Source of the DNA: Puniceicoccaceae bacterium
GTDB taxonomy: Bacteria > Verrucomicrobiota > Verrucomicrobiia > Opitutales > Coraliomargaritaceae
Direction of reading: 5' to 3'
Length of the DNA: 32,000 nucleotides
Assembly: GCA_018402305.1 (NCBI GenBank)
Contig: JAGYJE010000013.1
Span: forward strand, 50,790 to 82,789
Part shown: one piece after another, positions 1-32,000 of the stretch
Layout of the letters: each line of letters opens with the position of its first letter
Numbering within the stretch: position 1 is the stretch's first letter
The notes under the pieces: model-generated
Seen by the model: the letters and a program-made list of their open reading frames with translations, nothing else
The model's database searches: none
What the model was told of the DNA's origin: nothing
Program-made: the position numbers and the translations under genes

Positions 1-2
1 CC

Positions 3-221
3 TTCACCAACAAGCGCCGCACCCTTCTCAAGATCCTTTACTGGGATGGCAGCGGACTCTGGGTTCTGGCAAAGAGACTTGAGAAAGGCACCTTCTCATG
101 GCCCAAGTCATCGGATGTCAGGGATGGAAAACTCCGGCTCAACTCCACTGCGCTCGCTCTCCTGCTCGACGGCATCGACATGCGCGACGGCTGCCAGCGG
201 CCATGGTATGAGATCCGCTGA
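3..221 (+). CDS. tnpB: IS66-family accessory protein TnpB (Orf2), C-terminal fragment; 5' end lies outside the window
   Basis: Frame 3 reads [72 protein letters not shown], with the stop TGA at 219-221. This matches the characteristic IS66 Orf2 C-terminal pattern (WDxxG, KRLExGxFxWP, LLLxGID). The transposase frame follows 57 nt later, as is typical for IS66. Confidence 0.8.
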
Positions 222-278
222 AAAAATCCTCATTATCCCGTGAAAATGGCTCGCGGTGTGCTACTACATATCTAGTAA

Positions 279-1839
279 ATGGACGAGGACGAAAGACAGC
301 ACCTGCTAGACATGCTTGCCAAGCGCGACGAGGTCATCGCACGCCAAGCCGCCGAAATCGTCGTCCTCAGGCAAACCATCGACGCCCTCTGCCGCCGCGT
401 CTTCGGCAAATCCAGCGAAACGCTCGACCCCGCCCAGCTCGAACTTATGCTCGGAGGCGACTTCGCAAAAAAAGCCCCCGCCGCCGATCCCGCAGACCCC
501 GGACCGGCGGCTGAAATCCCGCTCACAAAAAGGCTCACAAAAGACCCGCGCCCCGCATCCCCGACCACCTTCCCATCGTCCGCGAAGAACTCGATCCGCC
601 CGAAGTCCTGCTCAACCCCGGCGACTTCCGTCGCATCGGCGAGGAAGTGCGCGAGCAACTCCACTTCAAGCCCGCCGAGTTCATCCGCATCCAACTCGTG
701 CGCGGTAAATTCGTTCGCAAGAACGACCCCGCCGCCAAGCCCTTCATCAACCCGCTGCCACCCTCCCTCCAAGACCGTTGCATCGCCACCCCGGCCTCAT
801 CGCCGAAGTCATCGACAACCGCTTCATCTGCCACCTCCCCTACTACCGGCAAGCCGAAATGTTCGCTAGGATGGGAGTGCACATCCACCGCAAAACCCTT
901 TGCGACTGGGCGCTGCTCGCCTCCGACTGGCTCTCTATCATCTACCGGAAATCAATACGAACATTGGCGCGCCCTTTACCGACAGATCGACGAAACCCCC
1001 ATCCATTACCTCCAACCCGGCAGCAAGGCCCAAACCGGCTACCTCTGGACGTCTAACATCCTGACGGAACCGTCTTCTACCACTGGCATGACGCCGCGAC
1101 GCCAAAGGCATGACCGGACTCTTCGGAAAAACCGAGGCCACCAACGATGGCCAAGGCATCGATCCCAATCCTTGCCCGCTCCTGCGTATCATCCAGTGCG
1201 ACAGCTACGCCGTCTATCCATCCTGGGCCAAGGACAAAACTTGGATCAAACTCATGGGCTGCCACTCCCACGTGCGGAGGAAATTTTTGAATCCACCGAG
1301 CAATCGCCGAGGCTTGTCGCCTGGATCCTGCGTCAAATCGCCCACCTCTATCACATCGAAAAGCGCCTGCGCGAAACCAAAGACCCCGCCCTGCGCGAGG
1401 CCGTGCGCGCTGCCGAAGTCGCATGGTTCACCGGCGGCTCAAGAAAGCCATCGACAAACTTGCCCTCCGGCGTTCCATCCTGCCCAGAGCAAACTCGGCA
1501 AAGCCATCAGCTACGCCATCAACCAATGGCCCAACCTCGAAACCTATCTTGCCGATGGTCGGGTGGAAATTTGCAACAACCTCGTGGAAAACGCGATCCG
1601 CCCGACCAAGTTGGGAGCCAAAAGCTGGCTGTTCCTCGGCAACGAGGAGTCCGGCCAAAAGTGCGCCATCCTCTACACCATCGTGGAGAACTGCCGCCGT
1701 CTGGGAATCAATCCCAAGGAATACCTCACCGACGTGCTCACCCCGCCTGCCCGGTATGGTGGCCAAAGACGCCGTCACGCTGACCCCAGCCAACTGGCTC
1801 AAAGCCCGCAACGGCAAGCCAGGGCGTATGGCGGCGTGA
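279..1839 (+). pseudogene. IS66-family transposase (TnpC/Orf3), disrupted by multiple frameshifts
   Basis: IS66 transposase homology is spread over all three + frames (ORFs 279-869, 647-1783, 778-1056, 1110-1847, 1423-1839). Recognisable segments include LRQTIDALCRRVFGKSSETLDPAQLEL, REQLHFKPAEFIRIQLVRGKF, IAEVIDNRFICHLPYYRQAEMFARMGVHIHRKTLCDW, IQCDSYAVYPSWAKDK..KLMGCHSHVRRKF, FESTEQSPRLVAWILRQIAHLYHIEKRLRE and LGKAISYAINQWPNLETYLADGRVEICNNLVENAIRPTKLGAKSWLFLGNEESGQKCAILYTIVENCRRLGINPKEYLTDVL. At least five frame switches are needed to join them. Confidence 0.85.
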
Positions 1840-1927
1840 CTTCATAAGTGTCATAGATCTGCAAACTATGAAACCTATGAAGCGGTTGGAGCAACAACCG
1901 ACGCAAGGCACTACAGACCCCGCTTAC

Positions 1928-3027
1928 GCTGTTGTAGTGCTTGCCTGCCTTGAAATAGTTCATCAGCAGCTCCTCGTGGTTGCGAAGGGTGCGGACGAAT
2001 TTCTTCATCGGGTCGAGCTGGCTGCGCATCGCGCGGGTGCACCATTTGCGCAGATACCACCTCGCCCAGTGCGGGCTGTTGTATTGCCAAAAGGCGTCAA
2101 AGGATTCCTTTAGCATCCATGCCCTGACGGTTTTGAGATCATACTTGAGCAGGTCTCCGAGCGGCGGCTTGCCCGACGGTGAAGTTGCAGGGACGTTTCA
2201 GGAAACAAGCGCGATTTCCAAGGATGGGTTCGTAGCCTTCGGCGGCGAGCTTTTTACTTCCTGGCGGCGGACTTCATCGACGGCTTCGTTGAGCTTCTTG
2301 ACGATGTGGAAGCGGTCGAGGACGTTGAGCGCGGCAGGCAGCATGGCGGCGATGACGTTGAGATAGGGCTTCCACATGTCGGAGCAGACGACCTTGATCT
2401 GCGCGCAACGTTCCGCACCCAGGGTTGCGAAAAACCGGTGAGCGATGCGGTGTCGCGATCTTTGATGACACCGAGGAGGCGACGGCAGCCGCCGTCGATC
2501 TGATAGACGAGGGTCATATATTTGTGGCCTTTGCTGTAAGTGACCTCATCGACCCCGATGGCGGTGATGCCCTCCAGCTCCCTGTGCCTGAGGCCGAAAT
2601 CGACGACCCATTTCACCGAGCGGCAGACGTTGTCCCAGCTGGTGTGGAAACAGCGGCGGTTTCCTTCAGCTCAGGCGCCTAGCCCAGGAGGCGAGGAAAT
2701 GGCGGTAGGCGTCACAGCAGGAATGCTTGCCCTGCGCCCATGGGACGCTCTCCACTTTGACTCCGCATCTCGGGCAATCCACGCGGCGCATGCTGTAGGA
2801 GAAGGAGATGGGGATGTTCCAGATCGGGATGAACTCAAATTCGCGGGGAGCATGCGGTCGTAACCGGGCCGACGTATCCCGCAGCCGGAGCAGACGGGGC
2901 GGGAGTTGGCTCTGGGTATGATCTCGGCGATGAGGCGCGCCTTGTCTCCGGTTCCGCACATTTTCACGGAATGGTAAACGAAGCTCTTGAGTCGGTGGAC
3001 TTTGTTGAGTAGGGTCTTGATTTGAAT
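1928..3027 (-). pseudogene. ISL3-family transposase, frameshifted, start codon lost, C-terminally truncated
   Basis: The minus-strand frames can be joined to read (I)QIKTLLNKVHRLKSFVYHSV..IAEIIPRANSRPVCSGCGIRRPGYDRMLPREFEFIPIWNIPISFSYSMRRVDCPRCGVKVESVPWAQGKHS..FLASWARRLSW..VKWVVDFGLRHRELEGITAIGVDEVTYSKGHKYMTLVYQIDGGCRRLLGVIKDRD..CSDMWKPYLNVIAAMLPAALNVLDRFHIVKKLNEAVDEVRRQE..MLKESFDAFWQYNSPHWARWYLRKWCTRAMRSQLDPMKKFVRTLRNHEELLMNYF. This is the ISL3 transposase layout: a zinc-finger N-terminus followed by a DDE core. The expected ATG is ATT at 3027-3025. The conserved xVEGxN motif expected after ...YNS is missing at the IS66 junction. Confidence 0.8.
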
Positions 3028-3252
3028 TGGCGGTGCGCTGGTTGTTTTGTTGTCGCAAACAGATCCTGCCAGCCTCCGCCAGTTCATCAACCCTCCATGC
3101 GGATGAAGAGGAAGTTGCCCACAACAAACCGCTTCTCCGACGAGTTTCATACCCATTCTCGAATCGGTCTGTTGTGGACAACTTCCAAGAACCTCGCGCC
3201 GCTCCGCAGCGCTATGATGCCAGTCTTAACCCACAGATTTTGCGGAAGAGGC
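1928..3252 (-). mobile_element. ISL3-family insertion sequence remnant, 3' end truncated by the IS66 insertion
   Basis: It carries a frameshifted ISL3 transposase. The minus-strand sequence at 3252-3225 reads GCCTCTTCCGCAAAATCTGTGGGTTAAG, which resembles ISL3-family terminal repeats (typically GGCTCTT...). No matching repeat is seen at the low-coordinate end, where the IS66 end abuts. Confidence 0.55.
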
Positions 3253-3327
3253 TATTTTTCAAAAAATCTGAATCTAGGCATCCGTCTGTCTAAATCAACG
3301 ATCTGATCCAACCCAATCGCCAAATCC

Positions 3328-5661
3328 ATGCCGAAACCTTCGCCCACCCAAACCAAGCATTCCCGACCCAACGCCTTGGAAATGTTCACAGACCGAGTCT
3401 CGGAGCAGGCGATTCTCGCCCGTCTGCTCGCGCCTTCCAGCGCTATTACGGCTCAAAACACGGATTTCCTGACGGTCTTTTATGGTGTCGGCGGTGTGGG
3501 GAAAAGCACGCTTTGCCGGCGAGCAATGGAGACTTGCGCCGAGACCCATCAAAAAGTCGTTGTCGCCCTGATTAACCTCGATACCAATCTATGGAACACA
3601 AAGTCGCCCTTCGCGCACTTGATCGGGGAATTGGTCCACTCCCTCCTCGCGAAGGGAGTCCAGACCCGCCTCGCCCAGGCGCTGCTACTGATTTACTCCC
3701 GTGTCGATGCCGCATTGCCACTTCGTGAGGAGTCCTCGGCTGTCTGGCAGGGCGCCCTCTCTGTGCTCGACCAAGCCACGCAGACTATCGGCATCCCAGG
3801 CTTCTCTCTCGTAGTGCAAGGTGCCCAATGGCTCAAAGACCGAAAAGAGCAGTCAGATACCGAAACTCGATTAAAGAGGCTCGGTCTCTGGCCAGATTGG
3901 CTGGACGGAAAAGTGAATCTAGCCGACCTCGAGAAAAAGCTCGGATTGGCGCTCTTTGAGGACCTTCGTGATTGGTCCGGTAAGGAAGGTCACCTGCGCT
4001 TCTTGATTGATGGCTTCGAACGGATTCAGGGGCACGAGCGCCACGAGGACTGCCAACTCCGGCTCCAGCAATTCATTGGCTACTTTGCCGCCGACGAGGA
4101 TGCAGTCCTTAGGTCGCGATTGCGCTTCTTCATCTTTGGCCGTGAAAAACTCCGCTGGGACGAACTCTACGAGGATCCATCGTGGAACGACTACTGGACG
4201 CAGCATTTGCTCGGTGGACTCGGCGAAGCCGATGCCCGTGATTACTTGCGCAAACACGCACAATGGCTCGAGGACCACGGGGATCCGGTTTCCGGCAAGG
4301 CGGTGATCAATCACTCAGAGCGCATCCTCGATGCCGCAGATGAACGGATTCACAACGAGCGCACAGTCTACCCATTTTACCTCGAACTCGCTGTTGAAAT
4401 GGTCCGCGACGGCGCGCGCGCGGGCCAAATCCCCGACCTCGGCCGCACTCCGACCGAACTCCGCGACCGCTTCCTCCGCTACTTGCCCGAAGCCGACGGT
4501 CACTTGCTCAAGATCCTCGCTCTCGCGGAGACCTTCGATGCGGATATGTTCGATGCCCTTGTCCGCGAACAACGCGTCACCGGCCACGTGGTCGGGGGCT
4601 TTCGCACGGCGGTGGCGGAAGGGCGCTCGTATGTGATCTGCTCCGAAGGCTGCTGCCGATTCCACCGCCTGATGGAAGATGCCCTCCAAGACCAATGGCT
4701 ATTATCACAACCGAACCGCGAGCAGGGATGCAAATTGGTTGCGTGGCTTCTTGAACATCTTGCCACTCGATTCCAAGGAAAGCAACGCAAGGATTGGACA
4801 GCGGAAGATCTGGATATCTGGAGGCGCGGAGTGGAAATCATCATTTCCCAGGGCGAGGAGCTTGACCTCATGGATCGAAAACAAACCGATGATTTGCTTT
4901 CCGGGGAGCCTTGGAAGATCAAATTCCCGGCCACTTTCGATTCACAAGAAGCATTTTCGAAGAGAATATTGGAAAGTAGAGAAAAAGCCCTCGGGGCGGA
5001 GCATCTTGATACCCTGATGAGCGTCAACAATCTCGGGAATCTCCTGAGCGACAAAGGCGACTACGACGGGGCCGAGGCGCTCTACCGCCGCGCTTTGGAG
5101 GGCAAGGAAAAAGCCCTTGGGGCCGAGCATCCCGATACGCTGAGTAGCGTCAACAATCTCGGGAGTCTCCTAGGCGACAAAGGCGACTACGACGGGGCCG
5201 AGGCGCTCTGCCGCCGCGCCCTGGAGGGCTATGAAAAAGCCCTCGGGGCAGAGCATCCTGATACGCTGACTAGCGTCAACAATCTCGGGAATCTCCTGAG
5301 CAACAAAGGCGACTACGACGGGGCCGAGGCGCTCTACCGCCGGGCCTTGGAGGGCAGAGAAAAAGCCCTAGGAGCCGAGCATCCCGAAACTATAGCTAGT
5401 GCCTATTCATTGGCTTCTATGATCAATCGTCGCAACCGCCGTCCCGAAGCTATAGCACTCCTCCGCCGCTTCGCCTCATTCTCCGCCGCCTCCCGCGACG
5501 GCGTCGCCTACAATCTCGCCTGCTACGAATGCCTCGAGGGCAATCTTGAAGAAGCCAAGCGCCTGATCTCCGAACACCTCCAACTGCATCCCGAGAAGAA
5601 AGATCAAGCACTCGCGGATGAGGATTTTGCCGCCATTCATGATTTTATCCGATCGCTGTGA
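3328..5661 (+). CDS. STAND-type P-loop NTPase with C-terminal kinesin-light-chain-type TPR repeats; no N-terminal effector domain
   Basis: Uninterrupted 777-aa ORF. It has a pre-Walker motif FTDRVSEQAILARLL, Walker A VFYGVGGVGKSTL and Walker B-like LRFLIDGFERI. About four 42-aa TPRs follow (ALGAEHPDTLxSVNNLGxLLxxKGDYDGAEALYRRALEG), then a capping helix region YNLACYECLEGNLEEAKRLISEHLQLHPEKK. Its stop TGA (5659-5661) overlaps the GTG start of the next gene. Confidence 0.85.
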   Translation: MPKPSPTQTKHSRPNALEMFTDRVSEQAILARLLAPSSAITAQNTDFLTVFYGVGGVGKSTLCRRAMETCAETHQKVVVALINLDTNLWNTKSPFAHLIGELVHSLLAKGVQTRLAQALLLIYSRVDAALPLREESSAVWQGALSVLDQATQTIGIPGFSLVVQGAQWLKDRKEQSDTETRLKRLGLWPDWLDGKVNLADLEKKLGLALFEDLRDWSGKEGHLRFLIDGFERIQGHERHEDCQLRLQQFIGYFAADEDAVLRSRLRFFIFGREKLRWDELYEDPSWNDYWTQHLLGGLGEADARDYLRKHAQWLEDHGDPVSGKAVINHSERILDAADERIHNERTVYPFYLELAVEMVRDGARAGQIPDLGRTPTELRDRFLRYLPEADGHLLKILALAETFDADMFDALVREQRVTGHVVGGFRTAVAEGRSYVICSEGCCRFHRLMEDALQDQWLLSQPNREQGCKLVAWLLEHLATRFQGKQRKDWTAEDLDIWRRGVEIIISQGEELDLMDRKQTDDLLSGEPWKIKFPATFDSQEAFSKRILESREKALGAEHLDTLMSVNNLGNLLSDKGDYDGAEALYRRALEGKEKALGAEHPDTLSSVNNLGSLLGDKGDYDGAEALCRRALEGYEKALGAEHPDTLTSVNNLGNLLSNKGDYDGAEALYRRALEGREKALGAEHPETIASAYSLASMINRRNRRPEAIALLRRFASFSAASRDGVAYNLACYECLEGNLEEAKRLISEHLQLHPEKKDQALADEDFAAIHDFIRSL
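4981..5390 (+). repeat. Tandem 126-bp coding repeats (about 3.25 copies) encoding 42-aa TPR units
   Basis: Units start at 4981, 5107, 5233 and 5359, each beginning gaaaaagccctXggggc.gagcatc. Copies are nearly identical at the nucleotide level. The fourth copy diverges after about 30 nt. Confidence 0.9.
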
Positions 5662-8600
5662 CCACGCCATCCCGCACTGTCCGCGTATTCCTGAGCAGCA
5701 CCTTTCGCGACTTCGCCGAAGAGCGGGATCTGCTGGTCCGAAAGGTCTTTCCTGAGCTTCGACGCAAGTGCCGGGAGCGCCAAGTCGAGTTGGTGGACGT
5801 CGACCTGCGCTGGGGCATTACCGAGGAGGAGGCCCAGCAAGGCAAGGTGCTCCCCATTTGCCTTGCCGAGATAGATCGTTCGCGCCCATATTTCATCGGT
5901 CTATTGGGCGAGCGCTACGGTTGGGTGCCGGAAAAAGACCTGTATGATTCGTCGCTCTTGCTAGATCAGCCATGGCTTGAAGAGCACCGGGGCGGCAAGA
6001 GCGTGACCGAACTTGAGATCCTCCATGGGGTCCTCAACAACCCTGAAATGGCAGGCCACGCATTCTTTTATTTTCGGGATCCGGCCTATTCGTCGCGAAA
6101 AGGCGGTGACTACCTGAGCGATGGGGAGGAAGAGCGGATTCGCCTTGCCGCGCTAAAGGGCCGCATCCTGCGCAGTGGATTCCCGTTGGTCGAAAACTAC
6201 CCCGGACCCGAAGCGCTGGCAGAACGGGTGCGCGATGACCTTTGGAAACTCATCGACAAGACTTTTCCGGAGAGCGAGGTGCCCGACTCCCTCGCACAGG
6301 AACGCATGCAGCACGAGGGGTTCGCCTCTTCGCGACTCGGTCTCTACATCGGCGGAGAGTGTTATCTGCGGGCGCTTGATGCCGCGATCTCCGCGGATCC
6401 TCGCAAGCCGGTCCTGGTGTGCGGCGCTTCGGGCGGCGGCAAGAGCGCGCTTCTCGCAAACTGGGCCCAAAAGTATTCCCTGGCAAATCCCGAGGCGATC
6501 GTGCTTACCCACTTCCTCGCCACAGGAGCCGATGCTGCCCATTCGGTCAACATGGTTATCCGCCTTCTGCGGGAGATTTCGCGAATGACCGGCGAGGAAC
6601 TCGTGCTTGATGGCGATCCACGTAGGGCGCTTCCGATGCTGGAGGAGTGGTTGGAAAAAGCCGGGAATTTCGCCCATGAAAAAGGCGGCGTTTTTGTCCT
6701 CCTGCTGGACGCCCTCGACAAGATGACCGTGCACCGAGACCTCGACTGGTGGCCGAAGCGCTTGCCGGAAGGAGTCGCCCTCGTAGCCTCGTGCCTTGAT
6801 GGTGGCGTGCGCGACTCCGTAATGCCGAAAATGGAATGGACCGAATTGCGCGTCTCGCCGCTCGAGCGATCGGATTGCGAGAGATTCATCCGCGAACATC
6901 TGGCGAAATACCGCAAGTCGCTCACGCCGCAGCAAACAGCCTTGGTTCTGGGGCATCCGCTTTGCGGGAATCCCCTCTTCCTGCGGACTTTGCTCGAGGA
7001 GCTTCGCATCTTCGGAGTCCATGAAGAACTCAATCTCCGGCTCAAGCACTACACCGAGAGCGTTACCATCGATGACCTCTTCGAGAAAGTGCTCGAACGA
7101 GTGGAGTCCGACAACTCGCCAGAATCGGTTCGTGCGGCCTTGGAGGTGCTCTGGGCGGCAAAAGAAAGTTTCGCCGAGGATGAACTTCTTGCCGTCTCTG
7201 GATTGCCCCCGGCGGTTTGGGCTCCTATCCACATCGCCCTTGACGAATCACTCATTGGGGCAGGACGACGACTCGCCTTCGGCCACGACTACCTGCGAAA
7301 GGCCGTCGAGGACCGCTACCTTGACACGACAGAAGACCGGCAGCGTATTCAAAAATGCATGGCGCAACTCTGTGCCAAAGCGATGGTCACAGGTCGCAAG
7401 GAAATCTCCCATTATATCCGCCGCCATGCGGTGGAGCATTTCCTGGAGGCGGAGGATTGGGATAACGCCGCAGGTGCCTTGTCGGATCTGGAATTCATCG
7501 AGGCCCGAGCCATCGCGCAGGAACTGCCCTCTATGCTCAAGGACTATGCCGGGGCCGTGAAGTTGCTTCCCGAGGGCGAAAAGCAGCGCCAAACGGAAGC
7601 GGCCCGGCAGGCGGAGTTGGACCGCTACGCCAAGGAAATGGCGGAATACGCCGCCACATGGTCGCGCATCCGCGATGGGAGCGGCGAGAATGAGCCCATT
7701 CTACCCCAACCGCCACTTCAGGTGCGACTATGGACCCGCGAGGAAATCGCGGCGGAGCGCAAACGCATGACGGAAAAGCCCAATCGTTTGGACATCGTCA
7801 AGGCGTTCCGCGTGTTCCTTGCCACCCATGCGACCCCGCTCCAGAAATATGCCACGAGCAGGGGCTTTGCTGCCCACCTCGCCAGAAACGAGACTCCAGC
7901 GGGGCCTGTGCACGACGTCGGTGAGAGACTGCTTGAGTCATTGGATGGCATTAAACTCCTTAGGCAATACCAAACCGGGGAAACATACAATCCACTTCCC
8001 GCCTGTCAGGCTGTGCTCGAGGGGCATATGGATGAGGTCAATGAACTCGTCCTGAGCGCAGATGGAAGGCGTGTCATTTCGGGGAGCAGGGATAATACCA
8101 TTCGCGTGTGGGATTTGGAGAGTGGCGAGTGCCTGAAGGTGCTTGGGGAGGCGGGACTCTGGAACGGGGTAAATCGCGTGCTGAGTGTGGACGGAAGACA
8201 TGTCGTTTCGAGCACGTTACATACCATTTGCGTTTGGGATGTGGAGAGCGGAGAATGCCTAAAAGAATTCGAGCATGTGTGGTATTACGGGCATGTGCGT
8301 CGTGCTTATTATTATGATGTCACCTTCTTCCTTCTGAGCACGGATGGAAGACGTGTCATTTCGGTGAGTAAAGGCCGCATGCAGAACGTGCGACTGTGCG
8401 TGTGGGATGTGGATAGCGGCGAGTGCCTGAAAGTGCTCGAAGGGAATACAGGCGCGGTCAAGTCCCTCGTCCTTACCGCTGATGGAAAGCGTGTCATCAC
8501 GGAAAGTTTCTTCCCCGCGCAGGGGGAGTGGAATCAGGAGAGCAAAGCTTTTCAAGAAGCGGAGCGTCCTTCTTCCTCCACGCTACACGTGTGGGATGTG

Positions 8601-11129
8601 GAGAGCGGAAAGTGCCTGAAGGTGCTCGAAGGGCATACAGGCGTGGTCAAGTCCCTAGTCATTACCGCAGATGGAAGGCGTGTCATTTCGGGGAGCTATG
8701 ACAATACCATTCGTGTTTGGGATTTGGAGGGCGGCGCTTGCCTGAAGGTGCTCGAGGGTCATACATGCGGTGTCAATACTATTGTCCTGAGAGCGGACGG
8801 AAGGCGTGTCATTTCGGGGAGCGATGACAATACCATTCGCGTGTGGGATTTGGAGAGTGGCGAGTGCCTAAAGGTATTCGAGGGGCATACGGGTGCGGTC
8901 GAATCACTCGTTCTGAGTGCGGATGGAAGGCGTGTTACTTCGGCGAGTTGCGACAATACCATTCGCGTGTGGGATGTGGATAGTGGCGAGTGTCTGAAGG
9001 AGTTAGACGTGCCGGCGGGTAAGTTTTTTTCGTCGATAACGTGTCTCGTGCTGAGCGCAGATGGAAGGCGTGTCATTTCGGGGAGCGGGGATCATACCAT
9101 TCGTGTTTGGGATTTGGAGAGTGGCGAGTGCACGAAGGTGCGGGAGAGGTATCCAGGTGCGTTCGTCCTGAGCGCGGATGGTAGGCGTGCCATTTCGATG
9201 AGGCACGGGGCTGGCCTTCGCATGTGGGATTTGCAGAGTGGCGAGTGCCTAAAGGTGCACGATGGGCATACGAGTAGGATCGAGTCCCTCGTCCTGAGTG
9301 CGGATGGCAAACGTGCCATTTCGATGATGTATGGGGATGCCCTTCGCATGTGGGATGTGGAAAGTGGTGAGTGCCTGAAGGTGTTTGAGGGGCATACAGT
9401 CGAGCTAACGAGTGGACCTCAGTATGCGAGCAATTGCCTTGTCCAAAGCGCGGATGGCAGGCTTGTCATTTCAGGGGACAGGGACGATACCATTCGCGTG
9501 TGGGATGTGGAGAACGGCGAGTGCCTGAAGGTGCTCCAGGGGCACTCGGATGGGGTTAAGTCCATCGTCCAGAGCGCGGATGGAAGGCGTGTCATTTGGG
9601 GGAGTAATGGGAATACCATTCGCGGGTGGGATGTAGAGAGCGGAGAGCATCTAGATTTTGACGGCTGGCATGCTGCTACAGTAAAGTCCCTCGCCCTCAG
9701 TGCGGATGGAGTGCGTGTTGTATCTGGTAGCAAAGACAAGACCATTCGCGTGTGGGATGTGGAGAGTGGGTCGTGCGTGGGGGTGTTCGAGGGGCATGCG
9801 GATGCGGTCGAGTCCCTCGTCATGAGCGCGGATGGAAGGCTTGTTGTATCGGGAAGCGGGGACCACACCCTGCGCGTGTGGGATTTAAGTAGGATGTGGG
9901 AGAGCAACGAGTGCGTGAAGGTGCTCGAAGGGCATGCAGGCGCGGTCAAGTCCCTCGTCCTTACCGCGGATGAAAAGTGTGTCATTTCGGGGAGTGAGGA
10001 CCATTCCATTCGTGTTTGGGATTTGGAGAGCGGAGAGTGCCTCAAGGTGCTTGAGGGGCATACGGGCGGAGTCGATCCTATGGTCCTGACCGCGGACGGA
10101 AAGCGTGTCATTTCGGGAGGTGAGGACCACACGCTGCGCGTGTGGGATTTGGAGAGTGGCGAGTGCCTGAAGATACTCGAGGGGCATACAAGTGGGGTCG
10201 AATCCCTCGTTCTGACCGCGGATGGAACGCGTGTCACTTCGGCGAGCTGGGACAATACCATTCGCGTGTGGGATGTGGAGAGTGGCGAGTGCCTGGAGGT
10301 GCTCGAAAGACATATGGATGGGGTCACATCCCTCGTTCTGACCGCAGACGGAAAGCGTATGGTATCGGGGAGTTGGAACCATTCCCTACGCTTCTGGGAT
10401 GTGGAGAGCGGCGAGTGCCTGAAGGTAATCGAGGGGCGTACGGATGGAATCAGGTCCCTCGTTCTGAGTGCGGACGGAAGGCGTATCGTTTCGGAGAGTC
10501 GGAACCACACCTTGCGCGTGTGGGATGTCGAGAATGGCGAGTGCCTGAAGGTGCTCGAGGGGTATATGGATGAGGTCAAATTCCTCGTCATAAGCGCGAA
10601 TGGCAAGACTGTTATATCGGGGCATAGAGATAAAATTCGCGTGTGGGATGTGGAGAGTGGAGTGTGCCTGAAGTCGCTAGAGGGGATGCGGCAAAAATGG
10701 ATCACGGATGAACCAACCGATCTCTTCGGGCTCTCCTCTGACACAGTCTATTCGTTCGTCGTGAGCGCGGATGGCAGAAGTGTTATATCGGGGTATAGCG
10801 ATAAGATTCGCGTGTGGAATGTAGAGAGTGGAGAGTGCCTGAAGGTGCTAGAGGGGCATATGGCTGAGGTCGAGTCCCTCGTCCTGAGTGCCGATGGAAG
10901 GCGCGTCATTTCGGGGAGTGACGACAGCACCTTGCGTGTGTGGGATCTCGATTCCGGGGAATGCTGTGGTGTATTTTTTGTGCGAGGTCATTCCTCCATA
11001 GCATTTCACTCGGGATCCGGGAGGTTGATTGTCGGTTTTTCGGATGGCCGCGTTGAGTTTTACAATATTCTGAGGCTTACACTTGACTCCTTCATTCCGC
11101 AGTCCGCGGATGAGGTCATACCTAATTAG
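5658..11129 (+). CDS. NLR-like protein: DUF4062-like N-terminal module + NACHT-type NTPase + helical linker + about 22 WD40 repeats (NWD1-like architecture)
   Basis: Uninterrupted 1823-aa ORF. The GTG start at 5658 is supported by the paralogue at 19030, which begins ATG with the identical MTTPSRTVRVF. The N-terminal module reads VRVFLSSTFRDFAEERDLLV..VDLRWGI..FIGLLGERYGW..GGKSVTELEILHGVL..FFYFRD. Walker A is VLVCGASGGGKSALLANW (G..S at 6423-6446) and Walker B is VFVLLLDALDKM. Conserved motifs LVASCL and GNPLFLRTLLEELRIFG follow. From about aa 787 there are repeated GHxxxVxSLVLSADGRRVISGSxDNTIRVWDLESGECLKVLE units. Confidence 0.9.
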   Translation: MTTPSRTVRVFLSSTFRDFAEERDLLVRKVFPELRRKCRERQVELVDVDLRWGITEEEAQQGKVLPICLAEIDRSRPYFIGLLGERYGWVPEKDLYDSSLLLDQPWLEEHRGGKSVTELEILHGVLNNPEMAGHAFFYFRDPAYSSRKGGDYLSDGEEERIRLAALKGRILRSGFPLVENYPGPEALAERVRDDLWKLIDKTFPESEVPDSLAQERMQHEGFASSRLGLYIGGECYLRALDAAISADPRKPVLVCGASGGGKSALLANWAQKYSLANPEAIVLTHFLATGADAAHSVNMVIRLLREISRMTGEELVLDGDPRRALPMLEEWLEKAGNFAHEKGGVFVLLLDALDKMTVHRDLDWWPKRLPEGVALVASCLDGGVRDSVMPKMEWTELRVSPLERSDCERFIREHLAKYRKSLTPQQTALVLGHPLCGNPLFLRTLLEELRIFGVHEELNLRLKHYTESVTIDDLFEKVLERVESDNSPESVRAALEVLWAAKESFAEDELLAVSGLPPAVWAPIHIALDESLIGAGRRLAFGHDYLRKAVEDRYLDTTEDRQRIQKCMAQLCAKAMVTGRKEISHYIRRHAVEHFLEAEDWDNAAGALSDLEFIEARAIAQELPSMLKDYAGAVKLLPEGEKQRQTEAARQAELDRYAKEMAEYAATWSRIRDGSGENEPILPQPPLQVRLWTREEIAAERKRMTEKPNRLDIVKAFRVFLATHATPLQKYATSRGFAAHLARNETPAGPVHDVGERLLESLDGIKLLRQYQTGETYNPLPACQAVLEGHMDEVNELVLSADGRRVISGSRDNTIRVWDLESGECLKVLGEAGLWNGVNRVLSVDGRHVVSSTLHTICVWDVESGECLKEFEHVWYYGHVRRAYYYDVTFFLLSTDGRRVISVSKGRMQNVRLCVWDVDSGECLKVLEGNTGAVKSLVLTADGKRVITESFFPAQGEWNQESKAFQEAERPSSSTLHVWDVESGKCLKVLEGHTGVVKSLVITADGRRVISGSYDNTIRVWDLEGGACLKVLEGHTCGVNTIVLRADGRRVISGSDDNTIRVWDLESGECLKVFEGHTGAVESLVLSADGRRVTSASCDNTIRVWDVDSGECLKELDVPAGKFFSSITCLVLSADGRRVISGSGDHTIRVWDLESGECTKVRERYPGAFVLSADGRRAISMRHGAGLRMWDLQSGECLKVHDGHTSRIESLVLSADGKRAISMMYGDALRMWDVESGECLKVFEGHTVELTSGPQYASNCLVQSADGRLVISGDRDDTIRVWDVENGECLKVLQGHSDGVKSIVQSADGRRVIWGSNGNTIRGWDVESGEHLDFDGWHAATVKSLALSADGVRVVSGSKDKTIRVWDVESGSCVGVFEGHADAVESLVMSADGRLVVSGSGDHTLRVWDLSRMWESNECVKVLEGHAGAVKSLVLTADEKCVISGSEDHSIRVWDLESGECLKVLEGHTGGVDPMVLTADGKRVISGGEDHTLRVWDLESGECLKILEGHTSGVESLVLTADGTRVTSASWDNTIRVWDVESGECLEVLERHMDGVTSLVLTADGKRMVSGSWNHSLRFWDVESGECLKVIEGRTDGIRSLVLSADGRRIVSESRNHTLRVWDVENGECLKVLEGYMDEVKFLVISANGKTVISGHRDKIRVWDVESGVCLKSLEGMRQKWITDEPTDLFGLSSDTVYSFVVSADGRSVISGYSDKIRVWNVESGECLKVLEGHMAEVESLVLSADGRRVISGSDDSTLRVWDLDSGECCGVFFVRGHSSIAFHSGSGRLIVGFSDGRVEFYNILRLTLDSFIPQSADEVIPN
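8016..11080 (+). repeat. Array of about 22 WD40-encoding units (mostly 126 bp) with near-identical scaffold nucleotides and localised variable codons
   Basis: Strings such as gatggaaggcgtgtcatttcggggagc and accattcgcgtgtgggat(g/t)tggagagtggcgagtgcctgaaggtgctcgagggg recur throughout. I counted 22 xVWDxxSGEC motifs in the translation. Some units carry insertions, for example FFPAQGEWNQESKAFQEAERPSSS and GMRQKWITDEPTDLFGLSSDTVYSF. Confidence 0.9.
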
Positions 11130-11170
11130 TTTTCTTGTCGTCCTTTTAAAATTCCTACAATATTTGCTCG

Positions 11171-11527
11171 ATGAAATTCAAAAAAATGTTCTTTTGCTGT
11201 GTTCCCCTTTTTCTGGGAATTGCGGATCTCGCCTCTGCGGCCGAGGCGATGACGGTCAGGATCAAGAGTGGTCGCATTCAGGAGTATGTGAACGGTTCGT
11301 TGAAGCGGAGCTACGGATCTAATCTCATCGATGCATCGACGGATGGCATCACAGTGGTGGGTGTCACCAAGGATGGTAAGGTCAAGGAGTATAAGAACGG
11401 CTCCCAGCGGCGTACGTTTGGCTCGAATGTGGTAAGGGTGCGGATCAGCGGTGGCACGGTATTTGCCGAACTCAAAAATGGCAAGACGGCCGAATACGTG
11501 AACGGCAGCCTTCGGCGCACTTTTTAA
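11171..11527 (+). CDS. Small secreted protein with three beta-hairpin-type repeats
   Basis: 118-aa ORF. The N-terminus MKFKKMFFCCVPLFLGIADLASAAEA looks like a signal peptide. Three repeats follow: GRIQEYVNGSLKRSYGSN, GKVKEYKNGSQRRTFGSN and GKTAEYVNGSLRRTF. It starts 41 nt after the WD40 gene stop. Confidence 0.6.
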   Translation: MKFKKMFFCCVPLFLGIADLASAAEAMTVRIKSGRIQEYVNGSLKRSYGSNLIDASTDGITVVGVTKDGKVKEYKNGSQRRTFGSNVVRVRISGGTVFAELKNGKTAEYVNGSLRRTF

Positions 11528-11555
11528 GTGTGAAACCATCATTCACGAACAGCAT

Positions 11556-12305
11556 ATGAAAAAAGCTTTTTTAATTACGGTCCCCATTCTGTTGATGGGT
11601 GGGGCGATACTGGTAACCAGCCATTTCAGCAAAAATCCGGAGCGTAATCTGGAAGTGGGCAAAACTTACGAAATTTGGTTGAAGGAGGCAGAGGTAACTC
11701 CTCTCGATCGCAATGGCGAAAAGTGGGATACCGATGGCAGTGCTCCTGACCTGCGCGGCATGATGAGCTGGCAGGGGCAGGTGGTTCTTCAAACAGTTGA
11801 AGCTTCGGACGGGCTGATCGCTCGGTGGAGCGATACAGCGGTCAGTGCATCGCAGGCCCTCAAGGGTGAGGTTGATACCCAATCCCTGCAAAGGGTGGGG
11901 CGTTTCAGAATGGATTCGAAAGGGTTCATCGAAATCGGCATTTTTGATGGTGATCTTGTCTCGTTTTCATTCGCAGGTGGATTTCGCATTCCGCTCTCCT
12001 CACTGAGGCTTGGGCACAATCGTGTGGATGGGAGTGGTGCTTTGAAGACAGTCGCGTTTCGGGTTTCGGAAAGCGACTCTCTTGAAGAGGATCATGGGTC
12101 AAATGCCGAGTGGAAATTGACGAATGGGGTGCTGGAGCTGATACAAGCGCCCGAGGCCATGAAGAGTGCCTCGGAGAGGCTTGTTGAACAGGCAGGTAAA
12201 TACACCGACAAGATCACTGACGAACTTCAAAAACAGGGCGAAGCATTGGGCGAGGAATTGGAGAAGGGCGTGAATGAGGCCATGAAGAACCTGAAGTTCA
12301 AGTGA
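11556..12305 (+). CDS. Membrane-anchored hypothetical protein (N-terminal TM, beta-rich middle, C-terminal amphipathic helix)
   Basis: 249-aa ORF. The N-terminus MKKAFLITVPILLMGGAILVTS is hydrophobic. The C-terminus ERLVEQAGKYTDKITDELQKQGEALGEELEKGVNEAMKNLKFK appears helical and charged. It starts 28 nt after the previous gene, and its stop overlaps the next gene's GTG. Confidence 0.6.
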   Translation: MKKAFLITVPILLMGGAILVTSHFSKNPERNLEVGKTYEIWLKEAEVTPLDRNGEKWDTDGSAPDLRGMMSWQGQVVLQTVEASDGLIARWSDTAVSASQALKGEVDTQSLQRVGRFRMDSKGFIEIGIFDGDLVSFSFAGGFRIPLSSLRLGHNRVDGSGALKTVAFRVSESDSLEEDHGSNAEWKLTNGVLELIQAPEAMKSASERLVEQAGKYTDKITDELQKQGEALGEELEKGVNEAMKNLKFK

Positions 12306-12799
12306 GCAGAGAGAGAAAATTTGCTGCGGTTCTGGTAATTCTTTCCTGCCTAGCTTTTGGCATGGCGCTGGTTTTTCCATTGTTTTCGATTCACCCGGCA
12401 GCTGGTCGCTGGACGGGCTTGGCCAAACTACTGGCTTCCGACCAGTTTGCATCCCGATCGTTTACCTTGATCGGCGGTATCATCATTCTGTGGAAGGAAA
12501 ATGAACGCATTCTTGCAGTCTTGATGGGCTTGATTTCGCTTGTCTTGCCGGCACTCAAGCTCTCCGTGCTATGGTGGGAAATTTTGCACCTCTCATCTCT
12601 CCCGGAAAGATTTTTGGCTTTTGTTCAAGCAGTCTCGCGCTACGCAATGGTGGAGGTTTTGCTCATTGCTCTGCTCGTCCTTGTGGTAAAAGGAATGCCG
12701 GGCGGCAGTGAATTCAAAATTCACGCCGGCACATGGTATTTTACCGCATCGGTGATTTTAAGTCTTTTTGCGAGCAGATGGGCGCTTGGTTCAAAGTGA
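12302..12799 (+). CDS. PqiA-like (paraquat-inducible protein A family) single-domain integral membrane protein
   Basis: 165-aa ORF with a GTG start at 12302 that overlaps the upstream stop (GTGA). It has four hydrophobic segments. The motif SLVLPALKLSVLWW....VSRYAMVEVLLIALLVLVVK....GTWYFTASVILSLFAS resembles the PqiA-domain pattern (P..K....; grWSMlDVFvvAlLValvK; G.w.F...Vil). Confidence 0.55.
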   Translation: MSRERKFAAVLVILSCLAFGMALVFPLFSIHPAAGRWTGLAKLLASDQFASRSFTLIGGIIILWKENERILAVLMGLISLVLPALKLSVLWWEILHLSSLPERFLAFVQAVSRYAMVEVLLIALLVLVVKGMPGGSEFKIHAGTWYFTASVILSLFASRWALGSK

Positions 12800-13237
12800 G
12801 AGCCTGTTGCACCCGATCTAACTTGCAAACGCTTCCGTCCAGAGCTATTTCGGTTTGAGTAATTTCAGTATTCAGCCTTGGGCGGCACCTGACAGAAACA
12901 TGCAAACCATCACGATCAATTCCTTCGCCGGCCAAACCCAAGGCAAAATCCGGGGCTGGGAATCAAGTCCCTTCACTTGCCAAAAAGCCACCATGAAAGA
13001 AATCTTGGCAGAGCGGCTTGAAGAGATAAAATCACGAAAAATGGAAATCGCCGTGAAATCCCCACCCCCTCCTTTTCCTCGCCCTCCGGCATGGCCAATG
13101 GCTCTTTCAGAGCCTCCGGCAGGAAGCAAACACCTAGCAGCCAAAATTCTTGTGCCTTTTTATTGACGTCAGCTTTCACAAAATCATTTTACTTAGACAA
13201 CATTAATTTAGAATCAAAAACTCAACAATCATAGACT

Positions 13238-13609
13238 ATGGAAATCAGAAAAGGAACGGGTTCAAGCGTGCTCTTAAACATCAGAGGGGATGAAATCAGA
13301 GAAGGAACGGGATCAAAAACTCTGCTTAATATCAGAGGAGACGTAATCAGGGAAGGGACTGGCTCGTCCGTAATCATGAATCTCCGTGGAAATGATATTC
13401 GAAAAGAAACCGGTTCATCAACTTTATACAACATCAGAGGAGACGAACTTCGAAAGGGAACTGGAAGCACTGTTCTTTTCAATATTCAAGACGAAGATAT
13501 AAGAAAAGGAACTGGATCGACCGTATTATACAATACAAAAGGTGGTCGTCTTGGAGGAATTCAATTAGCAGCTGTTCTATATGCGCTAAGAGAGATTCAA
13601 GCTCATTGA
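13238..13609 (+). CDS. Small cytoplasmic repeat protein, six 17-aa beta-hairpin-type repeats (IRGDEIRKGTGSSVLxN)
   Basis: 123-aa ORF in an AT-rich islet. It contains six tandem units: EIRKGTGSSVLLN, IRGDEIREGTGSKTLLN, IRGDVIREGTGSSVIMN, LRGNDIRKETGSSTLYN, IRGDELRKGTGSTVLFN and IQDEDIRKGTGSTVLYN. There is no signal peptide. The periodic amino-acid conservation argues for real coding. Confidence 0.6.
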   Translation: MEIRKGTGSSVLLNIRGDEIREGTGSKTLLNIRGDVIREGTGSSVIMNLRGNDIRKETGSSTLYNIRGDELRKGTGSTVLFNIQDEDIRKGTGSTVLYNTKGGRLGGIQLAAVLYALREIQAH

Positions 13610-13882
13610 ATGTTCATCTTGGGTTCAATCCGGAAACGTAACGGTTCGGAATAGAGTAGATCAGGGCTGACCGAAAAACTCAGGGGATCCAGCGCGGAGA
13701 TGTAAAACTTGACTGGTATCGGACACTTGAACATTGGCGCAGCGGATTTGGTTCCTATGTCTGGCGGCCTTTGCTCACTGCCTGCGCCGAGGACTGCTGG
13801 GGGATTCTCACGGCGGAGGTTAAATAAAACTGCATGATAGTTGTTACATCAAAATCAACAAACAGAAAAGAAAATCAAAATT

Positions 13883-14311
13883 ATGACGCCATCAGAAATA
13901 ACTGAAAAAGTTACAAAAATATTGAGCGATATCATCGAAGCCAATGTCGAATCCTTTCGTAGAGATGACTCCTACAAGGTAAGACCGGATTATGGATACT
14001 CTAAATACTACCTCGATTGGATCGACGGCAGTTACGACATGAGTCTTCAAAGCCTTATCCATCACATCATGCACGAAGAAGGGATCTACAAGGCCATACT
14101 TAATGAAAAGCAATTCAAAGATTTGGAGGAAATGATCAAGTGCACACCTGAAGGGATCTACAGTCCTGACGATGAGGACGAGGACTACGAACGCATTCAA
14201 TACGAAATTCTGGATACTGTTTACTTTGAATCAGTAAAATTCGTAGGTAGCAAATTGATCGAGAATGGTTTTGATGTGAAGGATACGTTTTCAGAATACT
14301 TGAATGCTTAA
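13883..14311 (+). CDS. Hypothetical acidic protein (142 aa)
   Basis: The ORF 13841-14311 begins at TTG; the first ATG is at 13883 (MTPSEITEKV...). It is Asp/Glu-rich (SPDDEDEDYERIQYEILD) and AT-rich. I recognise no domain. Confidence 0.5.
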   Translation: MTPSEITEKVTKILSDIIEANVESFRRDDSYKVRPDYGYSKYYLDWIDGSYDMSLQSLIHHIMHEEGIYKAILNEKQFKDLEEMIKCTPEGIYSPDDEDEDYERIQYEILDTVYFESVKFVGSKLIENGFDVKDTFSEYLNA

Positions 14312-14460
14312 TGGTGAGGATGTCTATAGTCACCAGTGCCGCTATCGATTGGCGAAGTTGAGTTTATTTAACTGATTCCACATCATATCCCAATTTCCCG
14401 ACGTGGTTGATAAATGTGGCTTCCATCCGAGACTTCATCCAAACCTTGTAAATTTTACCA

Positions 14461-16923
14461 ATGCCCACTCCATCCCGACTCGTCCGCGTCTTTATCAGCT
14501 CCACCTTCCGCGATTTCATCCAGGAGCGGGACGAGTTGGTGAAGAAGGTGTTCCCCGAGCTTCGGCGTCGGGCGAAGGAGCGTTTTGTGGAAATTTTGGA
14601 GGTGGATCTGCGCTGGGGGATTACCGAGGAGCAGGCGAAGGGGGGCGAGACTTTGCGCATTTGTCTTGAGGAAATCGATCGGTGCCGACCGAGCGCACCG
14701 GTCTTCTTCATTGGATTGCTGGGCGAGCGTTACGGATGGATTCCGGAGAAAGACTACTTCAAGCCCGATGTTTTGGAGGATCCCAAGCTGGGATGGGTCA
14801 AAGAGCACATTGTCGAGGGCAAGAGCGTGACCGAACTTGAGATTCTGCACGGTGTCTTGCGCAATGATGAGATGCGCGACAAGGCATACTTCTACTTCCG
14901 TCAGGACGGCTACGAGCAGAGGCACTGGAGCAAGATCGAGAAGCATCACGCCGCCGCGAACCCTCCGATCACCCGGGAGGATTTTACCAATGCCAAATCA
15001 GAAAATCCCGAGGCCGATGAGGAGAAGCAGCGGGATCTGAAGCGCCGGATTCGCGATACCTCCTTGCAGTGGGATCCCAAAGACTACGAGACGCCGGAGG
15101 ATCTTGCCGCACTGGTCGCATCGGATCTTTGGGATGCCATCGATCGTTTGTTTCCGATCAGCGCTGTTCCGGATGCGCTCGAACGCGAGAGTCTCGAGCA
15201 CCGCGTGTTCATGGAGAGTCGCACCCGGGCGTATGTTGAGCGGGAAGGGCTTTTTGAGAAACTGGACGAATTTTTCCTCCTGCCCAACCAGGCATTCAGG
15301 CAGGAAACTTCAGCAGATGAAGCCGAACAGGAAGAGGAAGATGAACCGGATTCCGCACCCACTCCCCCGTCTGTCCGCGTTGTCCTGGGTGAGTCGGGTA
15401 GCGGCAAAAGCGCGCTGCTTGCCGCATGGCTGAAGCGTCGGGATGAGGATGTGGCGTTTTTTCATTTCGTAGGATCGACTCCATCGAGCGTCTCCGCATC
15501 CTCTTTATTGCGGCGCATGCTTGCCACGTTGCGCAGCAGGGGAGTCGTGCCGGCTTCCGAGGCGATTCCTCATGCTGACGAGGCAATGGCCGAGCTGCTT
15601 CCTTTTTGGCTGGAGAAGCTATCGGAGCGGGGCGGGGGCATCCTGCTGTTTGATGCGGTCAACCAGCTCGGCTCGGCGCGCGACCGCGAGCTTTGGTGGT
15701 GGCCGGACAAATGGCCGGAAAACATTCGTGTCGTTTTCAGCACGCTGCCGGGTGACTCACTCCGTGCGATGGAAAAGCGCGGTTGGAAGGGCGAAGAGTT
15801 CGTGTTGCGCATTCCGCCATTCCAGCCCGAAGAGAAGCGCGAAATGATCAACCGTTACATGAAGGATCTGTTCGCCCGCGAGATGGAGGCGAACCTTCAA
15901 CAACTCATCCTAAACGCACCGCAGACTTCCAACCCACTCTTCCTGCGCACCGTGCTTGATGAATTGCGCGTGCGCTCGGCCTTCGGCACGCTCGAGAAAG
16001 ACCTCGATGAGATGCTGAGTTGTCCTGACCCAGCGGCACTCTTCGTCCATGTGTTGAAAAATCTTGAACGGGATTTCTCTCCTCCTGAGCATCCGGATCT
16101 GGTTCATCGCGCTCTTGGTTTGATGGGAGTGGCTTTGCGCGGACTTTCCGAAAACGAAATCCTGCAGCTTCTCTCCGCGTCGCCCTATCCTTCTGGCGAG
16201 CCTCTTCCGCGGCACTACTGGGCACCTCTCTATCTCGCTCTGGAGGAGTCACTGGTAAGCCGCGAGGGACAACTGAGCTTCTTCCACGATTACCTGCGCT
16301 CTGCCATCTGGCGTGAATATCTCGACGAGGACCACGAGCTTGAGACAGCCCATGCCAGACTTGCTGAGACCGTCACCCGCTGGCGGGAGCCGGATGCCTT
16401 CGGATCAAGCCTCCGCGCCTATGGCTTCGAATACGGGATCCGCCATTTGCTTGACATACGGCGGGTCGATGATGCCACGGATATGATTTTGGATCAAAAC
16501 TACCGCCGCCGGGCTGTCGAAAGCACCAGGCAGGCATCCGCAATCGAGGAGGATGTCTCTCGCCTTCGGCGTGCAGTGGCTTTACAGGCAAATTTCAGTC
16601 ACGAAGTGGCTGCCTTGCTTACCATCCAGGCTCTCGTCGGAAAAACGGAACCCGAGTGCCATCTGCGTAGCCGACTCGATGCAGCCGCTGCCAGCGGAGA
16701 TTGGGAGGAGGCTCTCGGAATTGCCGGTGCTCAGGAGGACAATTCACTCCGCATCCTTCTCGCCTGCCGGGCGCTGCTCCAGTCCCCGGGTGTTCTTTCC
16801 GAAATCCAGAGTGGCCAGATCAGCGACGTCACCCATCGTTGGGCAAAAGCCACAGGCAAGCCCGAGTGGGAAGAAGCAATCCACCTGGTGCTTGAAGTCA
16901 AATCACAACCCTCATCCCCATAA
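14461..16923 (+). CDS. NLR-like protein: DUF4062-like N-terminal module + NACHT-type NTPase + alpha-helical C-terminus, with no repeat sensor domain
   Basis: 820-aa ORF. The N-terminus reads MPTPSRLVRVFISSTFRDFIQERDELV..VDLRWGITE..FFIGLLGERYGW..GKSVTELEILHGVL..YFYFRQ. Walker A is VVLGESGSGKSALLAAW and Walker B is ILLFDAVNQL. The motifs IRVVFSTLPGD and SNPLFLRTVLDELRV follow. No WD40, TPR, LRR or HEAT periodicity is visible in the last about 300 aa. Confidence 0.9.
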   Translation: MPTPSRLVRVFISSTFRDFIQERDELVKKVFPELRRRAKERFVEILEVDLRWGITEEQAKGGETLRICLEEIDRCRPSAPVFFIGLLGERYGWIPEKDYFKPDVLEDPKLGWVKEHIVEGKSVTELEILHGVLRNDEMRDKAYFYFRQDGYEQRHWSKIEKHHAAANPPITREDFTNAKSENPEADEEKQRDLKRRIRDTSLQWDPKDYETPEDLAALVASDLWDAIDRLFPISAVPDALERESLEHRVFMESRTRAYVEREGLFEKLDEFFLLPNQAFRQETSADEAEQEEEDEPDSAPTPPSVRVVLGESGSGKSALLAAWLKRRDEDVAFFHFVGSTPSSVSASSLLRRMLATLRSRGVVPASEAIPHADEAMAELLPFWLEKLSERGGGILLFDAVNQLGSARDRELWWWPDKWPENIRVVFSTLPGDSLRAMEKRGWKGEEFVLRIPPFQPEEKREMINRYMKDLFAREMEANLQQLILNAPQTSNPLFLRTVLDELRVRSAFGTLEKDLDEMLSCPDPAALFVHVLKNLERDFSPPEHPDLVHRALGLMGVALRGLSENEILQLLSASPYPSGEPLPRHYWAPLYLALEESLVSREGQLSFFHDYLRSAIWREYLDEDHELETAHARLAETVTRWREPDAFGSSLRAYGFEYGIRHLLDIRRVDDATDMILDQNYRRRAVESTRQASAIEEDVSRLRRAVALQANFSHEVAALLTIQALVGKTEPECHLRSRLDAAAASGDWEEALGIAGAQEDNSLRILLACRALLQSPGVLSEIQSGQISDVTHRWAKATGKPEWEEAIHLVLEVKSQPSSP

Positions 16924-16931
16924 ATTCCGCC

Positions 16932-19007
16932 ATGCCAAAGATCACCATTCGTTTTACGCAAGACTCCGTTCCACTTGAGGAGGAAAGAGATTTCTACTTA
17001 GACCTCTTTCGATCGCTAGGGCTGAAGTCTAGGATGCTTTTTGATGAGCAGGAGTTTGAGATAACTGCTCAGACAAAAGTGACCTTGTTTGGTATGGAGA
17101 CATCGGTTCCACAAGGTCTCCAGACGGAGAGATCTTGGGTCTGCCGCCTAATCGAAAAGGAGGGTTTCCTCCTTTTCTCTGTGGGGGGCTGGTTCTGGGC
17201 CGCTTCGTTGAAAAATTCAAATCACTTGAAAAAGTCATCTCACCCCGAGGAGATGATAGCAAAACTTCCTGTTGATTTACGGGTTCTGTCTTTAAAACAG
17301 TCAAACGAAGTGAATGACCTCCGGTCGCTTTCTAGTCTGAGCAGTCTGACCAGCTTAAATCTAGATAATTGCTGGAGAGTGACCGATATCTCTGCGCTTT
17401 CTGGTTTGAGCAATCTGACCAGCATAAATCTTTCTTGCTGCAGACTGACCGATATCTCTGCGCTTTCTGGTCTGACCGGACTGACCAAATTGGATCTATC
17501 AGCGAACTATCTTATTGAAGATTTTTCCCCACTAGAGGGACTAATTGCTCTAGAAAATTTAAATTTATCTGCAACTGGAGATATTCTGTCACAACAAGAT
17601 TTATTTGTTATTTCCAAACTCACCTCTCTTACCAAACTCAATTTGAGAAGGGGTGGCAGTCGTTATGAGATAAAAGACTTGTCGTCATTATCATGCCTTA
17701 CGAATTTGACTAACTTGGATTTATCCGATTTTGCAGCTATTACAGATTTATCACCACTGTCGTGTCTTAAAGCACTTACCGTATTAAACTTAACAGATTG
17801 TATATCAATAAAAGATATATCACCTTTATCTGATTTGACAGCGCTGCGTGATCTAAAGCTTTTTGGTTGCAACTCAATCACCAAACTAGACCCAATAGGC
17901 AAAATACCCTCGTTAGAGGAATTGAAATTTACCAGCAGACGGATCAAGAGTGTTGAATCGCTGAGGAATATCCCAGCATTGCGTGAAGTCACAGAATTCA
18001 ATCCTCCAGAGGTAGCAGAGCTTCTAGCCCATACAGCCTACTTACGCTCAGACCGAGATTGCATTAAGTGGTATTCTAAGGATTGGTTGAAGGAGGCTAA
18101 AGATTGGAGAGAAGACACAAGCTCACTACAAGACCGTTTCGCCGCCACACTGGGCGAGGCCTTCAGCCTGCTGGGTGAGGATTCGATTGCAGAGGACTAC
18201 GAGGCATTCTTGGATGGTCGCCCTGATTTTTCATCCGCCCCATGGAAGGCTTGGTTTGGGGGAACGCTCAAGGAAAGTGGTTTTGTCCTCTACCGCCAGC
18301 GTGTGGAGCGTGTGGCGGTGAGCCAAATGCTCCCCAGCGCGATCGGTGGCGCCTGCTCGACACTGCCTTATGAAGATCAGCCTGAATGGTCGCGCGAATG
18401 GCTGATGTCACTGGAGATCGCCTGCTTGAGCGATGCCAAAAAACTTCTCTCCGTTGCTCCAGAGATCTGCCTCGCTCACGCCAGGTTGGATTTAAGCGAA
18501 GCCCTGCGCCGATGGTTGGAAGCGTTCACCGATCCCTCCGACCCAGGTGCTCTGGATCCTGTTCATGCCGCTCTTGCGGGGTTCCAGCTTGCCTTGAACC
18601 ACCTCGATGCCGCCGAGTCACATATTTTTGCTATAGAGTCGCCCAGTCTAAAGGACCCAATGCTAGCCAATCTCATTTCCTCCTATCCAGCAACCGATTC
18701 CGATCGCGCCTCTGCGCAACTGCTTCTCATCGCAGCTCCTGCCACCCGTCGCGAATTGGCCAAAACTCTGGTCACGATACCGGAGTATTCGATGTCAGAA
18801 GTTGCCATGCAGCGCTTGGTCGTTGCCATGGATGATTCTCCCGAAGCGCTTGGCGAACTCATCGCCCTCCTTCCCCCATCCGCCGCCCCATCCCAGCTCA
18901 TCCAGCAAATCTCCGCCTCCTTACAACTCGACCGCCAATCCACCCTTCGTAAAATCAGTGATGAGCTGCACCAGCAGGCAGATCGCCTGCTGATCCTAAA
19001 AAAATGA
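16932..19007 (+). CDS. Leucine-rich-repeat protein with alpha-helical C-terminal half
   Basis: 691-aa ORF starting 8 nt after the previous stop. About 10 LRRs of 22-26 aa lie between about aa 115 and 340. Examples are LSSLSSLTSLNLDNCWRVTDISALSGLSNLTSINLSCCRLTDISALSGLTGLTKLDLSAN and LSCLTNLTNLDLSDFAAITDLSPLSCLKALTVLNLTDCISIKDISPLSDLTALRDLKLFGCNSI. The C-terminal 340 aa appear helical. Confidence 0.85.
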   Translation: MPKITIRFTQDSVPLEEERDFYLDLFRSLGLKSRMLFDEQEFEITAQTKVTLFGMETSVPQGLQTERSWVCRLIEKEGFLLFSVGGWFWAASLKNSNHLKKSSHPEEMIAKLPVDLRVLSLKQSNEVNDLRSLSSLSSLTSLNLDNCWRVTDISALSGLSNLTSINLSCCRLTDISALSGLTGLTKLDLSANYLIEDFSPLEGLIALENLNLSATGDILSQQDLFVISKLTSLTKLNLRRGGSRYEIKDLSSLSCLTNLTNLDLSDFAAITDLSPLSCLKALTVLNLTDCISIKDISPLSDLTALRDLKLFGCNSITKLDPIGKIPSLEELKFTSRRIKSVESLRNIPALREVTEFNPPEVAELLAHTAYLRSDRDCIKWYSKDWLKEAKDWREDTSSLQDRFAATLGEAFSLLGEDSIAEDYEAFLDGRPDFSSAPWKAWFGGTLKESGFVLYRQRVERVAVSQMLPSAIGGACSTLPYEDQPEWSREWLMSLEIACLSDAKKLLSVAPEICLAHARLDLSEALRRWLEAFTDPSDPGALDPVHAALAGFQLALNHLDAAESHIFAIESPSLKDPMLANLISSYPATDSDRASAQLLLIAAPATRRELAKTLVTIPEYSMSEVAMQRLVVAMDDSPEALGELIALLPPSAAPSQLIQQISASLQLDRQSTLRKISDELHQQADRLLILKK

Positions 19008-19029
19008 AATCTGCTAATCTTCTAATAGA

Positions 19030-21657
19030 ATGACCACACCATCCCGCACTGTCCGCGTCTTCCTCAGTTCCACCTTCCGCGATTTCGCCGAAGAGCGGGA
19101 TTTGCTAGTGAGGAAGGTTTTTCCTGAATTGCGTCGAAAGTGCCGGGAGCGGCAAGTCGAGTTAGTGGACGTGGACCTGCGCTGGGGTATCACAGAGGAA
19201 GAGGCCCAGCAGGGCAAGGTGCTACCGATCTGTCTCGCAGAGATCGACCGCTCACGGCCTTATTTCATTGGCTTTCTCGGGGAACGCTATGGCTGGATTC
19301 CTGATCAATCAGAGTATGACCTCTCACTCCTGTTAGAGCAATCGTGGCTGGAGGAGCACAGGGGAGGCACAAGTGTCACGGAGTTGGAAATCCTTCACGG
19401 CGTGCTCAACAATCCCCAGATGGCCGGGCGGGCCTTGTTCTATTTCCGCGATCCAGCCTGGTCGGAAGGAAAGGGCGAGGCATATGCGAGCGAGAGCGAT
19501 GACGAAAAAGCAAGAGTCTCCTCGCTGAAAGACCGGATCCGAAAAAGCGGGTTTCCCGTGGTTGAGGACTACCCCGACCCCGAGGCGTTAGCAGAGCGCG
19601 TGCGGGAAGACCTTTGGCAATGGATCGATGAGACTTTTCCGGAGGATTCCGTGCCTGACTCGCTGACACGCGAGAGGTTAAAGCACGAGGCCTACAGCGC
19701 ACCCCGGCAACGTCTCTACATCGGTGGCGAAGAGTATTTTAAGGCCTTGGATAAGGCGATGAGTGCGCAGAATTTTCTCCCTGTGCTGGTTACCGGTCAG
19801 TCCGGCGGTGGCAAGAGCGCCTTGCTTGCCAACTGGGTTCCTCGCTGGAGCAATCTACACCCGAAAACCTCGGTGATCCTGCATCACCTCGGCGCCGGAG
19901 CTGATGCGGCGGACCCGGTGCGGATCGTGGTGCGTCTGATACAGGAAATCGCCTGCCTGACCGGAGATGAATTCAAGCCGGAGAGCGATCCGGAGAAACA
20001 ATTGGAGGAATTGCCCCAATGGTTGGCGCTGGGCAGTGCTTGGGCAGAGCGGGAAGGGCGTGAACTGCTGCTCGTGCTGGATGGGTTGGACAAGGTATCA
20101 GACCTGAAAGACCTGCGGTGGTTCCCGTCATTCCTGCCGGCAAAGGTGAAGCTGGTGGTGTCCTGTCTTGAGGGGACGATTCTGCAGGCTGCGAAAGGTA
20201 GATTGGAATGGAGGGAAATCGAAGTTAAGCCCTTCACACCCGCCGATCAGTTGCGCTTTATTGGTGAATACCTGCTACGCTTCCGCAAATCGCTCACGCC
20301 AACACAAACCAGTATCCTACAAGGACATCCCCTGAGTGGTAATCCGATGTTTCTACTGACCGTGCTGGAGGAGTTGCGGGTGTTCGGCATGCATGGGCAG
20401 TTGGACCAACGCCTGCAGAAACTGCTATCTCCGCCACTAAGCAAGGGCAAAAGCGAGGCGCCGACGGTGGACGACGTGTTTGAGCATGTGCTGGCCCGGA
20501 TTGAGGAAGACCTCGGCAAGCAAGTGGTTAAGGCTGCCGTGGAAGCGATCTGGGCGAGTCGTGGTGGATTGTATCGGGAGGAGTTGTTAGGGGTGGCACA
20601 GTTGACGCCAGCCGCTTGGGCGTCGCTGCAGATCGTGCTGGATGAAGGACTCTACGAAAGCGGCGGGCGGATCAATTTCGGTCACGACTACCTGCGCAAG
20701 GCGGTGGAAGACCGCTACGACCTCACGGGCGAACGGAAAATAAATCTGCACCGACGCTTGGCCGAATATTTCGCCACCCTGCCGGTGGATGCGCGAGTGG
20801 CCGAGGAGCTCCCGTGGCAGTGGGAACAGGCAAGTAATCGAAAGAAACTCAAAGCGTGTCTGACTGACCTCGAGCTGTTTGCGGCAATGATGAATCGCAA
20901 CGAATATGAACTGTTGGGCTATTGGCTGCGTCTTGGATGCGACATTAGCACAGAGTATGAGACAGCTTGGCTTCAGTGGGAGCTTGAAGGAGAAATAATG
21001 GCATCAATCGGGGCAGGTCTGGCAAATTTTCTTCATACAGCTGGCCGATACACGACGTTTGCGCCGTGGATTCAGGAAGAAGTGCTGCAGTTGAGGCGTG
21101 AGAAACTTGGCATTGAGCATCCGGATACGCTGAGCGCGATGGGTAATCTCGCCCTTTACTACTCGGATGCGGGTCGACTGGAGGAGGCGCTGTGGATTCA
21201 GGAAGAAGTGCTGCAGCTGATACGTGAGAAACTTGGCATCGAGCATCCGGATACGCTGAGCGCGATGGGTAATCTCGCCAGATCCTACGCGCATGCCGGT
21301 CGGCTGGAGGAGGCGCTGGGGCTTTGGGAAGAAGTGCTGCAGTTGAGGCGTGAGAAACTTGGCTTCGAGCATCCGGATACGCTGCGCGCGATGAACATCC
21401 TCGCCGGCTGTCTGAACGCCCTCGATCGCCGATCTGAATCTATTACATTGCTTCGCAAAGCATCGGCGGAGTCTTCTCTCGTTTACGACGGCGTTGCCTA
21501 CAATCTCGCCTGCTACGAATGCCTCGAGGGCAATCACGAGGAAGCTAGGCGCCTAATCTCTGAGCACCTCAAGCTGCATCCAGAAAAGAAAGAGCAAGCC
21601 CTCGCGGATGAGGATTTTGCGGCGATTCACGATTGGATTTCTGAACTTGAGGTATAG
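19030..21657 (+). CDS. NLR-like protein: DUF4062-like N-terminal module + NACHT-type NTPase + KLC-type TPR repeats
   Basis: 875-aa ORF. The first 81 aa are identical to the 5658 gene product. Walker A is VLVTGQSGGGKSALLANW and Walker B is LLLVLDGLDKV. The motifs VKLVVSCLEG and GNPMFLLTVLEELRVFG follow. There are three 42-aa TPRs (WIQEEVLQLRREKLGIEHPDTLSAMGNLAxxYxxAGRLEEAL). The C-terminal cap YNLACYECLEGNHEEARRLISEHLKLHPEKK is nearly identical to that of the 3328 gene. Confidence 0.9.
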   Translation: MTTPSRTVRVFLSSTFRDFAEERDLLVRKVFPELRRKCRERQVELVDVDLRWGITEEEAQQGKVLPICLAEIDRSRPYFIGFLGERYGWIPDQSEYDLSLLLEQSWLEEHRGGTSVTELEILHGVLNNPQMAGRALFYFRDPAWSEGKGEAYASESDDEKARVSSLKDRIRKSGFPVVEDYPDPEALAERVREDLWQWIDETFPEDSVPDSLTRERLKHEAYSAPRQRLYIGGEEYFKALDKAMSAQNFLPVLVTGQSGGGKSALLANWVPRWSNLHPKTSVILHHLGAGADAADPVRIVVRLIQEIACLTGDEFKPESDPEKQLEELPQWLALGSAWAEREGRELLLVLDGLDKVSDLKDLRWFPSFLPAKVKLVVSCLEGTILQAAKGRLEWREIEVKPFTPADQLRFIGEYLLRFRKSLTPTQTSILQGHPLSGNPMFLLTVLEELRVFGMHGQLDQRLQKLLSPPLSKGKSEAPTVDDVFEHVLARIEEDLGKQVVKAAVEAIWASRGGLYREELLGVAQLTPAAWASLQIVLDEGLYESGGRINFGHDYLRKAVEDRYDLTGERKINLHRRLAEYFATLPVDARVAEELPWQWEQASNRKKLKACLTDLELFAAMMNRNEYELLGYWLRLGCDISTEYETAWLQWELEGEIMASIGAGLANFLHTAGRYTTFAPWIQEEVLQLRREKLGIEHPDTLSAMGNLALYYSDAGRLEEALWIQEEVLQLIREKLGIEHPDTLSAMGNLARSYAHAGRLEEALGLWEEVLQLRREKLGFEHPDTLRAMNILAGCLNALDRRSESITLLRKASAESSLVYDGVAYNLACYECLEGNHEEARRLISEHLKLHPEKKEQALADEDFAAIHDWISELEV
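21067..21444 (+). repeat. Tandem 126-bp coding repeats (3 copies) encoding TPR units
   Basis: Units start at 21067, 21193 and 21319. The string caggaagaagtgctgcag(t/c)tga..cgtgagaaacttggcat.gagcatccggatacgctgagcgcgatgggtaatctcgcc is almost identical in copies 1 and 2. Confidence 0.9.
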
Positions 21658-21676
21658 ATTGAACAGGCCTGCCACC

Positions 21677-24600
21677 ATGTCCACTCCATCCCGCCTCGTC
21701 CGAGTTTTCATCAGTTCCACCTTCCGTGACTTCATGGGAGAGCGGGATGAACTCGTGAAGCGTGTGTTTCCTGAATTGCGACGTCGATGCAAGGACCGGT
21801 TCGTCGAGATCGTCGAGGTTGATCTCCGTTGGGGCATCACCGAGGATCAGAGTCGGGAGGGGGCAACCCTGAAAATCTGCCTTCAAGAAATCGACCGTTG
21901 CCGTCCGAGCGCCCCGGTTTTTTTCATAGGATTGCTCGGTGAGCGCTATGGCTGGGTTCCGCCGAATGATTACTATCCGACGGAGATTCTGGATGATCCG
22001 GAACTGGCGTGGGTGCGGGAACACATCGGAGGCAAGAGTGTCACCGAACTGGAAATCCTCCACGGAGTGCTCAACAATCGGAATCTGAAAGACCATGCCT
22101 TTTTCTATTTCCGTCAGGATGGTTACCAAATCCGTCACTGGGCGCGGATCCATCAGGATTATCCGGATCTGGTGCCGGAAGATTTCACTAACGAGCGCGA
22201 ATCCGACCCAGTATCAGCGCGCGCCAAACAAGATTCACTCAAAGAAAGGGTAAATCAAGCCGATCTCAGTCATGCTCCGCGGCTCTATGAGGAACCCGGA
22301 GAACTCGTTCGGATCGTGCTGGAGGATCTCTGGCTCCAGATTGAGAGGGTTTTCCCCGCGAGCGAGGTCCCCGACGAGCTTGAGCGAGAACGCCTCGACC
22401 ACGAAGCCTTCGCAAAAAGCCGACTTAAGGGATATGTGAGGCGGCCCCTCCTTCTTCATGCGCTGGACGAGATCCTCGACCCCGGAGGTCCTTCCATCAA
22501 GGTCGTTACCGGCTCCTCTGGCGGAGGGAAAAGCGCGTTGCTAGCCTACTGGGTGGACCTGCGGTCGGACCGCATTCCACCCTGCACCTTCGTGCATTTC
22601 ATCGGCGGAACACCGGAAAGCGGCACGTTGCCGAATCTGGTGTTTCGACTCATGCGGACGATCCAGCGCTGGGGTGCAGTCCAGGACCGGGTGCCCGACG
22701 ATCTGTCCGAGGCGATCGCGGCTCTTCCGCAATGGCTTACGAGGACGGTGCAGGCCCATGGAGAGGTTCTCATTGTTCTCGATGCGCTCAACCAACTGGA
22801 GGAGGAGAGCGCACATCAGCTGTCCTGGCTACCTGCAGAAAACATTCCCGGGGTGCGTTGGGTGGTAAGCACACTCCCAGGTCTCTGTCAGGATGCCCTA
22901 ACGATAAGAGGGTGGGCGACTTCGCGTTATACCGTCGAAGTTCCTCCTCTCGAGCGCGGGGAGCGGGCCAGCATCGTCGAGTCCTATCTCGCGCTTTTCA
23001 CGAAGCGACTCGATGTGCGTCTGGCGGAGCGGCTCGCTGCGTCACCCCAATCGGAAAACGCCCTATTCTTGAAGGTCGCGCTCGACGAATTGCGGATTCG
23101 AGGCCGTCACGAGGCCCTCGAAGAACTGATCGACCGCATCCTCGCCTGCCCAGGCCCTGTCGATCTGTTTGTCCTCGTTCTGAAAAGTCTTGAGGAATTC
23201 GACAAGGATCGGCCTGATCTTGTCCGCGAATCGCTCGGGTTGCTCTGGGTGGCGCGACGCGGTCTGACTGAAACCGAACTCCTCCAGCTTCTTTCCGGCC
23301 ACGAGAATCCCGCAACCCACCCTCTACCGCGCGCTCTTTGGTCCCCAATCTTTTTAGCACTTGAAGGTTCTCTCGTCGAGCGCAACGGGCGTTTGAGCTT
23401 TTTCCATGATTTTCTCAGAGAAGCGGTCGCGCGTGAATACCTCGACGAGGAATGGGAGCGGCACAGGGTGCATTCCCGTTTCACCACATTGGCTCGCCGA
23501 TTGTTGAACGGAAAGTCGGCTGGGGCAACCCTCGATCACTATCTGGCTCGGTATGCCAGTCATCACGCGGGTGCCCTCGGGGATTTACCAGCGTTGGCAG
23601 AATTCGCCGTCTCCTTCGCGCCTTCTCGGTTTGAGATGCTCTCACTTTCCGAGGGAGTTTTATTGGTATCGGAGGCCTGTATGACCCTTGGGGTCTCAGA
23701 TAAATTTAGCGACGATCCCAGATTTCTCAGCGACGTTGCCGTTCTCCTTGAAACGGCGCGCGCACCAGAGATTACCCGTTCCATTTGCCGTAAGTTGATC
23801 CGGGCCGGGAACGGGTGGCGAGAGGCCTTCCAAGGGGCGGGACTCGATGGACGTGGAGCCACCTATGTCTTCGCCGCAGAGTGGGCTGCGTGGATCCAAG
23901 AACTTCCGCCGCAACAAGCAGAAGAAGAAATCGAGTTCATCATCGAATCGATGGATGACATCGATGGCGGTCTTGCTCAAGCGGCAATCTACGCTTTTAA
24001 ATACGCGATCATTGCAAATCCCGAGCGCTTCACGATCAGTCTCCTCGAGCAGGTCTTTAGTGGTTGGCAGGAAAACCGTCTCATGCTGAACAACCTCGTG
24101 ATGCAACTGGCCATCGATGGTCTCCATCTGCCGGTGGTGGATGACTTCGAGCGTTTCTGGAGCGTGACATGGGAATACAACGCGGTCGAACTCGACTTGC
24201 TGAAGGGCGCCCTCGCTTTCCGCAACCTACCCAGTCCCCATCGGGATGAGGTTGCAGCTGAGTTCTTTCGACATCTCGAGCAAAGGCGCTCTGGTTTTCA
24301 ACTTACGCCGGACTGTTTTGCATCGCGCCGTATCTTAGACTGCTTTTGGTCGCTGGGCCAGACAGGAGACAGCCTTTCGGATGACCTGAGGACTTGCCTC
24401 CGCGAGCGGCATGGTCAGGAAATCTTGGAACTGCTGCTAGAATCTCCGTTTTGGGAGGTGGGTGAAAAGGCTGCCGAAGTGCTCTCCGAGAAGATGGACT
24501 TGTGCGAGGCGATGCGTGACCGCATCCGCGATCTGGCCCTTGACGTGGATGGAGCTCCCGCCTATGCCGTCTTTATTGCCTATTCCCTATGGGCCTTGCG

Positions 24601-24985
24601 TGCTGGGGAAACTGAGGATTATCTGCATCTCGTTGAAGCTTGTTCCCTTTCATCGAATTGTCAGGTCCGCGGCCAAGCTGCCGAATCGCTCATGTCCTTC
24701 CTACGAGACTGCGGCGACGGTAGCCTCGGAGATTATTTCTCAAAGGCCCTTCCGTCGCTGCGGCGCTTCTTGCATGATTCCGACATCTGGCCAGTTCAGG
24801 AAACCCTGCACAACCTCCAGTCGCTTGACGACCGCCTCGCCATTGCAGGGATCGATTGGCGGAGTCATCTCCGCCCCGATCATGCGCCGCTCGTCTCCCT
24901 CGTTGGCGAGTGGGAGGCGATCGGACCGGATTGGATGAAGTTTGAAGAAATCGCACGAATCCGACAACAGCAGGCCATTCCCTGA
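21677..24985 (+). CDS. NLR-like protein: DUF4062-like N-terminal module + NACHT-type NTPase + long helical region ending in HEAT-like repeats
   Basis: The ORF is open from 21608. ATG 21677 gives MSTPSRLVRVFISSTFRDF, aligned with the three paralogues, and leaves 19 nt after the upstream stop. Walker A is IKVVTGSSGGGKSALLAYW and Walker B is VLIVLDALNQLEE. The motifs VRWVVSTLPGL and ENALFLKVALDELRI follow. The C-terminus has HEAT-like motifs: SPFWEVGEKAAEVL, SSNCQVRGQAAESL and DSDIWPVQETLHNL. Confidence 0.85.
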   Translation: MSTPSRLVRVFISSTFRDFMGERDELVKRVFPELRRRCKDRFVEIVEVDLRWGITEDQSREGATLKICLQEIDRCRPSAPVFFIGLLGERYGWVPPNDYYPTEILDDPELAWVREHIGGKSVTELEILHGVLNNRNLKDHAFFYFRQDGYQIRHWARIHQDYPDLVPEDFTNERESDPVSARAKQDSLKERVNQADLSHAPRLYEEPGELVRIVLEDLWLQIERVFPASEVPDELERERLDHEAFAKSRLKGYVRRPLLLHALDEILDPGGPSIKVVTGSSGGGKSALLAYWVDLRSDRIPPCTFVHFIGGTPESGTLPNLVFRLMRTIQRWGAVQDRVPDDLSEAIAALPQWLTRTVQAHGEVLIVLDALNQLEEESAHQLSWLPAENIPGVRWVVSTLPGLCQDALTIRGWATSRYTVEVPPLERGERASIVESYLALFTKRLDVRLAERLAASPQSENALFLKVALDELRIRGRHEALEELIDRILACPGPVDLFVLVLKSLEEFDKDRPDLVRESLGLLWVARRGLTETELLQLLSGHENPATHPLPRALWSPIFLALEGSLVERNGRLSFFHDFLREAVAREYLDEEWERHRVHSRFTTLARRLLNGKSAGATLDHYLARYASHHAGALGDLPALAEFAVSFAPSRFEMLSLSEGVLLVSEACMTLGVSDKFSDDPRFLSDVAVLLETARAPEITRSICRKLIRAGNGWREAFQGAGLDGRGATYVFAAEWAAWIQELPPQQAEEEIEFIIESMDDIDGGLAQAAIYAFKYAIIANPERFTISLLEQVFSGWQENRLMLNNLVMQLAIDGLHLPVVDDFERFWSVTWEYNAVELDLLKGALAFRNLPSPHRDEVAAEFFRHLEQRRSGFQLTPDCFASRRILDCFWSLGQTGDSLSDDLRTCLRERHGQEILELLLESPFWEVGEKAAEVLSEKMDLCEAMRDRIRDLALDVDGAPAYAVFIAYSLWALRAGETEDYLHLVEACSLSSNCQVRGQAAESLMSFLRDCGDGSLGDYFSKALPSLRRFLHDSDIWPVQETLHNLQSLDDRLAIAGIDWRSHLRPDHAPLVSLVGEWEAIGPDWMKFEEIARIRQQQAIP

Positions 24986-25080
24986 ATCACGATAAATATC
25001 GGTTGCCGTCAGATCAAACTTAGATGCAGGATTGTCGGGTTTTTGGCCCCATTGTATTTTAATCCTCACAGACTAACCTC

Positions 25081-26805
25081 ATGATACCCCGCACTTCCAT
25101 CATTCTGCTGGTTCTCTCCTCGGTCTGCTCCTTCGTGGCCGCCTTCATCGGCTTTGGTGGGGTGGGGGAGGATTACTCGATCGCGACGCGCGCTTATATG
25201 GCTCTGCAGTTGTTCACCCTCGAAGGTGGGGATATCTCCGGTTCGGTTCCGCTCGGTGTGGAGATCGCGCGCTGGTTAGCTCCAGCGACAACCCTCGGTG
25301 GTATCTATGCCGCAGCCCACGCGTTTTTCTCAAAGCTTTGGGGCAGCTTACGGCTTCGCTGGATACGTGGCCACATGGTGGTCTGTGGAGGAGGTGAGAA
25401 AGGATGCGCGCTTGCCTCTGAGCTTGCTCAGGAAAGTGGCGCGCAAGTGGTGCTGGTTGATCCGCTGGAATCGCCGGCCATAGACGTTTTACGCAAGCAA
25501 GGGGTTCTGGTGATTCAGGGTGACGGAGGTGATTCCGGAGTCATGCAAGAGGTCGGTCTTTCGCGTGCCTCACGCTTGGTCTGCGTGACCGGGGACGATC
25601 GCACCAATATTGGCATCACGTTGGCTGCGGCGGAATCGTTGCCAGCAGAACGTGCATCGCAGCCTCTTGAGATCCACACCCACGTGAGCGATGTCGCAAG
25701 CCGCAATATCCTGCAACGAAGCCAGATGCTGGATTTGAAAAACGATCTCAGGCACCGCATCCGCCTATTCAATTGTCATGCCAACCGGGCGCGTCTCGCT
25801 CTCGAGGAATGTCCTTTGGAATGGGATTCACGCACCGGCCTTCGCGACCAAGAAGTCCATCTCGTTCTCGGTGTCTTAGGCCTTCTTGAAAAGGCGATGG
25901 TGGTTCAAGCTGCGCACATCGGGCATTTTCGTCACGGCGGCAAGCTGCGCGTGCATCTTGTGTCGATACGTGCCAAGTCTGACGAGTCGGCCCTGATCAA
26001 GGAGTATCCCGGCTTCCGCAACTGCGCAAATTTGGATTTTACCACGCTCGAGGAGTCCGATGACTTCGTGGAAACCGTGGCAAAAGCCGCGTCCTGCTGG
26101 GGCGGTAATTCATTGATCACGGTGCTTCTCGGCGGAACGCCCGAAGCCGCTTTGGCCGATGCCTTGTTGCTTGGCGAGCGGCTTAAAAATGGCCCGTGTC
26201 TCCGAGTGCTGATCGATACGAAAGGCAATGGCGGGATTCGCAGCATCGTGGCTAAAAACCCCAAGCTCATCTCATGGATCAGATTCCTCCCAGAGCTGAC
26301 TGCTGCGGTCGGGAGAAATGCCGTATTTCAGGAATCGCTCGACGCCGTCGCCCGTAGGATTCATGAAACATGGAAGGAAGGCACCGATCAGCGAATCCTC
26401 AAAGCCGAGTCAGAGGGTGACCTTGAAACCGCCAAAAAACACCGTGAAAAAGACACCTATCGTAGCTGGGAGGATCTCACCGAGGAGCAGAAAGATGCCA
26501 ACCGGCTCGCTGCGGATCACATCTCCGTCAAGTTTCGCGCCGTAGGCCTCGATCCGGATCTTGGGTCTTCACTGCCCACGGCCTGGGACGACCTTGATGC
26601 ACAACAACTCGACATGTTAAGCCGCATGGAACACGAGCGCTGGGCTGCCCCGTTGTGGATGGCTGGATGGACCGCTGGCGAACGCAACGACGAACTGAAA
26701 ATTCATCCCAACCTTGTGCCCTATGATGAGCTCGACGTGGGAACCAGAAAGTATGACCTTGAACAGGTCATGATGGCGGTGGCGTATCGAGTTGGATTAA
26801 AATAA
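25081..26805 (+). CDS. Membrane protein: N-terminal TM segments + Rossmann (TrkA-N-like) NAD-binding domain + two RyR-type domains
   Basis: 574-aa ORF. Hydrophobic segments are SIILLVLSSVCSFVAAFIGF and IARWLAPATTLGGIYAAAHAFF. A glycine-rich Rossmann motif reads HMVVCGGGEKGCALASELAQESGAQVVLVD. The C-terminus has ARRIHETWKEG.....YRSWEDLTEEQKDANRLAADHISVKFRAVGL and MEHERWAAPLWMAGWTAGERNDELKIHPNLVPYDELDVGTRKYDLEQVMMAV. These match the bacterial RyR-domain pattern (iHe.W..., GW.yGe.rd...k.hP.LvpydeL....K.yD) as I recall it. Confidence 0.7.
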   Translation: MIPRTSIILLVLSSVCSFVAAFIGFGGVGEDYSIATRAYMALQLFTLEGGDISGSVPLGVEIARWLAPATTLGGIYAAAHAFFSKLWGSLRLRWIRGHMVVCGGGEKGCALASELAQESGAQVVLVDPLESPAIDVLRKQGVLVIQGDGGDSGVMQEVGLSRASRLVCVTGDDRTNIGITLAAAESLPAERASQPLEIHTHVSDVASRNILQRSQMLDLKNDLRHRIRLFNCHANRARLALEECPLEWDSRTGLRDQEVHLVLGVLGLLEKAMVVQAAHIGHFRHGGKLRVHLVSIRAKSDESALIKEYPGFRNCANLDFTTLEESDDFVETVAKAASCWGGNSLITVLLGGTPEAALADALLLGERLKNGPCLRVLIDTKGNGGIRSIVAKNPKLISWIRFLPELTAAVGRNAVFQESLDAVARRIHETWKEGTDQRILKAESEGDLETAKKHREKDTYRSWEDLTEEQKDANRLAADHISVKFRAVGLDPDLGSSLPTAWDDLDAQQLDMLSRMEHERWAAPLWMAGWTAGERNDELKIHPNLVPYDELDVGTRKYDLEQVMMAVAYRVGLK

Positions 26806-26821
26806 GGAATCAATTAAGAAA

Positions 26822-27421
26822 ATGCTCTGGAGTAACAACAAACTAATCGAGTTAATAGAAACTGACGATTTTGAAAAATTTGAGAAGGAATTCTCCAAGA
26901 AAAAAGACAAGACGGAGAGAACTCGCTATCTGAAATTTCCAGATTGGACTTATCTGCATATTGCCTGCAATAATAAGGCACTGGGAGTTGTTAAATCCAT
27001 ATTTAAGATATTTTCAGATTTCCCGGTGGATATCCAAGACGAACGAGGTATGACGCCTCTCCTAAGAAGTATCGCCAAGGAGGATTTCGAAACGGTCAAA
27101 TACTTGATCTCCAGAGGAGCTAGCCTGGATGTAACGGTCAATAACGATGTCAAAGTCATTCATTACGCGATACAGAATGGTAATCCGGATTTGCGGACTT
27201 TCTGTATCAATGAATACGGCCCACACAATCTGGACAATCTGGCTTATCTATCCATAGCTCAAATTTTGAATGTGCAGGAAATAATGCGGCTGAAGACTTT
27301 AGGGGTTGAGTTTGATCCTGCCAAATTAAAAGAGATTATCATACGAGTGATTTTATCTGATGATAACGAAGAGCACATCCTTGAAAACCTTCATTATTTT
27401 CTCGATCAAAAATTAAAATGA
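26822..27421 (+). CDS. Ankyrin-repeat protein
   Basis: 199-aa ORF starting 16 nt after the previous stop, in an AT-rich islet. ANK-like units are YLHIACNNKALGVVKSIF, ERGMTPLLRSIAKEDFETVKYLISRGASLDV and VIHYAIQNGNPDL. Confidence 0.7.
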   Translation: MLWSNNKLIELIETDDFEKFEKEFSKKKDKTERTRYLKFPDWTYLHIACNNKALGVVKSIFKIFSDFPVDIQDERGMTPLLRSIAKEDFETVKYLISRGASLDVTVNNDVKVIHYAIQNGNPDLRTFCINEYGPHNLDNLAYLSIAQILNVQEIMRLKTLGVEFDPAKLKEIIIRVILSDDNEEHILENLHYFLDQKLK

Positions 27422-27791
27422 TAGCAAAAAGACCCATGATTATTAACTCATTAAAACCTAATCCCAGAAACGTCTGATTAGAACCAAGACCTAGGAACAT
27501 CGAACCAATAGCACCCAGAGCCAGCACAAAAATACCAAGCCACCATTTTAGCGATTTAGCTGCATTTCTGTTTTTGCGGGAAATCGCATCCAAATTTGAA
27601 TTGTATGCGGACTCCGAACGAAAAAGATTTTTCGATGCACAATTCTTGCATACATTTACAACTTGTGAGCTTGAACGAATAATCGTTGGATCGATGGCTC
27701 CGCCGGTGTCCAAAGTGTAGGCATGGGTCGGACCTGAAACGGCGACCGAATTGAAATCGACCATTTTCTGGCAGCTAGGGCAATAGAGCAT
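27339..27791 (-). CDS. Zinc-ribbon membrane protein (hypothetical)
   Basis: The ORF is open from 27920. The internal ATG at 27791 gives MLYCPSCQKMVDF...NVCKNCASKNLF, with two CxxC pairs. Two hydrophobic segments follow: WWLGIFVLALGAIGSMFLGLG and LIIMGLFAIILIF. The 3' end overlaps the convergent ankyrin gene by 83 nt, which lowers confidence in the exact ends. Confidence 0.45.
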   Translation of the reverse strand: MLYCPSCQKMVDFNSVAVSGPTHAYTLDTGGAIDPTIIRSSSQVVNVCKNCASKNLFRSESAYNSNLDAISRKNRNAAKSLKWWLGIFVLALGAIGSMFLGLGSNQTFLGLGFNELIIMGLFAIILIFDRENNEGFQGCALRYHQIKSLV

Positions 27792-28116
27792 GAGTGCCAA
27801 ATACCTTAGCCGAAGGTAGTCGCCAAGCAATTTCCTCGGATCAATACTCCTCGGGAAGGAGGATGCATGCCGAACTACGATTCGCCTCGGTGAGGATGTA
27901 GATCCGCCGCACGTGCCCACCTGATGGAAACTCAGGATTCGAAAACCTTCTGCGATAGCCTATTACTGCTAGGACATTGCCTCCTGCGGGAGGACGTGTA
28001 AGAGCCAATGGGTCGGACCGGAGAGTGGGGAAATGGGTTGTCAGTTCTAAACTAGAACCATCGTGTTGGTTGTCCGGCGAATGGAATCGGCGGGTGTCAC
28101 ATCTCGGTATCTTTGA

Positions 28117-28494
28117 TCAAAGACAGCAAGCTGTAGCGGCGGCCGCAAAACTCATCCCGCCACACCCTGCACTTCTTGCAGCGACTTTGTAGCCAGATGA
28201 TCCAAAGTAGATTTTTTCTCCATCAATTCTGCCGATGACGTTGTAACCGCTTGATCCACCATAAATTTTGGTTCCATCGATTCGTGCGATCACCGTATAT
28301 CCGTTGGCTCCCGAGTAGACCTTGCCGTTTTCAAATCTCGCGACTACGGTATACCCGCTCGATCCCGAATACACTTTTCCGTCTTCAACTCTTGCTGCCA
28401 CCGTGTATCCGCTAGACCCCGAATAAACTTTGCACTGGGCATTCGCAAAACCTGATGTGAGAAGCGCGATTGTTAGGATGAATAGGTTCTTCAT
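28117..28494 (-). CDS. Small secreted protein with five 18-aa beta-hairpin-type repeats (KVYSGSSGYTVxARxxDG)
   Basis: 125-aa ORF. The signal-peptide-like N-terminus is MKNLFILTIALLTSGFANAQ. The repeats are KVYSGSSGYTVAARVEDG, KVYSGSSGYTVVARFENG, KVYSGANGYTVIARIDGT, KIYGGSSGYNVIGRIDGE and KIYFGSSGYKVAARSAG. A Cys-containing tail CGGMSFAAAATACCL ends the protein. Confidence 0.65.
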   Translation of the reverse strand: MKNLFILTIALLTSGFANAQCKVYSGSSGYTVAARVEDGKVYSGSSGYTVVARFENGKVYSGANGYTVIARIDGTKIYGGSSGYNVIGRIDGEKIYFGSSGYKVAARSAGCGGMSFAAAATACCL

Positions 28495-28644
28495 TTTATT
28501 TTTTCGTTAGAAATGACCTTTCACTTATCTCAGAGAACATACTGAGAAGCAAGTCAGAGATAGGAAATGGAGAATTGAAGCCTTTCGTCTCCGGTTCGTC
28601 CCTCACCTCCGTCTCCAGTCTTCATGCCTGCGCTGCTTGTCTTG

Positions 28645-30555
28645 TTACTCGGATGGAACTAGGGCGGGGCGGAAGCCTAGGGCGTTGTATCGGTGGGTCG
28701 GGTTGCTCCCGTTCCGCTTGGCCGCGCGGCAGCTGGCGGCGCTGCCGCCCCACGATCCGCCGCGATACACGCGGCGGCTGCTCGATGAAGCACCAGTCGG
28801 ATCGGTGCCACCTAAATGCTCGTTTCCATTCCAATCCGCACACCATTCCCACACGTTCCCATGCATGTCATGCAAACCCCACGCGTTCGCTTTCTTGGTT
28901 CCTACAGGGCGAGTTTTGGAATCGCTGTTACCCATATACCAGCTCACCTCGTCGAGCGTTCCACCCGAATAGGGACCTGTTTCTCCAGCCCGGCAGGCAT
29001 ACTCCCACTGCGCCTCGGTCGGCAGAGCCATCTGCCAGCCTTCGGGCAATACGCCTCTGTCGTTTACCTTCTTGATAAACTCTTGAGCGTCTTCCCAAGA
29101 CACACTCTCCACAGGCAGGTTATCACCCTTAAAACTGCTCGGATTGCTTACCATCACTGCGCGCCATTGTGCCTGAGTTACCTCGGTCTTTGCCATCCAG
29201 AAGGCTTTACTCAGGGTTACGCTTACCTGATTTTCGTCGCTAGAACGACCGTTCTCCGCTGGCGGACTTCCCATCGTGAAAGATCCCGCCGGACAAAAGG
29301 CAAAGTGCATGAACAAATTTCCCGCCAACGGCACACCCACCACAGTGCCAACCCGCCCAGCACCTATCTCGGAGGTGAGTCGTTCTTCTGCTACAGCGAC
29401 CCTACGGCTTTGCCAAGCAATATTCCGCTTGTTGCGGACAATCACCCCAATCACGCTGCTCACAAATGCTACTGAGCCAGCAACGACTGAGGTTACAGCA
29501 CTGCTTGAATGCCAAACGGCAAGAATTACCAAAGTCCACGTAATTGCTTGAACCGTAGTTGTAATTAATGCGATAAATTTGTCTTTGGTGCGGATCTTGG
29601 ATTCCTTCTCCACAAAAGATCGGATTTTACCCAAATGACTCAGTAGCTCCCGGCCTAGGTCAGAGTCCGTTTTTGTAATTAATCGAGCTAATTCCTGCAA
29701 CTCTACGTTGATCGCTGATAGCTCGCCTTTTTCTGCCCGCTCCGGTAGTGTCGAGCTGAAGGTAGTGAATCGCTGGAGCAACGATTGGAGTTTCTTCACG
29801 CCTGACTCCGCAGAGGTGTAGTTCAGATCGATGAACCGGGTATCACCCAGGGCTTCTAAACGTCTCTCGGCGCTCCGAATCTGCTGGTTCTGGACGTCCT
29901 GTTCGATCTGGGCCAGTTCTTTCGCGTGCCTGTCATGCAGCGTGATCAGTTCCTTCGCGCGCCTGTCATGCAGCGTGATCCATTCGCGGATATTTACCCC
30001 GACCGCCTCGAAGTGCTTGGCGACCTCCTCCGCCATCTTCCCCGAGCCATGAGCAAACTGATACGCTGCCTGGCGATGTTCCGGCTTCTTTAGATCCAGT
30101 CCTGACAGACTGGACGCACAAATCAGAAGCTCGTGATGAAGCTCCGCAGTGCCCGGGCCGACCTTCCAATCCAGCACTGAGATCTTCGCCCGCAAACTCT
30201 TCTGAATCCGCGATACCTCCGCCACTTTCGCATCCAGCTCCACCAGTAAACCCTCAAGCGTGGCCAGATCCACGGATGGTGCGTCTTTCAGCCACGATGT
30301 GAGTCGCTTGGTTTCACGGCTGGTTTCCGAGAAGAAGTTTTCGAGTGCTCGAAGTCGGCCTTCAATCACGTGAAAGGGATTTCGAGGCAGGTTTCCGGCC
30401 GCAGCATGCCCGTCGATGCAGTCAGCGAGGCGGGACTGGAGCTGCCGCAGAGCCTGCATGTCAGCCAGGTCACTCAGCACGTCCTGCTGAGATTCGAGCA
30501 TTTTGAGGTTCGCCTGCAACGCGGCGATCTGACGGAGAAAAGCGTCGTCGATCAT
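28645..30555 (-). CDS. Coiled-coil / two-TM / FGE-sulfatase (SUMF1-like, C-type-lectin fold) domain protein
   Basis: 636-aa ORF. The N-terminal about 335 aa appear helical and heptad-rich. Hydrophobic segments are FIALITTTVQAITWTLVILAVW and VTSVVAGSVAFVSSVIGVIV. The C-terminal domain reads FAFCPAGSFTMGSP...VTLSKAFWMAKTEVTQAQW...LPVESVSWEDAQEFI...LPTEAQWEYACRAG...ANAWGLHDMHGNVWEWCADW...RVYRGGSW......NALGFRPA. These are the hallmark motifs of the FGE-sulfatase family. Confidence 0.85.
   Translation of the reverse strand: MIDDAFLRQIAALQANLKMLESQQDVLSDLADMQALRQLQSRLADCIDGHAAAGNLPRNPFHVIEGRLRALENFFSETSRETKRLTSWLKDAPSVDLATLEGLLVELDAKVAEVSRIQKSLRAKISVLDWKVGPGTAELHHELLICASSLSGLDLKKPEHRQAAYQFAHGSGKMAEEVAKHFEAVGVNIREWITLHDRRAKELITLHDRHAKELAQIEQDVQNQQIRSAERRLEALGDTRFIDLNYTSAESGVKKLQSLLQRFTTFSSTLPERAEKGELSAINVELQELARLITKTDSDLGRELLSHLGKIRSFVEKESKIRTKDKFIALITTTVQAITWTLVILAVWHSSSAVTSVVAGSVAFVSSVIGVIVRNKRNIAWQSRRVAVAEERLTSEIGAGRVGTVVGVPLAGNLFMHFAFCPAGSFTMGSPPAENGRSSDENQVSVTLSKAFWMAKTEVTQAQWRAVMVSNPSSFKGDNLPVESVSWEDAQEFIKKVNDRGVLPEGWQMALPTEAQWEYACRAGETGPYSGGTLDEVSWYMGNSDSKTRPVGTKKANAWGLHDMHGNVWEWCADWNGNEHLGGTDPTGASSSSRRVYRGGSWGGSAASCRAAKRNGSNPTHRYNALGFRPALVPSE
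29914..29979 (-). repeat. In-frame 33-bp tandem duplication inside the coiled-coil region
   Basis: The units 29914-29946 and 29947-29979 differ at 2 positions. They encode ITLHDRRAKEL and ITLHDRHAKEL. Confidence 0.9.
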
Positions 30556-30582
30556 TTTGAGATTGGGTTATGTGGACAAGTT

Positions 30583-30924
30583 TCAGTTTGCTGGACGGAG
30601 CTTCTCCAGACGCTCAAGTGCGGCAAAGCTGTCCGCCATCAAGTTGCGCAACTGCTTGACCTGCTCTGCTTGATGCCTGCGCATTTCACGGTCGGCATCT
30701 TCCGCTTTGAGTCGCTGCTGCTCAATGACGAGGCGTTGTTGCTCGATTTTGGTGCGATCCGCCTCGATGCGATTGGCTTTCTCTAGCTCTGCCGTTTGCT
30801 TGCGGATCGCTGCCGCATGCTCTTTCTGCTGTGCAATCTGCTGGTTGCGCTGGCTGATGGCGGCCATGTGCCCCTTGGCGTTTAGGACCCCATCGTTTTC
30901 GTTGAATGAATCTTGCATGCTCAT
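30583..30924 (-). CDS. Small coiled-coil protein (hypothetical)
   Basis: 113-aa ORF ending 27 nt upstream of the FGE-domain gene start on the same strand. It is rich in Q, E, R, K and A (QQIAQQKEHAAAIRKQTAELEKANRIEADRTKIEQQRLVIEQQRLKAEDADREMRRHQAEQVKQL). Confidence 0.55.
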   Translation of the reverse strand: MSMQDSFNENDGVLNAKGHMAAISQRNQQIAQQKEHAAAIRKQTAELEKANRIEADRTKIEQQRLVIEQQRLKAEDADREMRRHQAEQVKQLRNLMADSFAALERLEKLRPAN

Positions 30925-31132
30925 AGTTCTGGTCTGCCAGATAGAACGTCATGATCAAGCTAATTTCATGTCATGATTCAGCGATGTCGGCTCCAAGGGT
31001 GACGGTGAGGGCGCTCATGCGCCTATGGGTATAGTAAGCGAAAAAAAATTCGTCCCATCACCGTCTGATCGGCAACCGATGGATCAGGATGCGTTATCGA
31101 ACTTGTCTCGTAGTTAAAAAAATGAGCTGAAT

Positions 31133-31160
31133 CCCCGGAACTCCATGCGGAGTCCCGGGG
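31133..31160 (-). terminator. Putative hairpin terminator downstream of the three-gene minus-strand operon
   Basis: The + strand reads CCCCGGAACTCC-atgc-GGAGTCCCGGGG, an 11-12 bp stem with one mismatch. It begins 10 nt after the stop of the 31170 gene. On the minus strand a T-run (tcattttttt) follows, about 9 nt from the stem. The + strand also has tgtttcgtttc after the stem, so it may act in both directions. Confidence 0.45.
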
Positions 31161-31169
31161 TGTTTCGTT

Positions 31170-31352
31170 TCAGGTCCGTGGCTTGATGTAGGCGTTGATG
31201 CCGACGATCACGGGCAGGCCGTTGATCTGGACGTCAGTGGGCTTGTTGCCGTTGCTGCTGGCGACGGTGAGCGTCTTGCCGGTGGCGGACGGTCGCGGGG
31301 CGTGCAGCGGGATTTCGATGTGGAGGACGTTGTCCTTGATGGTGGTTTTCAT
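31170..31352 (-). CDS. Small hypothetical protein (60 aa)
   Basis: The internal ATG at 31352 of ORF 31170-31565 gives MKTTIKDNVLHIEIPLHAPRPSATGKTLTVASSNGNKPTDVQINGLPVIVGINAYIKPRT. The upstream part of the ORF overlaps the neighbouring gene and looks non-coding (Pro/Asn/Thr-rich). Confidence 0.5.
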   Translation of the reverse strand: MKTTIKDNVLHIEIPLHAPRPSATGKTLTVASSNGNKPTDVQINGLPVIVGINAYIKPRT

Positions 31353-31377
31353 GGGGTTGGTTTGGTTAGGCGTTGGG

Positions 31378-31611
31378 TTATTGGTTATTGGTGGGTTGAA
31401 GACACAGGCGGTCGGCCTCGATCCATTCGACGGGTTGGAGGAATAGTCCGGGGATAATCGCTTGAATGCACACACGGGTGCAGTCCTCGGGTGTCTCGAT
31501 GACGAAGCGCTCGTATTCCTCATCGCCCGGATCCTGCCATTCCGGCACGATCTGGACGCGATCACCGACTTTCAGAGGTTCGGTGCCGCTGCGGGGCATC
31601 GGTTGTTTCAT
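31378..31611 (-). CDS. Small hypothetical protein (77 aa)
   Basis: The ORF MKQPMPRSGTEPLKVGDRVQIVPEWQDPGDEEYERFVIETPEDC... has its ATG overlapping the upstream gene's stop (ATGA at 31611-31608), which suggests translational coupling. Confidence 0.5.
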   Translation of the reverse strand: MKQPMPRSGTEPLKVGDRVQIVPEWQDPGDEEYERFVIETPEDCTRVCIQAIIPGLFLQPVEWIEADRLCLQPTNNQ

Positions 31612-31835
31612 GACCGGAGGTAGGCGGTGTCTTTTCTTTGGAAGAGGCTATGCGCCTCCTCTTCGGTGAGACCCACGAACTCGGATTCCCGGAATGAGAC
31701 TTCGTCCGGGTAGAACGAGAACAGGGTTTTACTGGAGTCATCCTCGAAGGTCGCGATGACCTCGGGCATGGGATCGAACATGCCCTGCGGCATAGGCCGG
31801 GGCATGGGGGTGATGGTGACGGATTTAATTTTCAT
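31608..31835 (-). CDS. Small hypothetical protein (75 aa)
   Basis: The internal ATG at 31835 gives MKIKSVTITPMPRPMPQGMFDPMPEVIATFEDDSSKTLFSFYPDEVSFRESEFVGLTEEEAHSLFQRKDTAYLRS. The longer ORF start at 31880 would run into the upstream hairpin. Confidence 0.45.
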   Translation of the reverse strand: MKIKSVTITPMPRPMPQGMFDPMPEVIATFEDDSSKTLFSFYPDEVSFRESEFVGLTEEEAHSLFQRKDTAYLRS

Positions 31836-31860
31836 GGGTGTTGGTTGTGTGTGGTGGGTG

Positions 31861-31908
31861 GAAAAAGAAATGGCCGCCACGAAGCATTGTGGGTGCTTTG
31901 TGGCGGCC
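31861..31908 (-). terminator. Rho-independent-type terminator for a minus-strand gene lying beyond the right edge
   Basis: A near-perfect hairpin GGCCGCCACGAAGCA-ttgtggg-TGCTTTGTGGCGGCC spans 31872-31908. On the minus strand it is followed by ATTTCTTTTTC (31871-31861). Confidence 0.55.
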
Positions 31909-32000
31909 GTGTTTCCCCGGTCGCGCTACTGGCGTGTCGTGCGACTCGGGCTTACCTCGTGGGTCCTTGCCAGAAGGTTTAGGATTAAGCGGCCGCAGCG

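Follow-up and report, generated by a model that had tools for sequence, protein, structure and literature searches.

A variable bacterial locus combines four clustered NIR-NACHT paralogues with a channel-like RCK-RyR gene, a candidate ADPR-responsive membrane partner

The window, by which we mean the whole 32,000-nt stretch of DNA analysed, contains a cluster of eight plus-strand open reading frames, g1 to g8, between positions 3328 and 27421. Four co-oriented genes among them, starting at 5658 (g2), 14461 (g3), 19030 (g5), and 21677 (g6), share a DUF4062 domain and a NACHT-type STAND core but differ in their C-terminal sensors, an arrangement proposed in a preliminary description of this DNA and borne out here by Pfam matches and motifs. 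The start of g6 was set at 21677 from the paralogue alignment; the ORF list offered 21608. On re-measurement, the spacers between g3-g4, g4-g5, g5-g6, g6-g7, and g7-g8 were 8, 22, 19, 95, and 16 nt, identical to those first given, and the g1 stop and g2 start overlap by 4 nt (GTGA). No hairpins had been seen previously; one weak terminator-like hairpin does lie at 25037-25049, inside the 95-nt gap between g6 and g7. As the total of terminator-like sites does not depart from the shuffle expectation, a single operon of roughly 13 kb, with presumed co-transcription of the cluster, is plausible.

Upstream, split or overlapping ORFs in 279-2616 are transposase remnants of the IS66 family (279-869 and 647-1783, plus strand; Pfam LZ_Tnp_IS66, 1.4e-6, and DDE_Tnp_IS66, 1e-3) and of the ISL3 family (2254-2616, minus strand; DDE_Tnp_ISL3, 2.4e-6), and delimit a variable region on its upstream side. 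That such a region forms the setting, as had been suggested, is supported by these remnants and by a related locus, L176, in which g6 is 97% identical, yet the gene content differs from that of the window. A small-gene cassette (11171-12799, plus strand) consists of an IceA2-like ORF (11171-11527; Pfam IceA2, 2.2e-27), a gene for a 249-aa protein with no assigned family (11556-12305), and, at its end, a gene for a PqiA-like membrane protein (12302-12799; PqiA, 2.8e-15); as a trio or pair it was found again near relatives of the cluster in L008, L099, and L176. The last gene, g8 (26822-27421, plus strand), encodes a 199-aa ankyrin-repeat protein (Ank_4, 1.2e-11) and has a low GC content (0.44-0.51). 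No g8 homologue was found among the 79 related loci, and its membership of the system is therefore doubtful. When the eight proteins were compared with PADLOC-DB 2.0, a 2023 library older than the recognition of NIR (see below), no Avs or NLR model matched and the only matches were to generic TPR, HEAT-ARM, and Ankyrin models; by that library, no known defence gene was recognised in the window.

The N-terminal domain of the four paralogues matched DUF4062 (PF13271) at 49.1-53 bits, against a Pfam cut-off of 24.7 (E-values of 3.5e-13, 4.2e-14, 1.3e-13, and 6.6e-13 for g2, g3, g5, and g6, respectively). Alignment of the paralogues upheld the N-terminal motifs reported as common to all four: TPSRxVRVFxSSTFRDF, ERDxLV, VFPELRR, VDLRWGITE, and FIGxLGERYGW, followed by SVTELEILHGVL, [FYL]FYFR, and DLW..I..FP..VPD.L.RE..H. 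The preliminary description called this module functionally uncharacterised, a statement that is now outdated because preprints from 2026 establish DUF4062, or "NIR", as a TIR-like NADase with a catalytic glutamate. According to these preprints, PsAvs2, Swarozyc, Evangelion, Vulcan, and Vesta use NIR to deplete NAD+ and to bring about abortive infection; linear ADPR and nicotinamide are the only reaction products on record, and the 2026 literature reports an enrichment of NIR genes in the vicinity of defence genes. The equivalent catalytic glutamates are E1008 in TEP1, E108 in PsAvs2, and E97 in KpSwz. We found that g3 matches the NIR domain of human TEP1 (PDB 11gz_A) with an E-value of 1.2e-26, and that TEP1 E1008, deduced to be chain position 115 from the 895-1113 construct with an inferred numbering offset, aligns to the second E of SVTELE, which is invariant in the four genes (E120, E127, E120, and E126 in g2, g3, g5, and g6). 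The NIR core, including the catalytic glutamate and its invariant surrounding motif, appears to be under strong purifying selection: the paralogues retain 79-91% protein identity while their synonymous sites are saturated (pS 0.7-0.76), and this is so even for g5 and g2, whose cores are 91% identical. On sequence grounds, the g2, g3, g5, and g6 proteins are predicted NADases.

Following the NIR domain, each of the four proteins has a Walker A motif (GxSGxGKS, at residues 256, 310, 256, and 279 in g2, g3, g5, and g6), a Walker B motif (hhhhD), and the motif N[PA][LM]FL...L.ELR. Matches to the Pfam NACHT family itself (PF05729) were borderline, with bit scores of 26.7 (g5), 26.6 (g6), 19.2 (g3), and 18.6 (g2) at a cut-off of 26.7; however, NPHP3_N was found in g3 (26.9 bits, cut-off 24.8) and NPHP3_hel in g6 (29.3 bits, cut-off 27.9), and an AF2 model of g6 (pLDDT 85.9) matched Avs3, Avs4, MalT, a STAND-TPR protein, and Dark in Foldseek. 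Walker motifs, NPHP3 profiles, and the g6 model support the original assignment of the four proteins as STAND NTPases of the NACHT type. The family is commonest in Verrucomicrobiota, Planctomycetota, Thermodesulfobacteriota (formerly labelled Deltaproteobacteria), and Acidobacteriota. The preliminary description named no experimentally characterised system with this multi-paralogue layout; clustering is common in this family, as 12 of 79 loci hold at least two copies and 4 of 79 hold three, and the four copies in the window represent the upper extreme seen.

The recognition surfaces attached to these cores also emerged largely as anticipated, supporting the view of STAND/NLR-like proteins in which one conserved N-terminal module is placed behind four such surfaces. 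The 1823-aa product of g2 (5658-11129, plus strand) combines NIR and a NACHT-type NTPase with a long WD40 array (E = 2.6e-152, with 15 repeats passing individually in Pfam, and a Beta-prop_NWD2_C match), encoded by DNA repeats with a 126-nt unit from about 7967 to 10960; in the 875-aa product of g5 (19030-21657, plus strand) the NIR-NACHT portion is followed by TPR_10/12 repeats, again a strong match (TPR_10, 8.3e-30). The product of g3 (14461-16923, plus strand; 820 aa) ends in a helical domain, and Pfam detected no repeat sensor in it. Its neighbor g4 (16932-19007, plus strand; 691 aa) encodes a short N-terminal domain, an LRR array (LRR_4, 4.9e-27), and a family-specific C-terminal domain of 345 aa. 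A g3-like gene is paired with a g4-like gene in L002, L005, L008, L012, L096, and L097, and a relative in L004 (P0255, 1609 aa) is a colinear fusion of sequences corresponding to g3 residues 3-781 and g4 residues 41-681. The pair and the fusion support g4 as the detached LRR sensor of g3, the "LRR in trans" of the preliminary description. For g6 (21677-24985, plus strand; 1102 aa), the HEAT sensor that had been proposed fell below the Pfam cut-off (HEAT_2, 18.2 bits), but in the AF2 model the protein forms an all-alpha solenoid, starting near residue 590, that matches karyopherin-beta2 and the PP2A-A subunit in Foldseek, making a HEAT-like solenoid a reasonable, if unproven, assignment.

A fifth STAND NTPase had been counted in g1 (3328-5661, plus strand), whose 777-aa product has no effector domain and carries a P-loop NTPase and a TPR_10/TPR_12 array (TPR_10, 1.4e-45). 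Its Walker A motif (GVGGVGKS, at residue 53) is accompanied by a Walker B-like FLIDG, but AAA_16, at 27.3 bits, fell short of its 32.6-bit cut-off, and we therefore grade the STAND assignment of g1 as probable. It is not a paralogue of the four NIR-NACHT cores, no match having been found among the 79 related loci. The TPR regions of g1 and g5 share 48% identity, and the final 150 nt of g1 show 88% DNA identity with the end of g5. In L176, a g1-like gene again precedes a NIR-NACHT gene.

Of all parts of the locus, g7 (25081-26805, plus strand), initially treated as a bystander, is the most informative and has been described the least. Its 574-aa product combines two transmembrane segments (2TM), a tandem RCK/TrkA_N region (TrkA_N, 7.8e-17) in which GxGxxG is intact, and, at the C-terminus, a tandem RyR (R12) domain (PF02026, 2.6e-13; 50.5 bits, cut-off 27.4). 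The AF2 model (pLDDT 88.5) predicts a transmembrane helix (residues 5-27), a re-entrant helix (34-46), a loop, a second transmembrane helix (58-94), and two Rossmann-type domains, and its best Foldseek matches were the GsuK channel with NAD or ADP, the TrkA ring, MthK, CASTOR, and Slo1. Pfam Ion_trans_2 was not detected in g7, and its N-terminus aligned weakly with a canonical Ion_trans_2 paralogue (hhalign probability 18%). Because the filter position reads TLEGGD instead of the TVGYG of K+ channels, conduction is unproven, and we describe g7 as a channel-like membrane protein with putative channel activity.

RyR domains were reported in 2026 to bind ADPR and cADPR via H, W, H, and D residues, which in RyDEP are H75, W78, H100, and D117 (Lopez Rivera et al., PMC13232231). 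Matched through an alignment to Repeat12 of RyR1 and RyR3, with residue roles taken from the RyDEP literature, g7 carries HERW, HP 24 residues on, and YD 17 residues further; all 19 g7-family members compared have H518 and D559, and conservation of W521 reaches 90% or more. We regard g7 as a candidate ADPR- or NAD-responsive membrane partner. Several features touching on g7 weigh against the main reading of the locus given below: linear ADPR and nicotinamide are the only NIR products on record, the RyR ligand data come from phage proteins, a weak hairpin separates g6 and g7, the filter-like loop is degenerate, and the N-terminus aligns only weakly with the canonical paralogue.

We compared the surroundings of (i) NIR-NACHT genes and (ii) g7-family genes. 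Of 79 homologous NIR-NACHT loci, 17 had an RyR-domain ORF within 10 kb, and when the count was restricted to the 47 loci of 12 kb or more, 15 did; from the family frequency (12,657 of 1.84e9 representatives), about 0.007 RyR ORFs would be expected in that amount of sequence. Among 115 sampled NIR-NACHT neighbors, RyR was the most frequent specific Pfam family (10 RyR, 6 TIR_2), and other RyR-bearing neighbors had SLOG, NUDIX, or RelA_SpoT domains. From the side of g7, NIR was found in 15 of 80 metagenomic loci, and TIR_2 ranked second among families in 96 immediate neighbors. For instance, the g7 relatives P0027 and P0028 directly adjoin TIR_2 genes, P0050 is one gene away from TIR_2 and CHAT, P0041 shares a locus with NIR-STAND and LRR, and P0048 is two small genes away from NIR-NACHT-TPR. 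Some g7-like genes are adjoined by canonical K+-channel paralogues with the same RCK-RyR module. The association of RyR with NIR and TIR genes is thus reciprocal and spans several phyla, three RyR architectures, and two NADase folds (NIR and TIR_2). While the NIR module itself was already known, the recurrence of an RyR-domain, channel-like gene beside NADase genes is new here. A RyR gene was absent within 10 kb from 62 of the 79 NIR-NACHT loci (about 78%), and NIR was absent from most of the 80 g7-family loci, which means that g7 is no obligatory component and that its family may have wider roles; this weighs against the main reading below.

We favor, with moderate confidence, the reading that this is a variable immune-type island of NLR-like NADases acting by abortive infection and possibly converging on g7 as an ADPR-responsive membrane effector. 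In such a conflict or immune island of a Verrucomicrobiota-type genome, g2, g3 with g4, g5, and g6 would be four old paralogues functioning as NLR-like STAND proteins. If these proteins behave like Avs and other NLRs, the repeat surface (WD40, LRR, TPR, or HEAT-like) would bind an invader-derived ligand, freeing the NACHT-type NTPase to oligomerise and thereby gather the N-terminal NIR domains. The co-directional g7, the last conserved gene, would then sense the consequences of NIR action, namely more ADPR (or a molecule derived from it) and less NAD+, and would contribute a membrane-level effect common to all sensors.

Two alternatives of similar standing concern g7. Each NIR-NACHT gene could instead be a self-sufficient, NAD-depleting sensor-effector, with g7 and g8 as unrelated island cargo or g7 as a routine channel for K+ homeostasis. 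PsAvs2, Vulcan, and Swarozyc each function as a lone protein, P0051, a distant relative of g7, is found in a metabolic setting, and the hairpin, the 95-nt gap, and the 62 loci with no nearby RyR gene all fit this explanation. We nevertheless consider it improbable, as it leaves unexplained the reciprocal association across phyla, architectures, and NADase folds, the same-strand gaps of -4 to 95 nt typical of related loci, the g6-g7 adjacency retained in L176 amid changes in other genes, and the g3'-g4'-g7' order retained in L005, L008, L096, and L097. It is likewise unlikely, in our judgment, that g7 is a safeguard whose RyR domain sequesters or hydrolyses basal ADPR-type molecules, or reports NAD status, and so averts autoimmunity from leaky NIR. 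Members of the RyDEP family do work as sponges or glycosidases, H518 and D559, which correspond to the catalytic dyad, do not vary in the g7 family, NUDIX is fused to RyR in some neighbors, and accessory "detoxifying" partners are known in Vesta and Metis; however, a stoichiometric sponge needs no conserved 2TM and tandem RCK ring like those of ligand-gated channels, and the canonical K+-channel paralogues adjoining g7-like genes carry the same RCK-RyR module. Still less probable is a non-immune role, in which NIR would be a non-catalytic oligomerisation or adaptor module and the cluster would serve cell-fate or self/non-self signalling: although NWD1, NWD2, and NPHP3 showed no NADase activity in vitro, the family is commonest in four STAND-rich phyla, and the 2023 defence library recognised no known defence gene in the window, the invariant catalytic glutamate and motif under strong purifying selection, the closest sequence similarity to TEP1, the eukaryotic member active as a NADase, the partners with nucleotide- or ADPR-binding domains, and the rapid gene-content turnover with flanking IS remnants all speak against it. 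The model for such a non-catalytic NIR is a role proposed for animal TIRs, and possibly for NWD1 and NPHP3.

The preferred reading, an island of NLR-like NADases with a possible membrane effector, has partial parallels in known systems. PsAvs2 and other NIR-STAND defence proteins (Le Mouellic et al., bioRxiv 10.64898/2026.09.04.749371) have in common with the window proteins a NIR domain with catalytic glutamate, a STAND NTPase, and C-terminal repeats, and by analogy the outcome would be alike, namely NAD+ depletion and abortive infection. However, the NTPases in the window belong to the NACHT/NPHP3-TEP1 type instead of the Avs2 type, sensors of WD40, LRR (in trans), TPR, and HEAT-like type take the place of the terminase-binding domain of Avs2, and the window adds four clustered paralogues and an RyR-domain partner gene. 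PsAvs2 works alone in E. coli, an observation that counts against the main reading.

The eukaryotic proteins TEP1, NWD1, NWD2, and NPHP3 (NIR-NACHT-WD40/TPR) have the domain order seen in the window, and the NPHP3_N, NPHP3_hel, HTH_NWD1, and Beta-prop_NWD2_C profiles match window proteins; the earlier statement that NWD1 has the architecture DUF4062-NACHT-WD40 is correct according to the literature. The window proteins, in contrast, are bacterial and lack TROVE or vWA domains, their locus is variable and IS-flanked, and the sensor of one member is encoded as a protein of its own. The NIR domain of human TEP1 is an active NADase; NWD1, NWD2, and NPHP3, with the same architecture as the window proteins, were inactive in vitro, which weighs against the main reading.

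In Thoeris, the TIR protein ThsB makes a cADPR isomer or His-ADPR, which activates ThsA via a SLOG or Macro domain. The logic proposed here would be similar, pairing an NAD-cleaving TIR-fold enzyme with a separate killer protein that binds an ADPR-type ligand, and SLOG also occurs on some RyR partners of NIR-NACHT genes; here, however, an NLR sensor with a fused NIR domain would be the producer, a channel-like RyR and RCK protein would be the receiver, and the only recorded NIR products are ADPR and nicotinamide. Phage RyDEP, which binds ADPR, 2'cADPR, and 3'cADPR (Lopez Rivera et al., PMC13232231), has the PF02026 fold and the H, W, H, and D residues in common with g7, but RyDEPs are small, soluble phage anti-defence proteins, whereas g7 is host-encoded, membrane-anchored, fused to tandem RCK, and NADase-linked. 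The 2TM region, re-entrant helix, and tandem RCK ring predicted for g7 resemble those of GsuK and MthK, GsuK with NAD or ADP being the best structural match; g7 differs in its TLEGGD filter and appended RyR domain. Animal TRPM2 offers a conceptual parallel as a cation channel that responds to ADPR, its pore not being homologous to g7, and animal RyR has the R12 domain in common with g7.

ORF calling placed eight ORFs in one orientation between positions 3328 and 27421 of the window: g1 (3328-5661), g2 (5658-11129), g3 (14461-16923), g4 (16932-19007), g5 (19030-21657), g6 (21677-24985), g7 (25081-26805) and g8 (26822-27421), all on the plus strand. The co-orientation and spacing given in the preliminary description were recovered on recounting the ORFs, g1 and g2 overlapping by 4 nt and the gaps from g3 to g8 measuring 8, 22, 19, 95 and 16 nt. 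One weak terminator-like hairpin with a 5-bp stem and a T-rich tail is present at 25037-25049, within the 95-nt g6-g7 gap; over the region, terminator-like sites are as numerous as expected from shuffling. On either side of the g3-g8 block, genes on opposite strands (13238-13609, plus; 28117-28494, minus) encode two small proteins of the Bflower_3 (6-fold beta-flower) family. Further along, a gene at 28645-30555 (minus strand) encodes a 636-aa protein that ends in an FGE-sulfatase domain and whose N-terminal 420 residues match no family; an FGE-sulfatase gene is also found close to the g7 relative in two fetched loci (L081 and L082).

The cluster is real. The products of g2, g3, g5 and g6 match Pfam DUF4062 (PF13271) at 49-53 bits, against a cut-off of 24.7, and every shared N-terminal motif listed for them earlier is present in their alignment, which resolves two subtypes, g2/g5 and g3/g6, the latter with an additional insert of ~20 residues. 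The novelty claimed for this head domain has been superseded: preprints from 2026 describe DUF4062 as a TIR-like NADase, renamed NIR, that converts NAD+ to ADPR and nicotinamide via a catalytic Glu, that causes abortive infection in the PsAvs2, Vulcan, Vesta, Swarozyc and Evangelion systems, that is enriched close to defence genes, and that stands at the N-terminus of the eukaryotic proteins TEP1, NWD1, NWD2 and NPHP3, with in vitro activity in TEP1 only. The earlier label “functionally uncharacterised” is out of date for this cluster because the g3 NIR domain matches PDB chain 11gz_A, from a crystal structure of the TEP1 domain, at E 1.2e-26 and because the catalytic Glu, E1008 of TEP1 (construct 895-1113), appears to fall on the second Glu of SVTELE, which is invariant in the window paralogues (offset inferred from the construct). 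What is distinctive is the conserved RyR/RCK partner, its recurrence with NIR and TIR genes, the split LRR sensor and the four-paralogue array. Among the paralogues, synonymous sites are saturated (pS 0.7-0.76) and the NIR core is 79-91% identical in protein, so that the head domain is under strong purifying selection; the tails are unrelated. Recent tandem duplication or gene conversion, considered as the source of the near-identical N-termini, was ruled out by the same saturation.

Following the NIR domain, each of the four products contains a P-loop NTPase with both Walker A and Walker B. The proposed NACHT/STAND assignment is borne out by these motifs, by NPHP3_N and NPHP3_hel, which score above their cut-offs, and by the AF2 model of g6 (pLDDT 85.9), for which Foldseek matched Avs3, Avs4, MalT, a STAND-TPR protein and the Dark apoptosome; Pfam NACHT itself is borderline in all four. 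Human TEP1, NWD1, NWD2 and NPHP3 have their bacterial counterpart in the NIR-NACHT core. A PADLOC scan of all eight window proteins yielded no system-level match.

The sensor tails differ in kind: a very large WD40 array in g2, TPR_10/12 in g5 and, in g6, an all-alpha solenoid resembling karyopherins and the PP2A-A subunit (AF2 model, Foldseek). The sensor proposed for g6 is therefore plausibly HEAT-like; Pfam HEAT_2 alone is sub-threshold, and sequence searches of the g6 C-terminus and of the g1 NTPase region against the PDB gave no meaningful match. The gene counted as a fifth STAND NTPase, g1, does encode a P-loop/TPR protein, distinct from the four paralogues; its AAA_16 match is under the Pfam cut-off, and it is a probable STAND NTPase. 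Between g1 and g5, the TPR regions share 48% protein identity, the final 150 nt of g1 (5496-5644) are 88% identical in DNA to those of g5 (21486-21634), and the NTPase regions are unrelated. The TPR end was evidently exchanged between the two genes, a pattern that points to a sensor-domain swap across different STAND backbones.

g3 has no repeats of its own, and the LRR protein g4 is encoded next to it. The suggestion that the LRR sensor acts in trans gained ground, since g3-like and g4-like genes are again paired in six relative loci (L002, L005, L008, L012, L096 and L097) and since P0255, a 1609-aa protein of locus L004, is colinear first with residues 3-781 of g3, at 64% identity, and after that with residues 41-681 of g4. 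Such a gene fusion supports a single NLR split between g3 and g4. In more than 80 relatives the match spans three-quarters or more of g4; their lengths run from about 560 to 1040 aa, and much of this spread is probably due to LRR number. Together with the GC content of the LRR-coding half of g4 (0.42 at 17001-18000, compared with ~0.56 at 18001-19000 and in neighbouring sequence), this variable length suggests that the LRR array may be replaced in cassette-like fashion.

Passed over in the preliminary description, g7 carries Pfam TrkA_N and RyR (PF02026, or R12). Its AF2 model, based on 19 homologues (pLDDT 88.5), has a first transmembrane helix (TM1) at 5-27, a short helix at 34-46, a loop, TM2 at 58-94, two Rossmann/RCK-type domains at 99-402 and a tandem RyR domain at 418-571. 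Foldseek placed at the top the GsuK channel, its NAD- and ADP-bound structures among the matches, along with the TrkA ring, MthK, CASTOR/DMI1 and Slo1. The dinucleotide-binding GxGxxG is intact (GGGEKG), and the K+ filter position reads T-[LF]-[QE]-G-G-[DE] in the g7 family. In some loci, canonical K+ channel paralogues with a TTVGYGE filter, Ion_trans_2 and the same TrkA_N-RyR tail lie directly beside degenerate-filter g7-like genes (L088 2201-3796; L089 3257-4861; L090 9730-11340; also L099, L101, L102, L106 and L115), and the paired products could form hetero-oligomers or include a regulatory subunit. Because the profile match between the g7 N-terminus and an Ion_trans_2 paralogue is weak (hhalign probability 18%), the strongest statement we make is that g7 is predicted to be channel-like, a reading drawn from AF2 topology and Foldseek. 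The family numbers 3,927 representatives at 50% identity (E <= 1e-30), and PADLOC did not recognize g7. Longer family members, considered as TIR/NIR fusions, proved to have extra RyR repeats only. The RyR-domain RyDEP proteins of phages act on 2'cADPR and 3'cADPR by binding or cleavage, and the residues of their ADPR pocket (H75, W78, H100 and D117) are the same in animal RyR Repeat12 (Lopez Rivera et al., May 2026 preprint, PMC13232231). At matching spacing, g7 has HERW, then HP, then YD, in residue-for-residue alignment with Repeat12 of RyR1 and RyR3; H518 and D559 are invariant across the g7 family.

The association between RyR and NIR genes is reciprocal. In the forward direction, our sample of 79 fetched NIR-NACHT loci (1.04 Mb) contained 19 RyR-domain ORFs within 10 kb, distributed over 17 of the loci, and a RyR ORF was present in 15 of the 47 loci of at least 12 kb. 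Given a background of 12,657 RyR matches in 1.84e9 library representatives (E <= 1e-10), a rough estimate of the expectation is ~0.007 RyR ORFs in roughly 1000 genes, which the observed number exceeds by several orders of magnitude. Three architectures occur near NIR-NACHT genes: g7-like proteins, small stand-alone RyR proteins, and proteins of 857-1008 aa that combine RelA_SpoT, TPR, prokaryotic TRPM-type SLOG and RyR, sometimes with NUDIX, or AAA with RyR. RelA_SpoT (nucleotide pyrophosphokinase)-TPR-SLOG-RyR proteins encoded beside NIR-NACHT genes (L023 3448-6021; L068 15484-18453; L069 14668-17694; NUDIX in two) unite in one bacterial protein the domains with which animal TRPM2 and RyR handle ADPR. 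When 115 non-redundant genes at most two genes from NIR-NACHT were scanned against Pfam without bias, RyR came first among the non-repeat families (10) and TIR_2 (PF13676) next (6). The 96 non-redundant immediate neighbours of g7-family genes gave RyR (11), TIR_2 (9) and then TPR and WD40 arrays; the TIR_2 count around g7 relatives rests on the Pfam batch scan of these 96 neighbours, as a total with no locus identities, because three TIR_2 seeds, used there with phmmer and an iterated HMM, matched nothing.

In the reverse direction, NIR was found in 15 of 80 metagenomic g7-family loci. Among the g7 relatives examined, P0027 and P0028 are encoded directly upstream of a TIR_2 gene and P0050 one gene from TIR_2 and CHAT; the P0041 locus has NIR-STAND and two LRR genes at a distance of ~2.3 kb on the upstream side, separated from P0041 by two small genes, and P0048 lies downstream of a NIR-NACHT-TPR gene, again with two small genes intervening. 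Solely P0046 and the 24%-identical P0051 had neither NIR nor TIR_2 context. Adjacency is mostly tight and co-directional (gaps of -4 to about 95 nt), and the g6-g7 and g3-g4-g7 adjacencies are kept while surrounding genes change. The relevant preprints and the literature searched contained no mention of host RyR, TrkA or channel partners.

The analysis establishes the domain identities, the residues for catalysis and nucleotide binding, the splitting of one NLR over two genes and this reciprocal RyR-NIR/TIR association. As a mechanism we propose that a ligand on the WD40, LRR, TPR or HEAT-like surface would free NACHT to oligomerise, that the clustered NIR domains would cleave NAD+, and that the cell would arrest. 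With lower confidence, the RCK and RyR domains of g7 may sense that NAD+ drops or that ADPR, or a derivative of it, accumulates and produce a membrane event, so that several sensors would share g7 as one downstream module. It is possible, and on balance doubtful, that a dedicated RyR-domain family receives signals from NADases of the NIR (and TIR_2) type and that the window sensors converge on a single channel-like RCK/RyR effector in the membrane, with ADPR or a molecule derived from it as the link. Less probably, the genes could be independent systems merely sharing an island, a reading opposed by the reciprocal association and the kept adjacencies, or g7 could be a buffer or sponge; a RyR gene is absent from most NIR-NACHT loci, and PsAvs2 functions alone (Le Mouellic et al., 10.64898/2026.09.04.749371). 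The NIR domains could also be non-catalytic, as the inactivity of NWD1, NWD2 and NPHP3 in vitro would allow, against which stands the invariant SVTELE.

If NIR-to-RyR signalling is true, it would constitute a bacterial pathway leading from an NLR through a messenger derived from NAD to a ligand-gated channel, and would imply that NIR can generate a signal as well as deplete NAD+. The pathway would use the same modules for ligand binding that regulate the animal RyR and TRPM2 channels, namely RyR R12 in this locus and SLOG and NUDIX in its sister loci, and the NIR/TIR-RyR pairing would bring an effector of ion-channel type under the Thoeris principle. The pairing of NIR/TIR with host RyR is a testable hypothesis for the role of host RyR/R12 domains and for NIR as a signal maker, a speculation of the NIR preprint's authors. 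A bacterial system with defined partners could also reveal how the TEP1/NWD1/NWD2/NPHP3 architecture is switched on, and the g3/g4 split and variable paralogue array illustrate the exchange of sensor surfaces behind a constant effector.

Scanning one genome per species for the two most conserved peptides identified 561 loci, the nearest (70% identity) in Verrucomicrobiota MAGs and others in Planctomycetota, Thermodesulfobacteriota (older label Deltaproteobacteria), Acidobacteriota, Nitrospirota, Chlorobiota and one archaeon. Of the 79 fetched loci, 12 had at least two full-length NIR-NACHT genes, four had three and none had four, so the window lies at the upper extreme of paralogue number. IS66 and ISL3 remnants mark the upstream border of the variable region; tRNA and integrase genes were considered as island borders, and no tRNA was found. 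A metagenomic locus of 16,063 bp (L176), whose g6 and g7 are 97% and 91% identical to those of the window, is without g2-g5 and g8, its order being IceA2-like, sA, PqiA-like, g1-like, a small ORF, g6', g7' and a 195-aa NIR-only gene. Such a difference from a near-identical strain indicates rapid turnover of gene content. The locus thus behaves as a variable island, unlike syntenic housekeeping genes, and its initial reading as an immune or conflict island is a reasonable one. An IceA2-like ORF, a 249-aa protein and a PqiA-like membrane protein form a cassette at 11171-12799 that recurs in at least three further contigs (L008 19683-21274, L099 4413-5623 and L176 427-2283), its position relative to the NIR/RyR cluster differing. 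The TIR_2-paired g7 relatives of L081 and L094 (around 8000-13000) are found in islands with DUF2201/AAA_5, Metallophos and SMC_N, NERD, a methyltransferase-domain gene and an integrase, and a conserved protein of ~700 aa is encoded after the TIR_2 gene.

Follow-up and report, generated by a model that had tools for sequence, protein, structure and literature searches.

Two genes of this Puniceicoccaceae locus, designated A and C, begin with exactly the same 81 amino acids written in substantially different codons and then diverge, and the locus raises the question of whether selection alone has kept the two segments alike or whether the paralogues have exchanged them. We refer to the whole 32,000-nucleotide stretch that was analysed as the window.

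A cluster of NIR-NACHT genes with a shared half-domain

Within 22 kb the window contains four DUF4062-NACHT paralogues (A to D) and one STAND gene (E) that lacks the NIR domain (Table 1); genes E and A meet in the sequence GTGA, which holds both the GTG start of A and the overlapping stop codon of E. Pfam architecture and Walker A motifs (GASGGGKS and GQSGGGKS, pattern GxxGGGKS) place an effector, a STAND NTPase and C-terminal repeats within a single protein, with weak NACHT and AAA_16 matches and NACHT scores of 26.5-26.7 bits, at the 26.7 cut-off. The predicted sensors of the paralogues are WD40 repeats, TPRs, a separate LRR protein and one of unrecognised type. Gene A matches the NWD2 and TEP1 beta-propeller families and gene C matches NPHP3 TPR and HTH_NWD1, in agreement with the divergence into WD40 and TPR sensors described in the initial annotation.

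Table 1. Coordinates of the cluster genes and of their NIR-domain features in the window.
Feature	Position	Strand	Basis or remark
Gene E, STAND (AAA_16) and TPR protein without NIR domain	3328..5661	+	
Gene A, NIR-NACHT-WD40, 1823 aa, TEP1/NWD1-like architecture	5658..11129	+	Walker A 6423-6446
Identical half-domain, gene A codons 1-81	5658..5900	+	Codon comparison; AF2 secondary structure
Predicted complete DUF4062/NIR domain of gene A, ~residues 1-190	5658..6230	+	TEP1 match; AF2 pLDDT 88
Codon E120 of gene A, motif SVTELEILHG	6015..6017	+	Aligns with TEP1 catalytic E1008
Gene B, third NIR-NACHT paralogue	14461..16923	+	Module 71% identical to A/C
Gene C, NIR-NACHT-TPR, 875 aa, NPHP3-like architecture	19030..21657	+	Walker A 19795-19818
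Identical half-domain, gene C codons 1-81	19030..19272	+	38/80 codons synonymously different from gene A
Predicted complete DUF4062/NIR domain of gene C	19030..19602	+	PF13271 E=1.3e-13; alignment to gene A
Codon E120 of gene C	19387..19389	+	Same catalytic-Glu position
Gene D, fourth NIR-NACHT paralogue	21677..24985	+	Module 69% identical to A/C, 82% to B

Codons 2-81 of genes A and C specify the same 80 residues, TTPSRTVRVFLSSTFRDFAEERDLLVRKVFPELRRKCRERQVELVDVDLRWGITEEEAQQGKVLPICLAEIDRSRPYFIG, following a GTG start in gene A and an ATG start in gene C. The same codon is used at 42 of the 80 positions and a synonymous one at the other 38, including a serine AGC/TCC switch at codon 14, CGA/AGG at codon 28 and CTT/TTG at codon 34, and the first replacement (L/F) falls at codon 82; the counts and switches given in the initial annotation are all exact on recount. 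At the nucleotide level the two modules differ at 42 of 243 positions (82.7% identity), and no identical stretch exceeds 20 nt, the length expected if the 38 changed codons were scattered at random. Conserved degenerate codons are changed in 48% of cases vs the 64% expected at saturation with the codon usage of the window, and the estimated dS is 1.41 by NG86 and 1.55 by an ML codon model (support ~0.9-3.5), so the synonymous divergence is large yet below saturation. The protein identity far exceeds chance: among 1,770 homologue pairs of similar NACHT divergence (45-55% identity) the module differs at a median of 18 of 76 columns, with a first percentile of 5, and only A-C and C-L003_10001 have one difference or none.

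The segment belongs to a recognisable domain. Genes B, C and D match PF13271 with E-values of 4.2e-14, 1.3e-13 and 6.8e-13, all over the 24.7-bit cut-off; PF13271 is absent among the 25 Pfam families listed for gene A, a list taken up by WD40 families. Residues 6-181 of A match the structure of the human TEP1 NIR domain (11gz_A) in a single-sequence phmmer search (E=2e-33), and a profile search gives E=6e-44 for TEP1 vs a far weaker E=0.047 for KpSwz, so that the sequence lies much nearer to TEP1, with which 34 of 76 module residues (45%) are shared, than to KpSwz. With a TEP1 chain offset of 893, checked by R908, R954 and R976 all falling on Arg residues of the chain, TEP1 R908, R954, R976 and E1008 align with R17, K63, R86 and E120 of A. 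The active-site arginines R908 and R976, both of demonstrated importance in TEP1, correspond to R17 (in STFRD) and R86 (in GERYG) in both A and C, and the BB-loop R954 corresponds to K63. The SVTELEILHG motif is found in all four paralogues, and among 88 homologues S115 and T117 never vary, with E118 and E120 kept in at least 90%.

In the AF2 model of A (pLDDT 88) strands and helices alternate (E7-13, H17-40, E44-49, H56-60, H64-72 and E78-83). A Foldseek comparison of this model with the PDB (entries to April 2026) returned generic Rossmann-like matches with E>0.02 and no TIR, and the family assignment consequently rests on sequence. By alignment and predicted structure, the segment is the N-terminal half of a DUF4062/NIR domain, comprising strand A, helix A, strand B, the BB loop, helix B and strand C and holding the putative phosphate-binding motif STFRD (R17). 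The initial annotation treated the 81 codons as a module in its own right; these stop short of the end of the domain, at strand C, and leave the predicted catalytic Glu outside, at codon 120. [quoted passage not shown] The early suggestion of a catalytic or oligomerising effector that might turn over NAD+ agrees with this reported role.

Constraint on the segment and a probable breakpoint at codon 81

Very strong purifying selection acts on the segment. The ML omega of the module is 0.0075 for A-C, 0.016 for A-L002, 0.011 for C-L003_10001 and 0.044 for C-L003_6344, whereas NACHT gives 0.10-0.31 in these pairs. The extreme constraint proposed initially is thereby borne out. The module remains ~63% identical even where NACHT identity drops to 25-35%. 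A first homologue search yielded only proteins of at most 251 aa, either through length bias or as fragments, and was used for module variability and not for architectures.

The initial annotation regarded selection as the sole cause of the identity, and this part of it does not hold: purifying selection by itself is insufficient, because all of the A-C replacements lie beyond codon 81, the module dS is lower than that of its flanks, and the phylogenies are discordant. Of the 13 replacements in residues 2-140 not one lies before codon 82 (P=4e-5 to 1e-4), although the family mean pairwise difference is 0.37 for residues 2-81 vs 0.43 for residues 82-140. By ML the A-C dS is 1.55 in the module vs more than ~8 at codons 82-240 and more than ~6.5 at codons 241-560; saturation of the module is disfavoured by 3.0 lnL units, and a common dS for module and flanks is rejected with moderate significance (likelihood-ratio test, p ~0.014), a contrast obtained close to saturation and dependent on the F3x4 codon model. 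NG86 gives an uninterpretable pS of ~1.0 at codons 82-140 and was replaced by the ML profile.

The two parts of the genes also group differently. In NACHT, A-like genes are 68-88% identical to one another and C-like genes 70-93%, vs 42-50% between the groups, and A and C share 49% identity vs 72-80% for orthologues. Over the module A, C and L003_10001 are free of differences, whereas 3-6 separate A from its own orthologues, so that for A and C the within-genome paralogues are closer than orthologues in the module and not in NACHT. Two paralogues from one MAG, L001 and L005, likewise have no module differences, and in the quartet A, C, L001 and L005 the module residues support grouping by genome at 7 positions and by orthology at none, vs 1 and 68 in NACHT. 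Third-position sites favour the by-genome grouping as well (11:1:1), a sign of common ancestry and not of convergent replacement. The by-genome quartet signal comes mostly from the younger L001/L005 pair, and quartets with orthologues from different genomes are weak at the nucleotide level. The metagenome scan returned no orthologue of gene A closer than 75%, and the A module is thus not calibrated on unsaturated orthologues.

Exchange of this type is detectable among the relatives, both as short conversion tracts and as domain swaps. Between gene C and its orthologue L003_6344 identity is ~97% over nt 541-1900 vs ~84% over nt 1-540, with dS of 0.09-0.21 vs 0.68-0.99, and the L072 pair shows the same mosaic. 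Runs tests give significant tracts for the adjacent paralogues L003_10001 and L003_6344 at codons 18-40 and for L003_10001 and C at codons 48-65. A Sawyer-type runs test detects no conversion tract between A and C at the nucleotide level (P=0.24), and exchange between them is deduced solely from where the identity breaks off, from the contrast in dS and from the discordance of the phylogenies.

A probable old exchange and its alternatives

We favour as the probable explanation an old exchange of the 5' end between paralogues followed by near-total constraint. A and C are paralogous NLR-like STAND proteins, each with an N-terminal DUF4062/NIR effector (a putative TIR-like NADase). Recombination or gene conversion long after their duplication would have given both genes one 5' tract that runs from the start codon as far as codon 81 or so, passed either between them or to both from a third paralogue. 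Near-total purifying selection (omega of ~0.01 or less) would then have let dS rise to ~1.5 with no amino acid change. With an omega of 0.011-0.044, ~180 non-synonymous sites and this dS, 3-12 replacements are expected in the module and none is observed, so additional constraint in this lineage is possible. Such extreme constraint plausibly reflects the combination of substrate-binding residues, regulatory loop and dimer interface in one half-domain.

An unlikely alternative, though the best of the remainder, is that the 81 residues have stayed unchanged since the A/C duplication with no exchange at all, every replacement being deleterious. It accommodates the very low module omega in all comparisons, the synonymous divergence approaching saturation, the undetectable A-C tract and the serine AGC/TCC switch, which implies long constrained divergence. 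However, the same residues vary elsewhere, both between A and its orthologues (3-5 of 76 positions differ) and between B and D (14/80 residues differ), and the family median at equal NACHT identity is 18/76. Residues 82-140 are slightly more variable family-wide yet hold every A-C difference; the module dS is finite and the remainder of the pair is saturated; and scaling from NACHT dN (0.58 vs 0.15) predicts ~11 replacements where none is seen.

Less probable still is a selection for compatibility, in which co-resident NIR halves (helix A, BB loop, helix B) are kept identical for co-assembly or for a shared regulator, a replacement in one copy being selected against or matched in the other. 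The half-domain would then act as a genome-wide 'common currency', with the NADase domains of paralogues forming mixed active oligomers or sharing one restraining partner and with compatibility selection added to the ordinary constraint, and we give this form of the idea similarly little credence. The segment does span the dimer-interface elements of KpSwz and the regulatory loop, residue states are genome-specific, the replacements fall short of those expected from the family omega, and two genomes show the pattern (0/80 for A/C at dS ~1.5 and 1/139 for L001/L005 at dS 0.5-0.7). However, most co-resident pairs fail to match: 23-29 of the 74-80 module positions that align differ between A or C and B or D, as do 5/80 in the adjacent L003 pair and 8-30/76 in L136, L102, L147, L151 and L141. 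The by-genome third-position sites favour shared ancestry over convergent replacement. A general rule of matching co-resident paralogues is rejected, since in most pairs located on one contig 8-42 of the 76 module positions differ.

A recent A-C conversion, with or without later selection for synonymous recoding as a means of keeping the neighbouring repeats from recombining, is effectively refuted: tracts are detectable in related paralogues and the genes share a strand 13 kb apart, but the 42 differences, the dS of ~1.5 and a longest identical run no greater than random all speak against it, and with a changed-codon fraction of 0.48 below the 0.64 of saturation, synonymous change is neither accelerated nor patterned and recoding is rejected with it. 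The initial annotation was right to rule out recent gene conversion as the cause; the argument does not extend to an old exchange between paralogues, which better explains why the identical stretch ends at codon 81. Dual coding is also rejected, as the antisense ORFs over the two modules lie in different frames and are unconserved.

Relationships to known systems and implications

The cluster adds members to a known family, the function of the NIR domain itself having been described in 2026. Shared with the NIR family (PsAvs2, KpSwz, Vulcan, Vesta, Evangelion and TEP1) are the STFRD Arg, the GxRYG Arg and the TELE Glu, and the placing of an N-terminal NIR domain ahead of a STAND NTPase and C-terminal repeats resembles PsAvs2. 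The layout of gene A is that of TEP1, NWD1 and NWD2 (NIR-NACHT-WD40) and that of gene C is that of NPHP3 (NIR-NACHT-TPR); the Evangelion preprint recognises among bacteria a TEP1-like DUF4062 lineage that carries NACHT and WD40. The cluster proteins show no TROVE domain, and the cluster differs from TEP1-like proteins in having four paralogues with copy-specific sensors and an NIR-less STAND gene within 22 kb. The genes are like Avs and bNACHT systems in their tripartite layout (effector, STAND NTPase, repeats), the GxxGGGKS motif and the weak Pfam NACHT/AAA_16 matches, but differ in matching no known Avs family and in having NACHT scores at the Pfam cut-off. In PADLOC-DB v2.0.0 (2023) there is no Avs model match, and none at all for B, D or the NIR-NACHT cores; A matches a repeat model only and C has a weak match to STAND_TPR (E=4.7e-4).

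By analogy with these systems we infer NADase activity and a role in defence. [quoted passage not shown]

The discordant histories of the NIR tract and NACHT resemble the domain-specific conversion of NLR genes, both in fungi (nwd/HET-e) and in the zebrafish NLR-B30.2 family, where domains of one gene have different genealogies and homogenisation is partial (bioRxiv 10.1101/027151). In zebrafish NLRs low synonymous divergence denotes ongoing conversion, whereas the A-C tract is old (dS ~1.5) and only protein identity survives; and the A-C breakpoint lies inside a domain, not at an exon or domain boundary.

Four uncharacterised Verrucomicrobial NIR-NACHT genes join the recently defined NIR/DUF4062 NADase effector family. 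In the evolution of the cluster the central NTPase and the sensor repeats appear to have histories of their own, as does even one half of the effector domain. This suggests that intragenic recombination builds bacterial NLR repertoires, much as it does the NLR families of fish and fungi. The half from strand A to strand C stands out as the region of NIR in which binding of substrate, autoinhibition and oligomer formation may overlap, and its lack of replacements at dS ~1.5, together with its 45% identity to human TEP1, makes it a guide for mutagenesis of TEP1, NWD1 and the bacterial systems.

Identical protein from divergent codons in genes A and C

Of the four NIR-NACHT paralogues in the window (genes A, B, C and D), A and C begin with 81-codon segments that encode the same protein. 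Codon-by-codon comparison of codons 2-81 gives the same residue at all 80 positions, with 42 codons identical and 38 synonymously different; there are 42 nucleotide differences over 243 nt (82.7% identity) and the longest exact run is 20 nt. The initial annotation had reported the protein identity, about 38 differing codons, AGC/TCC, CGA/AGG and CTT/TTG switches, and a first replacement (L/F) at codon 82. Each of these is found as counted, the three switches lying at codons 14, 28 and 34. The downstream sensors differ as it described, with Pfam matches to about 15 WD40 repeats in the C-terminal part of gene A and to TPRs in gene C. Antisense ORFs of the two segments sit in different frames, and dual coding is therefore not an issue.

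Coordinates of genes A and C (window) and predicted structural elements (gene A residues)
Feature	Position	Strand	Description
Gene A	5658-11129	+	1823 aa, GTG start
Gene C	19030-21657	+	875 aa, ATG start
Segment of A	5658-5900	+	First 81 codons of long ORF
Segment of C	19030-19272	+	First 81 codons of long ORF
Strand A	7-13		AF2
Helix A	17-40		AF2
Strand B	44-49		AF2
BB loop with short helix	50-63		AF2
Helix B	64-72		AF2
Strand C	78-83		AF2
Helix bearing E120	116-126		AF2
Strand D	135-140		AF2

Ser14 in the SSTF motif is invariant; its codon (codon 14, window 5697-5699) is AGC in A and in L001 and L005, both paralogues from the metagenome-assembled genome (MAG) JAIXOU01. The nine other members of the clade that were examined, gene C among them, have TCC or TCG, so the codon family has switched at this strictly conserved position.

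The segment as part of a predicted NADase domain

Pfam places DUF4062 (PF13271) at the N-termini of B (14461), C (19030) and D (about 21677); the 25 families listed for gene A are filled by WD40 families and do not include PF13271, but its residues 1-81 are those of C. All four have weak NACHT/AAA_16/NPHP3-type NTPase matches downstream. Three 2026 preprints (including bioRxiv 10.64898/2026.05.01.722283 and 10.64898/2026.09.04.749371) show that DUF4062, now called NIR, is a TIR-like NADase effector whose activity depends on a catalytic Glu (PsAvs2 E108, KpSwz E97, TEP1 E1008). The domain serves as N-terminal effector in an Avs2 protein and in the Swarozyc, Vulcan, Vesta and Evangelion systems, and is also carried by human TEP1, NWD1, NWD2 and NPHP3; in KpSwz, helices A and B form the dimer interface and the BB loop is regulatory. 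A profile of gene A and its homologues matches the human TEP1 NIR structure (PDB 11gz_A) at E=6e-44, and gene A alone does so at E=2e-33; human TEP1 and the segment are identical at 34 of 76 residues. With a chain offset of 893, at which the published R908, R954 and R976 all land on Arg, these residues correspond to R17 (STFRD), K63 (BB loop) and R86 (GERYG) of gene A, and E1008 to E120 (SVTELEILHG). Judged by sequence, the four paralogues are members of the NIR/DUF4062 family, with conserved active-site residues, Walker A motifs and a tripartite NLR-like layout. They resemble the 'bacterial TEP1-like' lineage of the Evangelion preprint and eukaryotic NWD1, TEP1 and NPHP3, and their closest relatives are in freshwater Verrucomicrobiota MAGs.

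From the element map of an AF2 model of gene A residues 1-191 (pLDDT 88), the 81 residues therefore make up one half, the N-terminal one, of the predicted catalytic domain and are not a module. The proposal of an effector or signalling module holds in that the segment belongs to an NADase-family effector domain, but it spans only the first half, with helices A and B and the BB loop inside and the catalytic Glu outside. Many of the best matches in the NIR homologue search are 135-250 aa long (P0004, P0005, P0009, P0073), some on contigs of 40-317 kb; these may be stand-alone NIR proteins, split genes, or a search favouring short targets.

Purifying selection and probable exchange

No other part of these proteins is as constrained as the segment. 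For A-C, the Nei-Gojobori (NG86) method gives a segment pS of 0.64 and dS of 1.41 and no real replacement, and dN rises to 0.155 in codons 82-140, 0.33 in the linker and 0.58 in NACHT. A pairwise maximum-likelihood codon model (GY94 type, F3x4) gives dS 1.55 and omega 0.0075 for the A-C segment, and omega of 0.016 (A-L002), 0.011 (C-L003_10001), 0.044 (C-L003_6344) and 0 (L001-L005) in other pairs; segment dN/dS (0-0.044) is lower than that of the NTPase (NACHT 0.10-0.31 in the same pairs, where estimable). Among 15,571 homologue pairs, segment identity is about 63% at NACHT identity of only 25-35%. The extreme purifying selection that the initial annotation proposed is thus evident, but selection alone is not enough for the A-C identity, as seen in the placement of replacements, the dS contrast, the rarity of such pairs among homologues and discordant trees.

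All 13 A-C replacements within residues 2-140 fall after codon 81. Both halves vary similarly, with mean pairwise differences per site of 0.37 (residues 2-81) and 0.43 (82-140) among 95 other homologues and 0.19 versus 0.24 among the 12 closest relatives, so the chance of this placement is only 4e-5 to 1e-4. The profile likelihood of segment dS peaks at 1.5 (support about 0.9-3.5), a saturated value being worse by 3.0 lnL units, whereas codons 82-240 and 241-560 are saturated (lower bounds about 8 and 6.5); the hypothesis of one shared dS is rejected (p about 0.014). We also note that in codons 82-140 (5901-6077 versus 19273-19449) synonymous differences reach or surpass what saturation predicts (NG86 pS about 1.0; four-fold transversions 12/20) and exceed those of the NACHT region.

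The 1,770 pairs whose NACHT identity is 45-55% have a median of 18 segment differences over 76 positions (first percentile 5), and only A-C and C-L003_10001 have one or none. By NACHT, A, L002, L001, L078 and L079 form one group (68-88% identity) and C, L003_6344, L005 and L004 another (70-93%), with only 42-50% between them. The segment disregards this split: A, C and L003_10001 have no differences, nor do L001 (A-like) and L005 (C-like), whereas A differs from its own orthologues at 3-6 positions. For the quartet A, C, L001 and L005, segment residues support grouping by genome over orthology 7 to 0 and third codon positions 11:1:1, against 1:68 in NACHT, the by-genome split being partly due to the younger L001/L005 pair (dS 0.5-0.7, one replacement in 139 codons); at the nucleotide level, quartets whose orthologues come from different genomes give a weak signal.

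The sharp boundary is best accounted for by an old exchange that stopped close to codon 81. A Sawyer-type runs test (401 polymorphic sites, 2,000 permutations) finds no A-C conversion tract (P=0.24); recent A-C gene conversion is therefore excluded, in agreement with the initial annotation. It does identify significant tracts in the adjacent paralogues L003_10001/L003_6344 (codons 18-40), in L003_10001/C (48-65) and in L002/L003_10001 (60-73), none of these runs being equalled in any of the 2,000 permutations. In gene C and its orthologue L003_6344 (Akkermansiaceae UBA956), nt 1-540 show about 84% identity and nt 541-1900 about 97%, and beyond nt 1920 the two are unrelated; dS is 0.09-0.21 in the linker, NACHT and winged-helix and 0.68-0.99 in the NIR domain. 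This suggests that the NACHT core alone was recently transferred or recombined between them, and the L072 pair is a mosaic of the same kind. The C-terminal TPR regions of C (875 aa) and its counterpart (L003 6344-9904, 1186 aa) are unrelated and the surroundings otherwise non-homologous. In metagenomes, L085_442 versus L083_10001 and L128/L131 versus L111 have 0-2 NIR differences with NACHT only 42-55% identical, and exchange of NIR domains among divergent NLR-like genes is therefore recurrent.

With dS about 1.5, about 180 non-synonymous sites and the family's segment omega of 0.011-0.044, 3-12 A-C replacements are expected and none is observed. This, with the same protein allele in L003_10001 of another genome, is consistent with a lineage under very strong constraint, and would also accommodate a further requirement for compatibility among co-resident NIR domains. 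Most co-resident pairs mismatch, contrary to a general compatibility rule: A or C differs from B or D at 23-29 of 74-80 aligned positions, the adjacent L003 pair at 5 of 80, and six other same-contig pairs at 8-42 of 76. Zebrafish NLR families are known to undergo domain-restricted gene conversion (bioRxiv 10.1101/027151); the A-C tract differs in being old, leaving protein identity only, and in ending inside a domain. The A/C identity is genuine, and is explained by a process of known kind, probably old exchange followed by very strong constraint, in a domain that was characterised only recently.

Gene neighbourhood and predicted function

Gene E encodes a STAND/AAA_16 protein with TPRs but without NIR, and its stop codon overlaps the GTG start of A (GTGA, 5658-5661), suggesting translational coupling, and TPR sequence like that at 4970-5390 lies just upstream of A-like (L001, L002) and C-like (L005) genes. 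A gap of 8 nt separates the end of gene B (820 aa) from an LRR ORF of its own, 691 aa long (14461-19007). Such a pair, in which the LRR gene is about 40% identical, recurs in L009 (about 15099-10397, minus strand) and L049 (10001-16043), so B with its LRR ORF looks like a true split NLR and not a frameshift. At the edge of the STAND cluster, an ORF (279-869) has the leucine-zipper/homeodomain of IS66-family transposases (PF13007), and a mobile-element remnant therefore adjoins the island. Pfam reveals no recognisable repeat or sensor domain in the C-terminal approximately 500 aa of D (23480-24985), after its NACHT/helical region; directly after D (25081-27421) are genes for a 574-aa protein with TrkA_N and RyR domains and for a 199-aa protein of ankyrin repeats.

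There is no PADLOC 2023 model for the NIR-NACHT proteins of the window. By analogy with PsAvs2, KpSwz and TEP1, the sensor repeats would bind a trigger, the NACHT module would then oligomerise, and the NIR domains would cluster, freed from BB-loop autoinhibition, with NAD+ depletion leading to abortive infection; we infer that these proteins may provide NADase-driven defence.

Follow-up and report, generated by a model that had tools for sequence, protein, structure and literature searches.

A bacterial DUF4062-NACHT-like-WD40 gene with a moderately repetitive 23-blade array: a probable NLR-like sensor

The question raised by this locus is whether a bacterium diversifies a WD40 sensor by shuffling its repeats, as fungi do. 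Rapid, fungal-like diversification has been proposed for the WD40 and TPR repeats of bacterial NLR-like proteins where these are internally conserved (bioRxiv 10.1101/2020.01.06.895854), and no bacterial case was found to have been worked out in the literature searched. The first-pass annotation of the window, the whole 32,000-nucleotide stretch of DNA analysed here, had described a hypervariable array with exactly the pattern of the fungal HET-E, HET-D and HET-R genes. The kind of system encoded is already known, and the description as fungal-like and hypervariable is borne out only partly.

Domain organisation of the gene

The gene is an intact open reading frame, the GTG start of which overlaps the stop codon of the upstream gene by 4 nt. 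The encoded protein starts with a DUF4062/NIR domain, followed by a NACHT-like STAND NTPase and then, after a helical linker, by 23 WD40 blades; neither a TROVE nor a vWA domain was found.

3328..5661, + strand: upstream, translationally coupled STAND (AAA_16) gene with TPR_10/12 repeats (Pfam, TRF)
5658..11129, + strand: whole gene, 1823 aa (open reading frame list; Pfam searches with the full protein and with its N-terminal part)
5673..6203, + strand: N-terminal DUF4062 or 'NIR' domain, a predicted TIR-like NADase effector, aa 6-182 (Pfam PF13271, phmmer)
6009..6017, + strand: T-E118-L-E120 motif with the putative catalytic glutamate (alignment to the TEP1 chain and 13 homologues)
6408..6908, + strand: NACHT-like P-loop NTPase, aa 251-417 (weak Pfam match, motif search)
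6909..8006, + strand: helical or winged-helix linker, aa 418-783 (homologue alignment, Pfam)

In a search with the N-terminal part of the protein the effector domain matches PF13271 with E=2.3e-13 and a score of 50.6 bits, well over the 24.7 required, and phmmer against the PDB aligns aa 6-182 with the TIR-like domain of human TEP1 (11gz_A, E=1.7e-33). Thr117, Glu118, Leu119 and Glu120 are unchanged across the 13 homologues. Glu120 pairs with Glu115 of the TEP1 chain in the alignment to 11gz_A, which, from the offset in numbering, would be the published catalytic residue E1008 (bioRxiv 10.64898/2026.05.01.722283). Experiments have shown DUF4062 to be an NADase, both in systems directed against phages and in TEP1 itself (bioRxiv 10.64898/2026.05.01.722283, 10.64898/2026.09.04.749371); for the domain encoded here the activity is predicted from sequence, the demonstrations being on its relatives only.

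The NTPase has a Walker A sequence, GASGGGKS (aa 256-263), and a Walker B-like sequence, VLLLDALDK (aa 347-355), in which the D-A-L-D-K stretch has the last acidic residue of the D[GAS]hDE signature replaced. The Pfam NACHT match (E=0.001, 19.4 bits) lies under the cut-off of 26.7 and those to AAA_22 and AAA_16 are also weak. The NACHT score of paralogue 19030 is 26.7. The linker, which is kept in the homologue alignment, contains a weak match to APAF1_C (Pfam E=0.014). NCBIfam gave only sub-threshold matches, and an exact-sequence look-up of the 1823-aa protein returned no record. An alignment-based scan of genome contigs found relatives, a scan with the single protein none. A C-terminal zinc-ribbon extension of the type seen in P0005, P0002 and P0088, looked for here in frameshifted form, is absent downstream of the gene in every frame, and scans for promoters and terminators did no better than chance.

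The WD40 array and its variable codons

Cutting at the W-D-x boundary divides aa 784-1806 into 23 units, canonically of 126 bp or 42 aa.

8007..11075, + strand: WD40 array, units u1-u22 and a degenerate closing blade, u23 (segmentation, alignment, TRF, Pfam)
8601..8978, + strand: u5-u7, copy one of a three-unit segmental duplication (nucleotide identity)
9888..10277, + strand: u15-u17, copy two, offset by 10 units (nucleotide identity)

The tandem period given by TRF is likewise 126 bp, and Pfam WD40 (PF00400) matches 15 stretches with E=2.6e-152. The array noted at first pass is therefore real, though it comprises 23 blades at 8007-11075 rather than about 22 at 8016-11080. Twenty-two units end in W-D/N-x and the complete D-H-S/T-W tetrad is present in 11 of the 23. 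Seven units (u3, u4, u8, u9, u11, u15 and u21) depart from 42 aa by at least three residues, and u20, at 41 aa, is one residue short. The 23 blades must fold into several beta-propellers. The earlier partition of 22 blades into three seven-bladed propellers is not settled by the AF2 models, which reach a pLDDT of 47 on the single sequence and of 61, with a pTM of 0.37, on a 10-sequence alignment. A fold search gave generic tandem-propeller matches only, with low global TM and with Apaf-1 among them; 2ymu_A is the closest solved structure by sequence (E=9.5e-102) and also the top fold match.

The scaffold DNA had been called near-identical from blade to blade, a description that the alignment does not uphold. 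Unit-to-unit nucleotide identity averages 69.5% (range 55.6-89.7%) with a pooled dS of about 0.75, amino-acid identity averages 0.57-0.58, and the longest exact repeat inside the array is 41 nt (at 8094 and 8829). This 41-nt match was considered as a gene-conversion tract and set aside because a rough estimate does not place it clearly above expectation. Of two strings quoted as shared between neighbouring units, the 27-mer occurs exactly at three places (eight with up to three mismatches); the 54-mer has no exact occurrence and is a composite, two sites matching it with three mismatches. Each unit is unique, and the alignment shows their order to be aperiodic. Within the segmental duplication the nucleotide identity is 86% for u5/u15, 80% for u6/u16 and 90% for u7/u17; for 8600-8899 against 9899-10198 it is 84%. 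On the scale of Hu et al the array has a repetitiveness level of 0.54, in the moderately repetitive class (0.4-0.7), and does not reach the highly repetitive class, in which at least six of eight contiguous repeats are all at 0.7 or more pairwise (PMC5587647).

Since no exact repeat is longer than 41 nt, the risk of assembly collapse, to which the region had been called prone, is low. It is very improbable that the array is an artefact, having been collapsed, expanded or joined as a chimera in this contig, or in the metagenome contig of the relative described below. Units that differ by 10-44% are resolved by reads of at least 100 nt, the 5.4-kb reading frame is intact, there is no periodicity or duplication of identical units, and arrays with differing numbers of blades are seen in many assemblies that are independent of one another. 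One point in favour of an artefact is a run of Ns within the WD40 array of a related genome record, L007 (UBA956).

The variation between blades is, as had been proposed, focused on a few codons. Columns 13, 14, 15, 17, 33 and 35 of the unit have amino-acid entropies of 2.36-3.44 bits while the other 36 columns do not exceed 1.82 bits. All of the variants listed at first pass are present in the translation, both those in the first patch (TGVVKS, TCGVNT, TGAVES, SDGVKS, ADAVES, TGGVDP, MDGVTS and TDGIRS) and those in the second (YDN, DDN, CDN, GDH, EDH, WDN and WNH). In HET-E and HET-D the positively selected codons 7, 9, 25 and 27 flank the constrained codons 8 and 26 (PMC1805685); the equivalent columns here, 15, 17, 33 and 35, flank Val16 and Asp34. 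The AF2 models have four strands per unit, at columns 5-10, 16-21, 27-32 and 36-41. The variable columns would then lie within the d-a loop or where strand a begins, and within the b-c turn. These are top-face elements of WD40 propellers (PMC1805685), so that the earlier assignment of the variable sites to the top face is consistent with the models. The same columns are variable across WD40 proteins generally.

By a crude counting method that ignores recombination, omega at the six columns jointly comes to 1.0-1.3, the scaffold having 0.3. Column 33 shows a nominal excess (omega about 2.05, p=4e-4) and columns 13 and 15 are likewise nominal, again by crude counting and at pre-selected sites. 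Because the six sites were picked for their variability omega is biased upwards, and relaxed constraint alone would yield a value of about 1, so the diversifying selection postulated for surface sites does not emerge from a joint value of only 1.0-1.3. In close pairs of units from P0007, on the other hand, omega at these columns is 2.6. An NG86 estimate of dN/dS for the hypervariable sites over the whole array, 0.53, was rejected as unreliable, its denominator being the few synonymous sites of those codons themselves, and was replaced by the comparison with the pooled dS and with close pairs.

These values bear on another explanation, in which stability alone shapes an ordinary WD40 scaffold with consensus-like blades. 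The repeats would look alike because a very stable propeller framework is maintained by purifying selection, and the variable columns would be the loop positions that are unconstrained in any WD40 blade, without adaptive diversification. An omega close to 1 at sites chosen for variability would fit this, as would the observation that repetitive WD40 proteins in general are diverse at their hotspot positions and are more stable (Hu et al, PMC5587647). Amino-acid identity between units is also much the same within the gene (0.57) as between genes (0.55-0.57), and in the orthologue L005 it is kept at 0.55 even though synonymous sites are nearly saturated (0.35). As the identity is family-wide and persists in L005, much of the conservation of the scaffold can be put down to purifying selection. 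The excess of nonsynonymous change at column 33 and the close pairs of P0007 point the other way, as do the silent sites and the comparison with a close relative described in the next section, and taken together we consider an ordinary scaffold to be an unlikely account of the array as a whole.

Turnover of the array

If the blades were alike only through selection on the protein, silent sites would not be shared within one gene more than between genes. Identity between units at 4-fold sites is 0.63 within the gene and 0.28-0.39 against the units of orthologues, with 0.26 for a control in which the same amino acid was compared at different columns. The bootstrap confidence interval of the difference within versus between genes excludes 0, and none of 1000 label permutations reaches the observed value. 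In the N-terminal region, comparison with the nearest orthologues gives a 4-fold identity of 0.42-0.46. The units are thus more alike within the gene than to those of orthologues at silent sites, as is expected under concerted evolution, and the repeat shuffling suggested for the array at first pass has a counterpart in this DNA-level signal of duplication or homogenisation. Such sharing cannot stem from selection at the protein level. The number of blades also varies among relatives when these are compared, as had been recommended, with counts of 7, 14, about 15, 16 and 23.

A closer comparison is provided by L084, a relative that matches the window over 5678-7987 with 92.2% nucleotide identity (megablast) and a 4-fold identity of 0.853.

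7988..8010, + strand: homology breakpoint with L084, at the junction of the linker and the first blade (the megablast match ends at 7987)

At this point the sliding-window identity falls from 0.90-0.98 to 0.47-0.58. The array of L084 has 7 blades against 23 here, and 4-fold identity between the two arrays is 0.354, in a comparison that consists of one 5-kb metagenome contig without a common 3' flank; L084 may be a paralogue of recent origin, or its contig a chimera. The break lies at a junction motif that is conserved among the paralogues and at which chimeric joins could form, which is the second point in favour of an artefact. The L084 array does not appear to be a deletion derivative of the 23-blade array, as the first blades are only 57% identical, the 4-fold identity is low and every L084 unit finds its best match in u22, at 65-75%. 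Gene conversion between paralogues was also discarded as the source of the 92% similarity, the N-terminal modules of the paralogues being 36-59% identical in amino acids.

Since the L084 array is unrelated at synonymous sites, the difference points to replacement of a cassette rather than reshuffling, and the presence of a completely different 7-blade array in so close a relative suggests that the sensor turns over quickly. Such a loss of silent similarity, with 7 blades against 23, beside a 92%-identical N-terminal module is not what an ordinary scaffold would lead one to expect. The synonymous divergence among the units of the array (4-fold identity 0.63) predates the split from L084 (0.853), so the 23-blade array was not built recently. 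Taken as a whole, the sequence comparisons support turnover at the DNA level, with the array as the fast-evolving part of the gene.

Probable role and relation to known systems

The gene belongs to an island in which four DUF4062-STAND paralogues are arranged in tandem, together with the upstream STAND-TPR gene. Their C-termini are TPR, WD40, LRR-adjacent or unassigned; the window contains no second WD40 gene. The upstream gene carries three TPR units with 87% identical DNA. In L005, too, its TPR-encoding 3' end is followed directly by a DUF4062-NACHT-WD40 gene, while the N-terminal or NOD part of the upstream gene has no match there. No phage or mobile-element genes were seen adjoining the island.

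On balance, the array probably serves as the ligand-sensing module at the C-terminus of an NLR-like (STAND) protein of immune type, in which blades are duplicated and whole arrays exchanged. Bacterial TEP1-like DUF4062-NACHT-WD40 proteins have already been noted (bioRxiv 10.64898/2026.06.25.731849). If it works as Apaf-1, the Avs proteins and DUF4062 defence systems do, its propellers would hold the NTPase in an auto-inhibited state until a non-self protein, probably from a phage, bound to their top faces and released it. The protein would then oligomerise and the clustered NADase domains become active, depleting NAD+ and leading to abortive infection. The mode of evolution is seen in the sequences themselves: purifying selection keeps a structurally constrained scaffold of 36 codons, the six top-face codons of each blade change at a rate that is close to neutral or a little higher, blades are gained through tandem and segmental duplication or homogenisation, and whole arrays appear to be exchanged at the junction of linker and WD40 domain.

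A different role is conceivable, that of a housekeeping or regulatory STAND ATPase, as is debated for NWD1 and TEP1, with the propellers as a platform for the assembly of several partners. With PADLOC v2 no Avs or NLR model matches any gene of the island, the sole matches being one to 'HEAT-ARM_XIII', driven by the WD40 repeats, and a weak one to DndF; the family is very large (more than 4400 matches) and often labelled just 'nephrocystin-3'-like; and among the neighbours are genes for a TrkA_N-RyR membrane protein and for an ankyrin protein, which are not typical defence genes. Against these stand the bacterial DUF4062 domains tested so far, all of them abortive-infection NADases, and the conservation of the catalytic-type glutamate. 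Rapid replacement of the sensor and tandem paralogues with swapped sensor types are, moreover, typical of conflict systems, and a housekeeping role is in our view distinctly unlikely.

An extension of the immune-type reading, possible but doubtful, is that the locus holds a bacterial 'NLR repertoire', in which nearly identical NADase-NACHT modules are re-armed with differing WD40 cassettes whose blades are amplified and whose top-face codons are diversified. The cassettes would be swapped through recombination at the conserved junction of linker and first blade, as the 7 and 23 blades of two lineages with 92% identity would suggest. Were this so, the locus, with its four DUF4062-STAND paralogues and its STAND-TPR gene bearing TPR, WD40, LRR-associated and unassigned sensors, would be the prokaryotic equivalent of the diversification of HNWD genes or of plant R-gene clusters, yielding new specificities of phage recognition. 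The gene offers a concrete example, with a DUF4062/NIR domain, an NADase effector type shown in 2026 to operate in anti-phage defence and in human TEP1, a silent-site signature of turnover and near-identical signalling modules bearing different sensors. It lends itself to the study of what is sensed by TEP1/NWD1-like proteins of bacteria, and of whether specificity is set by blade number or by the six top-face codons.

The protein is a bacterial counterpart of fungal HNWD and animal TEP1/NWD1, with an array that is moderately repetitive and not one of high internal conservation. With HNWD (HET-E, HET-D and HET-R of Podospora anserina) it shares a STAND NTPase followed by tandem 42-aa WD40 units, variability at matching codons, relatedness of DNA within the array and differences in repeat number between relatives. 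The fungal repeats of high internal conservation are, however, 80-100% identical (PMC12222747), compared with 57% at the amino-acid level and 70% at the nucleotide level here (90% of nucleotides for the best pair), and the pattern cannot be called exactly fungal. HNWD genes also show dN/dS strongly above 1, where omega is about 1 here, and exchange between paralogous loci; they reshuffle their repeats, whereas the difference from the nearest relative here resembles replacement of a whole array, and their effector is HET rather than DUF4062/NIR. The prokaryotic repetitive WD40 proteins of Hu et al (2017), such as the 14-blade protein of Nostoc punctiforme (2YMU), likewise have several propellers of consensus-like blades, while the present protein has 23 blades, is fused to DUF4062-NACHT and is moderately repetitive.

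Human TEP1, NWD1 and NWD2 have the same order of domains, DUF4062-NACHT-helical-WD40, of which NPHP3 is the TPR version, and paralogues in the window carry NPHP3-type TPRs. The present protein differs from the human ones in being bacterial (Verrucomicrobiota-like), in having neither TROVE nor vWA and in having blades that are far more alike. Bacterial antiviral STAND proteins, both Avs (for example PsAvs2, the effector of which is DUF4062/NIR) and bNACHT, are built from the same three parts, an effector, a STAND NTPase and a repeat sensor at the C-terminus; the DUF4062 effector of Avs depletes NAD+ on sensing phage proteins, and beta-propellers are among the sensor types of bNACHT. In contrast to Avs the sensor here is WD40 rather than TPR, no PADLOC model for these systems matches and the role in defence is predicted. 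Apaf-1, too, combines a STAND NTPase with tandem WD40 propellers, of 7 and 8 blades, and is auto-inhibited until its ligand binds, but it has an NB-ARC NTPase, a CARD effector and 15 diverged blades in place of the NACHT-like NTPase and DUF4062 domain encoded here.

Domain architecture of the WD40 protein

The WD40 array is encoded by a gene within a tandem island of STAND/NLR-like genes (window 3328-24985), and relatives of this gene lie in comparable clusters. It is translationally coupled to the STAND-TPR gene upstream, with an overlap of 4 nt.

Genes of the island
3328-5661: AAA_16 and TPR STAND gene, upstream of the main gene
5658-11129, + strand: DUF4062-NACHT-WD40 gene bearing the array, an intact single ORF of 1823 aa
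14461-16923: DUF4062-NPHP3_N/hel STAND paralogue, followed by the LRR protein
16932-19007: LRR protein, 691 aa
19030-21657: DUF4062-NACHT-TPR paralogue
21608-24985: DUF4062-NACHT-helical paralogue, C-terminal ~500 aa without an assigned family

Residues 9-110 match DUF4062 of Pfam (50.6 bits; cut-off 24.7), and residues 6-182 align with 11gz_A, the sequence of the crystallised TIR-like domain of human TEP1 (E=1.7e-33). In this alignment Glu120 is opposite a TEP1 glutamate that, judged by the numbering offset, would be the published catalytic Glu1008; the stretch Thr117-Glu118-Leu119-Glu120 is unchanged across 13 homologues. DUF4062 is a TIR-like NADase in anti-phage systems and TEP1 (bioRxiv 10.64898/2026.05.01.722283, 10.64898/2026.09.04.749371, 10.64898/2026.06.25.731849). 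The anti-phage systems with this NADase include Swarozyc, PsAvs2, Vulcan, Vesta and Evangelion, and the DUF4062-NACHT-helical-repeat layout is common to NWD1, NWD2, TEP1 and NPHP3 (2026 preprints). The NTPase carries a Walker A motif, GASGGGKS, and a Walker B-like motif, VLLLDALDK. As the Pfam NACHT match is below threshold and the D[GAS]hDE signature is present only in part, we term it NACHT-like. In both sequence and fold the WD40 region best matches the Nostoc 'highly repetitive propeller' 2YMU, followed by designed consensus propellers, PkwA, WDR5 and tandem-propeller proteins including Apaf-1. No PADLOC model matched the gene.

Units and variable codons of the array

The WD40 array is a real feature, matching Pfam WD40 with E=2.6e-152. 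Tandem Repeats Finder (TRF) detects a 126-bp period at 8588-10685, as several rows that overlap and have 71-77% matches. The translation, cut wherever W-D-x marks a unit boundary, falls into 22 units (u1-u22) and a degenerate closing blade (u23) over residues 784-1806 (nt 8007-11075). Fourteen of the 22 units are exactly 42 aa long, seven (u3, u4, u8, u9, u11, u15 and u21) depart from this by at least three residues and u20 has 41; u1 is without the first five columns, a column being a codon position in the 42-codon unit. The D-H-S/T-W tetrad is complete in 11 of the 23 units. By analogy, the 23 blades could form propellers of 7+8+8, which would agree both with the precedent of Apaf-1 and with relatives that have 15-16 blades.

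The first-pass annotation had described the scaffold DNA as near-identical, which the measured identities show to be overstated: over the 42 core codons units share on average 69.5% of nucleotides (range 55.6-89.7%), the longest exact repeat is 41 nt, and neighbouring pairs are no closer than distant ones (0.71 versus ~0.69). The peptides it quoted are all in the translation and its 27-mer is present in three exact copies, or eight allowing up to three mismatches, but its 54-mer has no exact occurrence, only two sites with three mismatches. At the amino-acid level identity between units averages 0.57-0.58, and the internal identity of 0.54, as defined by Hu et al, places the array in the 'moderately repetitive' rather than the 'highly repetitive' class, for which the threshold is 0.7 or more (PMC5587647). 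Units u5-u7 and u15-u17 form a three-unit segmental duplication (86, 80 and 90% identical; 84% over 300 nt).

GC skew is strongly positive (+0.31) only in the WD40 array (window 8001-11000), presumably because the consensus unit uses G-rich codons (GGN, GAG, GTG, TGG). Long antisense ORFs run through the array, at 9419-10744 (-, 441 aa) and 9885-10382 (-, 165 aa); their translations are repetitive, so they look like by-products of a stop-free repeated complement and not genes.

As had been proposed, variation is focused on a few codons: amino-acid entropy across the aligned units is 2.36-3.44 bits at columns 13, 14, 15, 17, 33 and 35 and at most 1.82 bits elsewhere. In both AF2 models strand d of canonical units spans columns 5-10, strand a 16-21, strand b 27-32 and strand c 36-41. 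This places the variable columns in two elements, the d-a loop with the beginning of strand a, and the b-c turn. As to position, the suggested likeness to fungal HET-E/D proteins is exact: columns 15, 17, 33 and 35 are HET-E/D codons 7, 9, 25 and 27 (offset 8). Those codons are under positive selection, lie on the propeller top face in the d-a loop/start of strand a and the b-c turn, and flank the constrained codons 8 and 26 (Paoletti et al, PMC1805685), paralleled here by Val16 and Asp34. The columns are also 'hotspot' positions that vary in WD40 blades generally (PMC5587647), so that their variability by itself is no sign of a special regime.

The codon-level analysis that the annotation had called for supports focused variation but leaves positive selection unproven. 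Pooled over unit pairs (Nei-Gojobori), dS is ~0.75 and omega (dN/dS) is ~0.3 at the 36 scaffold codons and 1.0-1.3 at the six variable codons, themselves pre-chosen as variable; this holds for all pairs as well as for the closest ones alone. Parsimony counts over a UPGMA tree that ignore recombination give omega of ~2.05 at column 33 (p=4e-4), nominal values of ~1.5-1.7 at columns 13 and 15, and ~1 at columns 14, 17 and 35. Since the sites were chosen as variable and recombination was ignored, these values are compatible with relaxed constraint and do not establish diversifying selection. In P0007, a more homogeneous homologue, omega at the six sites is 2.6 for close unit pairs.

The precedents of Apaf-1, Avs proteins and DUF4062 systems suggest that the propellers may keep the NTPase inactive until a ligand binds their top faces, to which each blade in turn would contribute its columns 13-17 and 33-35. 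Binding would free the protein to oligomerise, and the clustered predicted NADase domains would then deplete NAD+.

Silent sites and turnover of the array

For the N-terminal 781 aa there are more than 4400 homologues, the majority with TPR_10/12 arrays ('nephrocystin-3'-like) and some with WD40. Bacterial TEP1-like DUF4062-NACHT-WD40 proteins are already known (bioRxiv 10.64898/2026.06.25.731849), and no bacterial case analysed at a comparable level was found in the searched literature; what is added here is silent-site evidence and a 92%-identical relative bearing a different 7-blade sensor.

Units of the gene agree at 60-63% of 4-fold degenerate third positions in the same column, against 26-27% for the same amino acid in different columns, a control for codon usage. 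Between these units and those of orthologues the agreement is 0.39 (P0005), 0.33 (L005), 0.28 (P0007) and 0.28 (P0006), although amino-acid identity is about equal within and between genes (0.57 versus 0.45-0.57). Bootstrap confidence intervals for the within-minus-between difference exclude zero, and none of 1000 label permutations reached it. Outside the repeats, in the N-terminal regions of the nearest orthologues, the agreement is 0.42-0.46. The blades are thus related by duplication or homogenisation after the split from the compared orthologues. Internal 4-fold identity elsewhere is 0.785 in P0007, 0.54 in P0005, 0.49 in P0006 and 0.35 in L005, whose blades retain 0.55 amino-acid identity although their silent sites are nearly saturated, indicating that much scaffold conservation reflects purifying selection on a consensus-like blade.

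Together with this within-gene sharing, blade number bears out the suggested instability of the array: there are 7 blades in P0007, P0088 and L084, 14 in P0095 and P0001, ~15 in L005, 16 in P0005 and 23 here. Among genome records, freshwater Verrucomicrobiota MAGs come closest (Akkermansiaceae/Verrucomicrobiaceae labels; 70-78% identity). In L005, a TPR-STAND gene also lies directly 5' of the DUF4062-NACHT-WD40 gene. Its contig is colinear in DNA with window 4977-8134 (72%), a stretch that includes the upstream gene's TPR-encoding 3' end and stops once blade one is passed. In the upstream gene of L005, the N-terminal/NOD part has no counterpart in the window, so synteny holds only from the 3' end of that gene onward.

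The metagenome contig L084 is far closer. Over its nt 8-2317 it shares 92.2% of nucleotides and 92.6% of amino acids with window 5678-7987 (4-fold identity 0.853 over 755 codons); identity drops to 47-58% at the first blade. The L084 array comprises 6+1 blades, of which three are 89-91% identical to one another. Compared with the window blades, those of L084 show only 61% nucleotide and 0.354 4-fold identity (first blade versus u1, 57%; closing blade versus u23, 75%); no 3' flank is shared. Judged by sequence, neither array is derived from the other since the split. Paralogous N-terminal modules within the window are only 36-59% identical, which makes L084 an orthologue-level relative. For this one short contig, the simplest reading is that the whole sensor, with its 3' flank, was swapped by recombination at the linker/WD40 junction; less probably, the contrast stems from a recent paralogue or a chimeric contig join.

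An 80-aa fragment of helical linker in another record, L085 (Ga0114958_10008005, 4296-5498), is 93% identical to residues 548-627 and sits in an ORF running on into unrelated sequence, suggesting a pseudogene of this gene family or a relic of its recombination. In L007 (DBCO01000014.1, MAG UBA956) a run of Ns at ~10690-10850 interrupts the array of a related WD40 gene, so such arrays broke short-read assembly in some relatives. In P0005, P0002 and P0088 the closing blade is followed by an additional Cys-rich segment (ARP.CCGQ...CPSC...NPFF), missing from L005, P0001, P0007, P0095 and the window gene, which ends with 11076-11129; no frameshifted remnant of it was found 3' of the window gene.

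Neighbouring repeats and the end of the island

Two neighbouring STAND genes carry TPR_10 arrays that share the 126-bp period. Their units are closer to one another than those of the WD40 array (4980-5387, 3.2 copies, 87% matches; 21061-21393, 2.6 copies, 89%) and resemble the highly conserved 42-residue TPRs reported in bacterial NLR-like proteins. Small repeat ORFs lie 3' of the main gene at 11171-11527 and 13238-13609, in a stretch of lower GC (0.46-0.50). The downstream repeat proteins are one of 118 aa with a signal-peptide-like start and 'K.G...EYVNGSL.R' repeats, and one of 123 aa with 17-aa 'IRGDEIREGTGS..LLN' units (51-bp TRF period). The island ends (25081-27421) with a membrane protein that combines TrkA_N (NAD-binding Rossmann) and RyR domains, and with a small ankyrin protein next to it, downstream; a TrkA_N-RyR homologue (25% identity, E=1e-38) lies directly 3' of the WD40 gene in the Akkermansiaceae MAG UBA956 (L007 12210-13892). 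Beyond the island, 28645-30555 (-) encodes a 636-aa protein, its N-terminal 400 aa unassigned, with a C-terminal FGE-sulfatase (formylglycine-generating enzyme-like) domain, a type that is counted as an 'antigen-receptor-type' sensor in bacterial NACHT proteins.

Follow-up and report, generated by a model that had tools for sequence, protein, structure and literature searches.

The window, by which we mean the whole stretch of 32,000 nucleotides analysed, contains two adjacent genes whose features are collected in Table 1. Gene 1 encodes a DUF4062/NIR domain (a TIR-like NADase domain), followed by a NACHT-type STAND ATPase and a helical tail, and it ends with a TAA stop codon at 16921-16923. 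Gene 2 starts with an ATG in a different reading frame and encodes an N-terminal domain of about 100 aa (N-domain), about 10 leucine-rich repeats (LRRs) and an all-helical C-terminal domain (CTD) of 355 aa. A previous sequence-only reading of this DNA had reported the coordinates of both genes, the 820 aa and helical tail of the first product, the 8-nt gap, and the LRRs plus helical domain of the second product, all of which were confirmed by the ORFs, Pfam and the structural models.

Table 1. Features of the gene pair and of a neighbouring gene, in window positions.
Feature	Position	Strand	Evidence
Gene 1, proposed hub/effector subunit, 820 aa	14461..16923	+	ORF, translation, Pfam, orthologue alignment
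NIR/DUF4062 domain, ~aa 8-225	14482..15135	+	Pfam DUF4062; TEP1 profile match; invariant columns
STAND/NACHT-type P-loop NTPase core, ~aa 300-470	15358..15870	+	Pfam NPHP3_N; motifs
NACHT tail, helical-hairpin domain, aa 660-817	16438..16911	+	Paralogue alignment limits; AlphaFold; hhalign
Spacer from gene 1 stop to gene 2 start, 8 nt	16924..16931	+	Sequence
Gene 2, LRR-CTD subunit, proposed trans-acting specificity/sensor subunit, 691 aa	16932..19007	+	ORF, Pfam, homologues
Gene 2 N-terminal domain, aa 1-104	16932..17243	+	Homologue alignment
LRR array, ~10 units of ~23 aa, LxxLxLxxCxxLxDIsxLsgLxx	17268..17936	+	Pfam LRR_4; units read from translation
Hypervariable low-GC core of LRR array	17356..17979	+	blastn vs locus L018
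CTD, all-alpha solenoid, aa 336-688	17937..18995	+	Invariant columns; AlphaFold
TrkA_N (NAD-binding Rossmann) + RyR-domain protein, 574 aa	25081..26805	+	Pfam

Pfam placed DUF4062 (PF13271) at residues 9-97 of the gene 1 protein with 53 bits, the cut-off being 24.7. In an alignment of 34 gene 1 orthologues, F11, W52, Q58, S122, T124 and E125 were invariant or near-invariant, and the domain motifs could be read as F11, W52 followed by E57-Q58, and the invariant S122-V-T124-E125. The profile of the orthologue alignment matched the solved TIR-like domain of human TEP1 (11gz_A) with an E-value of 3.4e-36, SVTELE of gene 1 lining up with SVTEME of TEP1. As described in two preprints, the motifs of the NIR family comprise an N-terminal aromatic residue, a Q/W/E set and an S-x-T-E that includes the catalytic Glu (10.64898/2026.05.01.722283, 10.64898/2026.09.04.749371). 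E125 is the candidate catalytic Glu of the gene 1 domain, whose output would be NAD+ depletion.

The NPHP3_N, AAA_16 and NACHT families of Pfam matched residues 300-470 of the same protein, followed by NPHP3_hel at residues 472-572, with about 570-820 blank in Pfam. The nephrocystin-3 NACHT module (PF24883, NPHP3_N) scored 26.9 bits, above its cut-off of 24.8, and NACHT itself (PF05729) scored 19.2 bits, below its cut-off of 26.7. Walker A, GESGSGKS at aa 310-317, fits GxxxxGK[ST] and is invariant in the orthologues. Walker B is atypical (ILLFDAVNQ, aa 394-402), with D398, A399, N401 and Q402 invariant among the 34 orthologues. The NACHT signature at this motif is D[GAS]hDE, with a small residue after the Asp and then two acidic residues (Kibby et al., 10.1101/2022.07.19.500537); gene 1 departs from it, keeping the small residue and carrying N401 and Q402 at the acidic positions. 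Because these are replaced (DAVNQ), we filed gene 1 as NACHT-related (NPHP3/TEP1-like STAND) and not as a canonical NACHT. The NTPase may bind nucleotide without hydrolysis, in which case its switch may differ from that of textbook NLRs. Proteins of the gene 1 type carry the annotation nephrocystin-3 at JGI. No family of PADLOC-DB v2, which includes Avs and bNACHT-type models, matched gene 1 or gene 2 at E<=0.01, and NCBIfam returned no family for the gene 1 protein and only sub-threshold internalin-type LRR matches for gene 2.

The C-terminus of the gene 1 protein is all-helical in a confident AlphaFold model (pLDDT 88). Gene 1 is 36-47% identical across about 650 aa to the paralogues 19030 and 21608, which match it only up to about aa 640-660. 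The part beyond, here called the NACHT tail, is a folded domain of helical hairpins, short at about 160-190 aa and modelled with pLDDT >90 throughout, and in the loci examined it was seen only in NACHT proteins paired with an LRR-CTD partner. Between close loci the tail is 91% identical, that is, conserved and not variable. The earlier reading had considered that this C-terminus might hide a repeat sensor of its own; none was seen, the tail being short, hairpin-like, conserved and shared between two classes of loci (described below). A conserved, class-shared tail would suit a docking role more than a sensing role. In structural comparison the tail appears TPR-like.

Regarding gene 2, LRR_4 of Pfam matched with 93.8 bits in 6 stretches, with repeats at about residues 113-335 that are also matched by LRR_8, LRR_EndoS and LRR_R13L1, and no Pfam match was found in residues 1-110 or 336-691. 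The CTD model has 19 helices and a pLDDT of 94. Foldseek searches of the CTD against PDB and BFVD, and of the tail against PDB, gave nothing at E<=1e-3 and only generic TPR/HEAT-like superhelices at TM<=0.4, and a sequence search of PDB with the CTD found no match. Among 1.84 billion proteins the CTD has 101 representatives, and wherever a listed protein is of sufficient length for the position of the CTD to be assessed, the CTD is C-terminal, after the LRRs. It is highly conserved, and its distant members are again LRR + CTD proteins. Tail and CTD are two uncharacterised domains, and the strong conservation of the CTD could also reflect a function other than docking. About 78 clusters of gene 2 homologues share LRR + CTD and none has a NACHT match in Pfam, and none of about 65 full-length gene 1 orthologue clusters is fused to LRRs.

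We then asked how the two genes are arranged elsewhere, all related loci coming from metagenomes or MAGs. In Verrucomicrobiota, one or two LRR-CTD genes follow immediately after a NACHT gene with a tail in 17/17 loci of what we call class A (the window, the P0002 contig, L001, L003-L005, L007-L012, L014, L018, L020, L022 and L023, all with upstream sequence). The other class-A junctions measure -8, -4 (four times), +5, +7, +11 and +21 nt, with frequent ATGA start/stop overlaps. We propose a pair family defined by a tail on the NTPase gene and a CTD on the adjacent LRR gene, on the same strand and within about 25 nt; the window pair matches the HMMs of tail and CTD at 4e-58 and 9e-172, respectively, across its 8-nt gap. 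The distribution is patchy, with 7 loci found in a scan of one genome each for 185,579 species, and the repeated adjacency of the pair is far beyond chance. In several loci two LRR-CTD genes stand in tandem behind a single NACHT gene. According to a CTD tree these copies arose by repeated, mostly lineage-specific duplications, and the tree contradicts a single ancient duplication. Counts from a promoter and terminator scan of the 13-28 kb region of the window were within chance.

One class-A locus differs. L012, from the Verrucomicrobiota MAG ELA508, has a single ORF of 1610 aa running from NACHT core through tail, N-domain and LRRs to CTD, and its junction is an in-frame deletion and not a 1-nt indel. 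Its CTD groups in the tree with those of the unfused L010 and L011, and, as L012 is nested among unfused relatives, the fusion is derived. No fused form occurs in the best 120 NACHT homologues, the about 78 LRR-CTD clusters or the 101 CTD representatives; L012 itself came up in the genome scan. The sequence-only reading had offered a fission or pre-fusion intermediate as an alternative; judged from the CTD tree, the split state is old and stable and the lone fusion recent and derived, and this alternative is not supported. The fusion point of L012 joins the tail to the N-domain, a join that does not indicate the contact surfaces.

A sister class, class B, is spread over several phyla and keeps the tail and the LRR-CTD partner but differs in its N-terminal domain, and its two genes stand in the opposite order. 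Its NACHT protein (about 860 aa, about 110 clusters) is without DUF4062 and has a canonical Walker B, DGLDE. In 5/5 loci the order was reversed with a 4-nt overlap, and three members picked on contig size alone all had an upstream LRR protein with this overlap (3/3). The CTD was present in every class-B LRR partner examined, distant CTDs (24-26% identical) occurring in LRR + CTD proteins directly upstream of the class-B NACHT gene. The N-domain is moderately conserved in class A, its HMM matching the class-A partners and missing those of class B. By hhalign the class-A and class-B tails are homologous (98.5%, E 2.1e-15, 138 columns), a match as strong as that between the NTPase cores of the two classes (98.0%, E 1.5e-13), and the controls (tail vs CTD, vs N-domain and vs class-B N-terminus) all remained at <=1.2%. 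These negative comparisons speak against a homotypic docking in which the tail would share ancestry with the CTD or with the N-domain.

Of the whole locus, only the LRR array is hypervariable. In a blastn comparison with L018, the flanks of its core matched at 94% and 88%, and the core had no collinear match. At the protein level the window and L018 are 95% identical in the NACHT protein, 84% in the CTD and 78% in the N-domain, and the LRR array measures 231 aa in the window vs 474 aa in L018, with 50% identity where it can be aligned. The repeat with a period of 69 nt detected by TRF has 18 copies in L018 vs 2.4 detectable copies in the window, and among homologues the repeat number goes from about 10 to >30. 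The GC content of the core is 0.35-0.42 and its GC3 is 0.36 vs 0.55-0.66 in the flanks, the low-GC3 array being found in some lineages only. On shared contigs the NACHT protein was always better conserved than its LRR partner (93.5 vs 85%, 95 vs 86%, 71 vs 53%, 64 vs 51%, 60 vs 43% and 58 vs 40%). Since the array alone is hypervariable and the gene is repeatedly duplicated, we infer that the LRR protein acts as the sensor; a fast-varying array would also fit a decoy or regulatory role.

Comparison with known systems places the pair close to several of them. The bNACHT proteins (Kibby et al., 10.1101/2022.07.19.500537) likewise place a NACHT-type STAND NTPase in the centre, after an enzymatic effector at the N-terminus, and follow a sensor logic of the repeat type; some, such as bNACHT16, have fused LRRs. 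In the window, by contrast, a gene of its own, strictly linked, encodes the LRR module together with a conserved CTD, and the NACHT protein has a dedicated tail at its end and DAVNQ in place of D[GAS]hDE. Two preprints (10.64898/2026.05.01.722283, 10.64898/2026.09.04.749371) describe the DUF4062/NIR domains of PsAvs2, Swarozyc, Vulcan and Vesta as NADases that act as anti-phage effectors. These systems and Evangelion share with the window the NIR effector domain and the catalytic Glu motif, and their demonstrated output is abortive infection with NAD+ depletion. Their sensor sits on the effector chain (TPR in Avs2, HEAT in Vulcan, an auxiliary domain in Swarozyc), and the second gene of Vesta encodes an enzyme, a phosphatase, unlike the LRR gene of the window. 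Term searches of these preprints and reading of some of their sections found neither an LRR partner gene nor the NACHT tail. Human TEP1, NWD1, NWD2 and NPHP3 combine an N-terminal DUF4062 with NACHT as gene 1 does, but carry WD40 or TPR on the same chain, and the window paralogues 19030 (TPR) and 5658 (WD40) are closer to them than the split pair is. In sensor/helper NLR pairs (NAIP-NLRC4 of animals, paired and NRC-network NLRs of plants), recognition and execution lie on two polypeptides and one executor can serve several sensors, and each partner is a full NLR that has a NOD module of its own; the sensing chain proposed for the window differs in having no NTPase and consists solely of N-domain, LRRs and docking-type CTD. 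CARD-NLR/LypABC (PMC13236601) and the NLR-amyloid effector pairs (10.1101/2020.01.06.895854) are also operon-encoded STAND systems with parts on different chains; there the effector is separate and the repeats are fused to the NTPase, the reverse of the window pair. Literature term searches of partial coverage found no description of an operon of NACHT and trans-acting LRR. A covalent C-terminal repeat sensor, a canonical NLR trait, is absent from the window pair and, among the loci compared, occurs only in L012.

Based on these results, we propose that the two genes probably encode two subunits of one NLR-like receptor, with specificity from the LRRs and NAD+ depletion as output. That the pair may work as a two-polypeptide NLR had been suggested by the sequence-only reading, and the linkage in 17/17 class-A and 5/5 class-B loci, together with the fused L012, supports the idea. 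Gene 1 would be hub and effector in one, its NACHT-type STAND NTPase serving as an oligomerisation switch between the NIR NADase and the tail, and gene 2 would supply the module that one-chain NLRs hold C-terminally. Because tail and CTD co-occur, we infer a tail-CTD interface with physical binding, in which the CTD would dock non-covalently onto the tail and the LRR arc would occupy the position of a fused sensor and hold the NTPase off (putative autoinhibition). Binding of a phage or other invader molecule to the hypervariable LRR surface would release the switch, the NACHT modules would oligomerise and bring the NIR domains together, and NAD+ would be hydrolysed, so that the infected cell stops growth (abortive infection, a presumed anti-phage function). 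With the sensor on a separate chain, duplication and repeat reshuffling would be possible while the hub is left untouched. A broader reading, which we advance tentatively, is that tail and CTD might be a dedicated, ancient docking pair defining widespread modular NLR-like receptors with a detachable LRR chain, the hub (with a NIR NADase in Verrucomicrobiota and another N-terminal domain elsewhere) being armed with interchangeable LRR sensors that diversify independently; such receptors might represent a prokaryotic counterpart of sensor/helper NLR networks in which the sensor has no NTPase of its own.

Several other explanations were weighed against the proposed two-subunit receptor. It is very improbable that the split is an artefact or a product of decay, such as a frameshift from sequencing, a pseudogene left by a recent fission or unrelated neighbours in a defence island. 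A frame change across an 8-nt gap can indeed mark a broken gene, and defence genes cluster without joint function; however, a broken gene or frameshift was rejected, as the split recurs in all related loci, namely 17 class-A and 5 class-B loci, in two gene orders and with CTD identity down to 24%. Moreover, start codons are proper, stop and start codons overlap, the ORFs are intact, the NACHT C-terminus and the CTD are constrained and confidently folded in the models, and the homologue clusters hold no fused form, the sole fusion (L012) being derived. A division of labour in which the pair is one system with the LRR-CTD protein as a negative regulator, clamp, decoy/guardee or assembly adaptor, sensing being left to the NACHT tail, the NTPase itself or a host factor, seems unlikely to us. 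Linkage speaks for co-function and is silent on this point, pathogen targets also evolve fast, so hypervariability is no proof of sensing, and the tail, as a folded helical-repeat-like domain, could bind ligands. The bNACHT01 clade, with short C-terminal extensions only, defends alone (Kibby et al., 10.1101/2022.07.19.500537), and bNACHT25, according to a published abstract, senses via host DnaJ. Sensing by the tail is nevertheless difficult to reconcile with its conservation between close loci and homology across classes and with variability limited to the LRR array; repeated duplication of LRR-CTD genes behind one NACHT gene suits a wider specificity over a single inhibitor, and in the L012 fusion the LRRs stand in the canonical sensor position.

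A housekeeping or developmental signalling module, for example a scaffold like NPHP3 or NWD1 and not an immune receptor, would agree with the nephrocystin-3 label, with the lack of a match among the PADLOC defence models and with the non-acidic Walker B, odd for a switch that fires. Eukaryotic NPHP3 and NWD1 have non-immune roles. We nonetheless judge this explanation improbable, as the catalytic motif of the NADase effector is invariant, the distribution (7 loci in 185,579 species, one genome each) is patchy, the repeat cassette is hypervariable and the effector is swapped in class B. The window is also dense in other STAND NTPases, and related loci have other STAND paralogues and TIR, FRG and HEPN genes nearby; according to the NIR preprints, NIR domains are enriched beside defence genes, and several systems with such domains gave defence when tested. 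All these features are typical of conflict systems.

To our knowledge, NLR-type receptors of animals, plants, fungi and bacteria have been described as single chains of effector, nucleotide switch and repeat sensor, and in the split bacterial NLR-like systems known to us the effector is the part split off. As the LRR protein is, except in the L012 fusion, separate from and always encoded next to the NACHT protein, the one-chain NLR appears here as two co-evolving chains, one of them with a rapidly varying repeat array. If the proposed receptor is correct, the covalent link of sensor and switch would not be required for NLR receptor logic, and a receptor could be re-targeted simply by exchange of a small LRR gene. 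The pair would also be a natural system for studying the control of a STAND switch by a repeat sensor, since mutations or swaps could be made at a defined tail-CTD interface. The recently recognised DUF4062/NIR NADase, which human TEP1, NWD1 and NPHP3 also have, would be connected with sensing by LRRs, and the tail domain, the CTD and the multi-phylum sister class are additions to the catalogue of candidate defence systems.

The tail-less paralogues end either in fused TPR or WD40 repeats or in a C-terminus that is blank in Pfam, and they lack LRR-CTD genes of their own. Paralogue 19030 reaches the Pfam NACHT cut-off and 21608 falls 0.2 bits short of it. The latter (21608-24985, 1125 aa) has a C-terminal part of about 470 aa likewise without a Pfam repeat, and the earlier statement that gene 1 is the only paralogue lacking a repeat array had to be corrected; BLASTP was negative for this part as a relative of the LRR protein. 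Finally, a homologue of the TrkA_N + RyR gene lies within 10 kb in 11 of the 14 class-A loci with enough flank, directly after the LRR-CTD gene in close relatives, and is absent from the class-B loci examined, its product being a possible accessory component of the class-A pair.

The two genes of the pair encode a NACHT protein, which ends in a helical tail, and an LRR protein composed of an N-domain, an LRR array and a C-terminal domain (CTD). Open reading frames, Pfam searches and structure models agreed with the sequence-only reading of an 820-aa protein followed, 8 nt after its stop, by a protein with about 10 LRRs and a C-terminal helical domain; the two genes are in different reading frames. 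In the NACHT protein, NPHP3_N scored above its cut-off (26.9) and NACHT below it (19.2), and the final ~250 residues had no Pfam match. LRR_4 reached 93.8 bits in the LRR protein, where about 10 units of ~23 aa were counted (residues 113-335), while residues 1-110 and 336-691 had no Pfam match. The pair sits in a row of same-strand genes, several of them NLR-like, and NLR-like genes are densely clustered in the window; the N-terminal ~570 aa of the 5658 protein match the NACHT-core HMM at 1e-153. The idea that the 14461 protein is the sole paralogue without recognisable repeats did not hold, since the 1125-aa paralogue 21608 also has no Pfam repeats. Shortly 5' of the pair, where GC is low (0.39-0.46), the window encodes a small protein of the Bflower_3 type (6-fold beta-flower; 13238-13609). 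It also contains a PqiA-like fragment (12302-12799), a weak IS66 transposase remnant (647-1783) and, on the minus strand, a gene for a 636-aa FGE-sulfatase-domain protein (28645-30555); domains of this type have been listed as "antigen receptor-type" sensors in bacterial NACHT proteins.

Features of the window, of the pair and of class-B loci
Feature	Position	Strand	Remarks
AAA_16-TPR protein, STAND-type	3328-5661	same as pair	777 aa
WD40 STAND-type protein	5658-11129	same as pair	1823 aa, very long WD40 array
NACHT protein ORF	14461-16923	+	820 aa, stop TAA 16921-16923
DUF4062 in NACHT protein	residues 9-97		Pfam, 53 bits
P-loop/NACHT-type matches in NACHT protein	residues 300-470		Pfam
NPHP3_hel in NACHT protein	residues 472-572		Pfam
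LRR-CTD protein ORF	16932-19007	+	ATG at 16932, 691 aa
DUF4062-NACHT-TPR paralogue	start 19030	same as pair	875 aa
DUF4062-NACHT paralogue	21608-24985	same as pair	1125 aa, C-terminal ~470 aa Pfam-blank
TrkA_N-RyR protein	25081-26805	same as pair	Pfam
Ankyrin protein	start 26822	same as pair
Class-B NACHT proteins with FRNxYAHG N-terminal domain	L015 3658-6228; L017 10103-12685; L016 2066-3160

The LRR-CTD family comprises ~78 clusters at 90% identity. N-domain, LRR array and CTD occur in all of them, the array being variable and the CTD very conserved, and none has a NACHT Pfam match. Among the top 120 homologues of the NACHT protein, ~65 full-length orthologue clusters (780-850 aa) contained no LRR fusion; remoter relatives were covered over only ~77-85% and carry TPR or other, unknown C-termini in place of the tail. 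HMMs for the NACHT core, tail, N-domain and CTD were run on six-frame ORFs of all fetched loci. A core-plus-tail gene lies directly 5' of one or two LRR-CTD genes in 17 of the 17 distinct loci of the window's class, here class A, for which upstream sequence was present (the window, the P0002 contig and related loci L001, L003-L005, L007-L012, L014, L018, L020, L022 and L023), with junctions of -8 to +21 nt and frequent ATGA overlaps. The named class-A genomes are Verrucomicrobiota MAGs throughout (Akkermansiaceae, Verrucomicrobiaceae, Luteolibacter), and the arrangement is rare, with 7 loci in 185,579 species (one genome per species).

The adjacency that had been looked for elsewhere is thus conserved, and it recurs in reversed order in a second class. 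CTD relatives at 24-30% identity again combine LRRs and CTD; L014, among these, has its genes arranged as in class A, and the LRR-CTD genes of L015 and L017 lie immediately 5' of a ~860-aa NACHT protein without DUF4062 (class B). In L017 the LRR-CTD gene occupies 8001-10106 and the NACHT gene 10103-12685. The conserved ~300-aa N-terminus of the class-B proteins is unlike that of class A, and its FRNxYAHG (Rx4H) motif recalls HEPN ribonucleases; if HEPN-like, this domain would be another effector on the same tail/LRR-CTD chassis. The class-B NACHT family forms ~110 clusters, with Pseudomonadota and Planctomycetota among the source names, and no LRR fusion was found in them. In three further members (35-44% identity), selected solely for the length of their contigs and one of them on an Ignavibacteriaceae contig, an LRR protein is encoded directly upstream with a 4-nt overlap (3/3), and all class-B LRR partners bear the CTD (HMM E-values 5e-11 to 3e-37).

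Profile-profile comparison aligned the class-A and class-B tails over 138 columns (98.5% probability, E 2.1e-15) and the NTPase cores at 98.0% (E 1.5e-13), with controls of the tail against the CTD, the N-domain and the class-B N-terminus at no more than 1.2% each. A change of class brings a different effector domain, a different N-terminal region in the LRR partner and the opposite gene order, whereas the tail and the LRR-CTD protein are constant. No paralogue without the tail, in these same loci, is accompanied by its own LRR-CTD gene. Mainly because tail and LRR-CTD are kept together in this way while other parts are swapped, we propose from co-occurrence that tail and CTD would dock. The CTD is modelled as an alpha-solenoid of 19 helices (pLDDT 94), and the NACHT C-terminus (residues 561-820; pLDDT 88, tail above 90) as helical hairpins, so that the tail is, as modelled, a short helical-repeat-like domain. 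Residues W438, W441, R457, W486, W490 and T533 of the CTD are invariant. Neither had a significant match among PDB structures, the best being generic TPR superhelices (TM no higher than 0.4), nor did the CTD match BFVD structures or, by sequence, the PDB. Being conserved rather than variable, the tail is unlikely to be the specificity determinant.

In L018 and L019 the NACHT gene is 95% identical to that of the window, with identities of 96% in the core, 91% in the tail, 78% in the N-domain, 84% in the CTD and 88% in a neighbouring TrkA_N-RyR protein; the LRR segment measures 231 aa in the window and 474 aa in L018/L019, and is only 50% identical where alignable. At the DNA level the match is 94% over 14425-17356 and 88% over 17979-18993, and collinearity is absent at 17356-17979, the core of the array. 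The counterpart of this segment in L018 is 10407-11774. A 69-nt tandem unit is present in 18 copies in L018 against 2.4 recognisable ones in the window. The same core has a GC of 0.35-0.42 and a GC3 of 0.36, against 0.55-0.66 in the flanks and the rest of both genes; the GC3 dip is also seen in L001 (0.31) and L014 (0.42), is missing in L003, L004, L005 and L011, and may reflect either the import of a cassette of lower-GC origin or biased mutation within the repeats. Wherever both lie on the same contig, the NACHT protein exceeds its LRR-CTD partner in conservation, and within lineages LRR-CTD genes were repeatedly duplicated in tandem. In these patterns the LRR array resembles a sensor.

The search for fused orthologues returned one. 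In L012 (MAG ELA508), a single 1610-aa ORF (7589-12418) contains NACHT core, tail, N-domain, LRRs and CTD, and a further LRR-CTD gene, unfused, comes after it. At the junction, RAALAGRPVKS is followed by DDFKAFLYSLGLT, with ~40 residues of the tail end and ~20 of the N-domain start missing, which indicates an in-frame deletion and not a single-base slip. The pair had alternatively been read as a fission or pre-fusion intermediate. In the CTD tree, the fusion nests with the unfused L010 and L011, and no further fusion occurs among 101 CTD-bearing representatives from 1.84 billion proteins; where the protein is of sufficient length to show its position, the CTD is C-terminal, and a mapped match is available for proteins of up to 1139 aa. 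Because of this nesting and of the lack of other fusions, the split state is taken to be stable and ancestral and the L012 fusion, which in a MAG may also stem from mis-assembly, to be derived, so that the reading as an intermediate does not hold. The reading of the pair as an NLR of two polypeptides, with the LRR subunit detachable, gains support from linkage in two orders, the natural fusion, tail-CTD co-occurrence and hypervariability confined to the LRRs. We consider it highly probable, on comparative grounds, that the two proteins work together; a full mechanism combining the proposed tail-CTD docking, LRR-based specificity and a predicted NAD+-depleting output is somewhat more likely than its opposite. 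Physical interaction, NAD+ depletion and a role of the pair in defence are predictions.

As to the output, human TEP1 has a TIR-like domain of solved structure (11gz_A), which the first 225 residues of the NACHT protein (NIR/DUF4062 domain) match at E 3.4e-36; SVTEME of TEP1 aligns there with SVTELE of the NACHT protein. F11, W52, Q58, S122, T124 and E125 are invariant or nearly so in the orthologues and correspond to published DUF4062 motifs; three 2026 preprints concern DUF4062, and the Evangelion one describes conserved motifs of this domain in another anti-phage family. The Walker B of the 14461 protein (aa 394-402, window 15640-15666) reads D-A-V/L-N-Q and is invariant in 34 orthologues; the 21608 protein shares it (aa 387-396), D-G/A-L-D-K is found in paralogues 19030 and 5658, and class B has DGLDE. 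Because DAVNQ replaces the acidic D[GAS]hDE of canonical NACHT proteins, the 14461 protein is classed by its motifs as NACHT-related (NPHP3/TEP1-like STAND) and not as canonical NACHT. With this Walker B the switch may be deficient in hydrolysis or regulated differently, and may bind nucleotide without hydrolysing it.

Aravind-lab surveys describe STAND NTPases as typically carrying LRR, WD or TPR repeats on their own polypeptide chain. In known split bacterial NLR-like systems, such as CARD-NLR/LypABC (PMC13236601) and the NLR/amyloid-effector pairs (bioRxiv 10.1101/2020.01.06.895854), it is the effector and not the repeats that is on a separate chain; in the pair described here, in contrast, the LRR repeats form the separate chain. 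PADLOC and NCBIfam contain no model for either protein. A NACHT plus trans-LRR-CTD operon did not come up in the literature searched, and with incomplete coverage this is absence of evidence only.

Of the 14 class-A loci with enough flank, 11 have a TrkA_N-RyR gene (~570 aa; NAD-binding Rossmann plus RyR) no more than 10 kb from the pair, as a clear homologue in the window, L003, L004, L005, L009, L011, L018 and the P0002 contig and a divergent one in L001, L008 and L012; it is frequently the gene next to the LRR-CTD gene. It is absent from class-B loci, and its product had no PADLOC match. This NAD-binding protein beside a putatively NADase-armed receptor may be an accessory or downstream component. 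In L018/L019 and the P0002 contig it stands directly 3' of the LRR-CTD gene, window 25075-26851 corresponding by blastn to L018 12877-14654 (89.7%), and 19030-24985, with the two DUF4062-NACHT paralogues, is an insertion relative to close relatives. The flanks of L001, L004, L005 and L027 contain further conflict-type genes, for TIR/ThsB_TIR, FRG-domain and IceA2-like small proteins and PcfJ, as well as CsgG fusions (TIR_2-CsgG, HEPN_STY4199-CsgG).
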